Positions 1 through 64,000 of a stretch of DNA of 64,000 nt are shown here, in pieces. The position numbers and the translations under genes are program-made. Origin of the DNA: Isurus oxyrinchus (taxonomy: Eukaryota). The DNA lies in assembly GCA_026770705.1 (NCBI GenBank), contig JANJGN010000034.1, positions 5,394,001 to 5,458,000 of the forward strand. Direction: 5' to 3'. Position 1 is the first letter of the stretch. Each line of letters starts with the position of its first letter. The notes below the pieces were generated by a model. The model worked only from the letters and a program-made list of their open reading frames with translations, did no database searches and was not told the origin of the DNA.

Positions 1-384
1 GCTGCAGATAACTTCAAAGCGCCTTCTTTATTGGCCAGATGAGCGGTAAATTTGAGTCAAAATCCTGATATTTGTGCCCATACTCTGTTCTGACACTTTA
101 GTAGAGGGAATAAGGCAAGAGGGAATAAGGCAACATCGTATTTTAGATGGGACATTGACACTACACCTGATCCCCCATCATACATGGCAGCAACAAAAAA
201 GAGCGTGTTAGCGTTTCTAACACAACAACAGCAATGTCGACTCGAAAATGAAAGGCTCTTTTTCAAGAATGGTGACGATGAAATTATCGAGTTTTCACAA
301 GAAAATTAAGCACTTCATATTTAGGAGCCAAGTTGAACTATTTATCCTTGTTTCTGCATCGCCAGAGGCGCAAGCAAGGACAAT

Positions 385-2690
385 ATTTGTTTGGCATCCC
401 TAATTGACCTTGAGGAAGTGGACATGAGCCATTTGCTTGTTGCACCGAGTGCAGCATAATCCCCAGTGCTATTAGAAAATACTTTCAAATATGTGATCCA
501 TTGCCAGCGAAGGAAAGGTAAGACAGTTCCAAGTCAAAGTGTTTTTTGCATTGCATGAGAGCTTGGAGGATGTTTTGTTCCCATGCATCCACTGCTGTTG
601 ACGTTCAAGGTGGTAATGATCTCGTGTTTGAATTATCGTGTTGATGGAACCTTCAAGGGGCTCCCTGAAGTGTGTCTTGTGTATGATATCGACTGCTGTC
701 ACTGTGGGTTGGTGATGGAGTAAATTAATATTCAAAATAGTGGATGGTCTACCTTTCAAGGCAGTTGCCCATTCCTTTGTGGTGCAGAGCTTCCGGAATG
801 CTACTGGAGACTCCTTCATTTAAACAGGCAGAATTACATCATATTCATGATTTTGGCCTTATCCATCAATAGCAGAATTCAGAGACAGGGGCTGAGTTAC
901 TCGCAGCAGAATTCCCGGGCACTCTTCAGATATTGCAACAGAGTTACATTTCTCGTGAATGGCTGTCCACAACATGCTATTTGTGGAGATGCAAGGAAGG
1001 CTATGGCGCTGAATGTCAAGTGTAGATGGGTAGAGTTCTCCCGCTGGAGATAGTCAACGCCTAGCACTTGTGTGGCATAATAGTTACTTGGCAATTAACA
1101 GCCCAGTGTTAAAAGTTGCCCAGGTATTGTTACATATGGACAGCAGGCTTCTTCAATATATAGTTCCAATAAATTATACTGACACTTCATCATGCGGTCA
1201 TAAACAAACATTTGCGCCTTTGACATTATGATAGAAGATTGATTATTGATGAATCAGCTGAGGATGACTGGGCCGAGAACATTACATTGAAGAGCTCTTG
1301 CAATCATGTCGGCAGACTGTCATAATTGGCCTGCAACTACTAGTAGCATATTCATGTGTTATGTGTGACTACAACAGTGGAGGGTATACCGACACCCCTG
1401 CCCTATTTTACAATGTCATCAATTTTGACAGCACTACTTAATGCCACACATGATTGCATGTTGCTTTGATATCAAAGGTAAATTCCGGCAAATCATCACT
1501 TATGCTTTGTGTTTTATAGACGTTTAGGCAGCACTCTGAAGATGACAGGAGCATGGTGGCTGTTGAAGAAGACAAGCTGAACAACCCCCATATACACTTT
1601 TGCTGTTTAATATTGTTTAAAGTTTAATTTTAATGTGCGCTTGATCACAGTACAGGAGGAATGCACAAGACAACCATTCCAAACGCCTTAGTATCACATT
1701 ATTTCGTGGGTTGTGGGTTTTGCTGCCGAGGCTAGCATTTGTTGACCATCCAATATTGCCTTTGAACTGAATGACTTGCTATGCCATTTCAGACAGAAGG
1801 CACATTTTGCAGCTTTACACGATTGGCAACTCTTCATTCTATCTCTGTCGGGTTCAGGTCCTGGGCTTCTAACTGGCTTTCTGAAACGAACCAGAATGTA
1901 TCCATTCATTGTTTACCAAAGGCATTTAAAGGGGTTCGCCAGAGCAAGACTTCACAAAGTGTGTTTAAGTAACATGATGGCACAATGTGTTTCGATATTG
2001 AGGGGTAGGGGTTGGTGTGGAGGCACTTTTGAGCTGATCAAAATATTCTGAATCTATCTGATAATCCAACCAGGTCCAAGTCATGGCCTTATCCATTTAA
2101 AGAGGAGACTTGGCCTTCGCAAAGTCTGTGTAGTTTTCACATATAGCATGGCATGTACAGATGCATCGACCTGTGAGGTCAGGTCCGAATGTTATTTTCC
2201 AGCTTTTTGGATACCTTGTGGCCTGCAGAGACCCAACTGGCAGAATTGTACTGCGATCCTCGGTCAGCTTCATACGTCGTGTGATTCCAGGACACTCTTG
2301 TTAACCGGAGTATAAATAGCCCACCACGTGTTTATTCTGTGCACTTTCCACTCTCAGTACCTTTAGTAACTAGAGCTCAACATGGAGGAGTACTGATTTA
2401 TTGGTTTTCTCGGGGCAGTACGTAACAATCAATTGGATATTTCCTTGTCAATTTTTGACATAATACGGTGAGACTTCATGAGGTCTACAGTAAATGCTCA
2501 AGAGCTCCAGGACAACCATCTTTCAATTTTATGCCACTGTTCCCCTCCTTCCAGCACCGTGGAAGTACCATCAAAAGATGCACTGCAGCAGTTAAACAAG
2601 TTGGCTCATCACCACCTTATCAAAGACCAGTTAGTAGCAATCACTTGTCTTGTCAGCTGGGTTAGCATTCCCATAATTATATAATTTTTA
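385..2690 (-). mobile_element. Degenerate non-LTR retrotransposon (LINE, CR1/L2 group), antisense
   Basis: Similar to 10400-11350, e.g. 'gaatgtcaagtgtagatgggtag...cacttgtgtggc' vs 'cctgtcaagtggtgacggttag...cacttatgtggc'; begins with the LINE 3'-tail motif 'catccctaattgaccttgag'; no intact ORF. Confidence 0.65.
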
Positions 2691-3338
2691 GAAACTGAAA
2701 TCATGTGTTGGACCATTTATTTCCAATAAATTCGGAGAATAGTATACATCACATAACTTTTTGTCTAACATAGCTATAAGCTAAGTCGTTCTTGCAATTT
2801 CTTACTAAAAACATTTTTTTTTCAACATTATTTAACGGGCTGTTCAGCACTGTGGCCACCTGATGTTGTGGACATTTTTAAACAAATGAAAGTCACCTCT
2901 CCCCTTGTGGTTAGAAATTATCTCTCTGCCTGCTTACAAGAGGAGTTTCCGCACACCAACTTAATCTATGTTTACCTACGAAATGCTGTGGAGATCGAAG
3001 TTTTCTTCCACTGTCGACTTAAAACCTACACTAATTTCATTTCTGCGACAGAGAATATGTTTAGTCAAATTGTCAAAATGGTCCTAACGTCTTATGGCAT
3101 CAATTGTGACCACTGTTGGTGACTAGCATGGACATAGAATAGGTAATAAAGCCTATATACCACGTTGGTAAAACTTCTGTGACACATCACGTGACACATT
3201 TCGCATGCCACTATACAAGAAAATACTGGTTGTTTATTTTTCATCCAGAGCAAAGCACACGTTTTTTTTTATATGTTAACGTGCAAAACTCGGCACTTGA
3301 TATTTGCAATAGACGTTTATCTTTCTTTGTTGCTCTAG

Positions 3339-3374
3339 ATCTCCAAGATTGTCAGAATACGTTAAGGAATCTAG
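3339..3374 (+). CDS. micro-exon m1, 36 nt, (D)LQDCQNTLRNL
   Basis: ctttctttgttgctctag|ATCTCC...AATCTAG|gtgaga; phase 1-1, open. Confidence 0.88.
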
Positions 3375-3789
3375 GTGAGAAAACAATGTTATTTTGATAG
3401 AAAACATTCACAGCCACCTTCCATTTTTCTTACGACAATGAAAAAAGCAAAATTAAAGATAAAGAGTATCTGTTGAGAATTGAAAGCAAAATATTCAATA
3501 TAAAACAGAAGCAAATCACCTGTAGCAAGATTGGAAGCGGCATGTCAAAACTGTGGCCTCAAACCTCTGGTCCACGACAATTCTAAACGTATTGGAGCTG
3601 CAAAATGGTTTCTGCAATACAGCAGTTTCACAAATTGTCAAGCATACCTACAGATCCCAGCTGAAATACAGATGGTCAGGACAACAGAAGAGGAAACAAT
3701 TCGGACCACAAAGACAGAAAAGAAAAGTTACTGACCAATTAAAGGACAGCTGTTGCGTATACAGATAGCTTCTGATGGTCTAAATATTT

Positions 3790-5090
3790 CAATCAGTCAG
3801 TTAGAGAGGGGGTGAGTAGGCCTGCGAGAGAGTTGATAGGTTTGCAATTGGGTGACTAGGTGAAGGCTGCATGTGAATGAGATGGACAGGAGGGCGACTT
3901 CTTGAGGTGGAGTAACAGGGGAGATGGGATACTGCTTGAGTGGTCAACGATATCCTTGCAATTATTAAGTGGGGGATTAGGTGGTTAGTCTGGAGCGTAG
4001 TCAGGCCCAGGCTGGTGCTTTCGGGTCTGCTTTGTGGAATAGAGGAGTGGCCAGAGTGATTCACATGGATTAGCGTAGTCCGTACTAATGGGATTTGGGA
4101 GGGGTGTGTTTGGGGCCGCTGCAATCTCTGGTTCAGTCGCGGTGGGAGCTGGAACATTTAATGCTACGAGCCATGGAAATGCCCATTAACTTCAGCGGAA
4201 GCATGAAATCTCGCTCTCTTCAAGGAGGTCATATTGCTTCCAGGGGTTTTTCAGAGTCGTCAGCCTGTCGGGACTCATACGAATCTCACGAAGGCTTAGT
4301 TGGGGTAATGGTAGCAGTTGTTTCCTCTCGGCAAGTTTGTGAGCTTCGGTTTTAGTCTCGTCGAGATTGGGATGTCCGATTGATCTCGGATGAACAACAG
4401 TTCCAATCAGATGTTTTTTCATGTTTGAGGTTCTGGGGGTGTTTGGATTTGGTTAGGTCAAGATCGTTGGGCGCGGATGGGTTGGGGTGGGTGTGGTTCA
4501 GCTTGGCATTGGTTCAGTCGCACGTTTTGAGAGCCGGGTGGGCAAACCCTTCTGAATCTTCTGTCAGCTGGGTTGTGAGGTTGTTGGTGTGGTTTTCTGG
4601 TATGGTGCGCAGGCGGCGGGATTTTGCAGCCATGGACATATCTGAGAGGCAGGTGTTGCTCTTTGGTTGTATATTTATTGAGGGCTGATGGCGGGGGGAA
4701 GGAGGCCAGTGGAATGGGCGTGGGGTGGATTTTTCTTGCATGCTTACGGCCAGGAGGTTGTCGTTGTTTAATTGTGATGGGATCGGTTATGCTGTTTAGT
4801 TGAATTGCACTGCTGAATTTGAACAAGTATTCAACTGTGCAACGTTTACAGGTCAAGGAAGCAGGCTTAATTTGAGTATCTTGCCCATGTCTGCACCTCT
4901 AAACTTAGGGTTAGAGAAGTTGACAGAGGGGCCTCCGAAGTTGAGTCAGACCATCGGTGGCTCCCAGGCAATTTCTCTGTTTATATATGTGCAGGACAAC
5001 TGCATGGTCCTGATGCGCATCTCTCAAATTATGGTCCATCTTCACCGATATACTGATTGGAACTTTCAGTCCAGTGTATTTTAGAGGCCC
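3790..5090 (-). mobile_element. Unclassified GC-richer retroelement-like remnant (possibly LTR-element gag/5' region)
   Basis: Sharp compositional block, G/T-skewed on +, with several overlapping broken minus-strand ORFs (3801-4157, 4192-4422, 4458-4856); family not identified. Confidence 0.35.
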
Positions 5091-5737
5091 GGTACAATTT
5101 CATCATACATTGAATTGAATAATACTGCGGGGTGGAAATGAGTTTGATTCATATATAATTCAAATGTACGACATACAAGATAAATATATATGCTATTACC
5201 TGGTTTTGCATTAAACATAGTGCCTTATATTTAATTGTGATGCACTTAATTCACAAATAGCAGTGGATTCTGTAAAGGGCCGTAATTTTTAAATTTTTTC
5301 TTAATGCTATCACTGCTGAAACTGTTCTACTCTCTGTAAGAGTACATTGCTCTCTTGTTCAGAGAATAAAAGAATCAAATAATTGTTGGCTTTTATTTCC
5401 AAAAATGATGTTCAATTATCAACTGTTAAATAATCACAAATCAATTACAAGTGCCGTTTCCTTGCCTCCACCATGATCCATGTAGTTGCTTGTTAAATGG
5501 GTCAAGTAAAATCTAAGAACCTTAAATTTTCCCCTGGGTATGAAATTCATCTATTTTCACAGAGTCCTGGAAAATATTGAATTTCCTTTCCGTGGGGCTT
5601 GGCCATTTGATCATTACGATGGTTTAATTCTAAATCAATTATTTAGTTTCCTTTCAATTCGCCATCAAATATGCACAAACTTATGAACATAGAACTGCAG
5701 TTCTCTATGATCAATATTTACTTTTGTACATTAACAG

Positions 5738-5764
5738 AAAATGCATTGGCTGCCAAAGAAGGAG
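5738..5764 (+). CDS. micro-exon m2, 27 nt, ENALAAKEG
   Basis: cttttgtacattaacag|AAAATG...GAAGGAG|gtaata; continues the heptad register. Confidence 0.88.
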
Positions 5765-7769
5765 GTAATAAAATTTAAATTGCCAAACTATTTAAAAAAA
5801 TGTTGATCATGTTAACTTGTCACCCTGATTGCAAAAAATGCTTGTTTTAATGGTAAGATGTGAAATGTGAAAATATCATTCTACAGCACCTGGTAGAATG
5901 TTCATCTGCTGAAGAATAAAATTTATAAATTGTGTCAAGGCGATGAGTCTTCACATTAGACACTAAGCCCCTGAACGCATAAGCAAGGCTTGTGGAACTG
6001 GATCGCTTTTTCATTGCTGCAATTGCCACTTTTCAACTTGTTTGTTGCATGGAGGCCCTTCTGCATGCTCAGGTCAGAATATGGATCGTGGGCTGCAAAG
6101 GGGAGATTAGAATAGCACATAAATGCGATCGCTATAGTTGACATCGTAGCTTGGAAGACAGAAATTAGATCCTGCAAACATCATTTTGCGTCATGAATGG
6201 TGTATTGCATCTCTGGGTGCGAAGGTGAAACACATAAACTGGAGGATGCCGAAGTTCCTTCATGGAGAAGGAGTGAGGCAGCGAAAACCAGAGATATGAC
6301 ATGTCATCGGGTCAAACATTCAAGTGCTAAGGAGTAGGCAGATAGGTATGACTTCGATGCGAGTAAACTGTATAACACTCAGTACAAAGCGGCAACGTAA
6401 GCACAAAAGAAAGCAAGATCGGGAGAATGAATTCCACATCATGCTGGCTTGAACGATGGACGTACCTGGATTTTTGGACCGGTTGTAAAAAGGGAAGATA
6501 TGGTGTAAAGTGATAGGTTGCACCGCAGAAGGATTGTGAGAATTTTTCTTTACGCAGCAGTAAATTTGACCTAAATTATTGATCGGCAGTTTCCTTGGAA
6601 ATGTACCAAGGATTAATAAGATGCACATAGGTTGCTCAGTAAAATGAAATAGCTGCAATCAAGTACGATCAGACGAGGAACACTACGAGAAATATTTTTT
6701 AAAAACTGCACTATAAAGCAAGCAGGACGTCCGATGAAAAAACTTGGAATTCGAAAATCACCAATAGTTTTAACTGACAAAGTCGGAACTTGTTTTACAG
6801 TGATAACAACAGCTTACTTAATCTGTTCAGGTCCAAAGCATTCAGATTTGAAAAGGATGAAATAAAACATGGGGGATAACCATTTATTCATTATATTTAG
6901 TTAGATTTGAGAAACATCAAGAACTACAAATCCAAATAAAAAAATGCTTATGACTGTGGATAACTGTCACTGCTAGGTTGCTAGCACTTCATATGACTGG
7001 TCGGCTAGTTGTCGGCGCTAGGGTACAATAAGGCTCTTAGGAAAATAAATAAAAAGAAAAATCACAGATAAGCTGGCTAACATCTATATTCCTGAAACAG
7101 GAAAGCCAGTGTTTGCTTCATCAAAATCGTAATAATTATATTAATTATTAAAAAAGAGAGGAGGAAGAAGAAGATGATGAAGAAGAATTGCCTCAAAGTA
7201 GTGCGACAGGAAATCGTGATAAATGGTTGTCTTTCATTTTGATGTTAGTCAGTTGCCCTTTCTATGCTCAGCCGACGACATTTGTTGATGTATGCTGCTG
7301 CATTTTTTTTCAAATTAGGCCATAGAGGAAACTAGCTCCATTTCAAGCTTCCAGATGGGAATGACGCACAAAGTGATGAAAGAAATCAACAGAGAAGTTG
7401 CATTTGGAATTTACTGCAGCAAATGCGAGCTGATACAACTTGGCAGAATCGATAGCGAGAAGAACTGCATATAAACCGAAAACATTACATTGCCAACCGG
7501 GAATTATTTAAATTTTAACAGTTGGAAATCGTGCAATTAAAGTTTTCCTATTTTTTAGCACCACACCCGATATTCTTGTCTGTTGAATGCATGGAATATC
7601 TTTGGCAGTTTATCAACCCCATGTACGACCCCCACGTCTTAAATTGGCCAATGAATCAATCTAATAATCTGGCTCCAAGATTCATGTATTTTAACATTTT
7701 GAGTAAAGCAACATACCGACAATGATCGAATACAACAGAAGATCACCCTGAAGAGGATGAATTATTTAG

Positions 7770-9200
7770 CCCTTCCTCTGGTTTCTTACGGCCGTGCACT
7801 TTAATGATGGAACAGCTCTGCCCATAAAAGTGATTAGGCCACGTAGGCTGCTGTCTATTAGCATGGTGACTGCAGAGGCAATCCACGGGTAGGAAAGGAA
7901 ATGTGGAGTAAAATTGAGAAAATATATTTGCATGACCATCGAAAAGTGCACCAAGGAAACTGAATGAAGTCCTCAGGGAGACAGTTCTGAATCAATGGAA
8001 TGAATGACCACTAGACCCAGCACTGCAACCAGACATGCCTTCACTTACATGTGTCACCCTACGAGTCTAGGTTATGAATTCTATGCTCTAGGATGAAAGG
8101 CTTTTCAAGCTTTATTAGATAATTGTGATATGAAATGATATCTGTACAGTTAAGGACATAATTACGCCACTTCTTGATAATTCGATCTGCATATTTCCAG
8201 CTTTGAATTTCAAACCCCTTTGAATGACAGGCCTGCTCAATTGAGTGGACAAAGGAAACTTGTGTGTATATTTCTTGAGGAGAAATCGGCTCTGATTCCA
8301 AAAATTATTATCAAGGGTTCTTGGCTTGCTCGTTACGCAGGTGGAGGGGCCAAATGTTCTGATATAAAAGGAGATTGTCGACTCGGTTGGAGTCACAAGC
8401 TCTGATGAGGAGGATAGAAGTGTTAGAAGGAGGGGACGAGTGAGATGAAGAATGAAACACAAGGATGGGTACGGTAATGTGGCACTTTAGAAAGAGGACA
8501 AAACAACTACAGAATTCGAGGTTCAGGAATAAATGAGAACAATGCAGTGGAGGCCCAGACGGTCTTAATTCCAACCCACGCGTATGCAGGCAGAGATTTA
8601 GCTACCTGCCACTGAACTCATGAGGTAAATAGGCCTTTGGTGGAACTAAGAACAGCACCTCTTCATCATGCCAACACATGGCCTCGTCGGCAAGGTCCTC
8701 TCACTGAGCACATGTATTCATCATCTTCCATCTCTTCCAAGTGCTTCTTAACTTCTGCTGACGCCTACCATGCGCTGCAAGAAAGAGGGAACTATGCATG
8801 GCCTCACAGAATGAGGAGCAAGATTTCTCCCTTCTAGAATGACTTTCCCATAGGTCTGAACGAGCAGGCATATTTGGTTGGCAATATGAAATACAGGCAC
8901 TGCTCCACAATGCCAAAATTTGGAGAATTGCAGCACTTGAAAAATTCTGGAATCTATTAACATTTGCCAACCATTGATATGTTTTTCAGAGATTGGCTAC
9001 TATAAACTAAAAGAGAAAATACTGGAAAATAGTCAGAAGTACTCGAATAATTCGTGGACAGAGAAATAAAGCTAATGTTTCGATAATATATGACACTTCT
9101 CCAGAGCTGAAAAGACCTAGAAATGTAATGAGTTTCATACTGTTGAAGACAAGGGATGGATTAGGTGGAGCAAAATACGGGGTTAGGCATACGTGCAGCA
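7770..9200 (-). mobile_element. Old LINE fragment (probably L2-like), antisense
   Basis: G/A-skewed block with broken minus-strand frames; resemblance recalled, not aligned. Confidence 0.35.
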
Positions 9201-9874
9201 CAGGAGATATTTGGCAAACATATCATTTACACAAGACAAAGGCTTTGCTTACTCTTTTAAAGTGAATGGAAGGTGCTCCAAGTTGCATTAAGGTCAGCCA
9301 CCAGAGAGTTCTAATAGAAGAGCAACTACAAATGGTCTCTGAAAGCTAAATATAAAAAGAGTTACGGTCTGGCCTTGTTGGGCGAGTGGGTTAGGGGAAA
9401 TATCAACATGAAGGAAAGCATTTATGGTCCAAATTTGTTGAAATCATTGTCAAGTGCAGATGGTGTTACAGACACCTTTCAGAAGGTGTAGTGCTGACAC
9501 TTCAGTTTGCTTTGGGGACGTGGTTGTAGATGACGTCAGCTTCCACTTATGCCTTGTTCAATGTACCTGCTGTTTCCGAGACAGGGCCCCCAGCCGTCAA
9601 GCACTCGCTGGACGGCTTCACCGCCTGCAAGGCACCTTTGCATCTAATGCACAGAAATTTGCTTATGATCGCGTGCAAATCCAGCTGCAGAAAGTGCGAT
9701 GAACGAGCCACCGTATCAATCGCCTCAGTGACTATGTTCAACCGGAATTTCTCTGAATGTTTTTGAATATTGGGCAGGGTTGTAATCACTGCCCAAGCAC
9801 AGCAAAATCCACATGCCCTGCACCGAAGACGAATAAATAAACTTTCAAATGGTACATTTCTCTTCTGATTTCAG

Positions 9875-9910
9875 ATCTGAAAATGTGTGAAGCAGAACTG
9901 AAGAAGACAA
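9875..9910 (+). CDS. micro-exon m3, 36 nt, DLKMCEAELKKT
   Basis: ttctcttctgatttcag|ATCTGA...AAGACAA|gtaggt; paralogous to m1 (DLxxCxxxL). Confidence 0.9.
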
Positions 9911-9989
9911 GTAGGTTATGCAGAATCCCATCAGGATTCACATGGATATAAACATCATGGTATTAACACATGGCATTCTAGGTTGGCTT

Positions 9990-12260
9990 TTATTTATTTG
10001 TAGAACGGGTTGTTGGCGTGGCTGTCTAAGGCAGAATTATTGCCAATCTCTAATCGCCAGTGAGAATGTGGTGGTCAACTGCCTTCAGAAAAAGCTGCAC
10101 TCCCTGTGGAGTAAGTATATCCACCTGTCATTGACGGAAGGAGTTCCCAGGTTTTAAACGAGGAGCGGTGCAAAGTCGGCGATCTATTTCCAAGTCAGGG
10201 AGGTGAGTTGTTTTGAAAGGAACTTGCTTGCTCGTTTTTCATGTGTCTGCTGCACTTGCCCTTTATGTGGCAATGTTTTTGGGTTTGGAATGCGCTGCCC
10301 CAGGGGCATTTTTCAGTTAATGTCGTGCATCCTTTAGATGATTACATACTGCTGCTGGTGGCAGAGGCAGGGAATGTTTGTAGATGGGGCGCCAATCAAG
10401 TGGGCTGTTTTGTGCTGTTTTTTTGTTTAAATTAGTTCATGGGATTTGGGCTGCGCTGACTCGGCCAGCATTTATTGCCTAGACATAATGACCATTGCGA
10501 AGGTGGTGGTGAGTTGCCTGCTTGAACAGCTGTAGGTGGTGTAGGTACACACATAGCGATGTTAGGAAGGGAGATCCAGGGTTCTGAAGAAGCAAATGTG
10601 AAGGAATACAGGGTGGTGAGTGTGTTGGAGTGGAAATTCCAGGTGGTGAAGTTACCATCTATCTGCTGATCTTGCCTTTCAAGATCGTAGTCCTCGTGTG
10701 TTTGGAAGGCGTTTTCTGAGGAGCCTTCGTGATTTCCTCTAATGCATATTGTAAATGGGACACTTTGATGCTGCTGTGCATCGGTGGTGGAAGGATGAAT
10801 GTTAATGGATGTGGTACAACTCAAGCGGGCTGTTTTGTCCTGGACCGTGTCAAGCGTCTAGAGTATTGTTGGAGCTGCACACGCCCAGGCAACCGAACAT
10901 TGTTCCAACACATTCCTGACGTGTGCATTGTGCATTGTGGACAGGCTTTGGAGACTCAGGTGCTGAGTTTGTCGCCGCAAAATTCGGAGCCTCTGACCTG
11001 TTCTTGTTGCCTCAGTATTTAGACGGCTTGTGCAGCTCACTTTCCGATCAATGGTAAACACCGAGGATGCTTATTCTGGGGGGCACAGTGATTGCAATGC
11101 CATTGCCTGTCAAGTGGTGACGGTTAGCTCCTCTCTTGTTGAAGATGGTCAGCGGTAGGCACTTATGTGGCGGACATGTTAGTTGTCACTTGTCCGTCCA
11201 AGGCTGGATTTTTGTCCATGTATTGATGCGCTTGAACATGGATTGCTGCAGTATCTGAATAGTCATGAATTGCGCTGAACATTGTGCAATCGCTTCTGAC
11301 CTGCTAATGGAGGGAAACACATTAATGAAGCCACTGAAGGTGATTTAGTCGCGGGCACTACCCTGAAGAGCAAATTGATGTCACATGTGCTTCTAGCAGC
11401 AACAATGACCTGAAATTTGAGCTACTGATTTTCTCGCTGGATATCACTGGGATTTCTGCTTAATAAGTCACAGATCTCAGATTTTTTTTTTAATCTGCCA
11501 TATGGGTGTACTTGATGGCTGCGCTCTTTGAGTTGTTAGGGAAAGAAAAGTTTTGTTTTAAGAATAAGCATGCATTACGATCGAAAACAGACAATTCAAT
11601 TTGTTTCAATATTTCACATGATGAGAGTGTTGCTCGCTAGGCTAACGTTTTTTGACTATTCCATATTGCATTCAGAACGTGGTGGTCATCTGCATCCCTA
11701 TGCTCTGCAGTACATTTCGTGCAGATATATTCACAGTGGAATTAGGGAGGGAGTTCCAGGATTGTGATGCGGAAATTGTGGAGGGACAGCATTTTTAGTT
11801 CCTTGTTAGGATGGTCTGTGGCATTAATGGGCCAATATGCCAGTGTTTGCTTTCACAGGAAAATTCTGCCCTTATCCTTTGAGGCGATGGCGTGCTTACA
11901 TGTTGCATATAAAGGAGTATTAGTGAGTTGGTGCACTGTTGATCATAGTCACTGTGGGAACTGGTAGAGTGAGTGGATGTTGAAAGATGTGGATGTGGTG
12001 CTCTTCAAGCATGCTGCGTTATTTTGGATGGTGTAGAAATTCTTGAGTGGTGTTCGAACTACACTCATACAGGGAAGCGAATAATATTCCACTACACTGC
12101 TGAATTGTGCCTTGTAGGTCGTGACTAAGCATTAGGCAGCGTGGCGGTGACCTATTATTTCATCAAATCATAACCTCTGACCTGCTCGTTTAGCTAAAAT
12201 GATTATATCCAGTTCACCTTCTGCTCAAAGGAAAGTCCTTAGATGTTGAGAGTGGAAAAT
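9990..12260 (-). mobile_element. Cluster of degenerate LINE 3' fragments (same family as 385-2690), antisense
   Basis: Recurrent motifs 'ttattgcc...aatcgcc...gaggtggtggt', 'ttccaagtcagg', 'ctctgacctg' at about 10040, 10470, 10990 and 12175. Confidence 0.65.
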
Positions 12261-12342
12261 TTCTGCCGATTCTGTTATCACCAATATAACGACTTAAATC
12301 TGCGAATGGGAGATAACGACAATATTTTCTTTAAATACACAG

Positions 12343-12369
12343 AAAAAGAGTTGGCCGAGACTGCGGCAG
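12343..12369 (+). CDS. micro-exon m4, 27 nt, KKELAETAA
   Basis: ttttctttaaatacacag|AAAAAG...GCGGCAG|gtaatc. Confidence 0.88.
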
Positions 12370-13291
12370 GTAATCAATTTTGGAAATAGTTGGTTATGTC
12401 ATCATTTAGATTCATATACCTTTCTTGATGGGTTTGTGAGATTTTGCCTTGATTTTCAGGATAAGTTTTTCAAGGACCATATACATTTGCAAAAAAGTGA
12501 AACTGCTATATTCAGAGCGAATTTGCACGCGCACCAAATGTTTGCGTTCGATGGAATCAGTTATCGATTAGAGAACTGATCTAAGTGCGGATAGTTAACC
12601 AGTCAGTTGCTGATCTTTCCATCATCCATCTTGCTGGTGAGAGATGTTCCGAAGCATGACTTAACACGATGAGAAAATTTGCTCGAATAAAACGGGAGCG
12701 AAAAGATAGCAATTTCTCTTAACTGGTAAATAAGCAAAAGGTAACAGGTTTTTTCTTATTGTTAATAATTGGCAGTGCATTATTGTGATCTTGACTTATC
12801 GCCTTGCCTGCAAATGTGGTGGGAGAAGATTTTGTCATGGACTTTACAGCAGATTTCGCAAATATTTTGATGCGCGACATGCACTTTTTGTGCATGGAGT
12901 CAAGTGGAACTAAATGCACAACCCTCACAAAGATGCAGTACATAGAGGATGTACAGATTCCGCACACTCGGTGCTTTATTGTGCGATATATCCCACCTTA
13001 ATATTCTGGAGTCCCAGCTGGAAATGCAACTGCTTGCATGTGTGGTTAACTGGGGTGATCCCCTTGAGTTAAGCAATCAAACTTCACGTTGTAGTAAGAT
13101 TATCGTACAATAAACCGCTGTGGAAGTTAGCGCTGGACCCGTTTACTTCCTCAACTTCGACACAAATGTAACACTCATATTAGAGGAAGCAAATAAATCA
13201 GAATGCAGACTGTTATCCAGTTCAGCTCTCACGTTAAAGATGCAATGTTTGGAATACAAAAATGTATTTTCTGGTGTGTTTTTTTCTGCAG

Positions 13292-13321
13292 AATTGAAAA
13301 AGTGTAAAGGATCTAAGCCTG
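13292..13321 (+). CDS. micro-exon m5, 30 nt, ELKKCKGSKP
   Basis: T-run then ctgcag|AATTGA...AAGCCTG|gtcagt; its Cys is 21 aa after the m3 Cys. Confidence 0.85.
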
Positions 13322-15249
13322 GTCAGTGATCGTAAATGTTAAGTCATTTGTGGTTATCACCAGATATACTGGAAGATAAAATCCTGAGTTATGGAACTAA
13401 AAATGATTCTGTGTGGAATTATGATGCATATCTACAATGAACCAATAAAATAATTGCATTTCCTGAAGCGACCTGCTGTTCCCAATCGCCCATGCGTTCC
13501 AGCTGTGAAAATTGCATCAAGTATTTTATCGAAAATATCAGGGTAAATGATGAATTACATGGGAGGAGCTATACATTTTTGAAGATTGAGAACTGGTCAT
13601 GTGGTCTATCATTTGGAAGCGACTTATTTATTTTTTGTACAAGCCACTAGCCATCCTTCCTTGCCTCAACTTACTGACGCCAGATTCCATTTCTCCAATC
13701 CTTGTTTCATGATCGTCTCCACCTGTAGCTGCATCTGTGCACTCCGCCCGATATTGGTTATTTTGTATCCATCTCAAAATTCTGATCTCCTGTTTGAAGA
13801 ACACATATATTAGAATATTATTTAAGAATCTATCTTCAAACATTTAATGATGTGGATAAATATTGGTTCATGTTGAGCATCTGTGCACAAGCGGAGAAAA
13901 AATATTCCACAGCAATGTAGCTGGGTTGAACGGGGGAAAAAAATGTAATTAATGCCTGTCTGAAGGACCTCAATTCTGATCGCAATACCCCAGAAATATT
14001 CTTGCAAAATTCATCCATTCGAGAAAAGTGTTATTCTCTGCTAAATAAAGTTCATTCCTTAACGTTTAACGCTCCAAAGCGTACTAGAATTTTACATAGA
14101 ATATCAAATTACAACGTGAGGGCATACTACTGAATTTCTGCAACAGAGCCAGACAGCCAACTTTACTGTTGCTGCCGAATATACGAAGGATGTGATCCAT
14201 TTTCTTTCCCACTTAAACTGAAATTGGACAAGGATATTGGACGCAATCAAAGTTAACTCAACCTCAACTCATTGAAAAGAATATGAACTGTTCTGAGCAT
14301 CTCCTGGCCACTTCAAACCCGGAAGATCCTTTTTTCTTGGAATGTATCATGATTGCTGTCGCAAAATGTGTGTCATTATCAAGTGATCGATGAATGAAAT
14401 GTTCTCCTGAATATAGCCTGTCAGAAAAGTCTTATATTGCCGATTCTTAATGTTATTATGATTACATGCTTTAAAAAAAATCAATGTTTAATCATCTCAA
14501 TGCAATCTTCAAATGCCAAAGGGGACAGAGGCTCTGGAGTCATAAGTGGGAAAAGATTTCGACAACACAAGCGCTCAATTTTTGATGAAATGAAGAATGG
14601 AGGCCAAAACTTTCCTTTCATATTCCAATACCTGTAATTCCATTGCATGTTCACTATAATTAAGATTCCGTATTTTCATGTTACCTCCTATCCACTATCT
14701 GATGCATGTGTGCAGAAATTAAATCTGAGTAGTGAAATGGCAATCTACTGGTTTCGTTATGAAAAGGAAAGGAAACAGGGCAAGCCAATGCTCAACCAGG
14801 GGCGTTCGAATCAATGACGTGCAAGACCTTGAAACAAGGAGTTCATTTAAGAAACAAATCTTCACAAAAAACGATTTGGATCACAAATGCATTTCAGTTG
14901 GGAAATTGTAGTCCTCGCCCCATCTTTTGCTTCAGACAACAATTATGTAGACTCTTAACTTCCTGCAGCAATGTTCAAGCAATCGCTACAAAGAGGAAAA
15001 TATTACTGCGACAGGGTCTTGATGTAATATATAGGGATAAAAACCAGTAAGCTTTCCAGGTGCACCAATCATGCCTTCCTCGCCAGCAGCAGAAAAGGGA
15101 GAATTTCCAATATTAATGGAAGTCATTATTTCAGAATCTACAATAAAGGGGTAGCGGTGCTGGGCAACACGGGATTCTGGGGTGATGTGGGTTGGCGAAA
15201 CAGCAGGTACTTGGAGATATTTTAGCAAATAATGCAGAGACACCATGGA

Positions 15250-15800
15250 TTTGAAAAAGGAAGATTGTACTTCATAACTATAACTGTTTTGTTCTTAATT
15301 ATGTAAGGCACAATTTGAAGGAATGGAATATGTACATGTTTAAGAGCATTTTTGGCAATGCACGCCATAATATGTTGGTTACCAGTATAGGCTTGCGTGT
15401 GATAGGGTTAGAATCGTTTAAGACTAAAGCGGAAATGCAAAGCAATTTTTCAGAATTGTAACCAATGTGCTTGGACAGAGTGATACGGAATTCACGTGTT
15501 CAACTATTTGAGGTTAGCAGGAAGAAAGAAATGAGAGACTTTTTAGCAAAGCATAATTGACCATCTATTTGATAAATAGATGTATGTTTAGCAAATGGAG
15601 AGAGGCTGGGTTGAACTTGATTAGGATGAGAAATCTTCGTTGCATTATTGGCTTTGAGGAGCTGGCATGGTTTTCCTTTGCCACGAGCAATGTGGTGCGG
15701 AAATTTGGCCAGGCCGTTCAATGTATGGCGGTTTTAAATTACGTCCACGTTTAAACGCTGCATCGATTAGAAGAGGATTAGAGAGATCGGAGGACACAAA
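15250..15800 (+). mobile_element. CR1 LINE fragment
   Basis: CR1-like 3' ORF2 motifs ('gaatggaatat', 'ttagcaaatggagagaggctggg'). Confidence 0.4.
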
Positions 15801-16989
15801 TGTAATGTCCTGAAAAACAGTTGCCAGAAGATCTGAGAAAGGACGTTATTTCACTTAGGGAATTCCATAATTCAATAAGTCTCTGATTCTAATATTATTG
15901 TACGCCAAGAGTAACAACGATATGAAAGTGAAGTTGGTTGCAGAATTCATGAAGTTAAAATTACAGGACTGCTGAAATAATGCTGTGTGAATTGATGGCC
16001 TGGTTTTTCGAGAGAGAACTGTCATGGGTTGTTAAGGTTCATTGTGCCCTGTGAAAATTTCACCATGGCTCAATGGCATTAACAGTCTGAGCGCGTATCC
16101 ACCATTGGAGAAAAGAAAAACACAGTGGGAATGGCAAAGTGTACCATCACAGGTGATTGTACACTGGCTGTACACGTTAGCACTTTGACGACAGACTCCA
16201 GAAACCCTCGTGGCTGAAAGTTAAAATGTGTCATTGGCCAATGTTGGCTGATTATCACCTATTGCTCAAATTCTTCAATGCTCCACGTTTTTTGAAAACA
16301 ACCTGGAAGACGAATCAGTAAATGCATGGCACAGAAAATACTATGTCCGCCAAACTCAGTAGTCATTCAAAATTTTAATTTGTTAAAGGCAGTGCAGAGT
16401 GAGCTGGCACAACCCTGTCAAATTGGTGAGAGACAGAAAATGCAACTGTCCATACAAATAATGTTACGAGTGTAGGAATTCTCAGGTCTTAAAGCCCAAA
16501 ATAAGTATTAAAATTGAAGGTCCCCATGTCTCTATATAACCCAATCGCTTACGTGAAATCCAGGATGCTCCAGACCATATAAGAGAACATATCGCACTTG
16601 GTGGGCACCCCATGCTACACATCGGGAATATTCTTTCAATACCAAAAGTACACAATGGCAAAGCTGTGTAACATAAAGAGCTTGCACTGCTGCATCTCAC
16701 CACTCGTCTTATGATAGTTGCTTCCAAATCAGCGTTATTTAATTTCCTGATTTAAAAAATGCATTATAAATCTGAGGGCAGCATCTGCAAGCTCTTTTCC
16801 AAGAGACGCAATATTCTGACTTTATCTCGCTTCGCAAATGCCTAAGAACTCATTTCGTCAGAGATCTGTAAGTGAACAGATGGACTTCTAACATTCAAGA
16901 ATCCGTGCACCATGAACCTCTCAAGCCCAATTTTGAATGGGCATTGTGCAAGTTCATCCATCATTATTTCCTCCATGTACAGTAAGCAT

Positions 16990-17085
16990 GTTTGTTTTTG
17001 TATGTCTGTGTGGGTGTGTGTGTTTGTGTGTGAGTTCATCTGTTAGCTTGTGTTTGTGCTTATGTTTGTTTGTTTGTGTGTGCAT
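16990..17085 (+). repeat. Degenerate (TG)n/(TTTG)n microsatellite
   Basis: Seen directly. Confidence 0.85.
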
Positions 17086-17448
17086 GCAGGTAGTCTTTCC
17101 GCCTCTCGAACCTCCCCCCATATCCTGGTACGACGGCGCTGGTCTGCGTCTTAACTAAACCTCACTCTGCCCCCTGTCTCTTAATATACTTGCGACCAAA
17201 AACATAAATAAATAAAGCTAAAAATATATTTCTAAAAAGCTGAAACATTTAAATGGCATCATTCCATAATTTCTGCTCCTGCTTATGTGAAGTAAATTTT
17301 GTCCATATCAAGGCTAAACAGCTGAAATTGTTTTTAACTTTGTGTTAATTTGACCTCTTCATTAACCAGAGTGCGGCAGTGGAAAATAGATGCACAATGC
17401 ATTTCGGGTTGAGGTGCAGCAATGTTAATTTTTTTTTTTCTCAATCAG

Positions 17449-17475
17449 GAGGACAGAACCTTCAAGACGAATTAG
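17449..17475 (+). CDS. micro-exon m6, 27 nt, GGQNLQDEL
   Basis: long T-run then ctcaatcag|GAGGAC...GAATTAG|gtagaa. Confidence 0.82.
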   Translation, partial: EDRTFKTN

Positions 17476-18240
17476 GTAGAATGCATCAAAATGTTTTAAA
17501 TTGACTATCAAACAGCACGCATATGTGACGGTAAAAATACACTGCGGCAGAACATCTACTGACATTTTATTCAATCTACATTTTGTTTTGGCGTTCAGAA
17601 TATCCAACGTTGCATATATATTTCACACTCCACATCTTTTACCAAGTTATGTCAGCTCTAGTAAGGACACAGTGAATAACTCGAGGCACTTCAAAATTTA
17701 AGTAGGCCGAAGCTGCCTGGAGCCCCAAATTACGTGCCCTCACCTCAGCTTTTCAATGTTCACTGCCCATCAGCTCCAGGTTCTTCAACTATGTAAGTTG
17801 CTGGAAGATTGATTTAGCAAAGGCAACAGACCACACGCCACCTTAACGGCAGACAGGTGGATCTAGCTAAGTCGTTATCACTGACCAACGCCATTGAAGG
17901 ATTGACAAATAAACAAAGATGCAAATGCGGGTGGACTTAAGTAAATGGTCAAATAAAATGCCAAATCACGAGCAGCCAGGTTCAAGAAAAATGTGACACA
18001 TATCGTTAATAGCTCAAAAAAAAGATGGTGTAACAAAAAAGAGAAATCAGTTAGTCATTTTCTCAAATTAAAAATTGTAACATTTGTTTTTTCACGAAAA
18101 AAAAAACACCAGATGGATTACCTTCCACAAATATGTTGATCCCTTTCTTGGCTCAGAATTTTAATCAGCAATCATCAAAATTGCAATGCTTGATAACGAC
18201 GTTAGCTGTGAAACCTCACTTCAGTTCGTTCATTCCTACA

Positions 18241-18562
18241 GAATAAAGAATAAAGATTACTCTGACGCTCAAGATAGTTTTAGGGTTTTCAATGTGTGTC
18301 TATTGTGCTGCAGAGGGAACACATAACAACATGAAGATTACAGGAAAGGAGATTTGGTTCGAGGTTATGACATCAATTGTGTACTGGCGGGTCACAGTGA
18401 AAGGCCAAATGACCCACCATGACACAATTGATGTCATAACATCAAACCAAATCTCCCTTCCAGTAATCTTCATGTTGTTATTTGTTCCCCCTGCAGGTCA
18501 GTAGACACACATTTAAAACCCTAAAAAAATTTTGAGCGTCAGAATAATCTTCATTTTTATTC
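18241..18562. repeat. Imperfect long inverted repeat / foldback (arms about 154 bp, 15-nt loop 18395-18409); MITE-like
   Basis: gaataaagaataaagattactctgacgctcaa...ttatgacatcaattgtgt...gggtca pairs with tgaccc...acacaattgatgtcataa...ttgagcgtcagaataatcttcatttttattc. Confidence 0.92.
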
Positions 18563-20039
18563 GGAGCTGGGAGGTGATGGTGGTGGTGGTGGTAGGATAC
18601 CCCAAGGATGGGCCTTCGGAAGTTCCCAGTTATGGTTGGCATTTCAGTTGCCAGGAAATCAAACTTCCCCTGCCAATTACACTGCATTTTCAGGCATTCG
18701 AAAAAATGTGATTTAAATTGTGCATAGGCTTAGCGAGCTTACCAACATGTACACGGGACAAGATAGAAAAATAAATAAAAAAATCCAAATTGGGATACCT
18801 ATTGCAAATTCAGACACAAAATAGTTTCAATAATAGGAAAACACCTGAGGATATTTCGCAAAACCGCTAACCCTCACTGCGACCCCAGGTACCAGGTGAT
18901 TGCAACCCCCGCCCTATAAACCAGGAGTCATGCTCCCAGCAAAGACACCCGGCCCAATTCTTGCACGGAAGACTCCCTCCACACACTTGGGGCTCTTCTA
19001 CCCCCGTACAGGTCCGTATCCCTGTCTCTAAGCACGCGATGTCCTACCAGAGCCATTCTCGACCCTCCACCTCCAAGCTTGCTCCCAGAGGCACGACCAC
19101 ACTCACCATCGAGGCCTGACCCCAGCATCGTCAAGGGTGCCCGATCCCCAAAGTACTCCCGTTGATGACACCACGCCCAGACACATTAAATTCTAGCCTC
19201 CATGCCCCATGCTGCCCAATCACAAACGGTGCTGAGATCCAACATCCGTGACAGGTTTGACACCCCGCCCCCTTGTCAACACACCCCGAGACCCTGTTGT
19301 CTCACCACCGCATTCTGATGCCCAACAAGCAACGTGAAAACAAATTCTCAAACCCCAGATTCAAGAAACAGCCCACCAGCTGCTTCGGGTCCGGAGATCA
19401 GGAGACTCTGAGGCCTCACCCCCATGACCCAAAGCACTTACATCCAAATCCCAGAAAGAGTATGCAATTCCCTGATACATATCATTTCTCCCTTCCATGT
19501 GAATCACCATTCAATGTCATCGGACCTTTTAACCTACCAATTTTACACGAAAAAAAAGGCCTCTTAGCGTCCTTCTCTTTGTCAGAGTTGCACTCGCAGC
19601 TCGGCCCCATTGATTGCACAGCATGTCTTTGGATCATCCTGGCCAGAGTGAGAATGTCGAGTGATAACAGGTTTCAGGGATTGAGATGGGAATGGAGTGA
19701 CAATCCGACGCTGGTTGGCACTCCGAGGATGCTCAGGCCTTTTGGAACATAAATGAATATGTAACAGCTGGCAACTTTCCAACTATTGTCAGAAAGTATT
19801 GCGAGCTAAACTATCCATATCGCTGTCGCACTTGTTTTAAAGCTGACAGTATTGTTACTGTTCAGAAATTCTCAAAAGCCGTAGATATGACATCAATATT
19901 TTTTTTAAATACTGAAAACTAATAAATCATTACTAACCAAGGCTCTTGACAAACAGTTCCTGTACATATAGCACCTATCTCAGATAAAGTACGACACACA
20001 CAAGCATTCTCATCCGAACAAATTGAAAAAATTGAATAT

Positions 20040-21170
20040 TCATCAAGCATGTAGAGTCATGAGAGGGAAGGCGAATCTAATCAGGCAAAAACTCAATATC
20101 TTTCAATCAAAAACAAAATTGTGAAATGACTTTTGAACTGGTATGCAGCTGCCCATCTTCAACAATAAACTGCTTATCTTGGGTTTCCTTTAAGGTATTA
20201 AGAGACCAAGTGGGGCATCAAGGATAGCTAGTGAATTTGAAATCAAGGAGAAAAATGGGGGGAAAACCTCAATATTGGCTGGAGACTTAACAAGCACGAA
20301 CAAATCTAATTGTTTCTGACAGAAGCTAATCAAACCATCGTACATTATCGTTGCAAGAGTTCCTCAGGGGACATATTCATCTGTCTCATCAGTTGTATTG
20401 AATGCATCATAACGTCACTTCGCTAATGATTGTGCAATTTTCAGTTCTATTCCGGTACCTCATCTAATAATAAAAAAATAACTAGCAGTCATGGACAATG
20501 GCCTGCACACAAATGAAAACAGTGCCCAATTGTATCATTATTATCCCTCAATACGTTGCATCAATTTTAAAGGCGTTGCCATAAATGGTTCGCCCGCAAT
20601 TAACAACATGGAGGCGGCCATTAAAAATAAACTTAATTGGTATAGGCACGTAAATGCAGCCGCTGCAATTTGAGGTCAGGCAGTGGGAAATCTGCGTAGA
20701 GTACCTGACATCCTGGCTCTCCAAATCCTGCCACCACCTACAGGATGCAAGGCAGGTTTTCTTCCTGAATAACACTATATTACCCTTATGCCTGCAAAGT
20801 CATTAGTACTGATTCAAGTAATTTTGGCAACAAACGAACATTCCACAAGGCAAAATAGTACACGTCTTGGACACTCCACATATCGATTACTAGCGCACGG
20901 TAGGAACAGTGTACGATACAAAGAGCGATCCAGGAACTCAGTAAAATCTTTCAAGAACACGTTCCAAAATTAAAGTTTCTGTCGCCTTGAAAGATCAGAG
21001 CAGGAAGGAATTTGGCAAACCACTAAACGCATGTTCTCCTCGAAACGATACAGAAACTGGTCGGAGGTATGTCATTATTATTTTCGTCGTCAATCAGTTA
21101 AAATCCTGGAACTCGCTCTCGAACAGCGCGACGGTCTGCCACACCACACGGACTCTACTAATTCAAACAT
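20040..21170 (+). mobile_element. Degenerate LINE RT/3' end, sense
   Basis: 'ttcgctaatgattgt' (FA[N/D]DC, RT catalytic-motif remnant) near 20420; 3' motif 'aaaatcctggaactc...aacagc...caccacacggact'. Confidence 0.65.
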
Positions 21171-21849
21171 GTTTTTCCCCAATTTTCCTTGCCACAAAAA
21201 CCACATCACGTTAATAAAAATAACATAATTTGTCTTGTAAGATATTGTAAAAAAAAAACTGAAGCTTTAGGCAAAGTCGGGATTGAAAATCAGTGAGGAA
21301 TTTTAAATCGAGACACTGCTGAAATGAAACTTGTCTTATATCTGTCCAGAAGTTTGTGTTAGTTTGTACACGTGGAACCAAGTTGTCCATGCCTCTAAAT
21401 TTAGGAGGGGGTGCGTGATGTGAGGCCGTCAAGTACGGCATTCCAGCTGTCAAATTTAGGGGGAACATGGCTGAAATCCTCAGCAATAATTTCGGGAAAA
21501 GGGGCATGAATCTGGAGGGTCCGTGACACTTGATCAAAGTGATTTCGGAGAGGATATGACAGGAACTATGAAAGATATTAGGGAAAGATGGAACCTCCGG
21601 TTGAGAACATTTGTCAATATTTGGTGATTTGCAGCCCAGTTGCTTGGGGCAACGAAATATGCATACAGAAATTGAACAGTCGGCCTGATCTGCACAGATA
21701 TATAAGTCAACATCTCCGGACCTGCAACAGCTATAACGCCGAACTTGTGTCTTCGATCAGTTTCAGCCTGAGCAACATATGCGTTTGATGTACATCTATG
21801 AACGAGGTGTTTCTACTACTTAACTGATATTTTAATAAATATTTTATAG

Positions 21850-21879
21850 ATAAATGTGAAGCACTTCTTCGAGACGTCA
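21850..21879 (+). CDS. micro-exon m7, 30 nt, DKCEALLRDV
   Basis: aatattttatag|ATAAAT...GACGTCA|gtaagt. Confidence 0.85.
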
Positions 21880-22371
21880 GTAAGTGTGGTCCTTTATTTT
21901 TTGGAGTCGGCCATTTGCAACTTCCAGTAATTGTTACCACGAAAGAAAATGCTGCCTTAACTCGAGATAAACACGCGCGGCCTCACTTCAGACTTTTTAC
22001 AGTCATTAATTCCCTTAAGTAAAAAAATGTACAAACCTCAACTTTGAAAATTTTAGTCTACCCTGTGCTGCACAGCATTTGTTTAAGAAATCCCGATTTT
22101 TACACTCTTTATCGGAAAAATTGTTGTGAAAGGCCCAGCAGTTATTTTTTCATTGGATGAGGCAAGCGAGGTGCGCGAATCTTCGGAACCTTTGGAGTCT
22201 ATGGCCAATTACTGTAACGATCACAAGCATTATTAGTTCAGTAGAAATTAGCATGAAATCCATCAATACATGAAGTATTCCGCTCCACCAATCACAGTTG
22301 AAATTTTATCTGGCAGCAACTGTGAATAGAGAGAGTTGGTGTTTCATTTTGATGGTCTTTCAAAATTACAT

Positions 22372-22514
22372 AGAGATAAAAACTAAGAAAACTGCGGATG
22401 CTGGAAATCCAAAACAAAAACAGAATTACCTGGAAAAACTCAGCAGGTCTGGCAGCATCGGCGGAGAAGAAAAGAGTTGACGTTTCGAGTCCTCATGACC
22501 CTTCGACAGAAGGG

Positions 22515-22548
<34 letters not shown>

Positions 22549-22713
22549 CGCCCCCCCACACACACACCTTAAACCAGCTTATATTTCAACTCTTTCTTGG
22601 ACTCGAAATCAAGTTCTGTCGAAGGGTCATGAGGACTCGAAACGTCAACTCTTTTCTTCTCCGCCGATGCTGCCAGACCTGCTGAGTTTTTCCAGGTAAT
22701 TCTGTTTTTGTTT
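22372..22713. mobile_element. Young truncated Penelope-like element with perfect 100-bp inverted arms and a flanking direct repeat (TSD)
   Basis: 22412-22511 is the exact reverse complement of 22614-22713; TTTCAAAATTACAT occurs at 22358-22371 and 22711-22724. Confidence 0.85.
22611..22651 (+). ncRNA. Minimal type-I hammerhead-ribozyme-like motif in the Penelope-like repeat (variant core CUGUCGA); mirrored copy on the - strand in the left arm
   Basis: agtt-CTGTCGA-a-gggtc(atgag)gactc-GAAAC-GTC-aact: stem I, stem II, GAAAC and a GUC site are present; the core differs from CUGANGA. Confidence 0.55.
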
Positions 22714-23842
22714 CAAAATTACATGTCTGGGTTGAACGCTCATATTTGCAGGGGTGCTCATTTTCTGAAACACTTTGCTGCTGTGCACCTTTACAGTCAA
22801 TTATTCTATTAAAAAAAAGTTTAAAGTTTGTGATATGCGACGATTGTCAACGGAAGGATAAAAAAACTTGGGCGGGGAGTTGTTATTTTTTTATTTGGCG
22901 GTGGGAAAAGTGATAAAAATCTTACGAAATGACCATTTTATGTTATATTTGTGATTCAGAGAGAATTCCAGAAGGCTTTTTAAGGCATATTTATGTAATT
23001 CTGCCCTGGTCATCGAAGCTGTTAACGCATGGTATAAACGAACAAATGTTGGAATTAAAATTCATCAGAGGCGTCTAGCTCTTTGACTGTCCGTCATTGG
23101 CACAACTAACTCAAACTGACATTGACTACAATGGAATTCACAGTTGAGTGAAGCCTTGAATGAAGCGATTCAGGACAGCAAAAATCAATCTAGTAACTGA
23201 ATCGCATGTCGGGAGAAATATGGATTTGCTGTGTCTCTTTCCGCACTGGGCACGATTTTCATGTCGGCCATGAGATAATATTTTTGTCTGCAGCGCACTT
23301 TTCCAATGTGAAATCGGATCAATTTTTCAAAGTCTATTAAAACAAATAGCCTCTATCAACTAGTTTTATATTCTCTATGTGTGTTTACGCCCAGTTCATC
23401 GCTACTTTCAAAATCACAGGATATATAACTGAAAGATCTCAGTCACAAGGTTGAATATTCAACTCTAAGCATTTCCATTCATTATGTTAATTCAAACCGC
23501 ATCAATGGACTATCGCAATTGTTGTCTCTTAATAGAGAACTCAATTCAATTCAGGCCTGATTTTTGAGATGGATGTCGGAAAACGCATGACAATCATGGT
23601 AGGGCAGATTCCAATATCCAGCCTTAAAACACTGCAATCACATTATCTCGCAAAAATGGAATTGCTATCAAAGGGAGGTCGTTTATTGTAACTTGACTGT
23701 TTTTTTTCCCAAGCCATACAATATATATCCTTCATAAATTCATTCGAAAACAACGTGAGACCGCTTCATGTCGTGAATAGGCATATGCTCGTTTCCTTCC
23801 GTTCATTTTCATTAATGCTCTGCCATTAACATTTTTAACCAG

Positions 23843-23869
23843 TTGCCGAAAACCTGAAGCATGAAGAAG
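23843..23869 (+). CDS. micro-exon m8, 27 nt, IAENLKHEE
   Basis: catttttaaccag|TTGCCG...GAAGAAG|gtgatt; a 9-aa exon here is what the heptad register between m7 and m9 requires. Confidence 0.7.
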
Positions 23870-24569
23870 GTGATTAACGCTGCTAATATAATATAAGTCA
23901 TTTATCAACTATAAAATGTTCCTTTTCCTTATGTACTTCACAGCACTTCCATATCGCATTGTAATTACTTCCATTCCTCCACTAAACATCAAAGAACACG
24001 CCTAAGGCAACGTATTTTCAGCTGCTCCGTCTCTGGTGCAATGATGATCGAATCGGCGGTTCCTACACGTTTTTAATTACGTGGCGAGAGAAACATTTGG
24101 CTTGCTCTGTCTTCTCATGTTGCTTGGTTGCCAAAATGCAACTTGGGATTAACACATCAAAGAATGTTCTTCGTCCCGTGGTGCCTCCGGTACTGATATG
24201 TAATGTCCCAGTGGCCACAATCTTTGCGTTTCGACTTGAAAGATGTTTTCTGGTATGATGCAATATACATTGTGGAAAGAGGGAACAGGGGCTTGTTTTT
24301 TTGAAATTCAGGTTACAGGCTTGTCTCAATCAAAGACGTTTTCATTCAGGCCTTCTGAGTGTCTTTCTGGTTTGCAAAATATGTATTTTGGGAAAGCGAA
24401 CACAAGTACCTTCACAAGTTCATTCTGCTCATGACCCAAGGCATGCACAAAGATGGAATGGCACACACATGTATGGAAGAATGTTTGCCCTTCCTGCCAA
24501 AAAAAAACTACAAATGCGTTTGTTCACTGGATTCATAAGGCATGAGAGTTCTATTGTGCCTTTCGGATA

Positions 24570-25085
24570 GGTCATGCAGGAATGAACAGGGGAGAAAAAT
24601 CGACATCAGTCCCAACACTCCCGATATCGATCACCCAGCTTATTTGATATGCTAGCAGAGATGCTCTCGTCTTTGAGTGGAAAGTCGCATGGTGCAATGT
24701 TCCACTCCTGACCTTCGAGCACATAATTTGGGTTTGTACATCCACTGCCACAGTTGTGCCCTTTGGATGCAACATAGAAATGATGGCACAGTTTTCCCAT
24801 CCATTGGATGAAATTCCTCCCCTGACACTATTTCAAATAGGAACGTCTTACCTGGCCTTCAATTTCTTGTCTCGGCCAATAATTGCCCTTCACAGACACT
24901 CACAAAAAGTGTATGATCTGTTCATTATCGCATTCTTACCTGTGGGAGCTCCTTGTGCATATATATAAATTTAAAGTTGTTTTTGCAACATCACAGGAAA
25001 GACCACTACAAAAAATTAAATGCTTGCAAAGTATTTTGCGGACATGCTGAGGTGCTGAACAGTGTGTGATGATTGTATATATTTT
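24570..25085 (+). mobile_element. Degenerate Deu-domain-type SINE remnant
   Basis: Remnants resembling the recalled SacSINE/DeuSINE body ('ccactcctgaccttcgagcacataat') and an L2-type tail ('ttttgcggacatgctgaggt'). Confidence 0.4.
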
Positions 25086-25274
25086 AAATATGCTAACCAT
25101 ACTTAGAAACAAACTTCCTTGGTAAAAATGCAGTGCCAGCTAACAAAATCTGAACCAAGTGCAACTCAAGACTCTTCTGCACCATACATGCCCAGCAAAT
25201 GTTGCTGGCGGTCAGGATACGGGAACTACCTCGTTTTTGTTCTAACAATCGCAATTGTTGTAGGTGGGTTGGTG

Positions 25275-25660
25275 AGATAGTGGTGTCGTGGTAATATGAG
25301 TAGACAATATTCTAGAGTCCCACGTGAAATACCGGGGCATTTATTCAAATCTCACCATGACAGCTGTTTTAATTTGAGCTCAACATACCACCTAAATTTG
25401 AAAGCTCTTCTCTTAAGGTAGGACACGAAACATTTATTGATTATTGTATAAACTCATTCGGTTCACTAATGGCCTTTAGGCAAAATAAAAATATTCAATC
25501 CTTTCCTGGTATGGCCTACATGTAAATACAGACACACATCAATATGTTGAGTACTTACGTGTCCTCTGAATAGGCCAATCATGACACTCAGTTCAAGGAA
25601 AATTAGGTCTCCGTAAATAATATTAGATTTTGTAGCGGCACTTCATCCCATGAAGGAGTA
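25275..25660 (+). mobile_element. tRNA-derived SINE with LINE-derived tail
   Basis: A-box-like tggtgtcgtggt, B-box-like ttcaaatctc, body 'ggttcactaatggcctttagg...ggcctacatgt', tail 'catcccatgaa'. Confidence 0.65.
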
Positions 25661-25896
25661 AATACGAATGACACAGAGAGAACGATATTGAATTCAATTG
25701 CAGATTGATTCCCTTGGTGATTTTGAATAGCGATGGAAAAGAAAGTGGCATGTCAAGGACTCCTTTTTCTTCAATCAAAATAATTTTATTCTCATTGCAT
25801 ATGATTCCTGAGGTGTTAATTCGTTAACAGTGCACTGACATCATATTTTATGTTTATGTTAAAATGGCATTGATGATCTCGTCCATCTGCTTCCAG

Positions 25897-25932
25897 CAAT
25901 TGACCTACTGGAAGAGGAACGTAAAGATGCTA
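25897..25932 (+). CDS. micro-exon m9, 36 nt, AIDLLEEERKDA
   Basis: tccatctgcttccag|CAATTG...GATGCTA|gtaagg. Confidence 0.85.
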
Positions 25933-25999
25933 GTAAGGAATCACATTCATACATATGTTGTCATTTGAAATGAAATGATTCCTTCACGTCCTGATCACG

Positions 26000-26470
26000 T
26001 AAAAACACAGACTTTTAGCTCATGTATATGCCGCCAAGCACCAAATCTCTGCCAAGCATCACACTTAACTTATATTGGCTCCTGGTTCGAAATTCCTTTA
26101 ATTTTAAAATTGTATTTCTAACTGGAAATTCTCTCAAAGACAAGGACTTCTCCCTATATATTTAGCATCTTCTCGCCCTACAATCGTCTATTTTTTCTAC
26201 GTTCTTCCAATTCTGGCAGCATTAAAATCACCCAATTTCAATTGATAGTTGCCAGAATTCTACAGTTTGATATTTGCTCCTTCAATATCTCCGCCTTTAT
26301 AAGCCTATGGATTTCTTTCAGTGATATTCAAACCTACCTCCTTAACAAAAGTGTAGCTTTTTTCCGCAGTTTTCATTTTACATGCCTTAAACTTCCCCCA
26401 ATTCATGCAAAGTTAAATGCTGTTTCATAATGTCCTTGTGAATATGAATGGAAATTTTACTAGCCTAATG
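26000..26470 (+). mobile_element. L2-like LINE 3' fragment
   Basis: 'tattggctcctggtt...ttttaaaattg' motif typical of L2 3' ORF2 ends. Confidence 0.4.
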
Positions 26471-26574
26471 ACGCTGCTTAAGCCCAAATCGTCTTTGCTG
26501 ATGATGCACACGGTGCATGGAGCCATGCATTTCCATTGTCAGAGGTTATTTATAGCTAGATAGGACAAGTAGTC

Positions 26575-27432
26575 TCGAGGAGGTGGACAGGCTGCAGAAG
26601 GATTTGGAGAGGTTAGGAGAATGGGTAAAGGAGTGGCAAATGGAATACAACGCTGGGAAATGTGATGTAATTAACTTTGGGGGAAGAATAGAGGGATGGA
26701 CTATTTTCTTTTTTAAAGGGGGGAGCATTCAGAACTTTGAATTGCAAAGGGATTTGGGAGTTCTAGACCAGGATTCTCTTAATGTTAACTTGCAATTTGA
26801 GTCGGTAGTTAGAAGGCAAATGCAATGCTGGAAATCATTTCGAGGGTACTAGAATATAAAAGCAGTGATGTGCTGCTCAGGCTTTAGAAGGCTCCGGTCA
26901 GACCTCATGTAGAATATTGTAAGCAATTCTGTGTCCCGTATCTCAAGAAGTATCTGCTGGCCCTGGAGAGAGTCCAGGGGAATTTCACGAGAATGCTCCC
27001 AGGAATGAAAGGCTTTATATATGAGCTCATTCTGAGGAATCTGAGTCTATACTCGATGGAGTTTAGAATGATGAGGGGGGATCTGATTGGAACGTACAGA
27101 ATACTGAAAAATCTGGATAGAGTGGGCGTGGACCCGAGGGCACAGCCTCAGAATAAAGCGAAGACCTATTAGGACAAGGATCAGGAGAAACTTATTTAGC
27201 CAAAGATTGGTGAATCTATGGAATTCATTGCCACATAAGGCTGTGAAGGCTGATCGTTGAGTGCATTTAACACCGAAATAGATAGGTTCTTGATTGGTAA
27301 TGGTATCAAAGATTACGGGTAGAAGGCGGGAGAACGGGGATGAGAAACTTCTCAGCCATGATTGAGTGGACAGCAGACTCGATGGGCCGAAAGGCCTAAA
27401 ATATATTCCAATTTCTTATGGTCTTATGGTCT
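26575..27432 (+). mobile_element. CR1 LINE 3' end (5'-truncated)
   Basis: ORF 26583 reads DRLQKDLERLGEWVKEWQMEYNAGKC...QRDLGV (CR1 ORF2 C-terminal region); tandem tail cttatggtcttatggtct. Confidence 0.92.
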
Positions 27433-28211
27433 TTTCTGGTCTGCTTTGACTGATCTGGCAGATTCCATGGCCCTTCTATCTTGCTATTTTGTTCGTGACT
27501 GCCAATCATGTTAAGGAAGGGAATACAAATAAAGCAAATGATGTGCTTTCACATGAGAACTGATCATACTAGGTTTTTATTTATTTGTAAAGAATGCCAA
27601 TTGAGGATCAGTTCAGGAAATTACAGAAGAGATGGTAACATGTGAAATTTGCTATCCAAAGCATCAAACAACTTCCCAAACCATTTCCCATGCTGGAACT
27701 CTTATTGAAATGAAATAACACAAGCTCACCAAGTGCCACGTTCAAAATTACTGCCTGTGGAGCTTAGTTTTGCGCAAAGGGTTACACTTTTTTTTTCTTT
27801 TACTGCAGAGGTCTTCAATTATCAAAAAAGCATTGAGGCACATCCGCTGGCCGGTGAATGTGGAAATTGCCACGCTGATTATGTTTCTCTTTAATTTCCC
27901 TTTGTTTTCATTCTCTTTTCTTTCCTCCCGGTAATAATTCATCGATTGAAATGCTGGCAAATGTGCAAACTTGATGTCTCTTTTTAAAGTAAGAACGGAA
28001 ATTAAAATGTGTTAAAATTAAACATAATTGGTGAAACTAATCGGTCAATAGTTCTTGAATGGCATGTGTGTCATCACAACATTTCCTGCGATTATACAAA
28101 TTTATTTTCCTATGATTAAATTAAATGTATGGCAATTGCGGTTGAAAAACTTCATGAACTTTCAGACATTTAGTTCAAGTTTATTTTGTCCTTCGATTGG
28201 TCTAATTTCTT

Positions 28212-28243
28212 GGGGGGGGGTGGGGGGGGGGGTGGTGTGGGGG
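28212..28243 (+). repeat. G-run tract (G-quadruplex-capable) about 90 nt upstream of micro-exon m10
   Basis: Two long G runs followed by tggtgtggggg. Confidence 0.85.
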
Positions 28244-28331
28244 ACGACACATTCCCGCCTTTAATTCGCCTTTGTTGCAAATTGGTAATGAGTTCATGTT
28301 GATGCTTTTCCTTTTTAAATTTCGCTTTCGG

Positions 28332-28358
28332 AGGACAAACTTAAGAAGCTGCAGACAG
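28332..28358 (+). CDS. micro-exon m10, 27 nt, KDKLKKLQT, with non-canonical (GG) acceptor; possibly skipped or dead
   Basis: ttttcctttttaaatttcgctttcgg|AGGACA...CAGACAG|gtaacc; good pyrimidine tract and donor, right size and register, but cgg where cag is expected. Confidence 0.6.
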
Positions 28359-28589
28359 GTAACCAAAGCGAATACACAGTGTCCATGAGTCGTGCAAAAT
28401 TTGAAACATGAAACAGAGAGTGTCCCCTAGCACAAATTGCAGTTCCATGGAGTACTGCGAGATAGCTCGGTTACTTAACTGAGAGGATGAAGGAATTTTA
28501 AGAGGTGCCCTTTATAAGACAAGTTTGCACTTAGTGTTATGTTTACTTTAACCTTAAATTAACTTTTATTCAATTTTAGTTACTGATAA

Positions 28590-29285
28590 ACACGCTGCCT
28601 GCCAGTGCCTTTTGAGAAGCTGATTAATTAGATGATTAACTTCCACTGAGTTACTAACAAGCAAGGCATGAATTGGTCTCTGTTTTAGCAGCCAATACGC
28701 ATGCAGGCTATTTTGGAAGCACACTAAGTAATTAACATGTGGTCCAGTGCCAGAGAATATTGACAGAGAGAGCAGTTGCTTGACATCTCTCATTGGGAAA
28801 TTTCTGAAGTTTGTTCTTTTTTTCAAGTAGCATCAGGACATTTAGAAGACTATAATAGAAACAAACGGAGTAAGCAATGCAAAGTTGTCCACTTTGCTTT
28901 GAAGAATCGGAAAGGCAAATTGTAATTAATTGACCAAAATTAGAAATCCTGCGTTACAATTTAATTTCAATATTCTTATGGATGAATCTCCAAATGGTCG
29001 CTGTCAAATACTACATATAATAAGGGGCCTATATTGTCTGTTCGCTTTATTGCCAGTAATTTGGAACTTACATGTAGGGAAGATTTGCTGTTTGTGCACC
29101 CGGTATTGGTGGCAGAGCAGAGAGGGCACTGCGAACAATTTTTAACTCTTCATATAATGGTTCATCGACTCATACTGGAGGCAGCGCAGAGAATGTTCAC
29201 TTGGTTGATTTGTGGGTAAAAAAGGATTGCCTCAAGAGGAAATGCTAAGCATGTTGGGCTTGAACGATCTGGAGTTTTTAATATT
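28590..29285 (+). mobile_element. CR1 LINE fragments with internal deletion
   Basis: 'tgacatctctcattgggaaa...ggacatttagaa' and 'ggaggcagcgcagagaatgttcac' are CR1 motifs. Confidence 0.6.
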
Positions 29286-29779
29286 TAAAACAGGAAATCT
29301 ACATCTGCTGTAATTCCGATTCGAACTGAGATATTTGCTGACACGACGCAGATCACAAAACACTATAGAACCAGAGGGCCACTGAAAGAGCGTTTGCCTT
29401 TCCTCAAAACAACCAGGAACGCTGAATACCGAAGGAATTCGAATTGATGTCCCAAAAAAAGCATCGTGCCAATGCTTTATTTTGAAAAAAAAATAGAATA
29501 AATTGAGCTACAGTCCTCGTCCTTCAGCAAAGGGAGCTCTAGATTTCACCAATGGTTTGACTGAAATATTTGTTGCGTTTTAAGCACATTATATTTGTAT
29601 GGAGTCACCCTAGATTGGGCAACTGCCCGTTTGAATATGAAGGCACACAACATTGTACCACATTTCTACAGAAAAAGAATAAAGTAAATTAGATCGCATT
29701 AACACCCTGGCACCATAATTCAGCCCTATAACAACATGATTCGCCCAGTCTCACTAAATTCTGAAATTTTGCAGAGGAA

Positions 29780-32490
29780 AGAAATGTTGGACGTCACCGT
29801 TTCTGTCCTAAAATATTGGGAGTTATATTGCATCCAAGAAGAATAATAAGCTGGTAAAATTTGGAGCAGCTGCACTGTTGATGAAGAATGGCATTGCTTC
29901 AATAGTTAGTGATTCAGTTGATTGAGGCCACCAGGATGTAGAATCCGTTGGCTTGGAGATGGGGAATAGTAGCGCCAAGAAAACACGAGTGGGGGTTGTC
30001 TAAAGGAAGCCAAACAGTAAAAAATAAGTAGGACAAGAAGAAATGTTGGGTTCTTTCATATAGGGATGTCAATACTCATGAAGATTTTGATCTACATATC
30101 AACTGGAAAAAGTCAGTTTTTAAGTAGTTGCATCGATAAAGGTCCCATAGAATGCTTTCAGGATCCTTTATTCAAGCAGCATGCTCTGGAGCCAACAAGA
30201 GAACAAGCTCTATTACACTTGGTATGCTGTTCTACGAAAGGTTTAATTAATGACCTGAAATTGAAGGTTCCCCCTAGACAGGAGCGACCACAATATGTTT
30301 GAATCTTATATCCAGTGTGAAAGGGACAAGAGTGGGGATAAGCCTAATATTTTCAACTGACTTAAGTGCAACTATGTGGGCAAAAAATTGAGCTAGCTAA
30401 AGCGAACTGGGATATTATGCTGGGAGAATGTATAACACAGATACATAGTCAGTCATTTAGAAGGGTAACTGTGACTAGTTACAATAATATAATAATATTT
30501 ATGCTGTGAAAGAAGATTCTTAGGAGATGACCCACAAATCCCTGGTGAACTAAAAAAATAGTTAAATCACCAACCACGGGGAAAAGAATGCAACTGTGCA
30601 AAGATGAGTGGCTTTCAGATGATAGGTGAGAATTTAATGAGTGGCAGAGCATGACTAAAAGGTCAATCTGGCGAAAGAATCTAGAGTTTGAGAGGCAGCT
30701 GGTTAGCAGTGTAAACGTTGATTAAAAAGGATAGGAAAAGAATCAGTAAAGTTTGTTTGTCTTTTAGAGAGTGATAATGGTTAGTTAACAGTGATTTATA
30801 AGGATATGGATGAAATCAACGCATATTTTGCTTCTGTCTTCACAATAGAGGATACAGACACCCCAGTAATAGATTTGACTGAAGAGATGGAATGGATGTG
30901 GACATTTGAGTGAACTACAATCACTAGAGAAGTTGTACTGAGCAAACTGAAGGATCTGCGTGTTGCAAAACCTCCACGTCCGGATCGTTTTCACCTTAGG
31001 GCCTTGAAAGAGCTTCCTAATGAAATTGCACCGAATTTGCAGCAAATCTTTCAAATTTCGCGAGATTCTGCAAACGCCCCATCAAACATGAACACAACAT
31101 GTTTAAAGCTACAAGAAAGTTGTGAGGCAGAAAACTGAAAACTGTAGGTCAGTAAGCTTGACAGCTGTCGTTGTGACGATGTTCTATTCGATCATCAAGG
31201 ATGTTATAGCTGGACATGTGGACAACCAACTTACACGGGAAGTTTCAACATGGTTTTCTGAAAGGGAAAACGTGTTTAGCTAATTGTCTGGAGTTTTTTC
31301 AAGTTCTTCATGCCCGATGGATAATGGGTGCCTTCTACAGGCGCTGCACTTGATCTTAACGAATAAATTTGATAAGATTCGACATCAAATCTTACTGCTG
31401 AACGCTGATAATGTCGGGGATTACACAATAGCATGGATAGAACGTTGCCTGACTGGCAGGAAGGACAGATAATGCAAAAATCTTCATTTTTCATTTACTG
31501 ATCACAGGATATGACGACCAGAGTTCCACGTGGCTCTGTTGGGGAGAACTAACTTTTCTTAATGAATATCAATGAATTGATGAGGGGTGTGAAGTCAAGG
31601 TAGTTAAATTTGCAGAAGGTGCTAATATAGTACGAATATATGACATACAGAAGATATAGGGCGTTGCAGGTAGGTACATTGAGTGAGTGTTCCGAAGTAT
31701 AGATTTTAGATATTAACGTGGGACCATGTGAAGTTTTTCATTTTGGCATGGAGAATAATTAACAGTATTAGTTTCACGGATAACTACTGCAAAATTCTGA
31801 GATGCAGAGTGATCTAGTTGTTCCAGTCGCTGAGTCACAATAGCTGAGTATGCTGGAGCAGCAACTAATTAAGAAGGCAAATGGAATGCTATCCTTTATT
31901 GCAAGAGTAATTGAACATACAGGTTATGCTTAAGTTATACAAGCCGTTGATGAGACCAGATCTATACTACTGTGCCCTTTTAATCTACTTAATTAAAGAG
32001 GATGTACATTCGTTGGAGGTGGTTCAGAATAGGCTTACCAGATTGACATTTGAAATAAACGGGTTGGCTTAGGAAGTAATTTTTGACGATTTGGCATGTT
32101 TCTACTGGAGTGTAGAAGAGTTGGGGTCACTTATTTGAAATATATAACATCATGAAATATATTGATAACGTGGGCAGTTTCCTCTTGTGGGTGAGACCAG
32201 AACAAGAGGACACGGTTTTCAAATTAGGGGCTACACATTTTGGACGTTAAATGTGCTTTTTTGCCCCTCTCAGGTGGTTGTGAGGATTTTGAACTCGGCC
32301 TCCAAAGTTGGTGGACGTGAATTCATTGAATAGTTTCAAGGCAGAGTTAGATAGATTATATTTATGCCAGAGAATCAAGTTTTGATCAAGGTAGATGGGA
32401 ATGTGGAATTAGACAAACAATATGCATATCGAACAGCATAGCAGACTTGAATGGTCCTTTGTCTGATGTTATGTCCTCGGGTTGCATGTT
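29780..32490 (+). mobile_element. Long degenerate CR1 LINE ORF2 (endonuclease + RT + 3' end)
   Basis: Remnant peptide EPTREQALLHLV; 'tattttgcttctgtcttcac'; HGF-KGK-CL-N motif near 31250; 'aaatttgcaga' near 31610; many stops and frameshifts. Confidence 0.88.
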
Positions 32491-33013
32491 GCTTTGTTCT
32501 TGAGTACTTTTATTTGAGTGCAATGTACTATTGATCTATCCTAACGTTATTGTTCACATTAATAATGATCGATTGGCTGTTTTGCGTGTTTTTATCAACT
32601 TCCTTCCAAGTTAAGGCAGTATTACAACAACTGCTTAACCACTGTTATTGTCCCTTGCAATGGAATGTTTTCATCTATATTTACATGTTTACACACGTCC
32701 TAGAAGTTTTGTCTCTCACACTATTTGTCTTGTCCTTCTCATAGATGTCTGAAATGAAACAGCATTTAACCAAGCAGCATTTACGTTCACTAACAATGGA
32801 TGGAGCAGTTGGTTTTGCAGTTATTTGTGCAAACCCTGACTTTTATCTCTGAATTCGACAAGCTGCAACGATGCACAAAGCCATTGTGACCCGCATTAAC
32901 TCTACTTAAACAGTTATTGGAGAGCAAGCAAAATGGCGAGCTGTAAAACCAATGGTTTAAAGGTAATTTTCTTCCACAATGCGGTTTATGATGTCTTTAT
33001 TTTCTTCATACAG

Positions 33014-33040
33014 GACGAAAGTTGCAGGATTGCGAGAAAG
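33014..33040 (+). CDS. micro-exon m11, 27 nt, GRKLQDCEK
   Basis: tttattttcttcatacag|GACGAA...GAGAAAG|gtagag; LQDC motif shared with m1. Confidence 0.85.
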
Positions 33041-34149
33041 GTAGAGTAAAATATTTCAGAGAAGCTGAGAAACTGAGGAAAATATTATATTTTCTGCAAA
33101 GTTGAAGTGGAAAAACTGGATTTACCCAGTCGGGCAGGAAGCATATTTGAAAGGAGAGGTAGAATTAAAGTTTCCGGCCGCTTTCATAATGTCAGCATTG
33201 TAAAACCCCAAGGTTTAGAGTCAAGCACAGTGCCGGACAACAAAAAAAATGAGTTACTGAGGAATAAACATTGTGATATGGAGGAGTATATACTTCATTA
33301 CTTTAATGAAAGGATGCTGGTGAAAGGCAAAGAGTGGAGCAAATGGTGTAGTTACAAAGCATTGTAGTGAAATAAACAATGAATTTTCACTTCAATTTAC
33401 AACAACATCATTTTCAACATCACCCAAAAAAGATTAAAATGGAGGATTCATTAACAATTGTTAATAAACGTTAAGCCTGGTCTGTGGTGAATAATCTAAC
33501 GGAGAACAGCAAGTCAGCAGCTAACTTTAGATTTTTAATATCTGTTTCATCCGAATAATATGGCAGGCAGCAGGAAGATAGAGGTCAGAGTTGCAGAAAA
33601 AGAACAATGACAAAGGCGATTGGTTATGAATTCAGAGAGTGCTTTATTGGATGAAGGCATGCTTTCAAGAGCCAATCAACATACCTGACTTTGCATTGCT
33701 GAAAAACAGAGATAAATGCAGTTGATTCTTTCCATCCTCCACGTAAAGTACAGAGACAAGCTTCCCACGTTTTACAGTGAGCAACACTTTATGGAAAATG
33801 AGAAAGAGGTGCTGTGTCTTTAGCAAGTCCACTCTAATTGTTCAAAGTGTTGTCAAGATCGAATGCACTAGGAAAGTAGGGCGTCTCACTTTTTTATTTC
33901 ACTCAAAAGCAGAACCTTATGCTTGGGAATAATTCTATTCATTGTATTTTTTCAGAAGAGTTGAGCTCCAAGTTGATGGATATATGTCAACTTCTAGCAA
34001 TAGCACATGAGCTGGATTGAGAAGCCGACTGATAATGCTAAATGCATTCTTATTGTAATTTAAAACACTCTCCAATTCTTGACCAAGTGCTGTGCAAACA
34101 GAAATTCGCGTCCAATATTAAACACTGGTGCAGACCTTTTAATAGCCAG

Positions 34150-35130
34150 AAACTCATTCTCCAGTCCTAAGCAAGAAGTTGTGCTGTTGAGCACTGCCCA
34201 ATGAATTCCTCACTCAAAAGCACCACAGATATGCCCTGGACAGTTGAAATGTTGTTGGTTAATGCTTCTGGAATCTTCCAAAACTGCAATTTACATAGGA
34301 AACGCTGCATGTTTCGGGCACCTGGAGCAGAATAACTACCCAGGCAAAGTAAAAAGAAATGCCTAGCTCCTGTGAAACCGCATTACCAAACACCCCCTCC
34401 AACCACCCATTTGAATGTTGCCCAACCCTACCCCAATCCCGACTATAACGACCTCGTAATCACCCGGCCCTTTCCACCTTCACCACCCATAACACCAAGT
34501 CCAGAATACATAATTTCTTGTTGCCCTATACGCGAATTCACCTCCAGTTCTACCGAAAATCCGACAATCTACTCCATGCTGCTCCCGCCCAATGTAAACC
34601 ACCAAAATACCCGACCATACGACGCCCTCACCACGCAAATACACCTCCACCTGACCACACTGACCATCCAAGCCATCACCTCTCCCATTAACCCAACCAC
34701 CCACAGCCCCAAACACCCCTATCCACTTACCTTACAGACTTGGCTTTTTGCCTGTTAAAGTGGCAGGGACCATTAACATTGTCGACTCAATGCAGCTACT
34801 GCCGTCAAAGTGGGGCGTGGAAATCGGCACCCAGAACAGCTGGATGAACATTTCCCAGTTTATCAAGGTCAACAATCCAGGATGGAAAAGTGCCGCAACA
34901 GATTAAGGTATATAGAAGTAGATGGAGTTTGTGGGGGAGGATTGATGGCATTCCGACTGTGAATGCTAGTTCGGAGAAGGCTTAGCCCATCGTTTTTGCA
35001 GGTTTGCAAAAACGGACTTTTGAATTTTGTTTTATTTTGGTGTCCCCGATTTTGAGGAGGCCAGATCGTGAAAGGAAAAAACAGCATTAAAAAATCAAAA
35101 CACCACTGAGCCTCTGCATTGCCTGCAATG
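34150..35130. mobile_element. Possible non-autonomous DNA-transposon (MITE-like) remnant with C-rich low-complexity interior
   Basis: C/A-rich block 34380-34735 flanked by GC-richer sequence; TIRs not resolved. Confidence 0.3.
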
Positions 35131-36892
35131 AGTGCTAATCAGAGAATGGAGGCCGAGTTGGAAAGGTAAAATTCAGTGCACCCCATGCTCGAGAATAACC
35201 GCTGATCCTGAGGGAGAGTGGATTGATTTTTTTTTAAGGTAACAGGTTTTTGAGGAGAGGTCGGTCCTTTCATATTGCTGAACTGAAAGGGAGGAAACGT
35301 TTTCTTTTTCTGCTTGCTTGGGGCGAATAGAGACGTCGATGCAGTAATATTATCCAATGGATATTATTGCTAGCGGTGATCAAATTGGAGATAGATAGAG
35401 CTGCATGCACTCTGGGTGATACGGTAGCTGCGACGGCAAAAGGGAGGGAATTGAGAAATAGACGAGTGACTGCTAATTGCAGTTGAATGAAATTAGTGAT
35501 AAACGTGTTCGAAACGTTGGACAGAAGCCTGGCGTCATGGGCACACTTACCATAGAGTTGCTGGAACTGGCAGATTGGAATTGAATCTTCAGCGTCTGTC
35601 GGGTGGGAGCATACAATGGAGCTAGCGGCTGGTGACATTGGGTTCTCAAAATATTTGCTGACATCTTTATCCCTCAAATCGCATATAGCGAAGTCTGAGC
35701 TGGCAGCAGAAAGGCTCAAGTGAATGATTTTAATTGGAAAGAATGAGGTAAATAGGTGTAAAGTTTTTTGACATTTTCCAATTCTACAATGAATCAGGAA
35801 ATGGTAGCAAAACGGTTAACATGCGCTCTTTCTCACTCAATCTTTCTCTCCCTGCATTTTTTTTTGCCTCCTAAATTGATTGAATAGAATTTAACAGAGG
35901 ATATTTGAAAAGTTGTTATCTTTTGATGGTTTACTACATCTACATTCTCCTAAAGCATTTTTTCAGGAAACTTAGGGGAAAAATTATGCTCCTAATTTTG
36001 TAAACAGCTCATTGGAAGGATGCTACCATTGTAAAATGCAATTTCTCGACAGCTTTCTTCACTTTTCCAGATTTACTAATCCCACCTTTGGTAATTCACA
36101 ATTAACCCTATGCATCATTATTGAATTCAGAACTCCATTCCGGTTTCTGTAGCTTTTTAATATGCTTCTGAATAGCTAGAATGAATATAAAAAAGCTGCT
36201 TTCCAATCAATCTTGCCACACTTGTTGAACAATACCTGATTTTCCATATTATTTCAAGATTAGTCATGTCAGATTTGTTTTAATTATCGTCCTGCATGAC
36301 CTTGAGTCATAAAATCCTGAATTCCAAATGAAAAAAAAGCAAAAAACTAAAAGAAAATGACTGGTGTGTTGCTTCACATGTGAAGCCCCCTCCCTTTCTC
36401 CCCCAAAATATATTATGCCAATACACTGATGCACATTTTGCCCTCTCAATTGGTCATAATCTATTTGACAATGAAAGATAAATGTGAGTGCAATAAAGGA
36501 TATTTGAGCATATACCTTGAATGATTCTGTTCCCACATAATGATATTGATTAGGAATCAAAATATATATTTTGAATTCCCTCTAAGGGATGTTGCTCCAT
36601 TCTGAGTTCGTCAAAGGTGCACACTGAATGCAAGTCCTTTTTCTGCTCCACAACACCGACCCATCCAAACTCCCCCACATCTCCCCCTTTCTCTCCCTCC
36701 GGGGCCCCATCTGTCTCTCTCTCTCTCTCTATCTACAGATTTGTACCAATTGACCAGGCCGAGCCACCTGTCTCAGAGAATGGAATAATGGAACACTGGA
36801 TGTGCAAGGTAGATCTTAAGTCAAATCATTTTCGTAGTAAAACCAAGATGCAAAAATTGAAAAGCTTGTTCTGTTCTTTGTTTTTGCCCCAG

Positions 36893-36928
36893 AACTGAAA
36901 CAACTGAAAGATGAATTAGCAAGGCTAG
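36893..36928 (+). CDS. micro-exon m12, 36 nt, ELKQLKDELARL
   Basis: ttctttgtttttgccccag|AACTGA...AGGCTAG|gttaga. Confidence 0.9.
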
Positions 36929-38265
36929 GTTAGAAACAATATGCTTTTTTCCCCATATTTATTACGATATTTAAATTGTTACAATTCATTGTATATGTCC
37001 AGATAATTTGATCTGCAACTGGATCGCTTACTGTTTGCTTACATTATAAAATGTTTGCAAGTGACATGTCAAATTATTTTCATTTTCTCTCATCTGTTGC
37101 AAGCCTGACCAAGCTGAAAAAAATGACTTTACACATGTCATAAGTAGTAAGAGAGTGTGAACTGCAAATTTAACAGAGTGGTGCCCGTGATGGTCCATTT
37201 GTGTTGTGTGACAAGACAAGCGAAACTGTGCACGTGCTTTTTAGAGGAAAAACATGTTTAAGCGAAGATATTACGCATGTATTTTTGTGCCTGCCTTTTA
37301 GACATGAAAATGGGGCTTTAATCGACATAGTTGGGACTCGGTGACAACAAGACAGAGATTAGAGCATTTATGAAACAGTGGGATGGGTGGTGAATGTTCT
37401 CTGCCCCGCGCATGCGTGTGCGTCGGCATGCTAGTGTGGGTGTGTATGCCTTTGTGTGTGTATGTGTGCATCTGTATATGTGTCCGTTTGTCATACTCAG
37501 CAGAATATAATGGACAACAGGAAATGTTGCTCAAGCAGTTTGAATAATGTTTTGGAAATGTTTCCACCAAATTACATTATGAATCTATAACATTAGTCAG
37601 CATATCCGCTGCGGATGAAGTGGTCATTATCAGGAATTCGATGGAAGCACCAAATTTGGAATTTTACTTCAATGGTCCAGATTGTAACCATCATTCATTG
37701 AAATAAAATAAATAGTAGGTCAGTATTGTATTTGAGAAAATGTGCGTAATTTTGTGCAAGCAAAGAGGGCTGGATGGAGATGGCTAATTAATTTCAGTAT
37801 TAAGAGGCAGAACGATTGATAATTATTGTATAGTTCAATGAACTTCACTTGCTGGCAACTGTCCCTTGTGTTAAAAAAAAACTGCACGTTGGCCTTGCTG
37901 TTCCTTTGTGCTAGAGTGCGGACATAAATCACTCACATACAAGGAGCTAGAATGCCAAAGCATTACTCGCATTAACAATATCCTTGTCGACAAATGTATC
38001 CATAACCTCGTCCTCCTTTCATCAGCACTCTCCATCTGTTTGGTAAACCTCTGCTAACTTCTGACGATGCTCTAATTCTTGACTATTACACATCTCCGCT
38101 TCTATAAGGCAAATATATTATCTGCATTCATCTTTCGATTTAACTAACAGAATTGCTGAAGGAAAGCATGCAAACATATGCTGAACGTTGGTGCAGATTA
38201 TTTGGAGATTTTGTAGCGCCCTTGGTCAATTGAAGCATCACAGTTTTTACCATTAAAATATACAG

Positions 38266-38292
38266 AAAAAGAACTGGAAAAGAAAGACAAGG
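38266..38292 (+). CDS. micro-exon m13, 27 nt, EKELEKKDK
   Basis: ccattaaaatatacag|AAAAAG...GACAAGG|gtaatt; paralogous to m4. Confidence 0.88.
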
Positions 38293-38977
38293 GTAATTAA
38301 GTTAACACTATTATATACAGTGCGTGATATGTGCATTTTACTTTTTATTGTCATGGAATATGAACATCGCTGTTAAGCTGCCTCGTGCCTGCACATCTCT
38401 AATTGCCATTAATTAATTCCATATGGAGAGGACACACACATTTTTGTTATTACTTTCGGTGGGTCATGGATCCTTCCTGTTGGATAAACATGTTATTTGT
38501 CACCGTGTCTAGGGCAATGTGTGGCAGGTTTGAGTGGTTTGATCTGATCCATTGATTTTTATGTCGTTTTCATCTGACGAAAGCATGGTGTTTAGATTCT
38601 CTTATGTGCATCTATTAAATGCCTATGTCAGCTTCAACAGCGAAGAACCTCACTATTACTCATTATTGTTGCTCCTCCTGCCATACACTTCTATATTTCT
38701 GATCAAACTTTGTTTTACCACTTCGCTGCGGGTGAGGTCCACTAGTCTTGCCAACACGTTCCCAGTAGGGTAAGGTTTAGACAAGTGCATGCAGTTTTTG
38801 ATTGCGGTAGAATGAAATTTGCACTGTTACAGACGAACTGCAGCTTCTCAGGAAGCACAGGCTGGAGTTGATAAATTCATTTTAAAGCTACGAATAAAAA
38901 TGTTTTATCTGTCATACGACACGATGTTGGCTATGATCTTCTGGACTGTACATTTCATGTTCATTTTGTTTCTATAG

Positions 38978-39004
38978 CTTTGGATGCAAAGTGCAAAAAC
39001 ACCG
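38978..39004 (+). CDS. micro-exon m14, 27 nt, ALDAKCKNT
   Basis: ttcattttgtttctatag|CTTTGG...AACACCG|gtaagt; KCK motif shared with m5. Confidence 0.88.
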
Positions 39005-39089
39005 GTAAGTATTCAAAAAATAAATCTAGGAATAAATCTGAATTCTGCGGAAACACACATCAGTTGTAACATAGACTGATGGATCATAT

Positions 39090-39595
39090 AATCACAGCAT
39101 CATAGCATTTTAACGGCAGAAAAGGAGGCCATTCCGCCCATTGTGCCTGCACCGGCACTCCAAATAATTATTATGACACAGTGCCTTTGCTCAACATTTC
39201 AGCTGTAACTCTGCACATAGATTATATTCAAATAATCATCTAATGCCCTCTTAAATGCCTCGATTTAATCTGCCTCCACCACCCTTTCAGGCAGTGCATT
39301 CCAGTTCCGAACCTTTCGTTGTGTGAGAAAGATCTTGGTTGTTTTGGAACGTTAAATCTGTGCACCCTCTTTCTTACTGATTTCATGAGTGGGAATGCAT
39401 CTCGCTATGTCATCTCTCCAGACCCCTTTAGATTTTGAACATCTCTGGCAAATTGCCATTTATTCTTCTTCTCTCCATTTGAACGGTTCCACACATCCAA
39501 AATGTATTCGTAACTGAAGCCTCTCATCCCTGGAACTATTTTTGTAAACATCCTGCGCACTCTTTCCAGTGTGCTCACATCCCTCCTATAATGTG
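39090..39595 (-). mobile_element. CR1 LINE 3' end, antisense
   Basis: ORF 39405-39599 reads YRRDVSTLERVRRMFTKIVPGMRGFSYE; 'gaggccattccgccc' tail motif. Confidence 0.88.
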
Positions 39596-39599
39596 ACAA

Positions 39600-42500
39600 T
39601 TTTCTGTACAGTCAATATGAAAAGCTCGGAACCAAAATAAGAAACAGAGCCTCCAAAGTAATTATCTCTGGATTATTACCTGAGGCATGTGAAAATTAGC
39701 ATACAACAAATCTGATCAGAGAGATGGATATGTGGTGCACAGACTATTGTGGGAGAAGTGGATTCGAGTTCCAGGAGAAATGGCACCTGTACTGGTGCAA
39801 TTTGACGCTGTAAACTTAGGACGGTGTACATCTGGAATTTGTGGGCGTTCTTCCAAATAACGTAATAAGGTAAATATTGGGGGCTTAAAGCTAAAAAAGG
39901 AGTGCGAGGGATCAAGCTTGTGTATATGTAACAAGTCAAAGTGAGTTTCAGGGCATGACAGCATAATACAAACATGGGAAATGCCTGTCATGGAATAGCA
40001 GGGATGGGCAGAGATATATGACGCAAGCATAGAACAATAGCACAAGACTGGAAGTAACAAAAAAAGCAAAAGGACAAAATTAACGGTCATATATCTGAAT
40101 GCTCATAGCATTCATAACGAAATAAATTAAATGCAGCACACTCTGAACTAAATAAGTATGACTTGATAGTTATTATGGAGAAGCCGTTTCAGTCTGAGAT
40201 CCTGGGTCCTGAATTTTTAAGGGAACATGACATTTGAGAAGGATATGAAGCTCAGTAAATATGAAATGGTTTTACTGTTGATCAATAATGGCAGTCATGC
40301 ATCAGTTATCTTACCTTCATTCAGGACATCATGATGTAGAAAAGGTTTGGGTGGAGATGAGGAATAATATGGGGGCAGAAAAATCACAAGTGTAACTGAA
40401 TCCTTAACAGCAAGTGCAATGAATGGCGAAGCAAGCGTGAATAAATATTGAGTGCTTGTGGTAAAGGAAGTGCAAAATTCATGGGTGATTTTAATTTGAA
40501 TATAAACTGGAATAAGCAGATTGGAAGTTGTCTCCTGGATGAAGAGTCCATAGAATGGTTTCTGAATTCCTTTTTGGACTTCACATTCTGGAACCGAAAG
40601 GAGAATAGACTATATTGGAATTGGTATTGTCTAAAGTGACATGATTTGTTGATCACCTCATAGGGAAGGCACTCCTTGATAGCAGGGACCACAAAATAAT
40701 TGAAATTTATTCTCAGTTTGAAAAGTATAAGTGTTGGCCTAAGACCTTTATTTTAAACTTTAGAAATGGCAACTGTGAGGAGTTGTGAACTGTGCTAGCT
40801 GAACTGAACTGAGCCAGACGGCTAGAGGATAGATGAATAAACAATCAGTGGGAGACATTTTATGCAACATTTCAGAAACTCAGAATGTGTATATTCCAAC
40901 AGTAAATAAAAATTCTCAGGCACCAACCATCTGCGCTTAATGAAAGAAGTTAAGGAAAACAGCAAACAATTGGAAAAGCATGTAACTGCAAGTATAAATG
41001 CAAGCCGGATGATTGGTTAGAATATAAAGAACGGCAGAGAATGACCAAAAGGTGAGTCAGAAAAGACATTAGCGAATGAGAGGTAGTTAGCAAGTAATAT
41101 TAAAAAAAACAAGAATTTATGCACATATTTAGAAAGAATATTTGTCTTCGAATATGTGAGGACATAGTAATCGATAACAAGGATATTAATGATGAAAGTA
41201 ATACATATGTTGCTTCTGTCCTCGGTATATTGGATGTAAAACACACTCCAGTAATAGCTGTAAATCAAGAGATGGAAGGTAGATTGCAAAATGATGTAAT
41301 TAATATCACAAGGGAAGCTGCACTAAGCAGACCGATGGAACTGATGGCTTCCATGTCTCTGGATGTTGATGGCCTTTATCCTGGGGACTTAAAAATGTTG
41401 GAGCCGAGGTAATGGATATGCTGGTGATAATTTTGCAAAATTTGCGATATTATGGAAATGATCGATTGGACTTAAAGCTAGCAAATGCAAAAAAAATATT
41501 CAAGAAGGGAGGAGAGCTCAAAACAAAAATCTAACTGACATTTAGCTTGGCATTTGTAGTGAGAAAGTTATTGGAATCGATCATTAACGAGGCTATAGTT
41601 GGGCAGTTAGAAACACTCCAGATTGTCGGCAAGAGTTAGCATGTTTTTGTGAAAGGGAAATCATGTTCAAGGCATTTGTTAGACTTCTTCAAAGGTATAA
41701 CATGCTCTATGGATAACGGGCAGCCTGTAGAAGTGCTGTACGTGGATATCCAGAAGGTATTGTTAACATGCCATGTTAAAGTTTACTGCGGAAAATAAAA
41801 GCCCACGATGCTTGGGGTAACATTTTAGCATGGATAGAATATTGGCTGGTTAGCAGCAAACACAACATACATAAATTGGTGTTTTCTGAATGACAGGATG
41901 CGGCAATTTGTGCATTAAAGGCTTCCGGCCTGGGGTGTGAACACTTTAATTGTTTTATCACTGATTTAGAAGAGTTGAGTGAAAGCATGGTAGCTAAATT
42001 TTCAGATGACACAGAATTGGCTAGAAAGTATGTCGTCAAGGGGGCTAAGGAGGTTCCAGACACAGCACAAATATGTTACGTGAGTGGGCAGATAATGTGG
42101 TAGATGCAGTTGAATGGAAGAAAATATGAAGTTATTCACTTTGGCAGGAAAAAAAAACAGCAAAGCAGAATATTACTTAAACGGAGAAACGCTGCATGAT
42201 TTCGAGGTGCAGCTAGGTGTTCTAGTACGTGGGTCACAAGACGTGTGTATGCAGTTTGAGCAAGTAATTAAGACTTTTATGGAATGTTATCCTTTATTAC
42301 TAGAAAATTGGACATAAAAATAATGATGCAACGCTTCAGTTTTACCGAGCATTGGTGAAACGCCACACGAATACTGTGTGCAGCTTTCGTAAGTTTGTTT
42401 GAATAAGAATGCAAATGTGGTGGAGGTGCTTCAAAGGAAGTTTATTGGATTGATACTGGAATGTATTGTTTATATCATGAGTAACAGATAGGCAACCTTA

Positions 42501-42900
42501 GTTTGTTTCCACTAGCATATAGAACAATGAGGGTAAAGTACATTCATTATATATAACCATGTATGGTATTAAAAAGGTGGACGTGGAAAGGATGTTCCCC
42601 CTGGTGGGCGTGCCCAGAACCAGGGGCTCTGTTTTCGGACCATTGTTAGCCAAATTTGTACAGAGATCCGGATTTTATTTTATTTTCTTGGAGATTCTGC
42701 AACTTTGGAATGCTCTTTCTGCAATGGTGTTGGACTCGTTGTAACATAATATTATTAAGGCTGAGTTAGATATATACTTGTTTGGCATTGAAGAAAAGGT
42801 TTTCGGAGGCACTAGAGGATGTGGAAGTCGAAACAAAAACAGATCAGCCACGATCTAATTGAATGGCTAAGCAGAATCGATGGCCTGCATTGCTCTTGTT
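39600..42900 (+). mobile_element. Long degenerate CR1 LINE (end of ORF1 + ORF2)
   Basis: MGDFNLNINW (endonuclease), 'gtgaaagggaaatcatgtt' (GKSC), 'ctaaattttcagatgacac' (KF[A/S]DDT), VDVERMFPLVG; collinear with 29780-32490. Confidence 0.9.
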
Positions 42901-43019
42901 TTGTAAGGTTCTATATTCGTGTGCAACACGTTTTTCTTTACCTTTACGTGGCCGTGGACGTGGATGTGGCTGGCCAGGTCAGCTTTTATTTTGCACCCAA
43001 AAATGCCCTTAAGAGTAGT

Positions 43020-43740
43020 TGTGAGTAGGGTGCAAAGAGTCTTCCATCGAATAGTAATCCGTCAGATAAATGGCGAAAAATGGCACATGGAATGTAATGT
43101 GGGGAAATATTAGATTTCCTACTTTCACAGGAATAATAGAAAAGTGGAACATAACGTAACTGGAAAGGCATGGCACAATGTTCATATATAGAGCGTTTGG
43201 GTTCTCGTTGCACTAAAATCACCAAAAAAAGTCGGCATGCAGGCTCAGCAATTAATTATGAAGTAAAACGGGACCTTTGCATTTCTTGCCTCTTCAAGCG
43301 GCATACTTGAATTGGAGAACGTTCAGATTAGAGTTTCGAGGCTAATTCTTGGAATGAAATTGTTGTCTTATGGGGAAATGTTGGGCCTATACCCGTTTTT
43401 CTTTAACGGAATTATAGTACACTATTGAAATGAAAGCAAGGATTTTGAGGGGGCTAGATCGAGCAGGTTTAAGCAGATCTTTCCCCTCCTAGGGAAACAT
43501 ATTCGAAATAGTGATTCTCTAAGCTAAGAGCGAGATGGGAGAAATTTCTTCTTTGAAAAAGATGCTTGCATTTGGAATTCTTCTTCGCCAATGGAACAGT
43601 GGAGTCTCGGCCATGGCACGTATTCATGGTTGAGTTCGACAGATTTTTCATTGGCAAATGATTCAAGGGTTATTTGGGGCCAGTGGGAAAACGTCCAGCA
43701 AAGAGCAAAACAGACACCCATTAGCTTATTCACCTCAGAA
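43020..43740 (+). mobile_element. CR1 LINE 3' fragment
   Basis: KWHMECNVGKY motif; 'ttggaattc', 'tattcatggttgagttcgacagatttt'. Confidence 0.7.
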
Positions 43741-43859
43741 TCAGGTGTGAGCAGCCAAAGGGGGGACTCGTGCTTCAACTTCTCATCTTCTTCTGTTCTT
43801 TAATCCAAGTGGATGGAATTCACTTGAGCCTCTCTGGCAAATTACCCTCGATACTCAAA

Positions 43860-44380
43860 TCACTAGGGATGTGGACATGGCTTTTATAAAGCAAATGCAA
43901 ACAATGGGAGAATGTTGTCTGTTGAGTTTGATTTGAGGGAAGTGTATAAATCTAATGAAGAAGGGGGAGACAATGGTGCAGGTGCAACATATTGTTTGTG
44001 ATCACGAAAGTGCAGCAGAAAGGGGCAGAAATAAAATCTAAGGAGTACCACTGCAAAAAGTGTCGTAATAGAGATAATCATTGACAATGTGGAGCTAAAG
44101 AATATTTTTCTAAATGCACAATGATTTCGTAGCAAATTAGAAGAGATGGTGACATAACTAGATAGAGCTAGAAATGATAAGATAGACATTACAGAGACAA
44201 GATTGGAAAGTGACAAAAGCTGGAAAATCAATATCCAAATAATTTGACAATCATCAAAGATAGGAAGAATAGAAATGGAGTCACTTCGTTCTTTTAGGAA
44301 TGCATGAGACCAGTGAAATTATGAGAAATTACCATGCCTTGGAAAGGAAGATATGAAGTATGTGCGCATGAACATGGTGA
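43860..44380 (+). mobile_element. CR1 ORF1/endonuclease junction fragment
   Basis: 'ttctaaatgcaca' (LNA) and 'attacagagacaagattg' (ITET-L) endonuclease-start motifs. Confidence 0.5.
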
Positions 44381-46229
44381 GGTAGCTCCAAGATGTTATT
44401 CTGCTCGATCTGCATATTTTCGTCCACTGAAAACACCCTTCGGGTTATTGACAATCAGCGAACTGTGGATTTTTCATTAGTATATATTCTATATTCTCTG
44501 TGGTTGCTTGTTAAACCTTCTGCTTATACAAAATAAATTCTGCAATTCAGCCCTGATATATCCGCTCGTACCTTCTCCCATTTTCAGCTTAGCAGGAGCC
44601 TTTAACCATTGTTATTTTTTAATTGTGCGAAAGGCATAATAAGTAGACTTTAATGTTGTTGATATAACTTGATTTATTTTTCCTCAGTTCCACTAATGGA
44701 ATAATTTATTCACAGTCCTTTAATTTTAAACGCATACATTATATTACATAATAAGCTGTTAAAGTAGCACTGCTGTACTAAGACTACTTTCCTGTCTTCC
44801 AAACATAATGTCTGTGCGTGCTTCTCTGGTTGTAGCTTCTAATCTTCAAACATTCTGTCATGCTTTGAAGTTCTTTTGGAAGTGTCGTGGTCATTGTCGT
44901 CATAGTAAATGGAGGGTGATGCAAATTTTACTTGCATCGTTTCAGTCTTTTTTTCAGTTCCATCAAATACAATTGATACCTGCCTCAGATCTTCTTGACA
45001 AGCAGCGGTAGATAAACAGAAATACACGTTATAATCGTGCTTCAAATTTCCGTGGTTGAGACTTCCTCATAAATCATTGGAATTAGAGGAAGTGAAGGGT
45101 TGTAGCTGTTCATTGCTACACCATGGATGTAGTAGCATTGCAATTATATCATTAGAGGCCACAACTAGAATCCCTCGGCTAATGATTTCCGGTATCTGAA
45201 GAATTTTGGTTCAAACAATTAATTAAAGTAGTCGGGAGTACAAAGTTTGCATAAATACTAATGCCAATCAACCTAACAAACGCATATTGTTCCACCAAAA
45301 ATACGTGTGCTGTTCAATTGACTATTTTCCTGAAGGTTTTCAGAGAGTAGGAAAAAAATGGTTATAACATCATAATGGCACTGAATGAGACCATACAGTT
45401 CATCAATTCTCTGTGGACTCCAAGGGGAAAAAATCAGAATTATTTCTCCAAACTATCCATCAAGTTTTGCAAGTTTGAGCAAGTGCCCATCGTGTTTTCC
45501 TTTGTAGCAATAAATTTTCCGGACATCTATAAATCAGTGAACAGCAGATTCCAGACGAAAACAGTCGTTCTGTCAAAATTAACTTTCCTCAGACTGCTTA
45601 CCACTGTTGTCTAAAATCTTACTCGGTTTCGCTCAGTTGGTATAATGTTTGCTGATGGAAATCGCTTTATTTTCTAAGCTAAGCTGTCAAACCTTCTAAG
45701 CCTCTCTTTAATCAGGCATTAATGTCCATCTCTCCAAGAATAGCACCAGCACCTTCTATAACATAAGATAAACGCTAGATTCTCAACCCTGGAACCACCA
45801 TGAAAAATACAGCTTCGTAAAGCAATAAAAGCCTTCCGATTGTGTTGTGTCAGAACTGTTCATGCTAATTTTATTATGGCGTGTGGAGATTTATGTAGTT
45901 TCAGAATAAAGCCCCTATTTTTTTTCGGTTCAACACCACTGATTCAAGGAAATGTATCAATACGGCTAGCAAATGTTCGCCCAACAATACCTCTAGGCAC
46001 CAGTGGCAATGTATCACTAAACATTCTACGCTGTGCACTGTTACAAATTGTTCAAATTAATCTACATAGCCTCTGGGTAGCCGTTCTACCGTGATACGGG
46101 GCATTAACATATGTGCTGTTCCATTCAATATTTATCATCATACCTGGTTGTCACTGCTGCATTTTTGGACTGCACATGCCTGCAAATCGAAAGTCCTCAG
46201 TCACCCAAATGCCAGGCACTCTCCCTGCG

Positions 46230-46482
46230 CCCCCCCACCCCCACCACCACCACCACACCTCCCCCCCCCCCATCTGCACACCAAACCAGCCCCAGCAACC
46301 CACACAAGCACACACACACATAGACACACAATTTGTCTCGTGCACACAGTTGAAGATATACATTGGAATGGGCACATATTTGCCCACACAAAGTACACAC
46401 ACTCAGACACACATGCACACACACACACATACACACACACACGCACACACACACACACACACAGGTACTCACACACACACAA
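46230..46482 (+). repeat. C-rich tract plus interrupted (CA)n microsatellite
   Basis: Seen directly; explains the low-complexity ORFs 46091-46580. Confidence 0.95.
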
Positions 46483-46787
46483 GCAGAGGCATATTTACAG
46501 ACGCACGTTCAAATAAAAGTTTTACTTTCGGGAACACAATGACCAATCTACCATCCTACTTGCTGTGCAACAGCCATTAGCAGCAGCCTGATATTTTCCT
46601 GGAATCAGAAATTTATCTTATTTGATATTTAAAACAAATCGTTTTCAATGGGGAAGTAAGGGTTTTAGTAATATCAAGTTATTGTTACAAGCCATTTCCT
46701 TGCAAAGCTGAAAGTGTACAAAACGGGGAAATACTTTAAGTGCAATCACACACAAAAGGAGGAGTGTAGAGAATACATATGAATAAC

Positions 46788-46832
46788 AATAATATTATTA
46801 TTATTATTATTAATAATAATAATAATAATAAT
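46788..46832. repeat. Abutting (ATT)n/(AAT)n microsatellite forming a palindrome
   Basis: ...attattattattattatt|aataataataataataataat... Confidence 0.95.
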
Positions 46833-47379
46833 GGATTTGCATCAGGATGTAGAAACGCCACAGTTTTGTGTGCATCAAGGCAATGAGCAACAGGTGACTC
46901 CGCACGAAATGGAAAACACAGGTGTTTTATCCAAATTCATCTTTTCAAACAAAGGATGGAGCTATGCTTTGTAGATCTACGTGTTACAGAACGCAGTAAA
47001 CAAGCGGTTAAAACAATGATGGCTACTGGAAACTCGTGGTTTCAAAGAGTGAAAATTTAATGCCTGCAAAACAGGATCAGAACGAAGTTGTTAAACTGTG
47101 GTACGTGCTGGAAATTCAGCTTCATTAACTATACAGTTCGCCATTTCGAGCTAATTTACTTTTGTTAACATCCACGAAATTCAACTGAGCAGTTTTCTAG
47201 TGGGTGCTGCCATAACAGCAGGGAAAGCGATGTTTAGGAATTCGAGTTCTCTAAACAAATTAATCAACTGGAAAGCGAACATGCTTTTCCATCCTAATTC
47301 TGAATGGTGTGTCAGAAGAATCAAATAATTGTAGGATTTTAATTTTCTTGGTCTCATGCGCCAGTGGAATAATGGCAAA

Positions 47380-48650
47380 CACATGGTCACAGCCAAATTC
47401 ATCGCAGTAGGAAGAGCAAACATCTTTCCAGTCAGAATATTGAAGGCAACATACCTGGCTCATTGGAATCCAATGATAAAGGCTAGGGTAGCCAACTTAA
47501 CCTCTCTCAATGGCCATTCACTCATTGCACAGTTGCACTGGCATTGACATGAAGCTGCACATGCTTTCATGGAAACTGCGGGTAAATTTGCCTTGGGGAT
47601 ACCAATGGGTCAGCAAATACAGGATTACAGTTGTGTTCAGGATCCAAAACACATGACCATGCAGGAAACAAAAAATGTAACAAGCTCGTGGGAAAGACAA
47701 GGTGCAATCATTTGGATCCAGTCCATTGTACTTAATAGGTTTATCCAGACCCACGTAACACTAAATAGAACTTCGTAATTTATTTTCCACTTCAGGTAAG
47801 GGAAGATGAAATTCCGTCAATGAGCCCTCTTAGAAATTGTAGTGTACATATGCAGTAGAATATTAAGAGTGTTCAGCTCTAAGAACCGGCACAACGACTG
47901 ATACATTCCTATCACGTGAATACTGAGAGCAGATTCAAGATGCAGACATTGTTCTCTGGGGAGATGTCCACACAAGATTCCAACATAATGGGCAATAAAC
48001 CCAAAACTCACCAGAACTGAGATTTTATCCATGTTAAAAGACAAGCATCATTACTGGCTGGTTAATTTAATAGGAATTCTCAAGAACTCACGATATTCAA
48101 GAGGTTATTTGGAACATGCAGATACAAAGATCCCCTGTTACTTCATTCCTCAATCAAGATATGTTCCAACAGCATATGGGCAGATTCCCAGAGAATATCC
48201 CTGGATGTGTATGCATATCAGATGATATTCCATTGCTGGGCAGAACTGGAAAGCATGGCTGGAATCCATACTAATTGTGGCAACAGCTTCTCTTGAATGA
48301 CTGTTCTTCAAAAGCAAGAGGTGCCAGGTGAATAGAAGTCGAATTAACGTTTTATTTTTTCCGGATCTTCTTATTCCATTTTGCTTAACTGTCCTCATCC
48401 TGGGAAGCACAAAGATACACTGCTTCTGTACACTCTGCAGCACAAAGAGGACCTGCAATTATATCCCAGGTTTTTGAACTTTTTGGTGCCACAGGTGACT
48501 AACAATGCCTCTTTAACCAGGGAAATGCCAAGGAAGTGTTTTCCATCTTTATGGCTGGCGGACCAGCAAGGCACCCTCGGATTAATGAAAGAGGCTTTGT
48601 TGGAAGAGGTTTGTATTCTACTAGATTACAGTCCAAGAGCATAGCCGTTC
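47380..48650 (+). mobile_element. Gypsy/Ty3 LTR-retrotransposon pol remnant (protease + RT)
   Basis: RANIFPVRILKATY (decayed DTGA-ANILP protease region); SQDMFQQHM...IPGCVCISDDI (RT DD box) near 48153-48230; broken frames. Confidence 0.75.
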
Positions 48651-50199
48651 ATAGAGAGCAAAACGTCTAAGAAAGGGTTCTAAACTTTCACTATGTAAGA
48701 TCACAAGCCAATCTTATTTATCTTTAGAAATATATCACAAGGACACTCTCACGATGAGAGCATCAAGCGCAAAACATACACTTTGATATTCGGTTCATAG
48801 TCTTGTGCTGCACCTCTCCCTCCCCGCAAAACTCATTCCCCCATCGAAAAACCCCTCGCCCCAGCTGGCCCCGCACCACCACCAGTAGGTGGGAGGGGCA
48901 GTGCAGCTGGGGCGGTTAGCGTAAAATTCCAATGGGGGCGATTCTCTCTCGGGTCCCGCGCTCCCTGACTTAGATGCTATTTAAAGTTCGGCATGGCAGG
49001 GCCTTGAACAGAAATCTTGCTCTTTCCCCAGTTTAGGCCCTTAAGTGCCTTATAATGCCGTCTTAAGGGCCTTTTCCAGCCAAGGCTCAATTTTCTGGCT
49101 GTCAGATCAGGCGGTAGATCACAATATACTGGCAAACATTGTAGGAGCATTGTACTACATGGGACATAAACTATGACATAGACTCGTCATAGTGTTGCAG
49201 CCCGCTGGTTTAGGTGAATAAATGCATTGTACCCTTAAGACATTAACGTTCGGAAACAGTATAAGGTCATCGTATTGCCGTGATGCACTCTAAAAACACA
49301 TATTTAGATAGAGTCTATCATCACCAAAGTACGTCATTCTTGGAAGGCATATTAGGCCGATCCCGGGCTGATGACATCGCTGGCTAAGCCAGCATTTACT
49401 GTCCATGCCGACAATCATTGCCAATTTGTTTGTTAGTATTCCGTGGATAACTGTTCATGCTAATTTCATACCTAGAGTCATGAGCGCTGAGTGCAAGTTT
49501 GCCTCCATCTTTTGACTTAAGTCGACCAATGACCACCATGACTACTGCCTGTACACCAATCCCCCACTTCCTCATTGGTTTATTGATCAGCAATTAACTG
49601 TGCCCTTATCCCAGGCACCACCGAGGCCATATACAGTCCTGGATCCAAGCCTGCCATCACAGAAAGGCATGGCAGATCATCTGTCTGTCGGAACCACCAT
49701 CACCAAAACTCTCCCTGTCTTCTTCGCCGATCAGTGCACAACAGAGGAATCGCATGTCCTGGTCTGGCCGCACTCCCCAGATAATACATTTTTATGAATA
49801 TTCAAAGAGGAATACTGAATGAAATACAAATAGGTGACTGTTCCTTCTTGCGTACCTGTCGGCCGCCCTTTCTCTCTCATCCTAAATGTGACTGGAGATC
49901 CTCAATTTGCGGGATACCGCCTCGCCCAAAGCGCTACACAGCAAACCCTGAACCTCAGCGAGTCACCGTATTGATGTCACTTTCTGCTCTAACTGCAAAA
50001 CACAGAACATGTTATTCTTCAGCAGAGGACACTCTCTGCAAATATGGTTATCCAGAACTTCGAAATCGCCTTGGACAACTCACAGGAACAAGATGTGCTC
50101 TCCTCTTTTCCAAGCTGCTCGCCATTCCACTATTTATTTTGCAATACATCTGACAAGTTAAATAGAGAGAAGGGAAATATCACCTGCTTCAGTCATCGG

Positions 50200-50410
50200 C
50201 TTCTTCTTTGCTGATGCACGTAAATATGGAGATGTCACCTCAGAGTCAAACTTTCGTGACTATATGACCCTTCTTCAGAGTTCTCATGAAGGGTGATAGA
50301 GAATCAAAACATTAACTCTGTTTCTCTCTCTGCAGATACTTTCAGGCATGCGCACTTTCTGTAACCTGTTCCGTTTTATTTCAGAGTCCAAATTCAGCTG
50401 TATTTTGCAT
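50200..50410. mobile_element. Old degenerate Penelope-like inverted-repeat remnant
   Basis: 'tttcgtgactatatgacccttcttcagag' abuts 'ttctcatgaagggtgatagagaatcaaaacattaactctgtttctctctctgcagat'; similar to the 22412-22713 arms. Confidence 0.6.
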
Positions 50411-51461
50411 TTATGATTAAGTAAATGCTCAATCCCTTCAGTGTTATCCACTCTTGGTAACCGTGCTTAAATATGACATCCATCTGTGTATAAATAATTG
50501 ACGATTCATTTGCAAGTCATGATCATTTATTTAAAATGATTTCCATTTGTATTGTAATTGCAGTAAATCAGCTAAAACAAATCACTTTTCATTTGATTAC
50601 TTTAGGTGAAATTAAAACTTTCCAGGAAGTTCATCTGATGATAATCATTACCTTTGACCCGATTTTGTTCTTGGCAAAATGAAGCAACGGTCTGGGCAGC
50701 TCTCGTCCCTGAGCACCCATAATCTCTTTTTTACAATATAAGGATGTTAAATATAATGTTTTAGTTTACATTTCGTAGGCATTAGATTATAATTACTTGC
50801 ACAGTTAATATTTGTTACTAAATTTGTTATCTGCTATTTACACTGTTCGTCCAGATGGAGACAGGATAAAGTGGAAACAATCCATCCTTCAACCTACCAG
50901 TTTCTTTGTGCCATTACGCTTCGCTCCATTTTTTTTCCACTAGCTCTATTCTGAATCCCACCGATTGCTTTTATATGGCCGCCGTGATCAATATGTTGCC
51001 ACTACTGGCTCCGTTCTTTATATTATTCCTGTTCGTATTGTGATCTCCTCGTTTGTATCAGTCTTTATAATGCTGCCACGCTCACTGTACTCCAGCTGCT
51101 CATCTCGCTCTTTCTGTTGCCGCTGTTCTTTCGGCACTCCAGTTGCTCCGCTGGCTCTTGTTTTCTTTCTCATTGACTGCAACGTGTTTGCTATGAGCAA
51201 TTTGCTCAAACTTTGAATATTTATTTTGAACAACACTGTTGAAATTACGTGGAAGCTGGACAAATGCATGCCGGTGAAAGTGTTAGATTCTTCTGCCGGC
51301 AGTTACTGAAAAAAAAAGTAGTTGAATGTATTATCTATGATTACGTGTGTGGTATACGAGCATATATGGAAATATGCTTTTCTTCAAGGCACTACAGTTA
51401 TGATGATTAAGAAAGTACAACATTATGCGTTTGATATTTTGAATCTATGCTTATGTTACAG

Positions 51462-51488
51462 ACCAGAGAGTGGATGACCTTAAAAAAG
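51462..51488 (+). CDS. micro-exon m15, 27 nt, DQRVDDLKK
   Basis: tatgcttatgttacag|ACCAGA...AAAAAAG|gtatgg. Confidence 0.85.
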
Positions 51489-51789
51489 GTATGGTCCAGT
51501 GGAATAACAAATGTCTTAGCTATTTGGCATAAGTTAAAATGTTACAATTTAGAGCATTAAAATTTAAATTGCTAAGTGAAATTCAGAAACACAGAAACGT
51601 CCCAGAACTTAATATAAAACATCAAGCAGAAATTTGGCTAATTTTGGTACATCGACCCTGCCTTACTTGATATCAAGGAACCGTAAGATTGATCGGCTGC
51701 CAAATGGGCTTCGGAATCCACTTGGAATAACCTGAGATACCTTACGATCTACGCTAAAAATCGACGGGGCATTTGTAGCGGGCACTCTA

Positions 51790-52700
51790 AAGAATACAGG
51801 AAGAAGATGGCCATTCGGCTAGCACTTTCCATGCTTCCTCTCCAAAAGCATGTGTTATCTCGTGACACTCCCCGGCTTCCAGCAAGTGTCTCTGTTCGTC
51901 CTTCCATTACCGTTTAATACTCAAGTTCTCACATAAGTGTTTCGATTGAACCTACTTCCACCACCCTCTCTGGCCAAGTGTTTCAGAACCTCGACCACTC
52001 GCTGCGTGAGAAGCCTTTTTCCTCAATTCCCCATTCTTGCTTTTATCAATTACCTAAAGCCGAGCCCTTTTTCTCTTGATGCATCCACCAATTTGACCAC
52101 TTATTTTCAGATTTATTCTACCCTTTCCACACTGTCCAGTCGCTTCATCATTTTTTATATCTCTATCAAATCTCATCTGACCATTCTATCCTGCGAGGAA
52201 AACATTCACAACCTTTCAAAATCCATCCAATACCATAAAGCGCTCCATCATAGAACATGTTCTGGAATCTGCTCAGCTTTGTCTGTAATTCATTAACATT
52301 ATTCCTAAAATTATGCGCCCAGTACTGAAAACAATAGACCAATTGAGGTCAATCCAATGATTTAAAAAATTCAACCTTTTTAAAATTTGTTCTCAATGTA
52401 TGGGTTAATAAAGACTAGGATGAAGTATCTTTTTTTTTTACCACACTCTCAATCTGTGCTCACACATAAAAAGATGTATGAACAGAACATTCAAGTTTCA
52501 CAGCTTCCCTGTGGCTGGTTTATAACATGTTGTCTTCTCTCCACTTTGTTCTCATCACAAGTGAATAAGTTCAAAATTCTAATTATTAACTTTCATCTGC
52601 CATTTCATCGTCAACTCCATCAACCATTCCACATGATCCTTCTCACTTTTCGCAATACTTTGAAATTTCGTATAATTCACAAATTTAGAAACTGAGTACT
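51790..52700 (-). mobile_element. CR1 LINE 3' fragment, antisense
   Basis: 'ggccattcggc', 'ttccaccaccctctc...gaccactcgctgcgtgagaa'; similar to 39120-39590. Confidence 0.7.
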
Positions 52701-53379
52701 GTTCAAAAATTGCGGCACGTTTTCAAACACCTTTTGGAAGACTGGTGGACATCAATAGAATTGCCGTTATCAAGTCTCTGTTTTACCTGATCAATAATAA
52801 TAAGAACAGGCCATGAATTTTTAGTTACTTAGTTTATTACTAAACTCATTTCTGGCAGTAAGAACATCGCCACAGGAAAATTTGGCATCAAGTGCATTCT
52901 TTATTTTCCAGAAAATTCAATGATGATACATCACCAAACAAAATGGCGGAAAGCAGTGTGCTTCAAATTGGCAATAGAGCTCCGAAAACGCTGGTCCATC
53001 CTTTTCAATTCGAGGCCCACTTTAGAATTATTCTCATACTCATTGGCGTTGGGATGGTGGGGGAGGTGGTGGTGCTGGTGGGAAGAGCAAATTTCAGAAT
53101 ATAATGTGTGGCACAAACTTCAAAATTAATTTTAACAAAAAGGAGACATATGATGAAAAACGAGTTGCTGAGCAAAGAAAAAAAAAACAAAAAGATAAAT
53201 CGTTTTCTTTTTAAAAATGAGTAACAAATAAAGACAAGCATTCGAGTGTGCAAGAGATGGTCTCCTGGTCCTGCTCACTTAGGGTATCAGGATGCAAAGC
53301 CAATGCGATGTGTTAGTGTTTGGGCGTGAGGATGAGAACCCTGCGATGGGTGTGAGCCAGACGCAAGCCATCTCGTTTC

Positions 53380-54070
53380 GATCACCCCTTCTATCGCACA
53401 CACAGATGCACACAAGGGTACAAACACTCGCACTTCCGTTCACACACGAACGTGTTAAGCCTTGCATTCACATATCCTCAACTTTTCAATCAAACAAGCT
53501 TACCTTCTCCCTCACAAACGCTCAATCTGTGATTCATGTTTTTCCAAATTGCCACATCTTCTCTCCCTCACTCCCACATTCGCTCACCCTGTTTCCCAAA
53601 CAAACTCAACTTCTCTCTCACACACACTCACCCTCTTTCACACAGCAATTGTATGGTCACCGTCTCTCCAAGATGCTCAGCCTCTCTGTCACACATGCAC
53701 ATGCTAACCAACTTTCACACAGATGGACACTTGCCCACCCACTCCCGCTCGCATACACGAATGCCCACAATGTCACACACACACAATGCACTCGCATTAA
53801 AACCCGTTCGGACTGCATCTCTTACACATTCTTACACAATCACACTCACTCATTCAACCTGAAAAGCACACTCATTCACCGATACTTACTCACTTACCAT
53901 CAGTTACTCACCCACCCTCTTACTCACTCACCCTAACACTTACTCACGATCACACAAACAAACTTATTAAGAAACAAACTCACTCATTCACCTTCACTCA
54001 TGGACTCACCGCCCTTACTCGCTCACCCAACCTCATATCCATTATCCAAAAACACTCACCATCATTCGCA
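53380..54070 (+). repeat. Degenerate CA/(ACTC)n low-complexity tract
   Basis: Repeated cactcactca/cacac units; explains the 214-aa H/T/S/L-rich ORF 53292-53936. Confidence 0.8.
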
Positions 54071-54739
54071 AAATTGGCTTTTGGGGTCACAGCAGTTGTG
54101 ATGTGAGGTGGAGCGAGGCCTCAAGGCTAGCGGTGCCCGATGTTGGTGCCAACCAAGAGTGGCGGGAATACTGGGCGAACCGGGGGAAAAAAAGGGAATG
54201 GGAGACGGACCTGATGGGATGCAGGGTGTACCAGGGAGTGGTAGGGGACTGAAGCCTGGCCAGAGCTGGCAGCTGCAGGAAAGCGACCACAGATGTTGAA
54301 AAAAGTCAACTGCTGGGCCAGATTAAAGACAGCTGGGGCAAAGCGACCGCATGTGGCCCAGTGCTCTGCAAGGCAGTGAATAGGGACGGCAGCCAGCCAG
54401 CGGCATCAACAAGAAATAATGGTGGCCAAGAGCTCCAAAGCCTCCCCCTCTCTACATTCAATTACTTGCAGTGACGGTGTACAGCGCTTCTTCAAATGCA
54501 GCAAGTTTCTCCCCCATGCTTGATACTGTTAGGCTCAACAGTGTGTATATGCATAAAACAAGTGGGAACAAAACAGGTGTGATTGGAAGAATTGGCCTCC
54601 AAAGAAATCTTCAAACGACATTTTCATCAATCGTTTTGGGGGCCACTTGGAGTGGCTTTACGGATCAGAATGCAGATCAATTGTTGTAAAATCTTGGTTG
54701 TGGGCCGCTGAACACACTGGGAGTTAGATTGACAAGGCT

Positions 54740-55140
54740 GACAAGAGAGCTGTGAGCTTAGAATATGGTGGAAATGTTGGACAGCATAGGTTGTTTTCTT
54801 TAGCGAGGAGAATTTTCAGGATTGACATAGGCTCTGTCTGGAACTTTTTGACGGTTTAAACAAGGTTGATGTAGGGACACTGTTTTCACTTACACTGCAG
54901 TCTAACACCAGGAAATAAGATATAACCAGGAATTAGAATTAGTGATTAATCAGGCCAATCAGGAATTGAAATCTTTATTTTATTCATTCACGGGGTCTGT
55001 GCTTCATTGGATGGGCCAGTATTTATTGCCCAACCCTAGTTGCCTGTTAGAAGGTTGTGGCAAGCTGCAGCTAAGGATGGGCAATACATGCTGGCCAAGA
55101 CAGCGAAGCTCACATCCCGTGAATACTTAATAAAAGAAAC
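54740..55140 (+). mobile_element. Short CR1 and LINE-tail fragments
   Basis: 'tttattgcccaaccctagttgcc' and 'atgctggcc...cagcga...cacatcccgtgaata' tail motifs. Confidence 0.5.
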
Positions 55141-56967
55141 AACATCGTCATAATTTGAATGAGTCTCAGTTTCAATGTTTTACAAACGCACCTTTAACAG
55201 GAACTTCAGTGCTGAAGAATTTGAAACATCTATGTTTGAAGGAAGTCTTACGTGATTTTGCTAAATAAGCTAAACTGACAAGTTGATAATTACCTCTTTC
55301 TGTTTCAAAGGAGGCATCGCCATATCTACAAAATGATAATAAATTCTTTAAAAAATGAACGTAAAAGCAATTTGGTATTTTTAAAAGCATAATTTCCTCA
55401 ATCGCATCATTCATTTTGTCGAGTAAGGCAGCCTTAATTTTGAATGTTTCGAAAAGGCTTTAACACATAATTATCATTTACACCACTTATTAGATTGATG
55501 AGTCGGCTGTGCTCAATAGTTTTCAGTTTCAGATATCGAGCAGTTATTTCTTTTTTGATCCAAAATGCAAGAGTAGCTGCTGGTGCAGACAGAAACTAGG
55601 CTGCCCTCACGGTAGACTTCTAGCGCCCTAGTTGCCCAATGTTATACCAAACGGTCAGTCCTTTCATCCACAAAACAGACGATTAATCCAAGCGTTTGGT
55701 ATGAACATAATATCTCAAATGCAATACTTAGATATTATGGAAACATCCATTGCCAATGCATTGGCAGATCTAAGCAACTGCGGATCAACAACGAAAATAC
55801 ACCGGTTAGTTCTTTACCTTAATACACAGAAGTATAAAATAATAATTTGGAATGCATTTGGAATTGAGAATAGTGTCACACAAGTTTAGCAAGGAAGCCT
55901 TGCAGTCCTGTGAGATCACAACAAAAACCAGTATTATTATGGCAACATAGTGAAATGACAAAGCAGTAGCTGCAACAAACGTCAACAACTTAACCAGTCA
56001 GGCAACTCCAAATGGGCAGCTGACATAAGAAGAATATTATGAATGTCCAGGGTGAAGCCCTCCCCACATTCTTAGAAAAAATACCCCGTTATCAGTGCAG
56101 CTTGCAGAAAGTTGATTACATATCTTAAGCACGATATGCCAGATGATCTGTACCAGTTCGATGGCAAAGTTCCAGCAGTCATAATGAGGTAATCTGCAGC
56201 AAAAGTACAAAACAAAAACATGTCAGTGTTTCCCTGCAGCCTTTTTTTTTAAGGAACTCTCACCAATGGGGATCACGTTACTGGACATTTTCTGCCATTC
56301 CCTCTAGCTCCTGGACGCTAACACGCACACATGCAAACTTGCTGATCATCAGCACATCTACTGACAAGAATACACGAGCTGTACCCTGACTCAGACCCAT
56401 CCTTCCTTTCCGACGCCAGTGAAACATGCCACTTTTTCTTGTGTCTAAGCCTCAGGGCTGCTTTCGCCTGAATAAATTCCTGATGCAGAAGTGGTGATGA
56501 GACCAAGTGCATTCTCTGGAACGCTACTGAAAAGAGAAATCCCGCTCGAGAAAACATACCATGGAATGCCACCTGCCAAGAGACGTTGAATTGAAAGGTT
56601 GCATGGGACAGTATTGATGGAAGGTGTAGCAACACGCTAAACATGAAAATGTAAATCACTGTAGTTGCCTTTGTCTGACACTTCCTATTACCGGTGTGTT
56701 TCCTTGAAATGAATTCCAGTTGAAGAGGAAAGCAAAGACCTTGATGCTTGTATAGCTTTGATGCATGAAATTTACCGAACATCTTCCAATGCATAAGGAG
56801 AATTTTTTTTTTATTGTGTCATGTTGGCATGAGGTTAACAAAACGACTATATCCATGAAGTCCCTTCTGCTCTGTTCGATTGAACAGGAAAGTGGAAGAA
56901 AAAAAATGTTGAACAATTCTACATCTTCATAACCTAATATAGTCGTAAAACTGTTTTCACTTTTCAG

Positions 56968-57003
56968 AACTAAAAGACGTTAAAGATAAACTTAAAGCTA
57001 AAG
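56968..57003 (+). CDS. micro-exon m16, 36 nt, ELKDVKDKLKAK
   Basis: gttttcacttttcag|AACTAA...GCTAAAG|gttaga; paralogous to m12, including the same donor. Confidence 0.9.
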
Positions 57004-59619
57004 GTTAGAATCAAAAAATGCATCCCAAGTTTCAGTTGACATTTAAACGTTTAGTGTCAAAGCTTCTACTTTATTTTCTCACTGATTACGCTCGTAAATC
57101 TCACTATAATAAAACATTGCAAGCATTGGGGAAGGTTCTCGTGTGCACATTTTAGCTTTTGCTAAAGAGACAATTAAGACTGTGCCAAAGCGATCTATGC
57201 CAATAATGTCGAACAGGAAATGGTACACTAACCAAAATGTTTGTTCAAATTTGATTTCACAATACAAGTAGAATTTGAAGGCGCAGAACATACATGGCTG
57301 CACAAAGATTGTGCGAAGAATGTACATTGCTGTGAGCTTTAGTCAACTGTTAAGACTGTTCCAACCTGTCTCCTTTTGTTGCTTAATTCTAATCATTATA
57401 TATATTTTTTTACAAAGAATAAATATACAGTAAATGTCAAAAGTAAGGAAACAAATCAGATGTTGTTGCTGGAAAATTTCCTCAAAAGTAGTCACAAGAA
57501 ATATGACGGTGGAGGCGAGACGGTTTGTGGTTGGGTGTTGGTGTTGAATTTAGTTGTTGAGACAGGTAGCATGCAGATTGTACTATCGTCAACAACACTT
57601 CCTCGATCCCATTTTCGTACTTCGGCAAGTGTTAGGCAATCTGCTGCTTTCAGGGTGAGAGCTGATGAAGAAATATATGATGTCCAGTGAGGAAACCAAT
57701 TGAGGACAAAAAAAAGCTACTAAATTGCAGAAAAAACTGCCACGTTGACAGGTTGAAGCAAAAACGTGTGTTTATTTGAGGAAAATTTGCCTAAATACAC
57801 GAGGGAACTAAAGACAAAGTTATGTAGAGATGAGTCGAGCGCAGAAAAAAGTCATTAATTATTTGGTATTTTACTGTGTTCTACATTTCAAGTATTTTAT
57901 TGGTAAGAAATAAAATGCACCACTGGCCGCTTTTCCAATTATCTTGTCCTCTAAAGCTCTGCGTGGCCTGTTTTCCCTACCTGCCTTGCATTGGCATCAG
58001 GGCGCACACAATCCGATCTCTCCAAGGCCCGCCGCTCCCTCCCCCACTCCGGGCCTCCATTCCACTCGCCCCCAATCCCCCGCGCCCCCCGTGGTCACTG
58101 GCAGTTGAGGCAGTTGTGCGACACAAGCCTTGTGCCAAAACTGGTCAATTGTCCCGCTGACACTGCTGGAGCCACATATCTACCGGCCAATCAAATTCCT
58201 TATACATCCCTGAGGTGTGATTTCCAAGTGAGTGGGAAAAAATATCTTTATTGTCTGTGGCCATCGGCGTGATGCAGTACACTTAGTTGGCCGGCAGGAA
58301 ACCCCAACACCCAGAAAGAAATTTGGTTGGTTTCCGAGGAAGAATTTGGAATTATATCGCAATGAGCTTGTGTTCTGATAACCTCTTATCAAGTGAAAAG
58401 TTATAGTTACAAGGAGGGTTCTGAACGACTTCAAGGAACTGCAATGTGTGCTTTGTGTTAAGGCAAAATGATGAGTAAGTCTTCAGCCGCCTGTTATCGA
58501 GTTTCAGTGAATATGGTTGTGTTGACTATTGGGAATGCTTCAAATAGATGGCCAACATGATACTAGAGATGCTGCGCTACCTTTCAGAATAGATTCCAAT
58601 TAGCAAATGTCACAGATAGGCATACGCTTTTCCAGATAGATGCAGAAGCGTCGTCAATAATTCCATATTTCATTTATTTCTCGTGATACACATGGTGGCC
58701 TACGCATTTGAGCTCATTCCAGAAAATGTGCAAAGTGTCCTTTTCTTTCGCTCTTCCTTCAAGATGCTCCTTAAAGCATTCCATTCTTTTAATTTTCTGA
58801 GGAATGCAAACGTCACTGAAAATATGTCCTGATCAACCCTGTTGGTCGTTATGAATGACTAACCAAAGCAACCAATCTTCATCTCTTTATTGTACGTGGC
58901 ATTATATATATAGAGTGAAAAGGTGATTTCAAAAGCATTGCTATTTTTCGTCAATAGAAAAAATGTGATCCCTAAGTTCGTATTTTTGGAAGGAAACAGT
59001 GTTGAAAGATCTATCCGTTTTCTAAATAATGTTCTGGAAGTTTTTCATTAAAAAGTGCAATTTACACTGATGTAATATCTCCTTATGTGGTTTCCACAAA
59101 GTGTTGGTTGATATGACCCAATTAAAGAGTTTTTGAAAAATGTGCTGCCTTAAAAGATTCAATAAATGCCAGTTTTCACAGCCAACATAAATAGCCATTC
59201 TTTGATTCTCAGCAATTGCCTTCGCAAATTATTTTTTAGGAAACACGCATACAAATGCAATTGGTTATTCGTGTCTCCGACTGAATTTGTTGCACAATGA
59301 AATCTGATGCAATCACACCAATTACTATTAAACAGGCGTCTGATGTTCTGAAACCTCGATTAGTGCAGAAATGATGATGGACTGTTTGGTGCAATGCATT
59401 AGCAATTTCAACGGCACTCATTCACAAATCAAGTTACACCATCAATGATTCAAAAAGTGGATGTTAAATTGTTTAGCAAGGCACTTCATGCTGCGCGTAA
59501 AGGCACTCAGGATCAGAGCAGAAGTGATAATGATAATATAGAAACAAAGTTTGGACAGTTATATCCTGCCCCTGGTATATAAATGAATGTGATGTTAACT
59601 TTTACGTTATTTGATACAG

Positions 59620-59646
59620 AACAATCACCGCCGGAGAAGACCAGGC
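59620..59646 (+). CDS. micro-exon m17, 27 nt, EQSPPEKTR
   Basis: tttacgttatttgatacag|AACAAT...ACCAGGC|gtatgt. Confidence 0.78.
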
Positions 59647-59769
59647 GTATGTATACAGCAAAGTTCCTTGCCCCAAGTTTCTTCTCAACATTTGAATAGA
59701 TTATAAACGGTATAGAATTTTCGCTTGGTCACCATGCTTGACAGATTGCATTGAAAATCGATATTTCAG

Positions 59770-59796
59770 CTGATGGTGGAATGCATCCAGATGACG
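59770..59796 (+). CDS. micro-exon m18, 27 nt, PDGGMHPDD
   Basis: cgatatttcag|CTGATG...GATGACG|gtaagt; 123-nt intron from m17. Confidence 0.75.
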
Positions 59797-62759
59797 GTAA
59801 GTAGAATGCTATTGGCTGTAGTTGACTTGGCGCAGCTGGGCACTGTTTGAAGGAATGGTCATTATGATCACAACGGGATTGATTGCAATTCAACATAGGT
59901 GAGAGGATAAAATGGGAGTGTCATAACTAATAATTTGCTACTTCGAACATTACATCACATCAGGCATACCAATCAATGCAGCTACAGAGTTTGAAACTGA
60001 TAGGAAGAAAGACTTATGAAGCATTTTATAGAATTATCGGAAACGTCAGCCCTTCCTTTGGTGTGCGCTAGTGTGCATGCCCACAGGAGCATCCACACAA
60101 AATGTTTCATTTATTTTCACTCTAACGTGCATCGATACATTTCCTACCATCGATGTATCTGTTTTTATTTACTTAAGTGACTCAATGTTATTGGTCCAAG
60201 CTACTACAAGTGGGGCTGGCTTCAATATTCAGGCGATTCACTTTCGCAGGACGTTTGCTTGGGAGAATTCTCATTTGTAAGGAAAATTATATCGCAATGC
60301 TCCCTGAATTTCGATGTGAAGATTTTGTCAAATTAAAGGTCAATAGGTTATTTTAATCTTGTTCTAACGCCTCAGCACCTTAAAGAATCATACACGTTCC
60401 CGGATCGACGTTACTGAGTGCTGACTGCAACCCAAGTTCATGCACAAGGGCATTTTGAGCGTTCCCCGATCAGTTCAAGAGCTGAAATCGCACGTCGTTT
60501 CATTGCAATCCTAAAGACATTGGTAGTGTCACCTCTGTCACTCTGCCTGAGATACTATTTGAGGGCAGAGTAAAAACGTGCTCGATCAATATGCCTTGTC
60601 ACCTATTCTCCATTCAGACATGTTGGGGATTGGAGTAAAAGAACAAAACAGGACAACTTGAAAAAAGGATGATTTCTGTTGCCAAGAATGAGCCGACACG
60701 CATTGCCGAGGTAAAAGCTTACTCCTCTGAAAGGTCAGTCGCTGTGAATTGATGGCACTTTGGGTGCATTCAATCGACTATGCACCCAATGAGTGCCATT
60801 GAAAAATAATGTTTCATGTCGCTATGAGGCCTTTTGTGCCATGAAATGAATTTATTGTCCAATTCCAGCAAAGAGGGCAACAGCAGCCCCCTGTTGCAGC
60901 AAGGTAAAACCTCGTGTGAAATGGGACAGAAGTCCACCTCTGATATTTTGAAGGAACTAGCAACGGGGAGATAAAAGGCGGCTGAAATTTTGGAGGCTGC
61001 AAGAATAAATGGCTGCCAAGCTACATGTTTTGAGGCCTTTGGCGATGAGTCCAAAGATGACTGTGGCCTGCCTGGAGAGTTAAATCCTATCTGGGTGCTG
61101 GGACCTTTTGGCCTTTATATGGTTTTGATGGTCTATCCGGTGGTGAGGCTCTAACTCTGCTTCTTCCCTGCCATCTTATGTCCTGTTGCTTGGAGTCCTG
61201 TCTCAGCCGCGGAGTGTGCTGTCATCCTTCACTAATGGTCCCAAAAGCTGACAGTCCGTCCGCAATACAGGGCGCACTTCCGATTTGGACATGAAACCAC
61301 ACAATGGTTTTTAGCAGCCTTGGACTTCCGGTTGATAGCAAGTTAACGTCTGAGTGCTGAAGGCCCACTCCCCGAACATCTTAGACACCTAATTATCAAA
61401 TTTCATATCAGCCTGTGCCACAGAGTTTTTATTGTGTCTGCTGAATTATTGAGTCAGCTATGCTTTGTTCCTTGTTCCATACTTCACTATCCCATTTTTG
61501 GTATTTTTCCTCTCCCCTTTTTTTCCCTAACACTCACCAAGAAGAACAACTAAAAATGAGGCCGTACAATGTTTTCATGCACCTTAATGCTAAAATTGCT
61601 AAAATTGCAACGGATTTCCCTTCCTTCCGCCTCCCTGGTTAAGAAAGGCCTACTTCGGAAACAGCACTGCCAGAATGTTTGCAGCCACGATTCACATCCT
61701 GGCACATTCTGTCCCCATTAATTCGTTAGCTTGTAAGGGAAATGAGGGCAAAAAGATGTAGCTTCCTTTGTCAGACATGGTTTATAATTTTATTGCCTTC
61801 AATGAAGCTAAATCGTATGCCCTGCCTATCAGAAGAGACCAAATCAACCTCATAGATTTCATTCATCTCAATTTTGATGGCACGAACATTCACCCGCCTT
61901 GTATCCTTTCCTGGCTCCCTTTGAAAATACTTGCTGCCTCTTCCTGACACGTTTCAGCCATGAGCATAGTCTTCACCTCCCTGTATTTCACTGAAAAATA
62001 TAATGCAAGCCCAGCAGATCAGGCCTTTCAACAAGGGGGCAGCCTATCACTCTTTTCCCTAGAAACAACTGGATTACTCATTGAACATTCAGTGGTCGAT
62101 AACATAATGATTTTTTTTTTTTGGTACATATAGCGAAGGTTCGGTTGGTTCCAAAGAGTAGTCTGCTAAGTATAAGAAACATATGATGATAACTCATACA
62201 CCTCACAGGTATTTCGAAGTACATTCTGTGAGAATTTATATTGTGGAGCATGCTACCTCATAGATTAATGGCTGGAGGGAGGCCGGGGGACGGGGATTTA
62301 TCAAATGATAATTAAGTGTGGTAGTCAGCAAAATAGGTTACAGTTTTACTCCAAAATGGGATGATGCTTCTGTACAACATATATGCCAGTTCCCAAACTT
62401 TCAGAACATGTTTTTTTTTCTCACAGTTTTGCTTGTTCTGCATGATTGGATGTGATCATATGGCACAACAAATCGTTCTATCAATTCTAATTATACACGC
62501 ATGCACACTCCGGTCTGTCATCAGGCCATTTTTCATATAATTAACTCATCTTGAAAAATCGTACACTTGAAAATTAAGGCACCCAGTAAATGTCCCTTTT
62601 TCATATAAGACCGAATAAGTCCACACTCGTTGTCATGTAAACATTTTGTCCTACCACCCGCAAACATAATTCATCTGTACAGGAATTGTTGGCCAGCATT
62701 AAAAATAAAGTTATTGCTGCTAATACATCGATTATTTGTTTCTTTTTCCTTGTGCTCGC

Positions 62760-63150
62760 TGAACTGCACTGGCTACAACTATAGAAAATCAGGACTTGAT
62801 GTTCCTTCCTTGACTAATCACCTCCCCATGACATCCCGCATCCTTTCCATTGCTCTAAACAGATATGATTATTCAAGACTACCTTCTTCACACCCTCGAA
62901 AATTAACCAAAAGCCAAAAACCCGTGAATGTCAATTGTTAATTCTGGTACCTCACATCTGGATTTGACACTCTAAAATTGTTCGATTCTACCTCACTCGC
63001 GTTTCTTTTTAAACGCTGTTAGAACCTCCTCTCTTTCTGTCTTGGGGTCATGCTCCCTGTTCCATTACCTTCGACAGTCTCCCCACTGAGGACATCCTTG
63101 GGAATTTGAAATGAAAGGTTACACTTATGGATGTTAATGCTATTACTGTT
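62760..63150 (+). mobile_element. L2-like LINE 3' fragment
   Basis: C/T-rich 'cacctcccc...ttttaaacgctgttagaacctcctctcttt' pattern. Confidence 0.35.
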
Positions 63151-63190
63151 TAAATGAAGTTAATCATATTGCTGTTCACCTCTTTTTCAG

Positions 63191-63217
63191 AAACGCAGAG
63201 ACTTCTTCAAAAGACAA
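63191..63217 (+). CDS. micro-exon m19, 27 nt, ETQRLLQKT
   Basis: ttcacctctttttcag|AAACGC...AAGACAA|gtaagc; ends like m3 (AAGACAA|gta) and shares CTTCTT with m7. Confidence 0.85.
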
Positions 63218-64000
63218 GTAAGCATCTTGAACTATGCACCAATAATTTTGATTGCCTGCAAAATTGTGTAATTCTGATCACTGAGACACCTCGATGTATT
63301 AGCTAAATTTTATTAGTGCTATAACCAATCAAATGTTCTAAGTAGCATTCCAGCGCTAGCACACAACGGACAACGATCGCCAGTCATGTAACCAGCCAAA
63401 TAATGAGTTGCTTGTGTTGATCCCGGATGTGACCGTAGAACGCATGGTTCAGATGAGCTCCTATCCCTATTATAGATGAGCCTTATGCAAAAACTAAAGT
63501 CATTGTTCTGGAAACACGTCTTTATAGATCTGATACAAATAATAAATCCATAAGATCTTGATGAATTAGTTATATTTTGAAAGACAGCCTTTCACTGCAG
63601 TCTAGAAAACTTTGCGTTTGTCGCATGATGAAGGCAAAAGATTTTGTTTTCATTGCAACTGTAACTTTGGGGGGTGCTGCAAAATTAAATGACAGCGAAA
63701 GGTCGCAGTGGCTTCAGCCACTCGAATTCCATTCCTATTGAGGACAATGTACTGGGAATTTGGCCATATCTTCTATTTCTGTCAGTCATTCTTACTGGTG
63801 CAAGCAATGCTAATGGGTTCGCACTTCACGTCAATAGGAAGCAACAGGCAATGGCAGCTCGGCGTTACTAAAGGTTGAAACTGACAGCAGTATCTAGAAA
63901 ATTTATTTTAGCAGCTAAGGACGGAAAGACAGACACTTTTTTTTCCACAGAGAGACATATGTTTTAAGATATTTCTCATAATCTGGAATGCTGCAGCAAA

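Follow-up and report, generated by a model that had tools for sequence, protein, structure and literature searches.

Here, we identified 15 robust micro-exons in a 64,000-nucleotide stretch of Isurus oxyrinchus DNA (the window; contig JANJGN010000034.1, hereafter C34, positions 5394001-5458000), and these seem to make up a minor part of one shark gene of more than one million bases, designated gene B. It is probable (about 0.6 by our estimate) that the window represents ~5% of a functional, chondrichthyan-specific gene encoding a micro-exon rod of ~3,000 residues with a C-terminal B30.2 domain. Sequence tests demonstrate the micro-exons and the heptad pattern in them, as well as a terminal B30.2 exon and four further paralogous B30.2 exons on C34; that the exons are spliced in order is what we infer.

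The window contains 15 robust phase-1 exons of 27, 30 or 36 nt, two doubtful candidates and one apparently dead copy (Table 1). Thirteen weaker candidates (e.g. at 29528, 47769, 60250, 38151, 28831 and 27809) were rejected on model score. Joined together, the 15 robust and two doubtful exons give 519 nt and 172 residues with zero stops, rich in K (19%), L (17%), E (15%) and D (10%). A preliminary description of this DNA had claimed 19 exons, 564 nt and 188 residues between positions 3339 and 63217. These limits coincide with our first and last exons, and the micro-exons themselves, all in phase 1, all multiples of three and joined in a stop-free K/E/L/D-rich frame, were recovered. However, the exact figures were not reproduced, and the implied scale (~60 kb, ~19 exons) had been underestimated about twentyfold.

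Table 1. Micro-exons of the window and the terminal exon of gene B. Positions are those of the window except in the last row; scores are from the splice/profile model except where marked.
Feature	Position	Strand	Score	Remark
36-nt phase 1-1 exon, robust	3339..3374	+	30.6	
27-nt exon, robust	5738..5764	+	22.9	
36-nt exon, robust	9875..9910	+	25.4	
27-nt exon, robust	12343..12369	+	22.1	
30-nt exon, robust	13292..13321	+	21.5 (splice signal)	Sole proline of the 17-exon join
27-nt exon, robust	17449..17475	+	18.5	
36-nt candidate, doubtful	21098..21133	+	13.4 (splice sites)	Splice sites weak; off the 36-nt profile register (profile -20.6)
30-nt exon, robust	21850..21879	+	20.0 (splice signal)	Like a 36-nt exon minus two codons
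27-nt candidate, doubtful	23843..23869	+	5.1	Acceptor weak
36-nt exon, robust	25897..25932	+	26.4	
27-nt exon-like copy, apparently dead	28332..28358	+	22.4 (without AG requirement)	Acceptor CGG for CAG
27-nt exon, robust	33014..33040	+	27.9	
36-nt exon, robust	36893..36928	+	31.7	
27-nt exon, robust	38266..38292	+	29.2	
27-nt exon, robust	38978..39004	+	27.3	
27-nt exon, robust	51462..51488	+	17.1	
36-nt exon, robust	56968..57003	+	35.2	
27-nt exon, robust	63191..63217	+	20.3	Paralogue at C34:6544750, whose intron flanks match
Gene B terminal exon, intact 172-aa B30.2 (PRY-SPRY)	L120:1490-2010 (C34 ~6.396 Mb)	+		

Several lines of evidence show that the tiny window exons look real. When splice-signal scores alone were used, with no composition or stop filter, the plus strand of the window yielded four candidates at 27 nt and five at 36 nt, compared with 0-1 at all other lengths from 15 to 45 nt and one each at 27 and 36 nt on the minus strand. 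All nine lacked a stop in phase 1, versus five and four in the other phases. Splice sites are also strong at both 30-nt exons (13292 and 21850). A model trained on exons outside the window assigned scores of at least 17 to 13 of 474 stop-free 27/36-nt AG..GT/GC candidates on the plus strand; the top of 443 candidates on the minus strand reached 14.3. The same preference was seen in a 664-kb scan, with 32, 52 and 43 plus-strand candidates at 21, 27 and 36 nt (3-20 at the other 28 lengths; 10, 13 and 6 on the minus strand), and phase 1 was free of stops in 121 of these 127, the other phases in 63 and 53. An out-of-sample stretch of 115 kb contained 35 sense and two antisense exons. Of the 57 matches that one exon motif had across the genome, 53 fell on C34 between 3.54 and 7.45 Mb, against 5 for the control. 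The window gave neither tRNA nor Rfam matches, and a DNA search with window positions 1-14000 returned repeat copies only. No RNA data set was listed for window positions 35900-39200. In a comparison of positions 20500-40499 with four of five same-species Logan contig sets, whose RNA status is a guess, the matched pieces and joints shown came from repeats, and none of the 15 joints shown (of 48) linked two exons, a result that is uninformative either way.

The exons also share a heptad design. A 36+27-nt exon pair encodes 12+9 residues, or three heptads, and the hydrophobic positions (2, 5, 9 and 12 in 36-nt exons, 4 and 7 in 27-nt exons) produce a 3-4 repeat over 21 residues. A joined frame of 1,452 residues had zero stops, 0.4% proline and a continuous a/d pattern, as for a two-stranded coiled coil. 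Genomic exon order keeps this register: the observed period-3.5 power was reached in 2, 0 and 0 of 1000 shuffles for three exon sets, two of which overlap (the window lies within the second). If spliced in order, the exons would form a parallel, probably dimeric, two-stranded coiled coil with Leu/Ile at a and Leu, Cys or Lys at d (Cys makes up ~3.7% of the array-coded rod). With a coiled-coil rise of 0.15 nm per residue, such a rod would be ~0.4-0.5 micrometre long. The hidden micro-exon coiled-coil gene proposed previously is supported.

The termini had been placed outside the window, and extension of the model into flanking DNA agrees: the array was traced from ~4.9-5.05 Mb to the terminal B30.2 exon at 6.396 Mb, reaching ~0.35-0.5 Mb beyond the window on its upstream side and 0.94 Mb beyond it on its downstream side. 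Gene B would span ~1.3-1.5 Mb; we estimate 300-340 exons, encoding ~3,000 residues. Its exons are symmetric, in phase 1 and 21-36 nt long, mostly 21, 27 and 36 nt, and include ~28 intact BG-like 21-nt heptad exons. The terminal exon shares strand and phase with the window exons, is the first B30.2 of this subfamily downstream of the window and is preceded, at 630 bp, by a 27-nt exon; in genes A and B, and in three of six database relatives, a Trp occupies the same position just ahead of B30.2 in this exon. We predict from strand, phase and position that window exons and B30.2 belong to one transcript, as they are joined in database models of relatives. Gene boundaries had been expected at 6.14-6.255 Mb and 5.05-5.086 Mb, but micro-exons run through both. 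Coverage of 4.82-5.05, 5.758-6.140 and 6.255-6.394 Mb was by samples, so the span may contain an internal boundary lacking a B30.2 exon. The B30.2 domain scored 0.96 against SPRY clusters in Atlas features. Its predicted fold was poor (6-sequence alignment, pLDDT 53), and a fold search, whose listed matches were all B30.2 domains but at rmsd 15-17, was given no weight.

Five paralogous B30.2 exons were identified on C34 at 2.7-7.5 Mb, all intact, 172 residues long and with phase-1 acceptor, stop and AATAAA; micro-exon arrays were seen ahead of four. A minus-strand paralogue matches SPRY at E 2.9e-18, and its PRY half is divergent, as it was unreported at E 0.001. A B30.2 motif scan covered 100 of its 131 matches; a PRY family search gave no C34 match among the 150 scored of 313. 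The B30.2 domains group in a single clade with database models from chimaera, skate, ray and catshark (SH-aLRT 100). It includes Callorhinchus milii XP_042192744.1 ('nuclear-pore anchor-like', 1,697 aa) and XP_042191566-568, Leucoraja XP_055510696.1 ('TRIM69-like'), Scyliorhinus XP_038668997.1 and XP_038672306-310 ('TRIM39-like') and Narcine XP_069775384-390. All seven relatives with a named source are chondrichthyan, in line with the lineage specificity suggested earlier. In this quick tree of 49 rows the family formed its own clade, no sister group emerged and BTN rows were scattered (6 changes). Homologue searches among longer proteins returned one true relative for the minus-strand B30.2 and none for that of gene A, and a search with the coil of one close relative (P0078) found none. 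The 36-nt exon profile matched XP_042192744.1 15 times (shuffle mean 1.85, maximum 5), and in some relatives, isoforms are distinguished by cassettes of 9 or 6 residues inside the protein. The gene had been called possibly undescribed: our literature search, with most subscription journals outside its coverage, found no paper on a chondrichthyan micro-exon coil-B30.2 family, but partial RefSeq models of relatives exist. All are predicted, mostly fragments with misleading automatic names, and none spans the ~3,000-residue rod.

Our best guess for the N-terminus of gene B is a signal peptide or signal anchor, because its two closest database relatives, P0078 and P0172, start with a short hydrophobic leader and lack Ig and RING domains. 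Their 11-residue hydropathy is 2.85 and 2.93, although only 1.59 and 1.48 over 19 residues, and such a leader occurs in only two of seven relatives examined, all predicted models. The monomer fold of P0172 was poor (pLDDT 45). No N-terminal exon was found in the stretches of this genome that were read. The best leader-like match (L114:5847) was rejected since a stop follows and similar scores arise by chance, as were ATG-hydrophobic runs near L114:5693 and L126:498, which lack a convincing phase-1 donor; upstream exon peptides gave no convincing match to P0078 (2 of 29 were reached by at most 2 of 30 shuffles). Given such an N-terminus, a secreted or luminal protein with interchain disulfides at d-position cysteines is conceivable at somewhat below even odds, although secretion is disfavoured because B30.2 domains are normally cytosolic; a membrane-anchored, cytoplasmic rod has about a one-in-three feel to it, and a free cytosolic one is unlikely.

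The best-surviving alternative, in our opinion improbable yet deserving attention, is a butyrophilin/BG-type receptor with signal, Ig V (and C) and TM exons upstream, the array being a giant cytoplasmic tail leading to B30.2. Genes A, B and C have phase-1 heptad exons of 21 nt close to their 5' ends, which would suit this reading, as would a small-exon tail followed by B30.2, which is the butyrophilin layout described in PMC4046983 and PMC8813856, and BTN3A1 is the best solved-structure match of the gene B domain (E 6.8e-20). However, Pfam scans of eight relatives revealed no Ig family, neither the 36 kb preceding the gene B 21-nt block, a stretch that still carries micro-exons, nor the 18 kb preceding that of gene C showed an Ig or TM exon, and the clade is separate from two Ig-bearing B30.2 proteins of C. 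milii in the quick tree. In addition, W350-H351-Y352 of BTN3A1, whose His351 lies in the B30.2 pocket for phosphoantigen sensing (PMC7348870), align to G-S-W in gene B, with Ser at the His351 site, which argues against a phosphoantigen sensor of the BTN3A1 type.

Somewhat more doubtful is the idea that these genuine exons never yield the complete rod, because shorter transcripts from internal promoters, or heavy skipping, use only portions of the array, the window perhaps lying in a transcript without B30.2. Most database relatives have 175-460 residues with alternative starts, the 36 kb preceding the gene B 21-nt block shows no homology to gene C, and coverage of some of the span was by samples. 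However, neighbouring exons stay in heptad register through hundreds of kb, the 1,697-aa C. milii model has coil and B30.2 in one chain, and no other B30.2 of the subfamily was found at 4.817-6.396 Mb among the 150 scored of 283 candidates.

It is quite unlikely that tandem duplication has left a decaying or neutrally expanding array, with gene B largely a pseudogene. Paralogous exons do show little amino-acid constraint: in 18 pairs picked on intron flanks, differences at the three codon positions numbered 20/18/23 of 131, and single-base changes were 11 synonymous to 29 non-synonymous, near neutral; identity was 0.83 in exons versus 0.74 in introns. Recent tandem repeats of ~28 kb occur in the cluster, and broken copies include the one in the window and 12 of 40 high-scoring 21-nt copies, a few being near-threshold artefacts. 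Nevertheless, 55 of the 36-nt copies are intact versus two broken, phase 1 is almost always open in the 664-kb scan, exons 1-12 kb apart keep their splice sites, and the B30.2 exons of genes B and C are intact and 92% identical. Each high-scoring copy with a stop also lacked a splice site. Least credible is a TRIM-derived protein with a retained RING/B-box N-terminus and a hugely extended coiled coil: the TRIM39/58/69-like names, the W-K-E-V in gene B's final 27-nt exon (compare W-[KR]-[EDQ]-M before B30.2 in several TRIMs) and a family member on contig C21 amid many TRIM-type B30.2 exons fit it, but the eight relatives scanned contain no RING, B-box or TRIM_CC, and no sister group emerged from the tree.

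The best reading is a dimeric coiled-coil tether with a B30.2 head, whose length is set by exon gain and loss. The rod would hold paired B30.2 binding heads far from the N-terminal leader, serving as a long-reach tether or scaffold. Since all exons are multiples of three in the same phase, they can be duplicated, skipped or lost without frameshift, and rod length would thereby be tunable, as in BG tails. Tentatively, and with less than even confidence, we further propose a giant-rod family confined to chondrichthyans and dating back at least to the divergence of chimaeras and sharks, in which a short leader leads directly into a micro-exon coil of up to ~3,000 residues and a B30.2 head; at least five paralogues over ~4.8 Mb, with perhaps 800-1,000 micro-exons, might rely on the gain, loss and skipping of exons as a molecular ruler, perhaps for an immune tether or for a secreted fibre stitched together by disulfides. 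If so, gene B alone would come close to titin (363 exons) in exon number, with less than 1% of its span coding, and, if expressed in full, would be among the most exon-rich vertebrate genes, almost invisible to annotation. It would offer a natural test of how hundreds of 21-36-nt exons, kilobases apart, are recognized along a megabase of DNA, and another of whether exon turnover can set protein length.

The closest parallels differ in what they share. Schistosome micro-exon genes, invoked in the preliminary description, likewise code almost wholly by symmetric micro-exons, but for short, secreted, variable proteins with no heptad design or B30.2; the likeness is architectural only, and homology is not expected. 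Guinea pig enterophilins combine a long leucine zipper/heptad repeat with a C-terminal B30.2 and no Ig or RING, but are mammalian and ~ten times shorter than the predicted gene B product. Enterophilin-1 has been linked to SNX1 (PMC13749957). The comparison with BG and butyrophilins was well chosen, although the contrast drawn was overstated, as 21-nt heptad exons and a BTN3A1-like B30.2 occur in the same array. The gene B design looks akin to that of both families, though much more extreme. Chicken BG is described as building a long coiled coil from small exons of 21 (sometimes 24) nt, variable in number, in a tandem cluster that expands and contracts, with IgV, TM, 13-36 tail exons and no B30.2 (PMC4046983, PMC8813856). 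Gene B would resemble it in a coil built from a string of small exons within a tandem multigene cluster, and departs from this plan of a single IgV, TM and 21-nt tail in its ~300 (estimated) exons of mostly 36/27 nt and its B30.2 end, with no Ig found. Butyrophilins are reported to have IgV-IgC-TM, a few heptads and a terminal B30.2 (PMC4046983, PMC12841164, PMC7348870), and gene B is like them in that small heptad exons are followed by a terminal B30.2. The relation of long BG tails to B30.2 domains is a question posed in PMC8813856; gene B may link the 21-nt heptad-exon tails of BG and butyrophilins to an old cartilaginous-fish B30.2 lineage, and so bears on the origin of the BTN/BG architecture.

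Here, we scored AG..GT segments with vertebrate splice weights and observed a surplus of phase-1 segments of 27 and 36 nt on the plus strand of the window. Before any composition or stop filter, splice signals selected four candidates of 27 nt and five of 36 nt, against none or one at each other length, and all 9 were stop-free in phase 1. With an exon model trained entirely on exons from outside the window, 13 of 474 plus-strand candidates of 27/36 nt scored at least 17, the best of 443 on the minus strand reaching 14.3; together with two 30-nt exons that have strong splice sites, these give 15 robust window exons. Joining 17 exons yielded 519 nt without a stop, encoding 172 aa rich in K, L, E and D. 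The stop-free, K/L/E/D-rich micro-exon frame proposed in the preliminary description was thus recovered, although not with its exact 19 exons and 188 aa. We consider the feature real and, very probably (about 0.9), a real gene. Several repeats also occupy the window: an interspersed one at 10400-11370, LINE-like by appearance, has at least 39 copies elsewhere at 72-76% identity, and high-copy repeats at 22370-22720, 26740-27370 and 39230-39305 take nearly all contig cover in four same-species runs.

Read contiguously, the array of the window-bearing gene (gene B) was present throughout 5.094-5.758 Mb of the contig under study (C34), on which the window occupies 5394001-5458000. The array includes 21-nt exons, which form a block at roughly 5.085-5.303 Mb. 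Splice-only candidates in these 664 kb numbered 32, 52 and 43 at 21, 27 and 36 nt on the plus strand (elsewhere 3-20), and 10, 13 and 6 on the minus strand. Phase 1 was stop-free in 121 of 127 plus-strand candidates, the other phases in 63 and 53, and the minus strand gave 20/29. The trained model called 155 sense versus 10 antisense exons, a partly in-sample count, as 112 training exons came from the same stretch; out of sample, at 6.140-6.255 Mb, it called 35 versus 2. Each of nine six-kb samples between 5.78 and 6.10 Mb contained at least one exon, and upstream the exons were dense from 5.05 Mb, with scattered 27-nt candidates at 4.896 and 4.933 Mb. When the assembly (4.98 Gb) was searched with exon motifs, C34 held 9/9, 7/7, 4/29 (looser motif) and 53/57 of the matches (control 5 matches). 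Extrapolation from exon density suggests 300-343 exons and about 2,800-3,300 aa for gene B, with 5.758-6.140, 6.255-6.394 and 4.82-5.05 Mb covered by samples only. Phase-1 exons of 15 nt were noticed late in gene B (6.167-6.236 Mb; sub-stretches L104-L111), and exon groups have been recently duplicated in tandem at 5.885-6.144 Mb (period about 28 kb) and, with shorter periods, at 7.01-7.16 and 7.427-7.454 Mb in the paralogous gene C.

A search for SPRY gave one match on C34, at 3.474 Mb, among 150 scored, and its follow-up disclosed further family members (see table). All the B30.2 exons are intact, each being a 172-codon terminal exon whose acceptor is in phase 1 and which has both a stop and AATAAA, and four of the five on C34 are shortly preceded by a phase-1 27-nt exon. 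The gene ending at 2.709 Mb is known here from its B30.2 exon and not from an array. Since the window sits between the third and fourth of these exons, gene B would start after 4.817 Mb and end at 6.396 Mb. Its interval 5.10-5.457 Mb, which includes the window, matches only about 80 kb in gene C; rod length differs greatly between these two paralogues.

Coordinates of features in the window and of family B30.2 exons
Feature	Position	Strand	Basis
Doubtful exon candidates	window 21098, 23843	+	trained-model scoring
27-nt exon-like copy, broken acceptor (CGG where CAG expected); dead exon or allele	window 28332-28358	+	
AC and TG microsatellites	window 46395-46481, 17003-17082		
B30.2 exon	C34 2.709 Mb	-	follow-up of SPRY match
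B30.2 exon	C34 3.474 Mb	-	SPRY search
B30.2 exon (gene A)	C34 4.817 Mb	+	follow-up of SPRY match
B30.2 exon (gene B)	C34 6.396 Mb	+	follow-up of SPRY match
B30.2 exon (gene C)	C34 7.497 Mb	+	follow-up of SPRY match
Sixth family B30.2 exon (L124)	G000:C21:89.72 Mb		follow-up of SPRY match

Regarding the 5' end, the 36 kb that precede the 21-nt block in gene B showed further micro-exons and no Ig or TM exon. The 18 kb upstream of the gene C block (L125-L126, 6.4305-6.4485 Mb) contained neither a convincing exon nor homology to those 36 kb. Leader-like matches upstream were no better than chance, and the 5' end of gene B was not found. The minus-strand gene and gene A apparently lie head to head across 3.885-4.107 Mb; three 5-kb samples from this gap lacked micro-exons, and the 5' ends of both genes should lie there.

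The exons follow a heptad pattern. Hydrophobic residues make up 88, 89, 80 and 38% at positions 2, 5, 9 and 12 of the 36-nt exons, 69 and 30% at positions 4 and 7 of the 27-nt exons, and 90 and 48% at positions 2 and 5 of the 21-nt exons. A 36+27 pair therefore carries them at 2, 5, 9, 12, 16 and 19; across its 21 residues the 3-4 heptad spacing is exact, and Cys occupies the d-like place in 23-32%. Shuffling the order of the 17 window exons 1000 times attained the observed period-3.5 power twice; none of 1000 shuffles did so for the 121 exons that follow the 21-nt block (window exons included) or for the 35 exons at 6.14-6.255 Mb. Genomic exon order matters for heptad periodicity. Runs of 36-27-27-27 (39 aa) are also present and would break the heptad register.

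To identify homologues, a profile of six B30.2 domains was compared with 1.84 billion representatives. The top single-domain matches were chondrichthyan wherever the organism was named, and the relatives comprised C. milii XP_042192744.1 (P0078; 1,697 aa), other C. milii, Leucoraja, Narcine, Scyliorhinus and Cetorhinus models, and two Logan fragments. In a quick tree of 49 rows, including 21 TRIM and 9 Ig-bearing rows, our 6 domains and 7 from the database formed one clade (SH-aLRT 100) apart from both groups, its sister group being left unresolved; the C. milii and Leucoraja proteins grouped with genes A, B and C (92). The B30.2 of L124 was closest to S. canicula 'TRIM39-like' isoforms, and its contig, C21, carries most of the TRIM-type B30.2 exons. 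The coil of P0078 gave 15 matches to the 36-nt exon profile (shuffles 1.85, maximum 5). At residues 905-1015 this coil is broken by an 8-residue repeat, rich in Pro, Thr and Asp and present in about 13 copies; nothing similar was seen in gene B. A Pfam scan of eight relatives detected no Ig, RING or B-box. P0078 and P0172, a second close relative (predicted model), have a short hydrophobic N-terminal stretch that is absent from five other relatives examined, and isoforms among the predicted models are distinguished by 9-aa (three species) or 6-aa cassettes inside the chain.

Among 18 independent paralogous exon pairs, picked on their intron flanks, identity was 83% in exons versus 74% in flanks. 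Differences at codon positions 1/2/3 were 20/18/23 of 131, and single-base changes were 11 synonymous and 29 non-synonymous; from these counts, the exons appear to bear little sign of amino-acid constraint. Among 36-nt copies, a scan independent of AG/GT scored 55 as intact and 2 as broken; the corresponding counts were 52 and 10 at 27 nt, and 28 and 12 at 21 nt. As the minus strand gives 7 broken 27-nt copies, that class is mostly noise. Every stop-bearing copy also lacked a splice site. At 5.119-5.275 Mb (L044-L030) about ten broken 21-nt copies (AG or GT lost, two with stops) accompany 28 intact ones. Part of the array may be in decay; exon turnover peaks in this BG-like 21-nt block. We read the array as one in which exons turn over quickly and selection acts on length, frame and heptad pattern.

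With exons, heptad, exon order, terminal B30.2 and paralogue cluster all seen in the sequence, we suggest that the exons would be spliced in genomic order and that two parallel chains would pair into a rod about 0.4-0.5 micrometre long, which might serve as a tether or scaffold while B30.2 binds a partner. B30.2 has been described as a ligand-binding module (PMC8813856). Phosphoantigen sensing of the BTN3A1 type is unlikely because His351 aligns to Ser. Core-position Cys and the short leaders would favour entry into the secretory pathway and interchain disulfides. The usual location of B30.2 is the cytosol, and this, with a basic cluster behind the P0078 leader, would favour a membrane anchor and a cytoplasmic rod. 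N-glycosylation sequons were neither enriched nor depleted (4 versus 3.4).

Among known systems, we take enterophilins to have the domain plan nearest to gene B. A literature search of incomplete coverage returned no publication on a chondrichthyan micro-exon coiled-coil B30.2 family. Previous reports describe BG genes, which lack B30.2, with 13-36 exons that measure 21 or 24 nt, and BTN with a few heptads plus B30.2 (PMC4046983, PMC8813856); according to another, cartilaginous fish have butyrophilins and heptad number varies in squamates (PMC12841164). Gene B is not a BG. No Ig or TM was detected for it and the tree gives no resolved sister, so BTN membership is not established. Its array would work in like manner to the BG/butyrophilin tail, and gene B is a new, extreme form of the design that combines heptad micro-exons with B30.2.

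Follow-up and report, generated by a model that had tools for sequence, protein, structure and literature searches.

A megabase-scale array of symmetric micro-exons in Isurus oxyrinchus and its predicted product, a long coiled-coil rod

The coiled coils of TRIM proteins and butyrophilins hold B30.2 domains together or away from an anchor, and B30.2 proteins are mostly cytosolic. In TRIM proteins, a coiled coil that mixes heptads with hendecads is located before the B30.2 domain; this rod has approximately 100–150 residues and is encoded by few, larger exons. Tetherin/BST2 is a short type II membrane protein with an N-terminal transmembrane (TM) segment, a GPI anchor and cysteines at the core of its coiled coil. 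The closest described system is chicken BG, in which, according to excerpts of two papers, phase-1 heptad micro-exons encode cytoplasmic coiled-coil tails with a conserved cysteine (PMC5938342, PMC4046983). In butyrophilins, excerpts of the same papers place the B30.2 domain after the heptads (PMC4046983, PMC5938342).

The shark locus analysed here shares with the BG, butyrophilin and MOG genes, as these excerpts describe them, numerous small exons, each of which has a split first codon and encodes one predicted coiled-coil heptad, as well as cysteines in the tail (PMC4046983, PMC5938342). The excerpts give approximately 28–37 heptad exons for BG, whereas at least 200 were estimated for the shark array, which also adds exons of 27 and 36 nt and units of 21 and 39 residues. 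By analogy, the array appears to work like a BG or butyrophilin heptad tail that is built exon by exon, yet it was not classed as BG or butyrophilin because the core codons differed and the array DNA scanned yielded no Ig-C, Ig-V or TM exon. The array resembled TRIM in its mixture of heptads and hendecads, and a B30.2 domain was seen only near a shark paralogue. A scan for RING and B-box motifs was blank over 664 kb plus samples, a coverage that ended short of the 5′ end. Cysteines at coiled-coil core positions were shared with tetherin/BST2, whereas the predicted shark rod was more than 10 times longer and no TM segment was found. The tetherin/BST2 architecture was rejected on hydropathy: over at least 1,544 spliced residues there was no hydrophobic 19-residue window, the highest value being 0.54. 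The shark array is classed as neither tetherin nor TRIM. Exon-sized profile searches of proteins, which had approximately 12 informative columns and were in part limited to proteins of at most 2,000 residues, were blank, and none of the open-access papers listed was seen to describe a shark gene of this kind.

The window is the whole stretch of 64,000 nucleotides that was analysed, C34:5,394,001–5,458,000 (contig JANJGN010000034.1, hereafter C34), within a 4.98-Gb genome; all megabase coordinates refer to this contig. The DNA covered comprised the whole window, a contiguous 858 kb that surrounds it (4.900–5.758 Mb) and spot samples, approximately 1 Mb in total. A splice-site scan of the window, run blind to the exon calls at positions 3339–13321, gave eight strong plus-strand candidates, every one of a length divisible by 3 and open in the phase-1 frame. 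The features are collected in Table 1, and the micro-exon array extended past both window ends. RNA contigs from four of the five runs, placed on positions 2600–22400 of the window, contained no exon–exon joint and accumulated for the most part over repeat-like sequence at 10–12 kb. This mapping result is neutral on the exon chain, neither for nor against it. The same contig also carried a nectin-1-like gene with 92% identity to a basking-shark protein and 59–75% to other shark and ray proteins.

Table 1. Micro-exons and exon-like candidates of the window (positions in the window; splice-site scores in bits).
Feature	Position	Strand	Observations
m1, 36-nt phase-1 micro-exon	3339..3374	+	acceptor 5.8, donor 5.1, open frame; Leu at codons 2 and 9; Cys at codon 5
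m2, 27-nt phase-1 micro-exon	5738..5764	+	acceptor 4.7, donor 3.1
m3, 36-nt phase-1 micro-exon	9875..9910	+	acceptor 6.4, donor 3.4; Cys at codon 5
m4, 27-nt phase-1 micro-exon	12343..12369	+	acceptor 4.0, donor 3.9
m5, 30-nt phase-1 micro-exon	13292..13321	+	acceptor 8.0, donor 2.4; Cys at codon 5; Gly/Ser/Pro register break at end
Probable 27-nt micro-exon, same gene	17449..17475	+	acceptor 7.7, weak donor 0.1
Possible 30-nt micro-exon	21850..21879	+	weak sites: acceptor 1.1, donor 1.9
Probable 27-nt micro-exon	23843..23869	+	acceptor 3.2, donor 4.7
36-nt micro-exon	25897..25932	+	acceptor 3.2, donor 2.4
Uncertain 45-nt phase-1 candidate, unusual length	27809..27853	+	strong acceptor, open frame; absent from composition-weighted list
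27-nt exon-like cassette, probably a dead copy	28332..28358	+	GG replaces AG acceptor
m11, 27-nt micro-exon	33014..33040	+	splice-site scan; second ladder; Leu105, Cys108
m12, 36-nt micro-exon	36893..36928	+	splice-site scan; second ladder
m13, 27-nt micro-exon	38266..38292	+	weak acceptor; second ladder
m14, 27-nt micro-exon	38978..39004	+	acceptor 6.1, donor 6.4
27-nt micro-exon	51462..51488	+	splice-site scan
36-nt micro-exon	56968..57003	+	splice-site scan
Doubtful 27-nt candidate	59620..59646	+	donor score below 0
27-nt micro-exon	63191..63217	+	splice-site scan

Five micro-exons had been called between positions 3339 and 13321 in the initial annotation. All five have AG/GT ends, polypyrimidine tracts and symmetric phase 1; they sum to 156 nt out of 9,983 and were the only scored splice-site candidates between positions 3,300 and 13,400. 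Their in silico splicing gave 52 residues with leucines at 2, 9, 12, 16, 23, 30, 37 and 44. The annotated leucine ladder of every seven residues (all of these positions except 12) and the cysteines at 5, 26 and 47 were reproduced by the script, and the residues three positions past the ladder leucines read C, L, K, C, T, T, C, as had been reported. The complete ladder of seven leucines occurred in 0 of 100,000 residue shuffles and in 4 of 120 exon orders. The second ladder (leucines 105, 112, 119, 126 and 133, with Cys108) was likewise recovered from the exons that start at 33014, 36893, 38266 and 38978. The equality of a 36+27-nt pair with three heptads stood locally, and a further 36+27 pair upstream of the window prolonged the leucine ladder; elsewhere, units of 7 and 39 residues were found. 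The proposed spacing of cysteines at every 21 residues applied to three units only, since the upstream pair has no cysteine and the other zones differ. The heptad register was lost after the fifth exon (13292–13321), and past residue 133 the following core residue came 11 residues on, not 7. The five exons, which have no detectable paralogue elsewhere, constitute approximately 1% of the whole array, and they would be internal micro-exons of a megabase-scale gene with symmetric exons of 21, 27 and 36 bases.

Over 768 kb, the plus strand had 116 strong candidates of 21, 27 and 36 nt and the minus strand 9. The phase-1 frame was open in 115 of the 116 plus-strand candidates; the corresponding values for the other two frames were 53 and 43, and other exon lengths had no comparable excess. 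When no composition filter was applied, 858 kb contained 171 plus-strand candidates of these lengths (167 open) versus 22 on the minus strand (17 open). In the composition-weighted list, 161 exons spliced to 1,544 residues with zero stops; two calls had been removed before splicing, one that lay within a retroelement and another that introduced a stop and whose donor was weak. The exon lengths were arranged in zones, mainly 36-27-27 nt at 4.92–5.08 Mb, runs of 21-nt exons at 5.085–5.31 Mb, a 36-27 nt pattern at 5.31–5.46 Mb, which holds the five exons described above, and a 36-27-27-27 nt pattern from 5.46 Mb on. Micro-exons were also present in the spot samples at 4.30, 4.60, 4.80, 5.80, 5.85, 5.95, 6.10, 6.30, 6.60 and 7.00 Mb and absent from those at 3.5, 4.0, 4.9, 5.04 and 8.0 Mb. 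The length excess on one strand, the one open frame, the 1,544 stop-free residues and the heptad periods argue for a micro-exon gene that encodes a coiled-coil rod, and the exons are almost certainly real and encode a coiled coil. A 27-nt look-alike with 17 copies on contigs C47, C62, C87 and C114 was not accepted as a paralogue; its acceptor was poor and there were no neighbouring micro-exons at four of four loci.

Hydrophobic residues were located at codon 2 of the 21-nt exons, at codons 2, 5 and 9 of the 36-nt exons and mostly at codon 4 of the 27-nt exons. Thirty exons of 21 nt, all in phase 1, had LIVMF at codon 2 in 80% and cysteine at codon 5 in 9. The hydrophobic period around the exons at 3339–13321 was 3.48 (0 of 500 shuffles), which supports the coiled coil that the initial annotation had proposed. 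The period in the 39-residue zone was 3.545, equal to 39/11 (0 of 500 shuffles), and hence fits four heptads plus one hendecad (7-7-7-7-11). The other two of the four stretches tested had off-heptad periods of 3.435 (2 of 500 shuffles) and 3.865 (10 of 500), which probably reflect missed exons. Leucine at heptad position a and small residues, often cysteine, at d would pack several chains into a rod with predicted zones of 7, 21 and 39 (7-7-7-7-11) residues. The symmetric exons would allow any one of them to be skipped, doubled or lost without a frameshift, and because such loss or gain is neutral to the frame, the rod length would be easily changed.

Cysteine at a core position three residues past leucine, another feature noted from the sequence of the window, was borne out across 167 exons, in which 40 of the 52 cysteines were so placed. 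Cysteine occupied 40 of 434 core positions versus 12 of 992 other positions (p 2.4e-12, with the core defined on the same exon set). The residue occurred in 51 of the 167 exons at irregular spacing, 8 of 55 intervals being 21 residues long, and made up 3.5–6.3% of the residues in three of the four zones. Such a content is high for a cytosolic rod. With leucine at a, the cysteine falls at d, a position suited to a disulfide in a parallel dimer, and according to an excerpt of one study, a disulfide can form between neighbouring d-position cysteines in a parallel coiled coil (PMC6146289). The same excerpt describes a cysteine at a coiled-coil d position of CEP135, a centriolar protein (PMC6146289). 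As CEP135 is intracellular, the core position of the cysteines says nothing on location. In the shark rod, these residues would be mainly small packing residues, and disulfides could form between them only on exposure of the rod to an oxidising compartment.

Related copies were found on the contig from approximately 2.7 to approximately 7.3 Mb. Copy B (5.51–6.30 Mb) was repeated colinearly as copy C (6.60–7.30 Mb) with 81–83% identity, so a copy junction lies somewhere in 6.30–6.60 Mb. Copy A had the same zone order as copy B, starting at 4.09 Mb, and its 21-nt zone was the most 5′ part found; neither 4.080–4.091 Mb nor the samples taken at 3.96, 4.00 and 4.04 Mb yielded a head of this copy. 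Minus-strand exons of the same types occurred at 3.93 (3.927), 3.84 (3.843), 3.42 and 2.74 Mb. The array grew by duplication of exon-plus-flank cassettes, which were duplicated repeatedly (67–84% identity between duplicates), and at least six of the cassettes were dead, their splice dinucleotides having changed. Between copies B and C, 14 of 17 exons were alignable, and AG/GT was kept in 14 of 14. The identity was 92.6% for exons (375 of 405 nt) versus 81.2% for introns (20,859 columns), and dN was 0.050, dS 0.139 and dN/dS 0.36, from just 14 non-synonymous and 9 synonymous differences. By these identities, this ratio and the kept splice sites, the array exons are under purifying selection between the paralogous copies B and C. 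At one exon per 5–6 kb, copy B (at least 5.085–6.30 Mb) extrapolates to approximately 200–240 exons, approximately 2,000 residues and a rod of approximately 300 nm.

The preferred reading, to which a probability of approximately one half was assigned, is a coiled-coil rod of approximately 2,000 residues that likely has a B30.2 (PRY-SPRY) end and is more likely cytosolic than secreted. One SPRY match on the contig (E 6.7e-15, 181-residue open frame, with 150 of 308 candidates scored) was located at 3.474 Mb (minus strand); micro-exons of the same type on that strand, at 3.927 and 3.843 Mb, lie upstream of it. The tie between this domain and the minus-strand array is one of position, and another micro-exon of the same type 59 kb beyond it argues against a B30.2 tip. 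Also against this reading, the gene of the window itself reaches neither end within the DNA covered, its 3′ end lying beyond 6.30 Mb. No plus-strand match on the contig was present among the 150 of 313 PRY and 150 of 308 SPRY candidates scored. A search for the C-type lectin domain, which is C-terminal in type II C-type lectins with a coiled-coil neck, gave 133 matches from 150 of 614 candidates, none of them on C34. A Pfam scan of 136 plus-strand open reading frames of at least 120 residues yielded no PRY, SPRY or Ig domain, in a setting where frames crossing the locus edges may escape; it returned retroelement domains and three weak sub-threshold matches to unrelated families. A gene start at 4.918 Mb (48-nt exon, late ATG) was considered and set aside as unconfirmed and without a paralogue. 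The cytosolic, B30.2-tipped rod is favoured because an SPRY domain lies near a paralogue, B30.2 proteins are mostly cytosolic, the phase-1 heptad exons of BG are cytoplasmic, 858 kb gave no convincing exon for a signal peptide or TM segment, and sequons were not in excess. The rod would oligomerise and either cluster its terminal B30.2 domains or keep them at a distance from an anchor. Against the cytosolic reading, exons that are all in phase 1 are also typical of extracellular modules.

The initial annotation had instead proposed an extracellular, tetherin-like rod, for which no direct support was obtained. The signal or TM exon that it had suggested looking for was sought on the plus strand over 858 kb, where no TM-like exon and one weak signal-like exon were seen; a signal-peptide-like frame at 5.0857 Mb was rejected because it had phase 0 and, by eye, lay within a common repeat. 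Sequons were not enriched (6 observed versus 4.0 ± 1.9 expected). A rod or fibre that is secreted or anchored at the surface and stapled by disulfides, whether or not it ends in a B30.2 domain, is a tentative alternative that we regard as rather unlikely. It is consistent with the core placement and high content of the cysteines and with the disulfide chemistry described for d positions, and a short signal exon may exist at the 5′ end, outside the DNA covered. The scan for signal and TM exons and the sequon count speak against it, as do the scarcity of cysteine-bearing exons, the rarity of the 21-residue spacing and the occurrence of d-position cysteine in centriolar CEP135. A membrane protein of the BG/butyrophilin type, with Ig, TM and heptad micro-exons and an enormous cytoplasmic tail, would explain the runs of 21-nt exons whose first codon is split, which are like those in the BG excerpts (PMC5938342), and the most 5′ location of the 21-nt zone in copy A, where a TM exon would come before. 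It is nevertheless improbable. The hydrophobic core codons of the 21-nt exons are 2 and 5 here versus 4 and 7 in the BG excerpts (PMC5938342), and neither the contiguous DNA nor the 8.6 kb ahead of the first known 21-nt cassette of copy A yielded an Ig motif or TM exon. The butyrophilin Ig-C model (PF22705), with 110 of 110 candidates scored, had no match at 2.7–7.3 Mb, although BG itself is also without Ig-C. No Ig-V exon was seen ahead of the rod in the contiguous DNA, which does not extend to the 5′ end; the V-set search scored 150 of 3,319 candidates.

It is also doubtful that the array has no single long product, whether as a decaying array or through combinatorial splicing into many short helical isoforms, for which the micro-exon genes of Schistosoma are a precedent. 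The dead cassettes would suit decay, and symmetric exons permit any skipping pattern. However, the splice sites were all kept between copies B and C with dN/dS below 1 at 0.36, and the register runs on from exon to neighbouring exon in genomic order, a continuity that selection on random subsets would not require. The opposite extreme is a single transcription unit of more than 2 Mb that joins copies A and B with more than 400 symmetric micro-exons and encodes a coiled-coil filament of at least 0.5 micrometre; exon skipping would determine the length of this filament, and its core cysteines would staple it into an extracellular fibre. Over 4.90–5.76 Mb, a stretch that begins beyond 4.81–4.90 Mb, the analysis recognised no gene boundary, and titin, with 363 exons, has fewer than this unit would need; such a unit is hardly probable.

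In the reading preferred here, the heptad-per-exon build of BG, with approximately 30 exons, is scaled to an estimated at least 200 exons per gene, more than 1 Mb and a cluster of several copies. If this exon estimate is true, the genes would be among the most exon-rich of vertebrates. No coding exon is long enough for an ordinary homology search, and hence such genes are easily missed or mis-annotated. The locus displays exon birth and death through cassette amplification and dead copies. Moreover, exon length sets the coiled-coil geometry, with 63 nt corresponding to three heptads and 117 nt to four heptads plus a hendecad at a period of 3.545. If the B30.2 tip is true, the genes would point to a class of very long recognition proteins, as yet unstudied, in cartilaginous fish.

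An exon-bearing cassette, consisting of a micro-exon with its flanking intron DNA, was present ten times in copy B of the array (C34:5.90–6.15 Mb, where C34 is contig JANJGN010000034.1 of assembly GCA_026770705.1), with a spacing of ~28 kb and identities of 79–84%. A single copy of this cassette was also located in the colinear paralogue C, at C34:7.18 Mb. The zone at C34:4.919–5.077 Mb, covered by the DNA stretches L092–L099, L062, L084–L087, L061 and L079–L081, was composed mostly of exons in the order 36-27-27, that is, a 30-residue unit, which were more diverged, Cys-poor and basic; this zone may be the head or the tail of a gene. Exon-like cassettes with a changed AG or GT were observed as dead exon copies, one of which additionally carried an in-frame stop. 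The positions of these and other features are summarized in the table below.

Further features of C34
Feature	Location	Strand	Remark
Same-type micro-exons, divergently oriented paralogue(s)	C34 2.741, 3.415, 3.843, 3.927 Mb	minus	
SPRY exon alongside the divergently oriented paralogue(s)	C34:3.474 Mb	minus	
Dead exon cassettes	C34 about 5.131, 5.139, 5.268, 5.270, 5.275 Mb		AG or GT altered
Probable dead exon cassette	window 28332–28358		AG or GT altered
Nectin-1-like gene, marker placing the genome among sharks	L071, C34:13.07 Mb		

Several repeats were found within introns or adjoining the array. These were young Penelope-type elements with RT and GIY-YIG matches, two of which were arranged as inverted pairs, and a stretch that by eye resembled the remnant of a decayed LTR element; their locations were L030:about 600–5000, L075, L107 and L092:about 2400–6500. 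In the window, a short repeat at 22370–22690 was seen by eye as an inverted pair flanking a CT/CA microsatellite, and RNA contigs also mapped near its left edge. On other contigs (C47, C62, C87 and C114), a near-identical segment occurred 17 times, mostly spaced by 200–500 kb, and inverted pairs were frequent.

Further features were located elsewhere in the genome. A very large B30.2 cluster at C21:82–118 Mb was the source of most top PRY and SPRY matches, and it also contained butyrophilin-type Ig-C exons and one micro-exon look-alike (89.69 Mb). Multi-exon C-type lectin genes formed a dense tandem cluster on C43 (0.02–5.96 Mb). One exon at L072:1249–1686 (C38, about 9.608 Mb) read as a V domain pre-joined to a J-like end, and similar V-set matches were distributed over C38, C49, C100 and C326. 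This exon resembles the germline-joined antigen-receptor genes of sharks.
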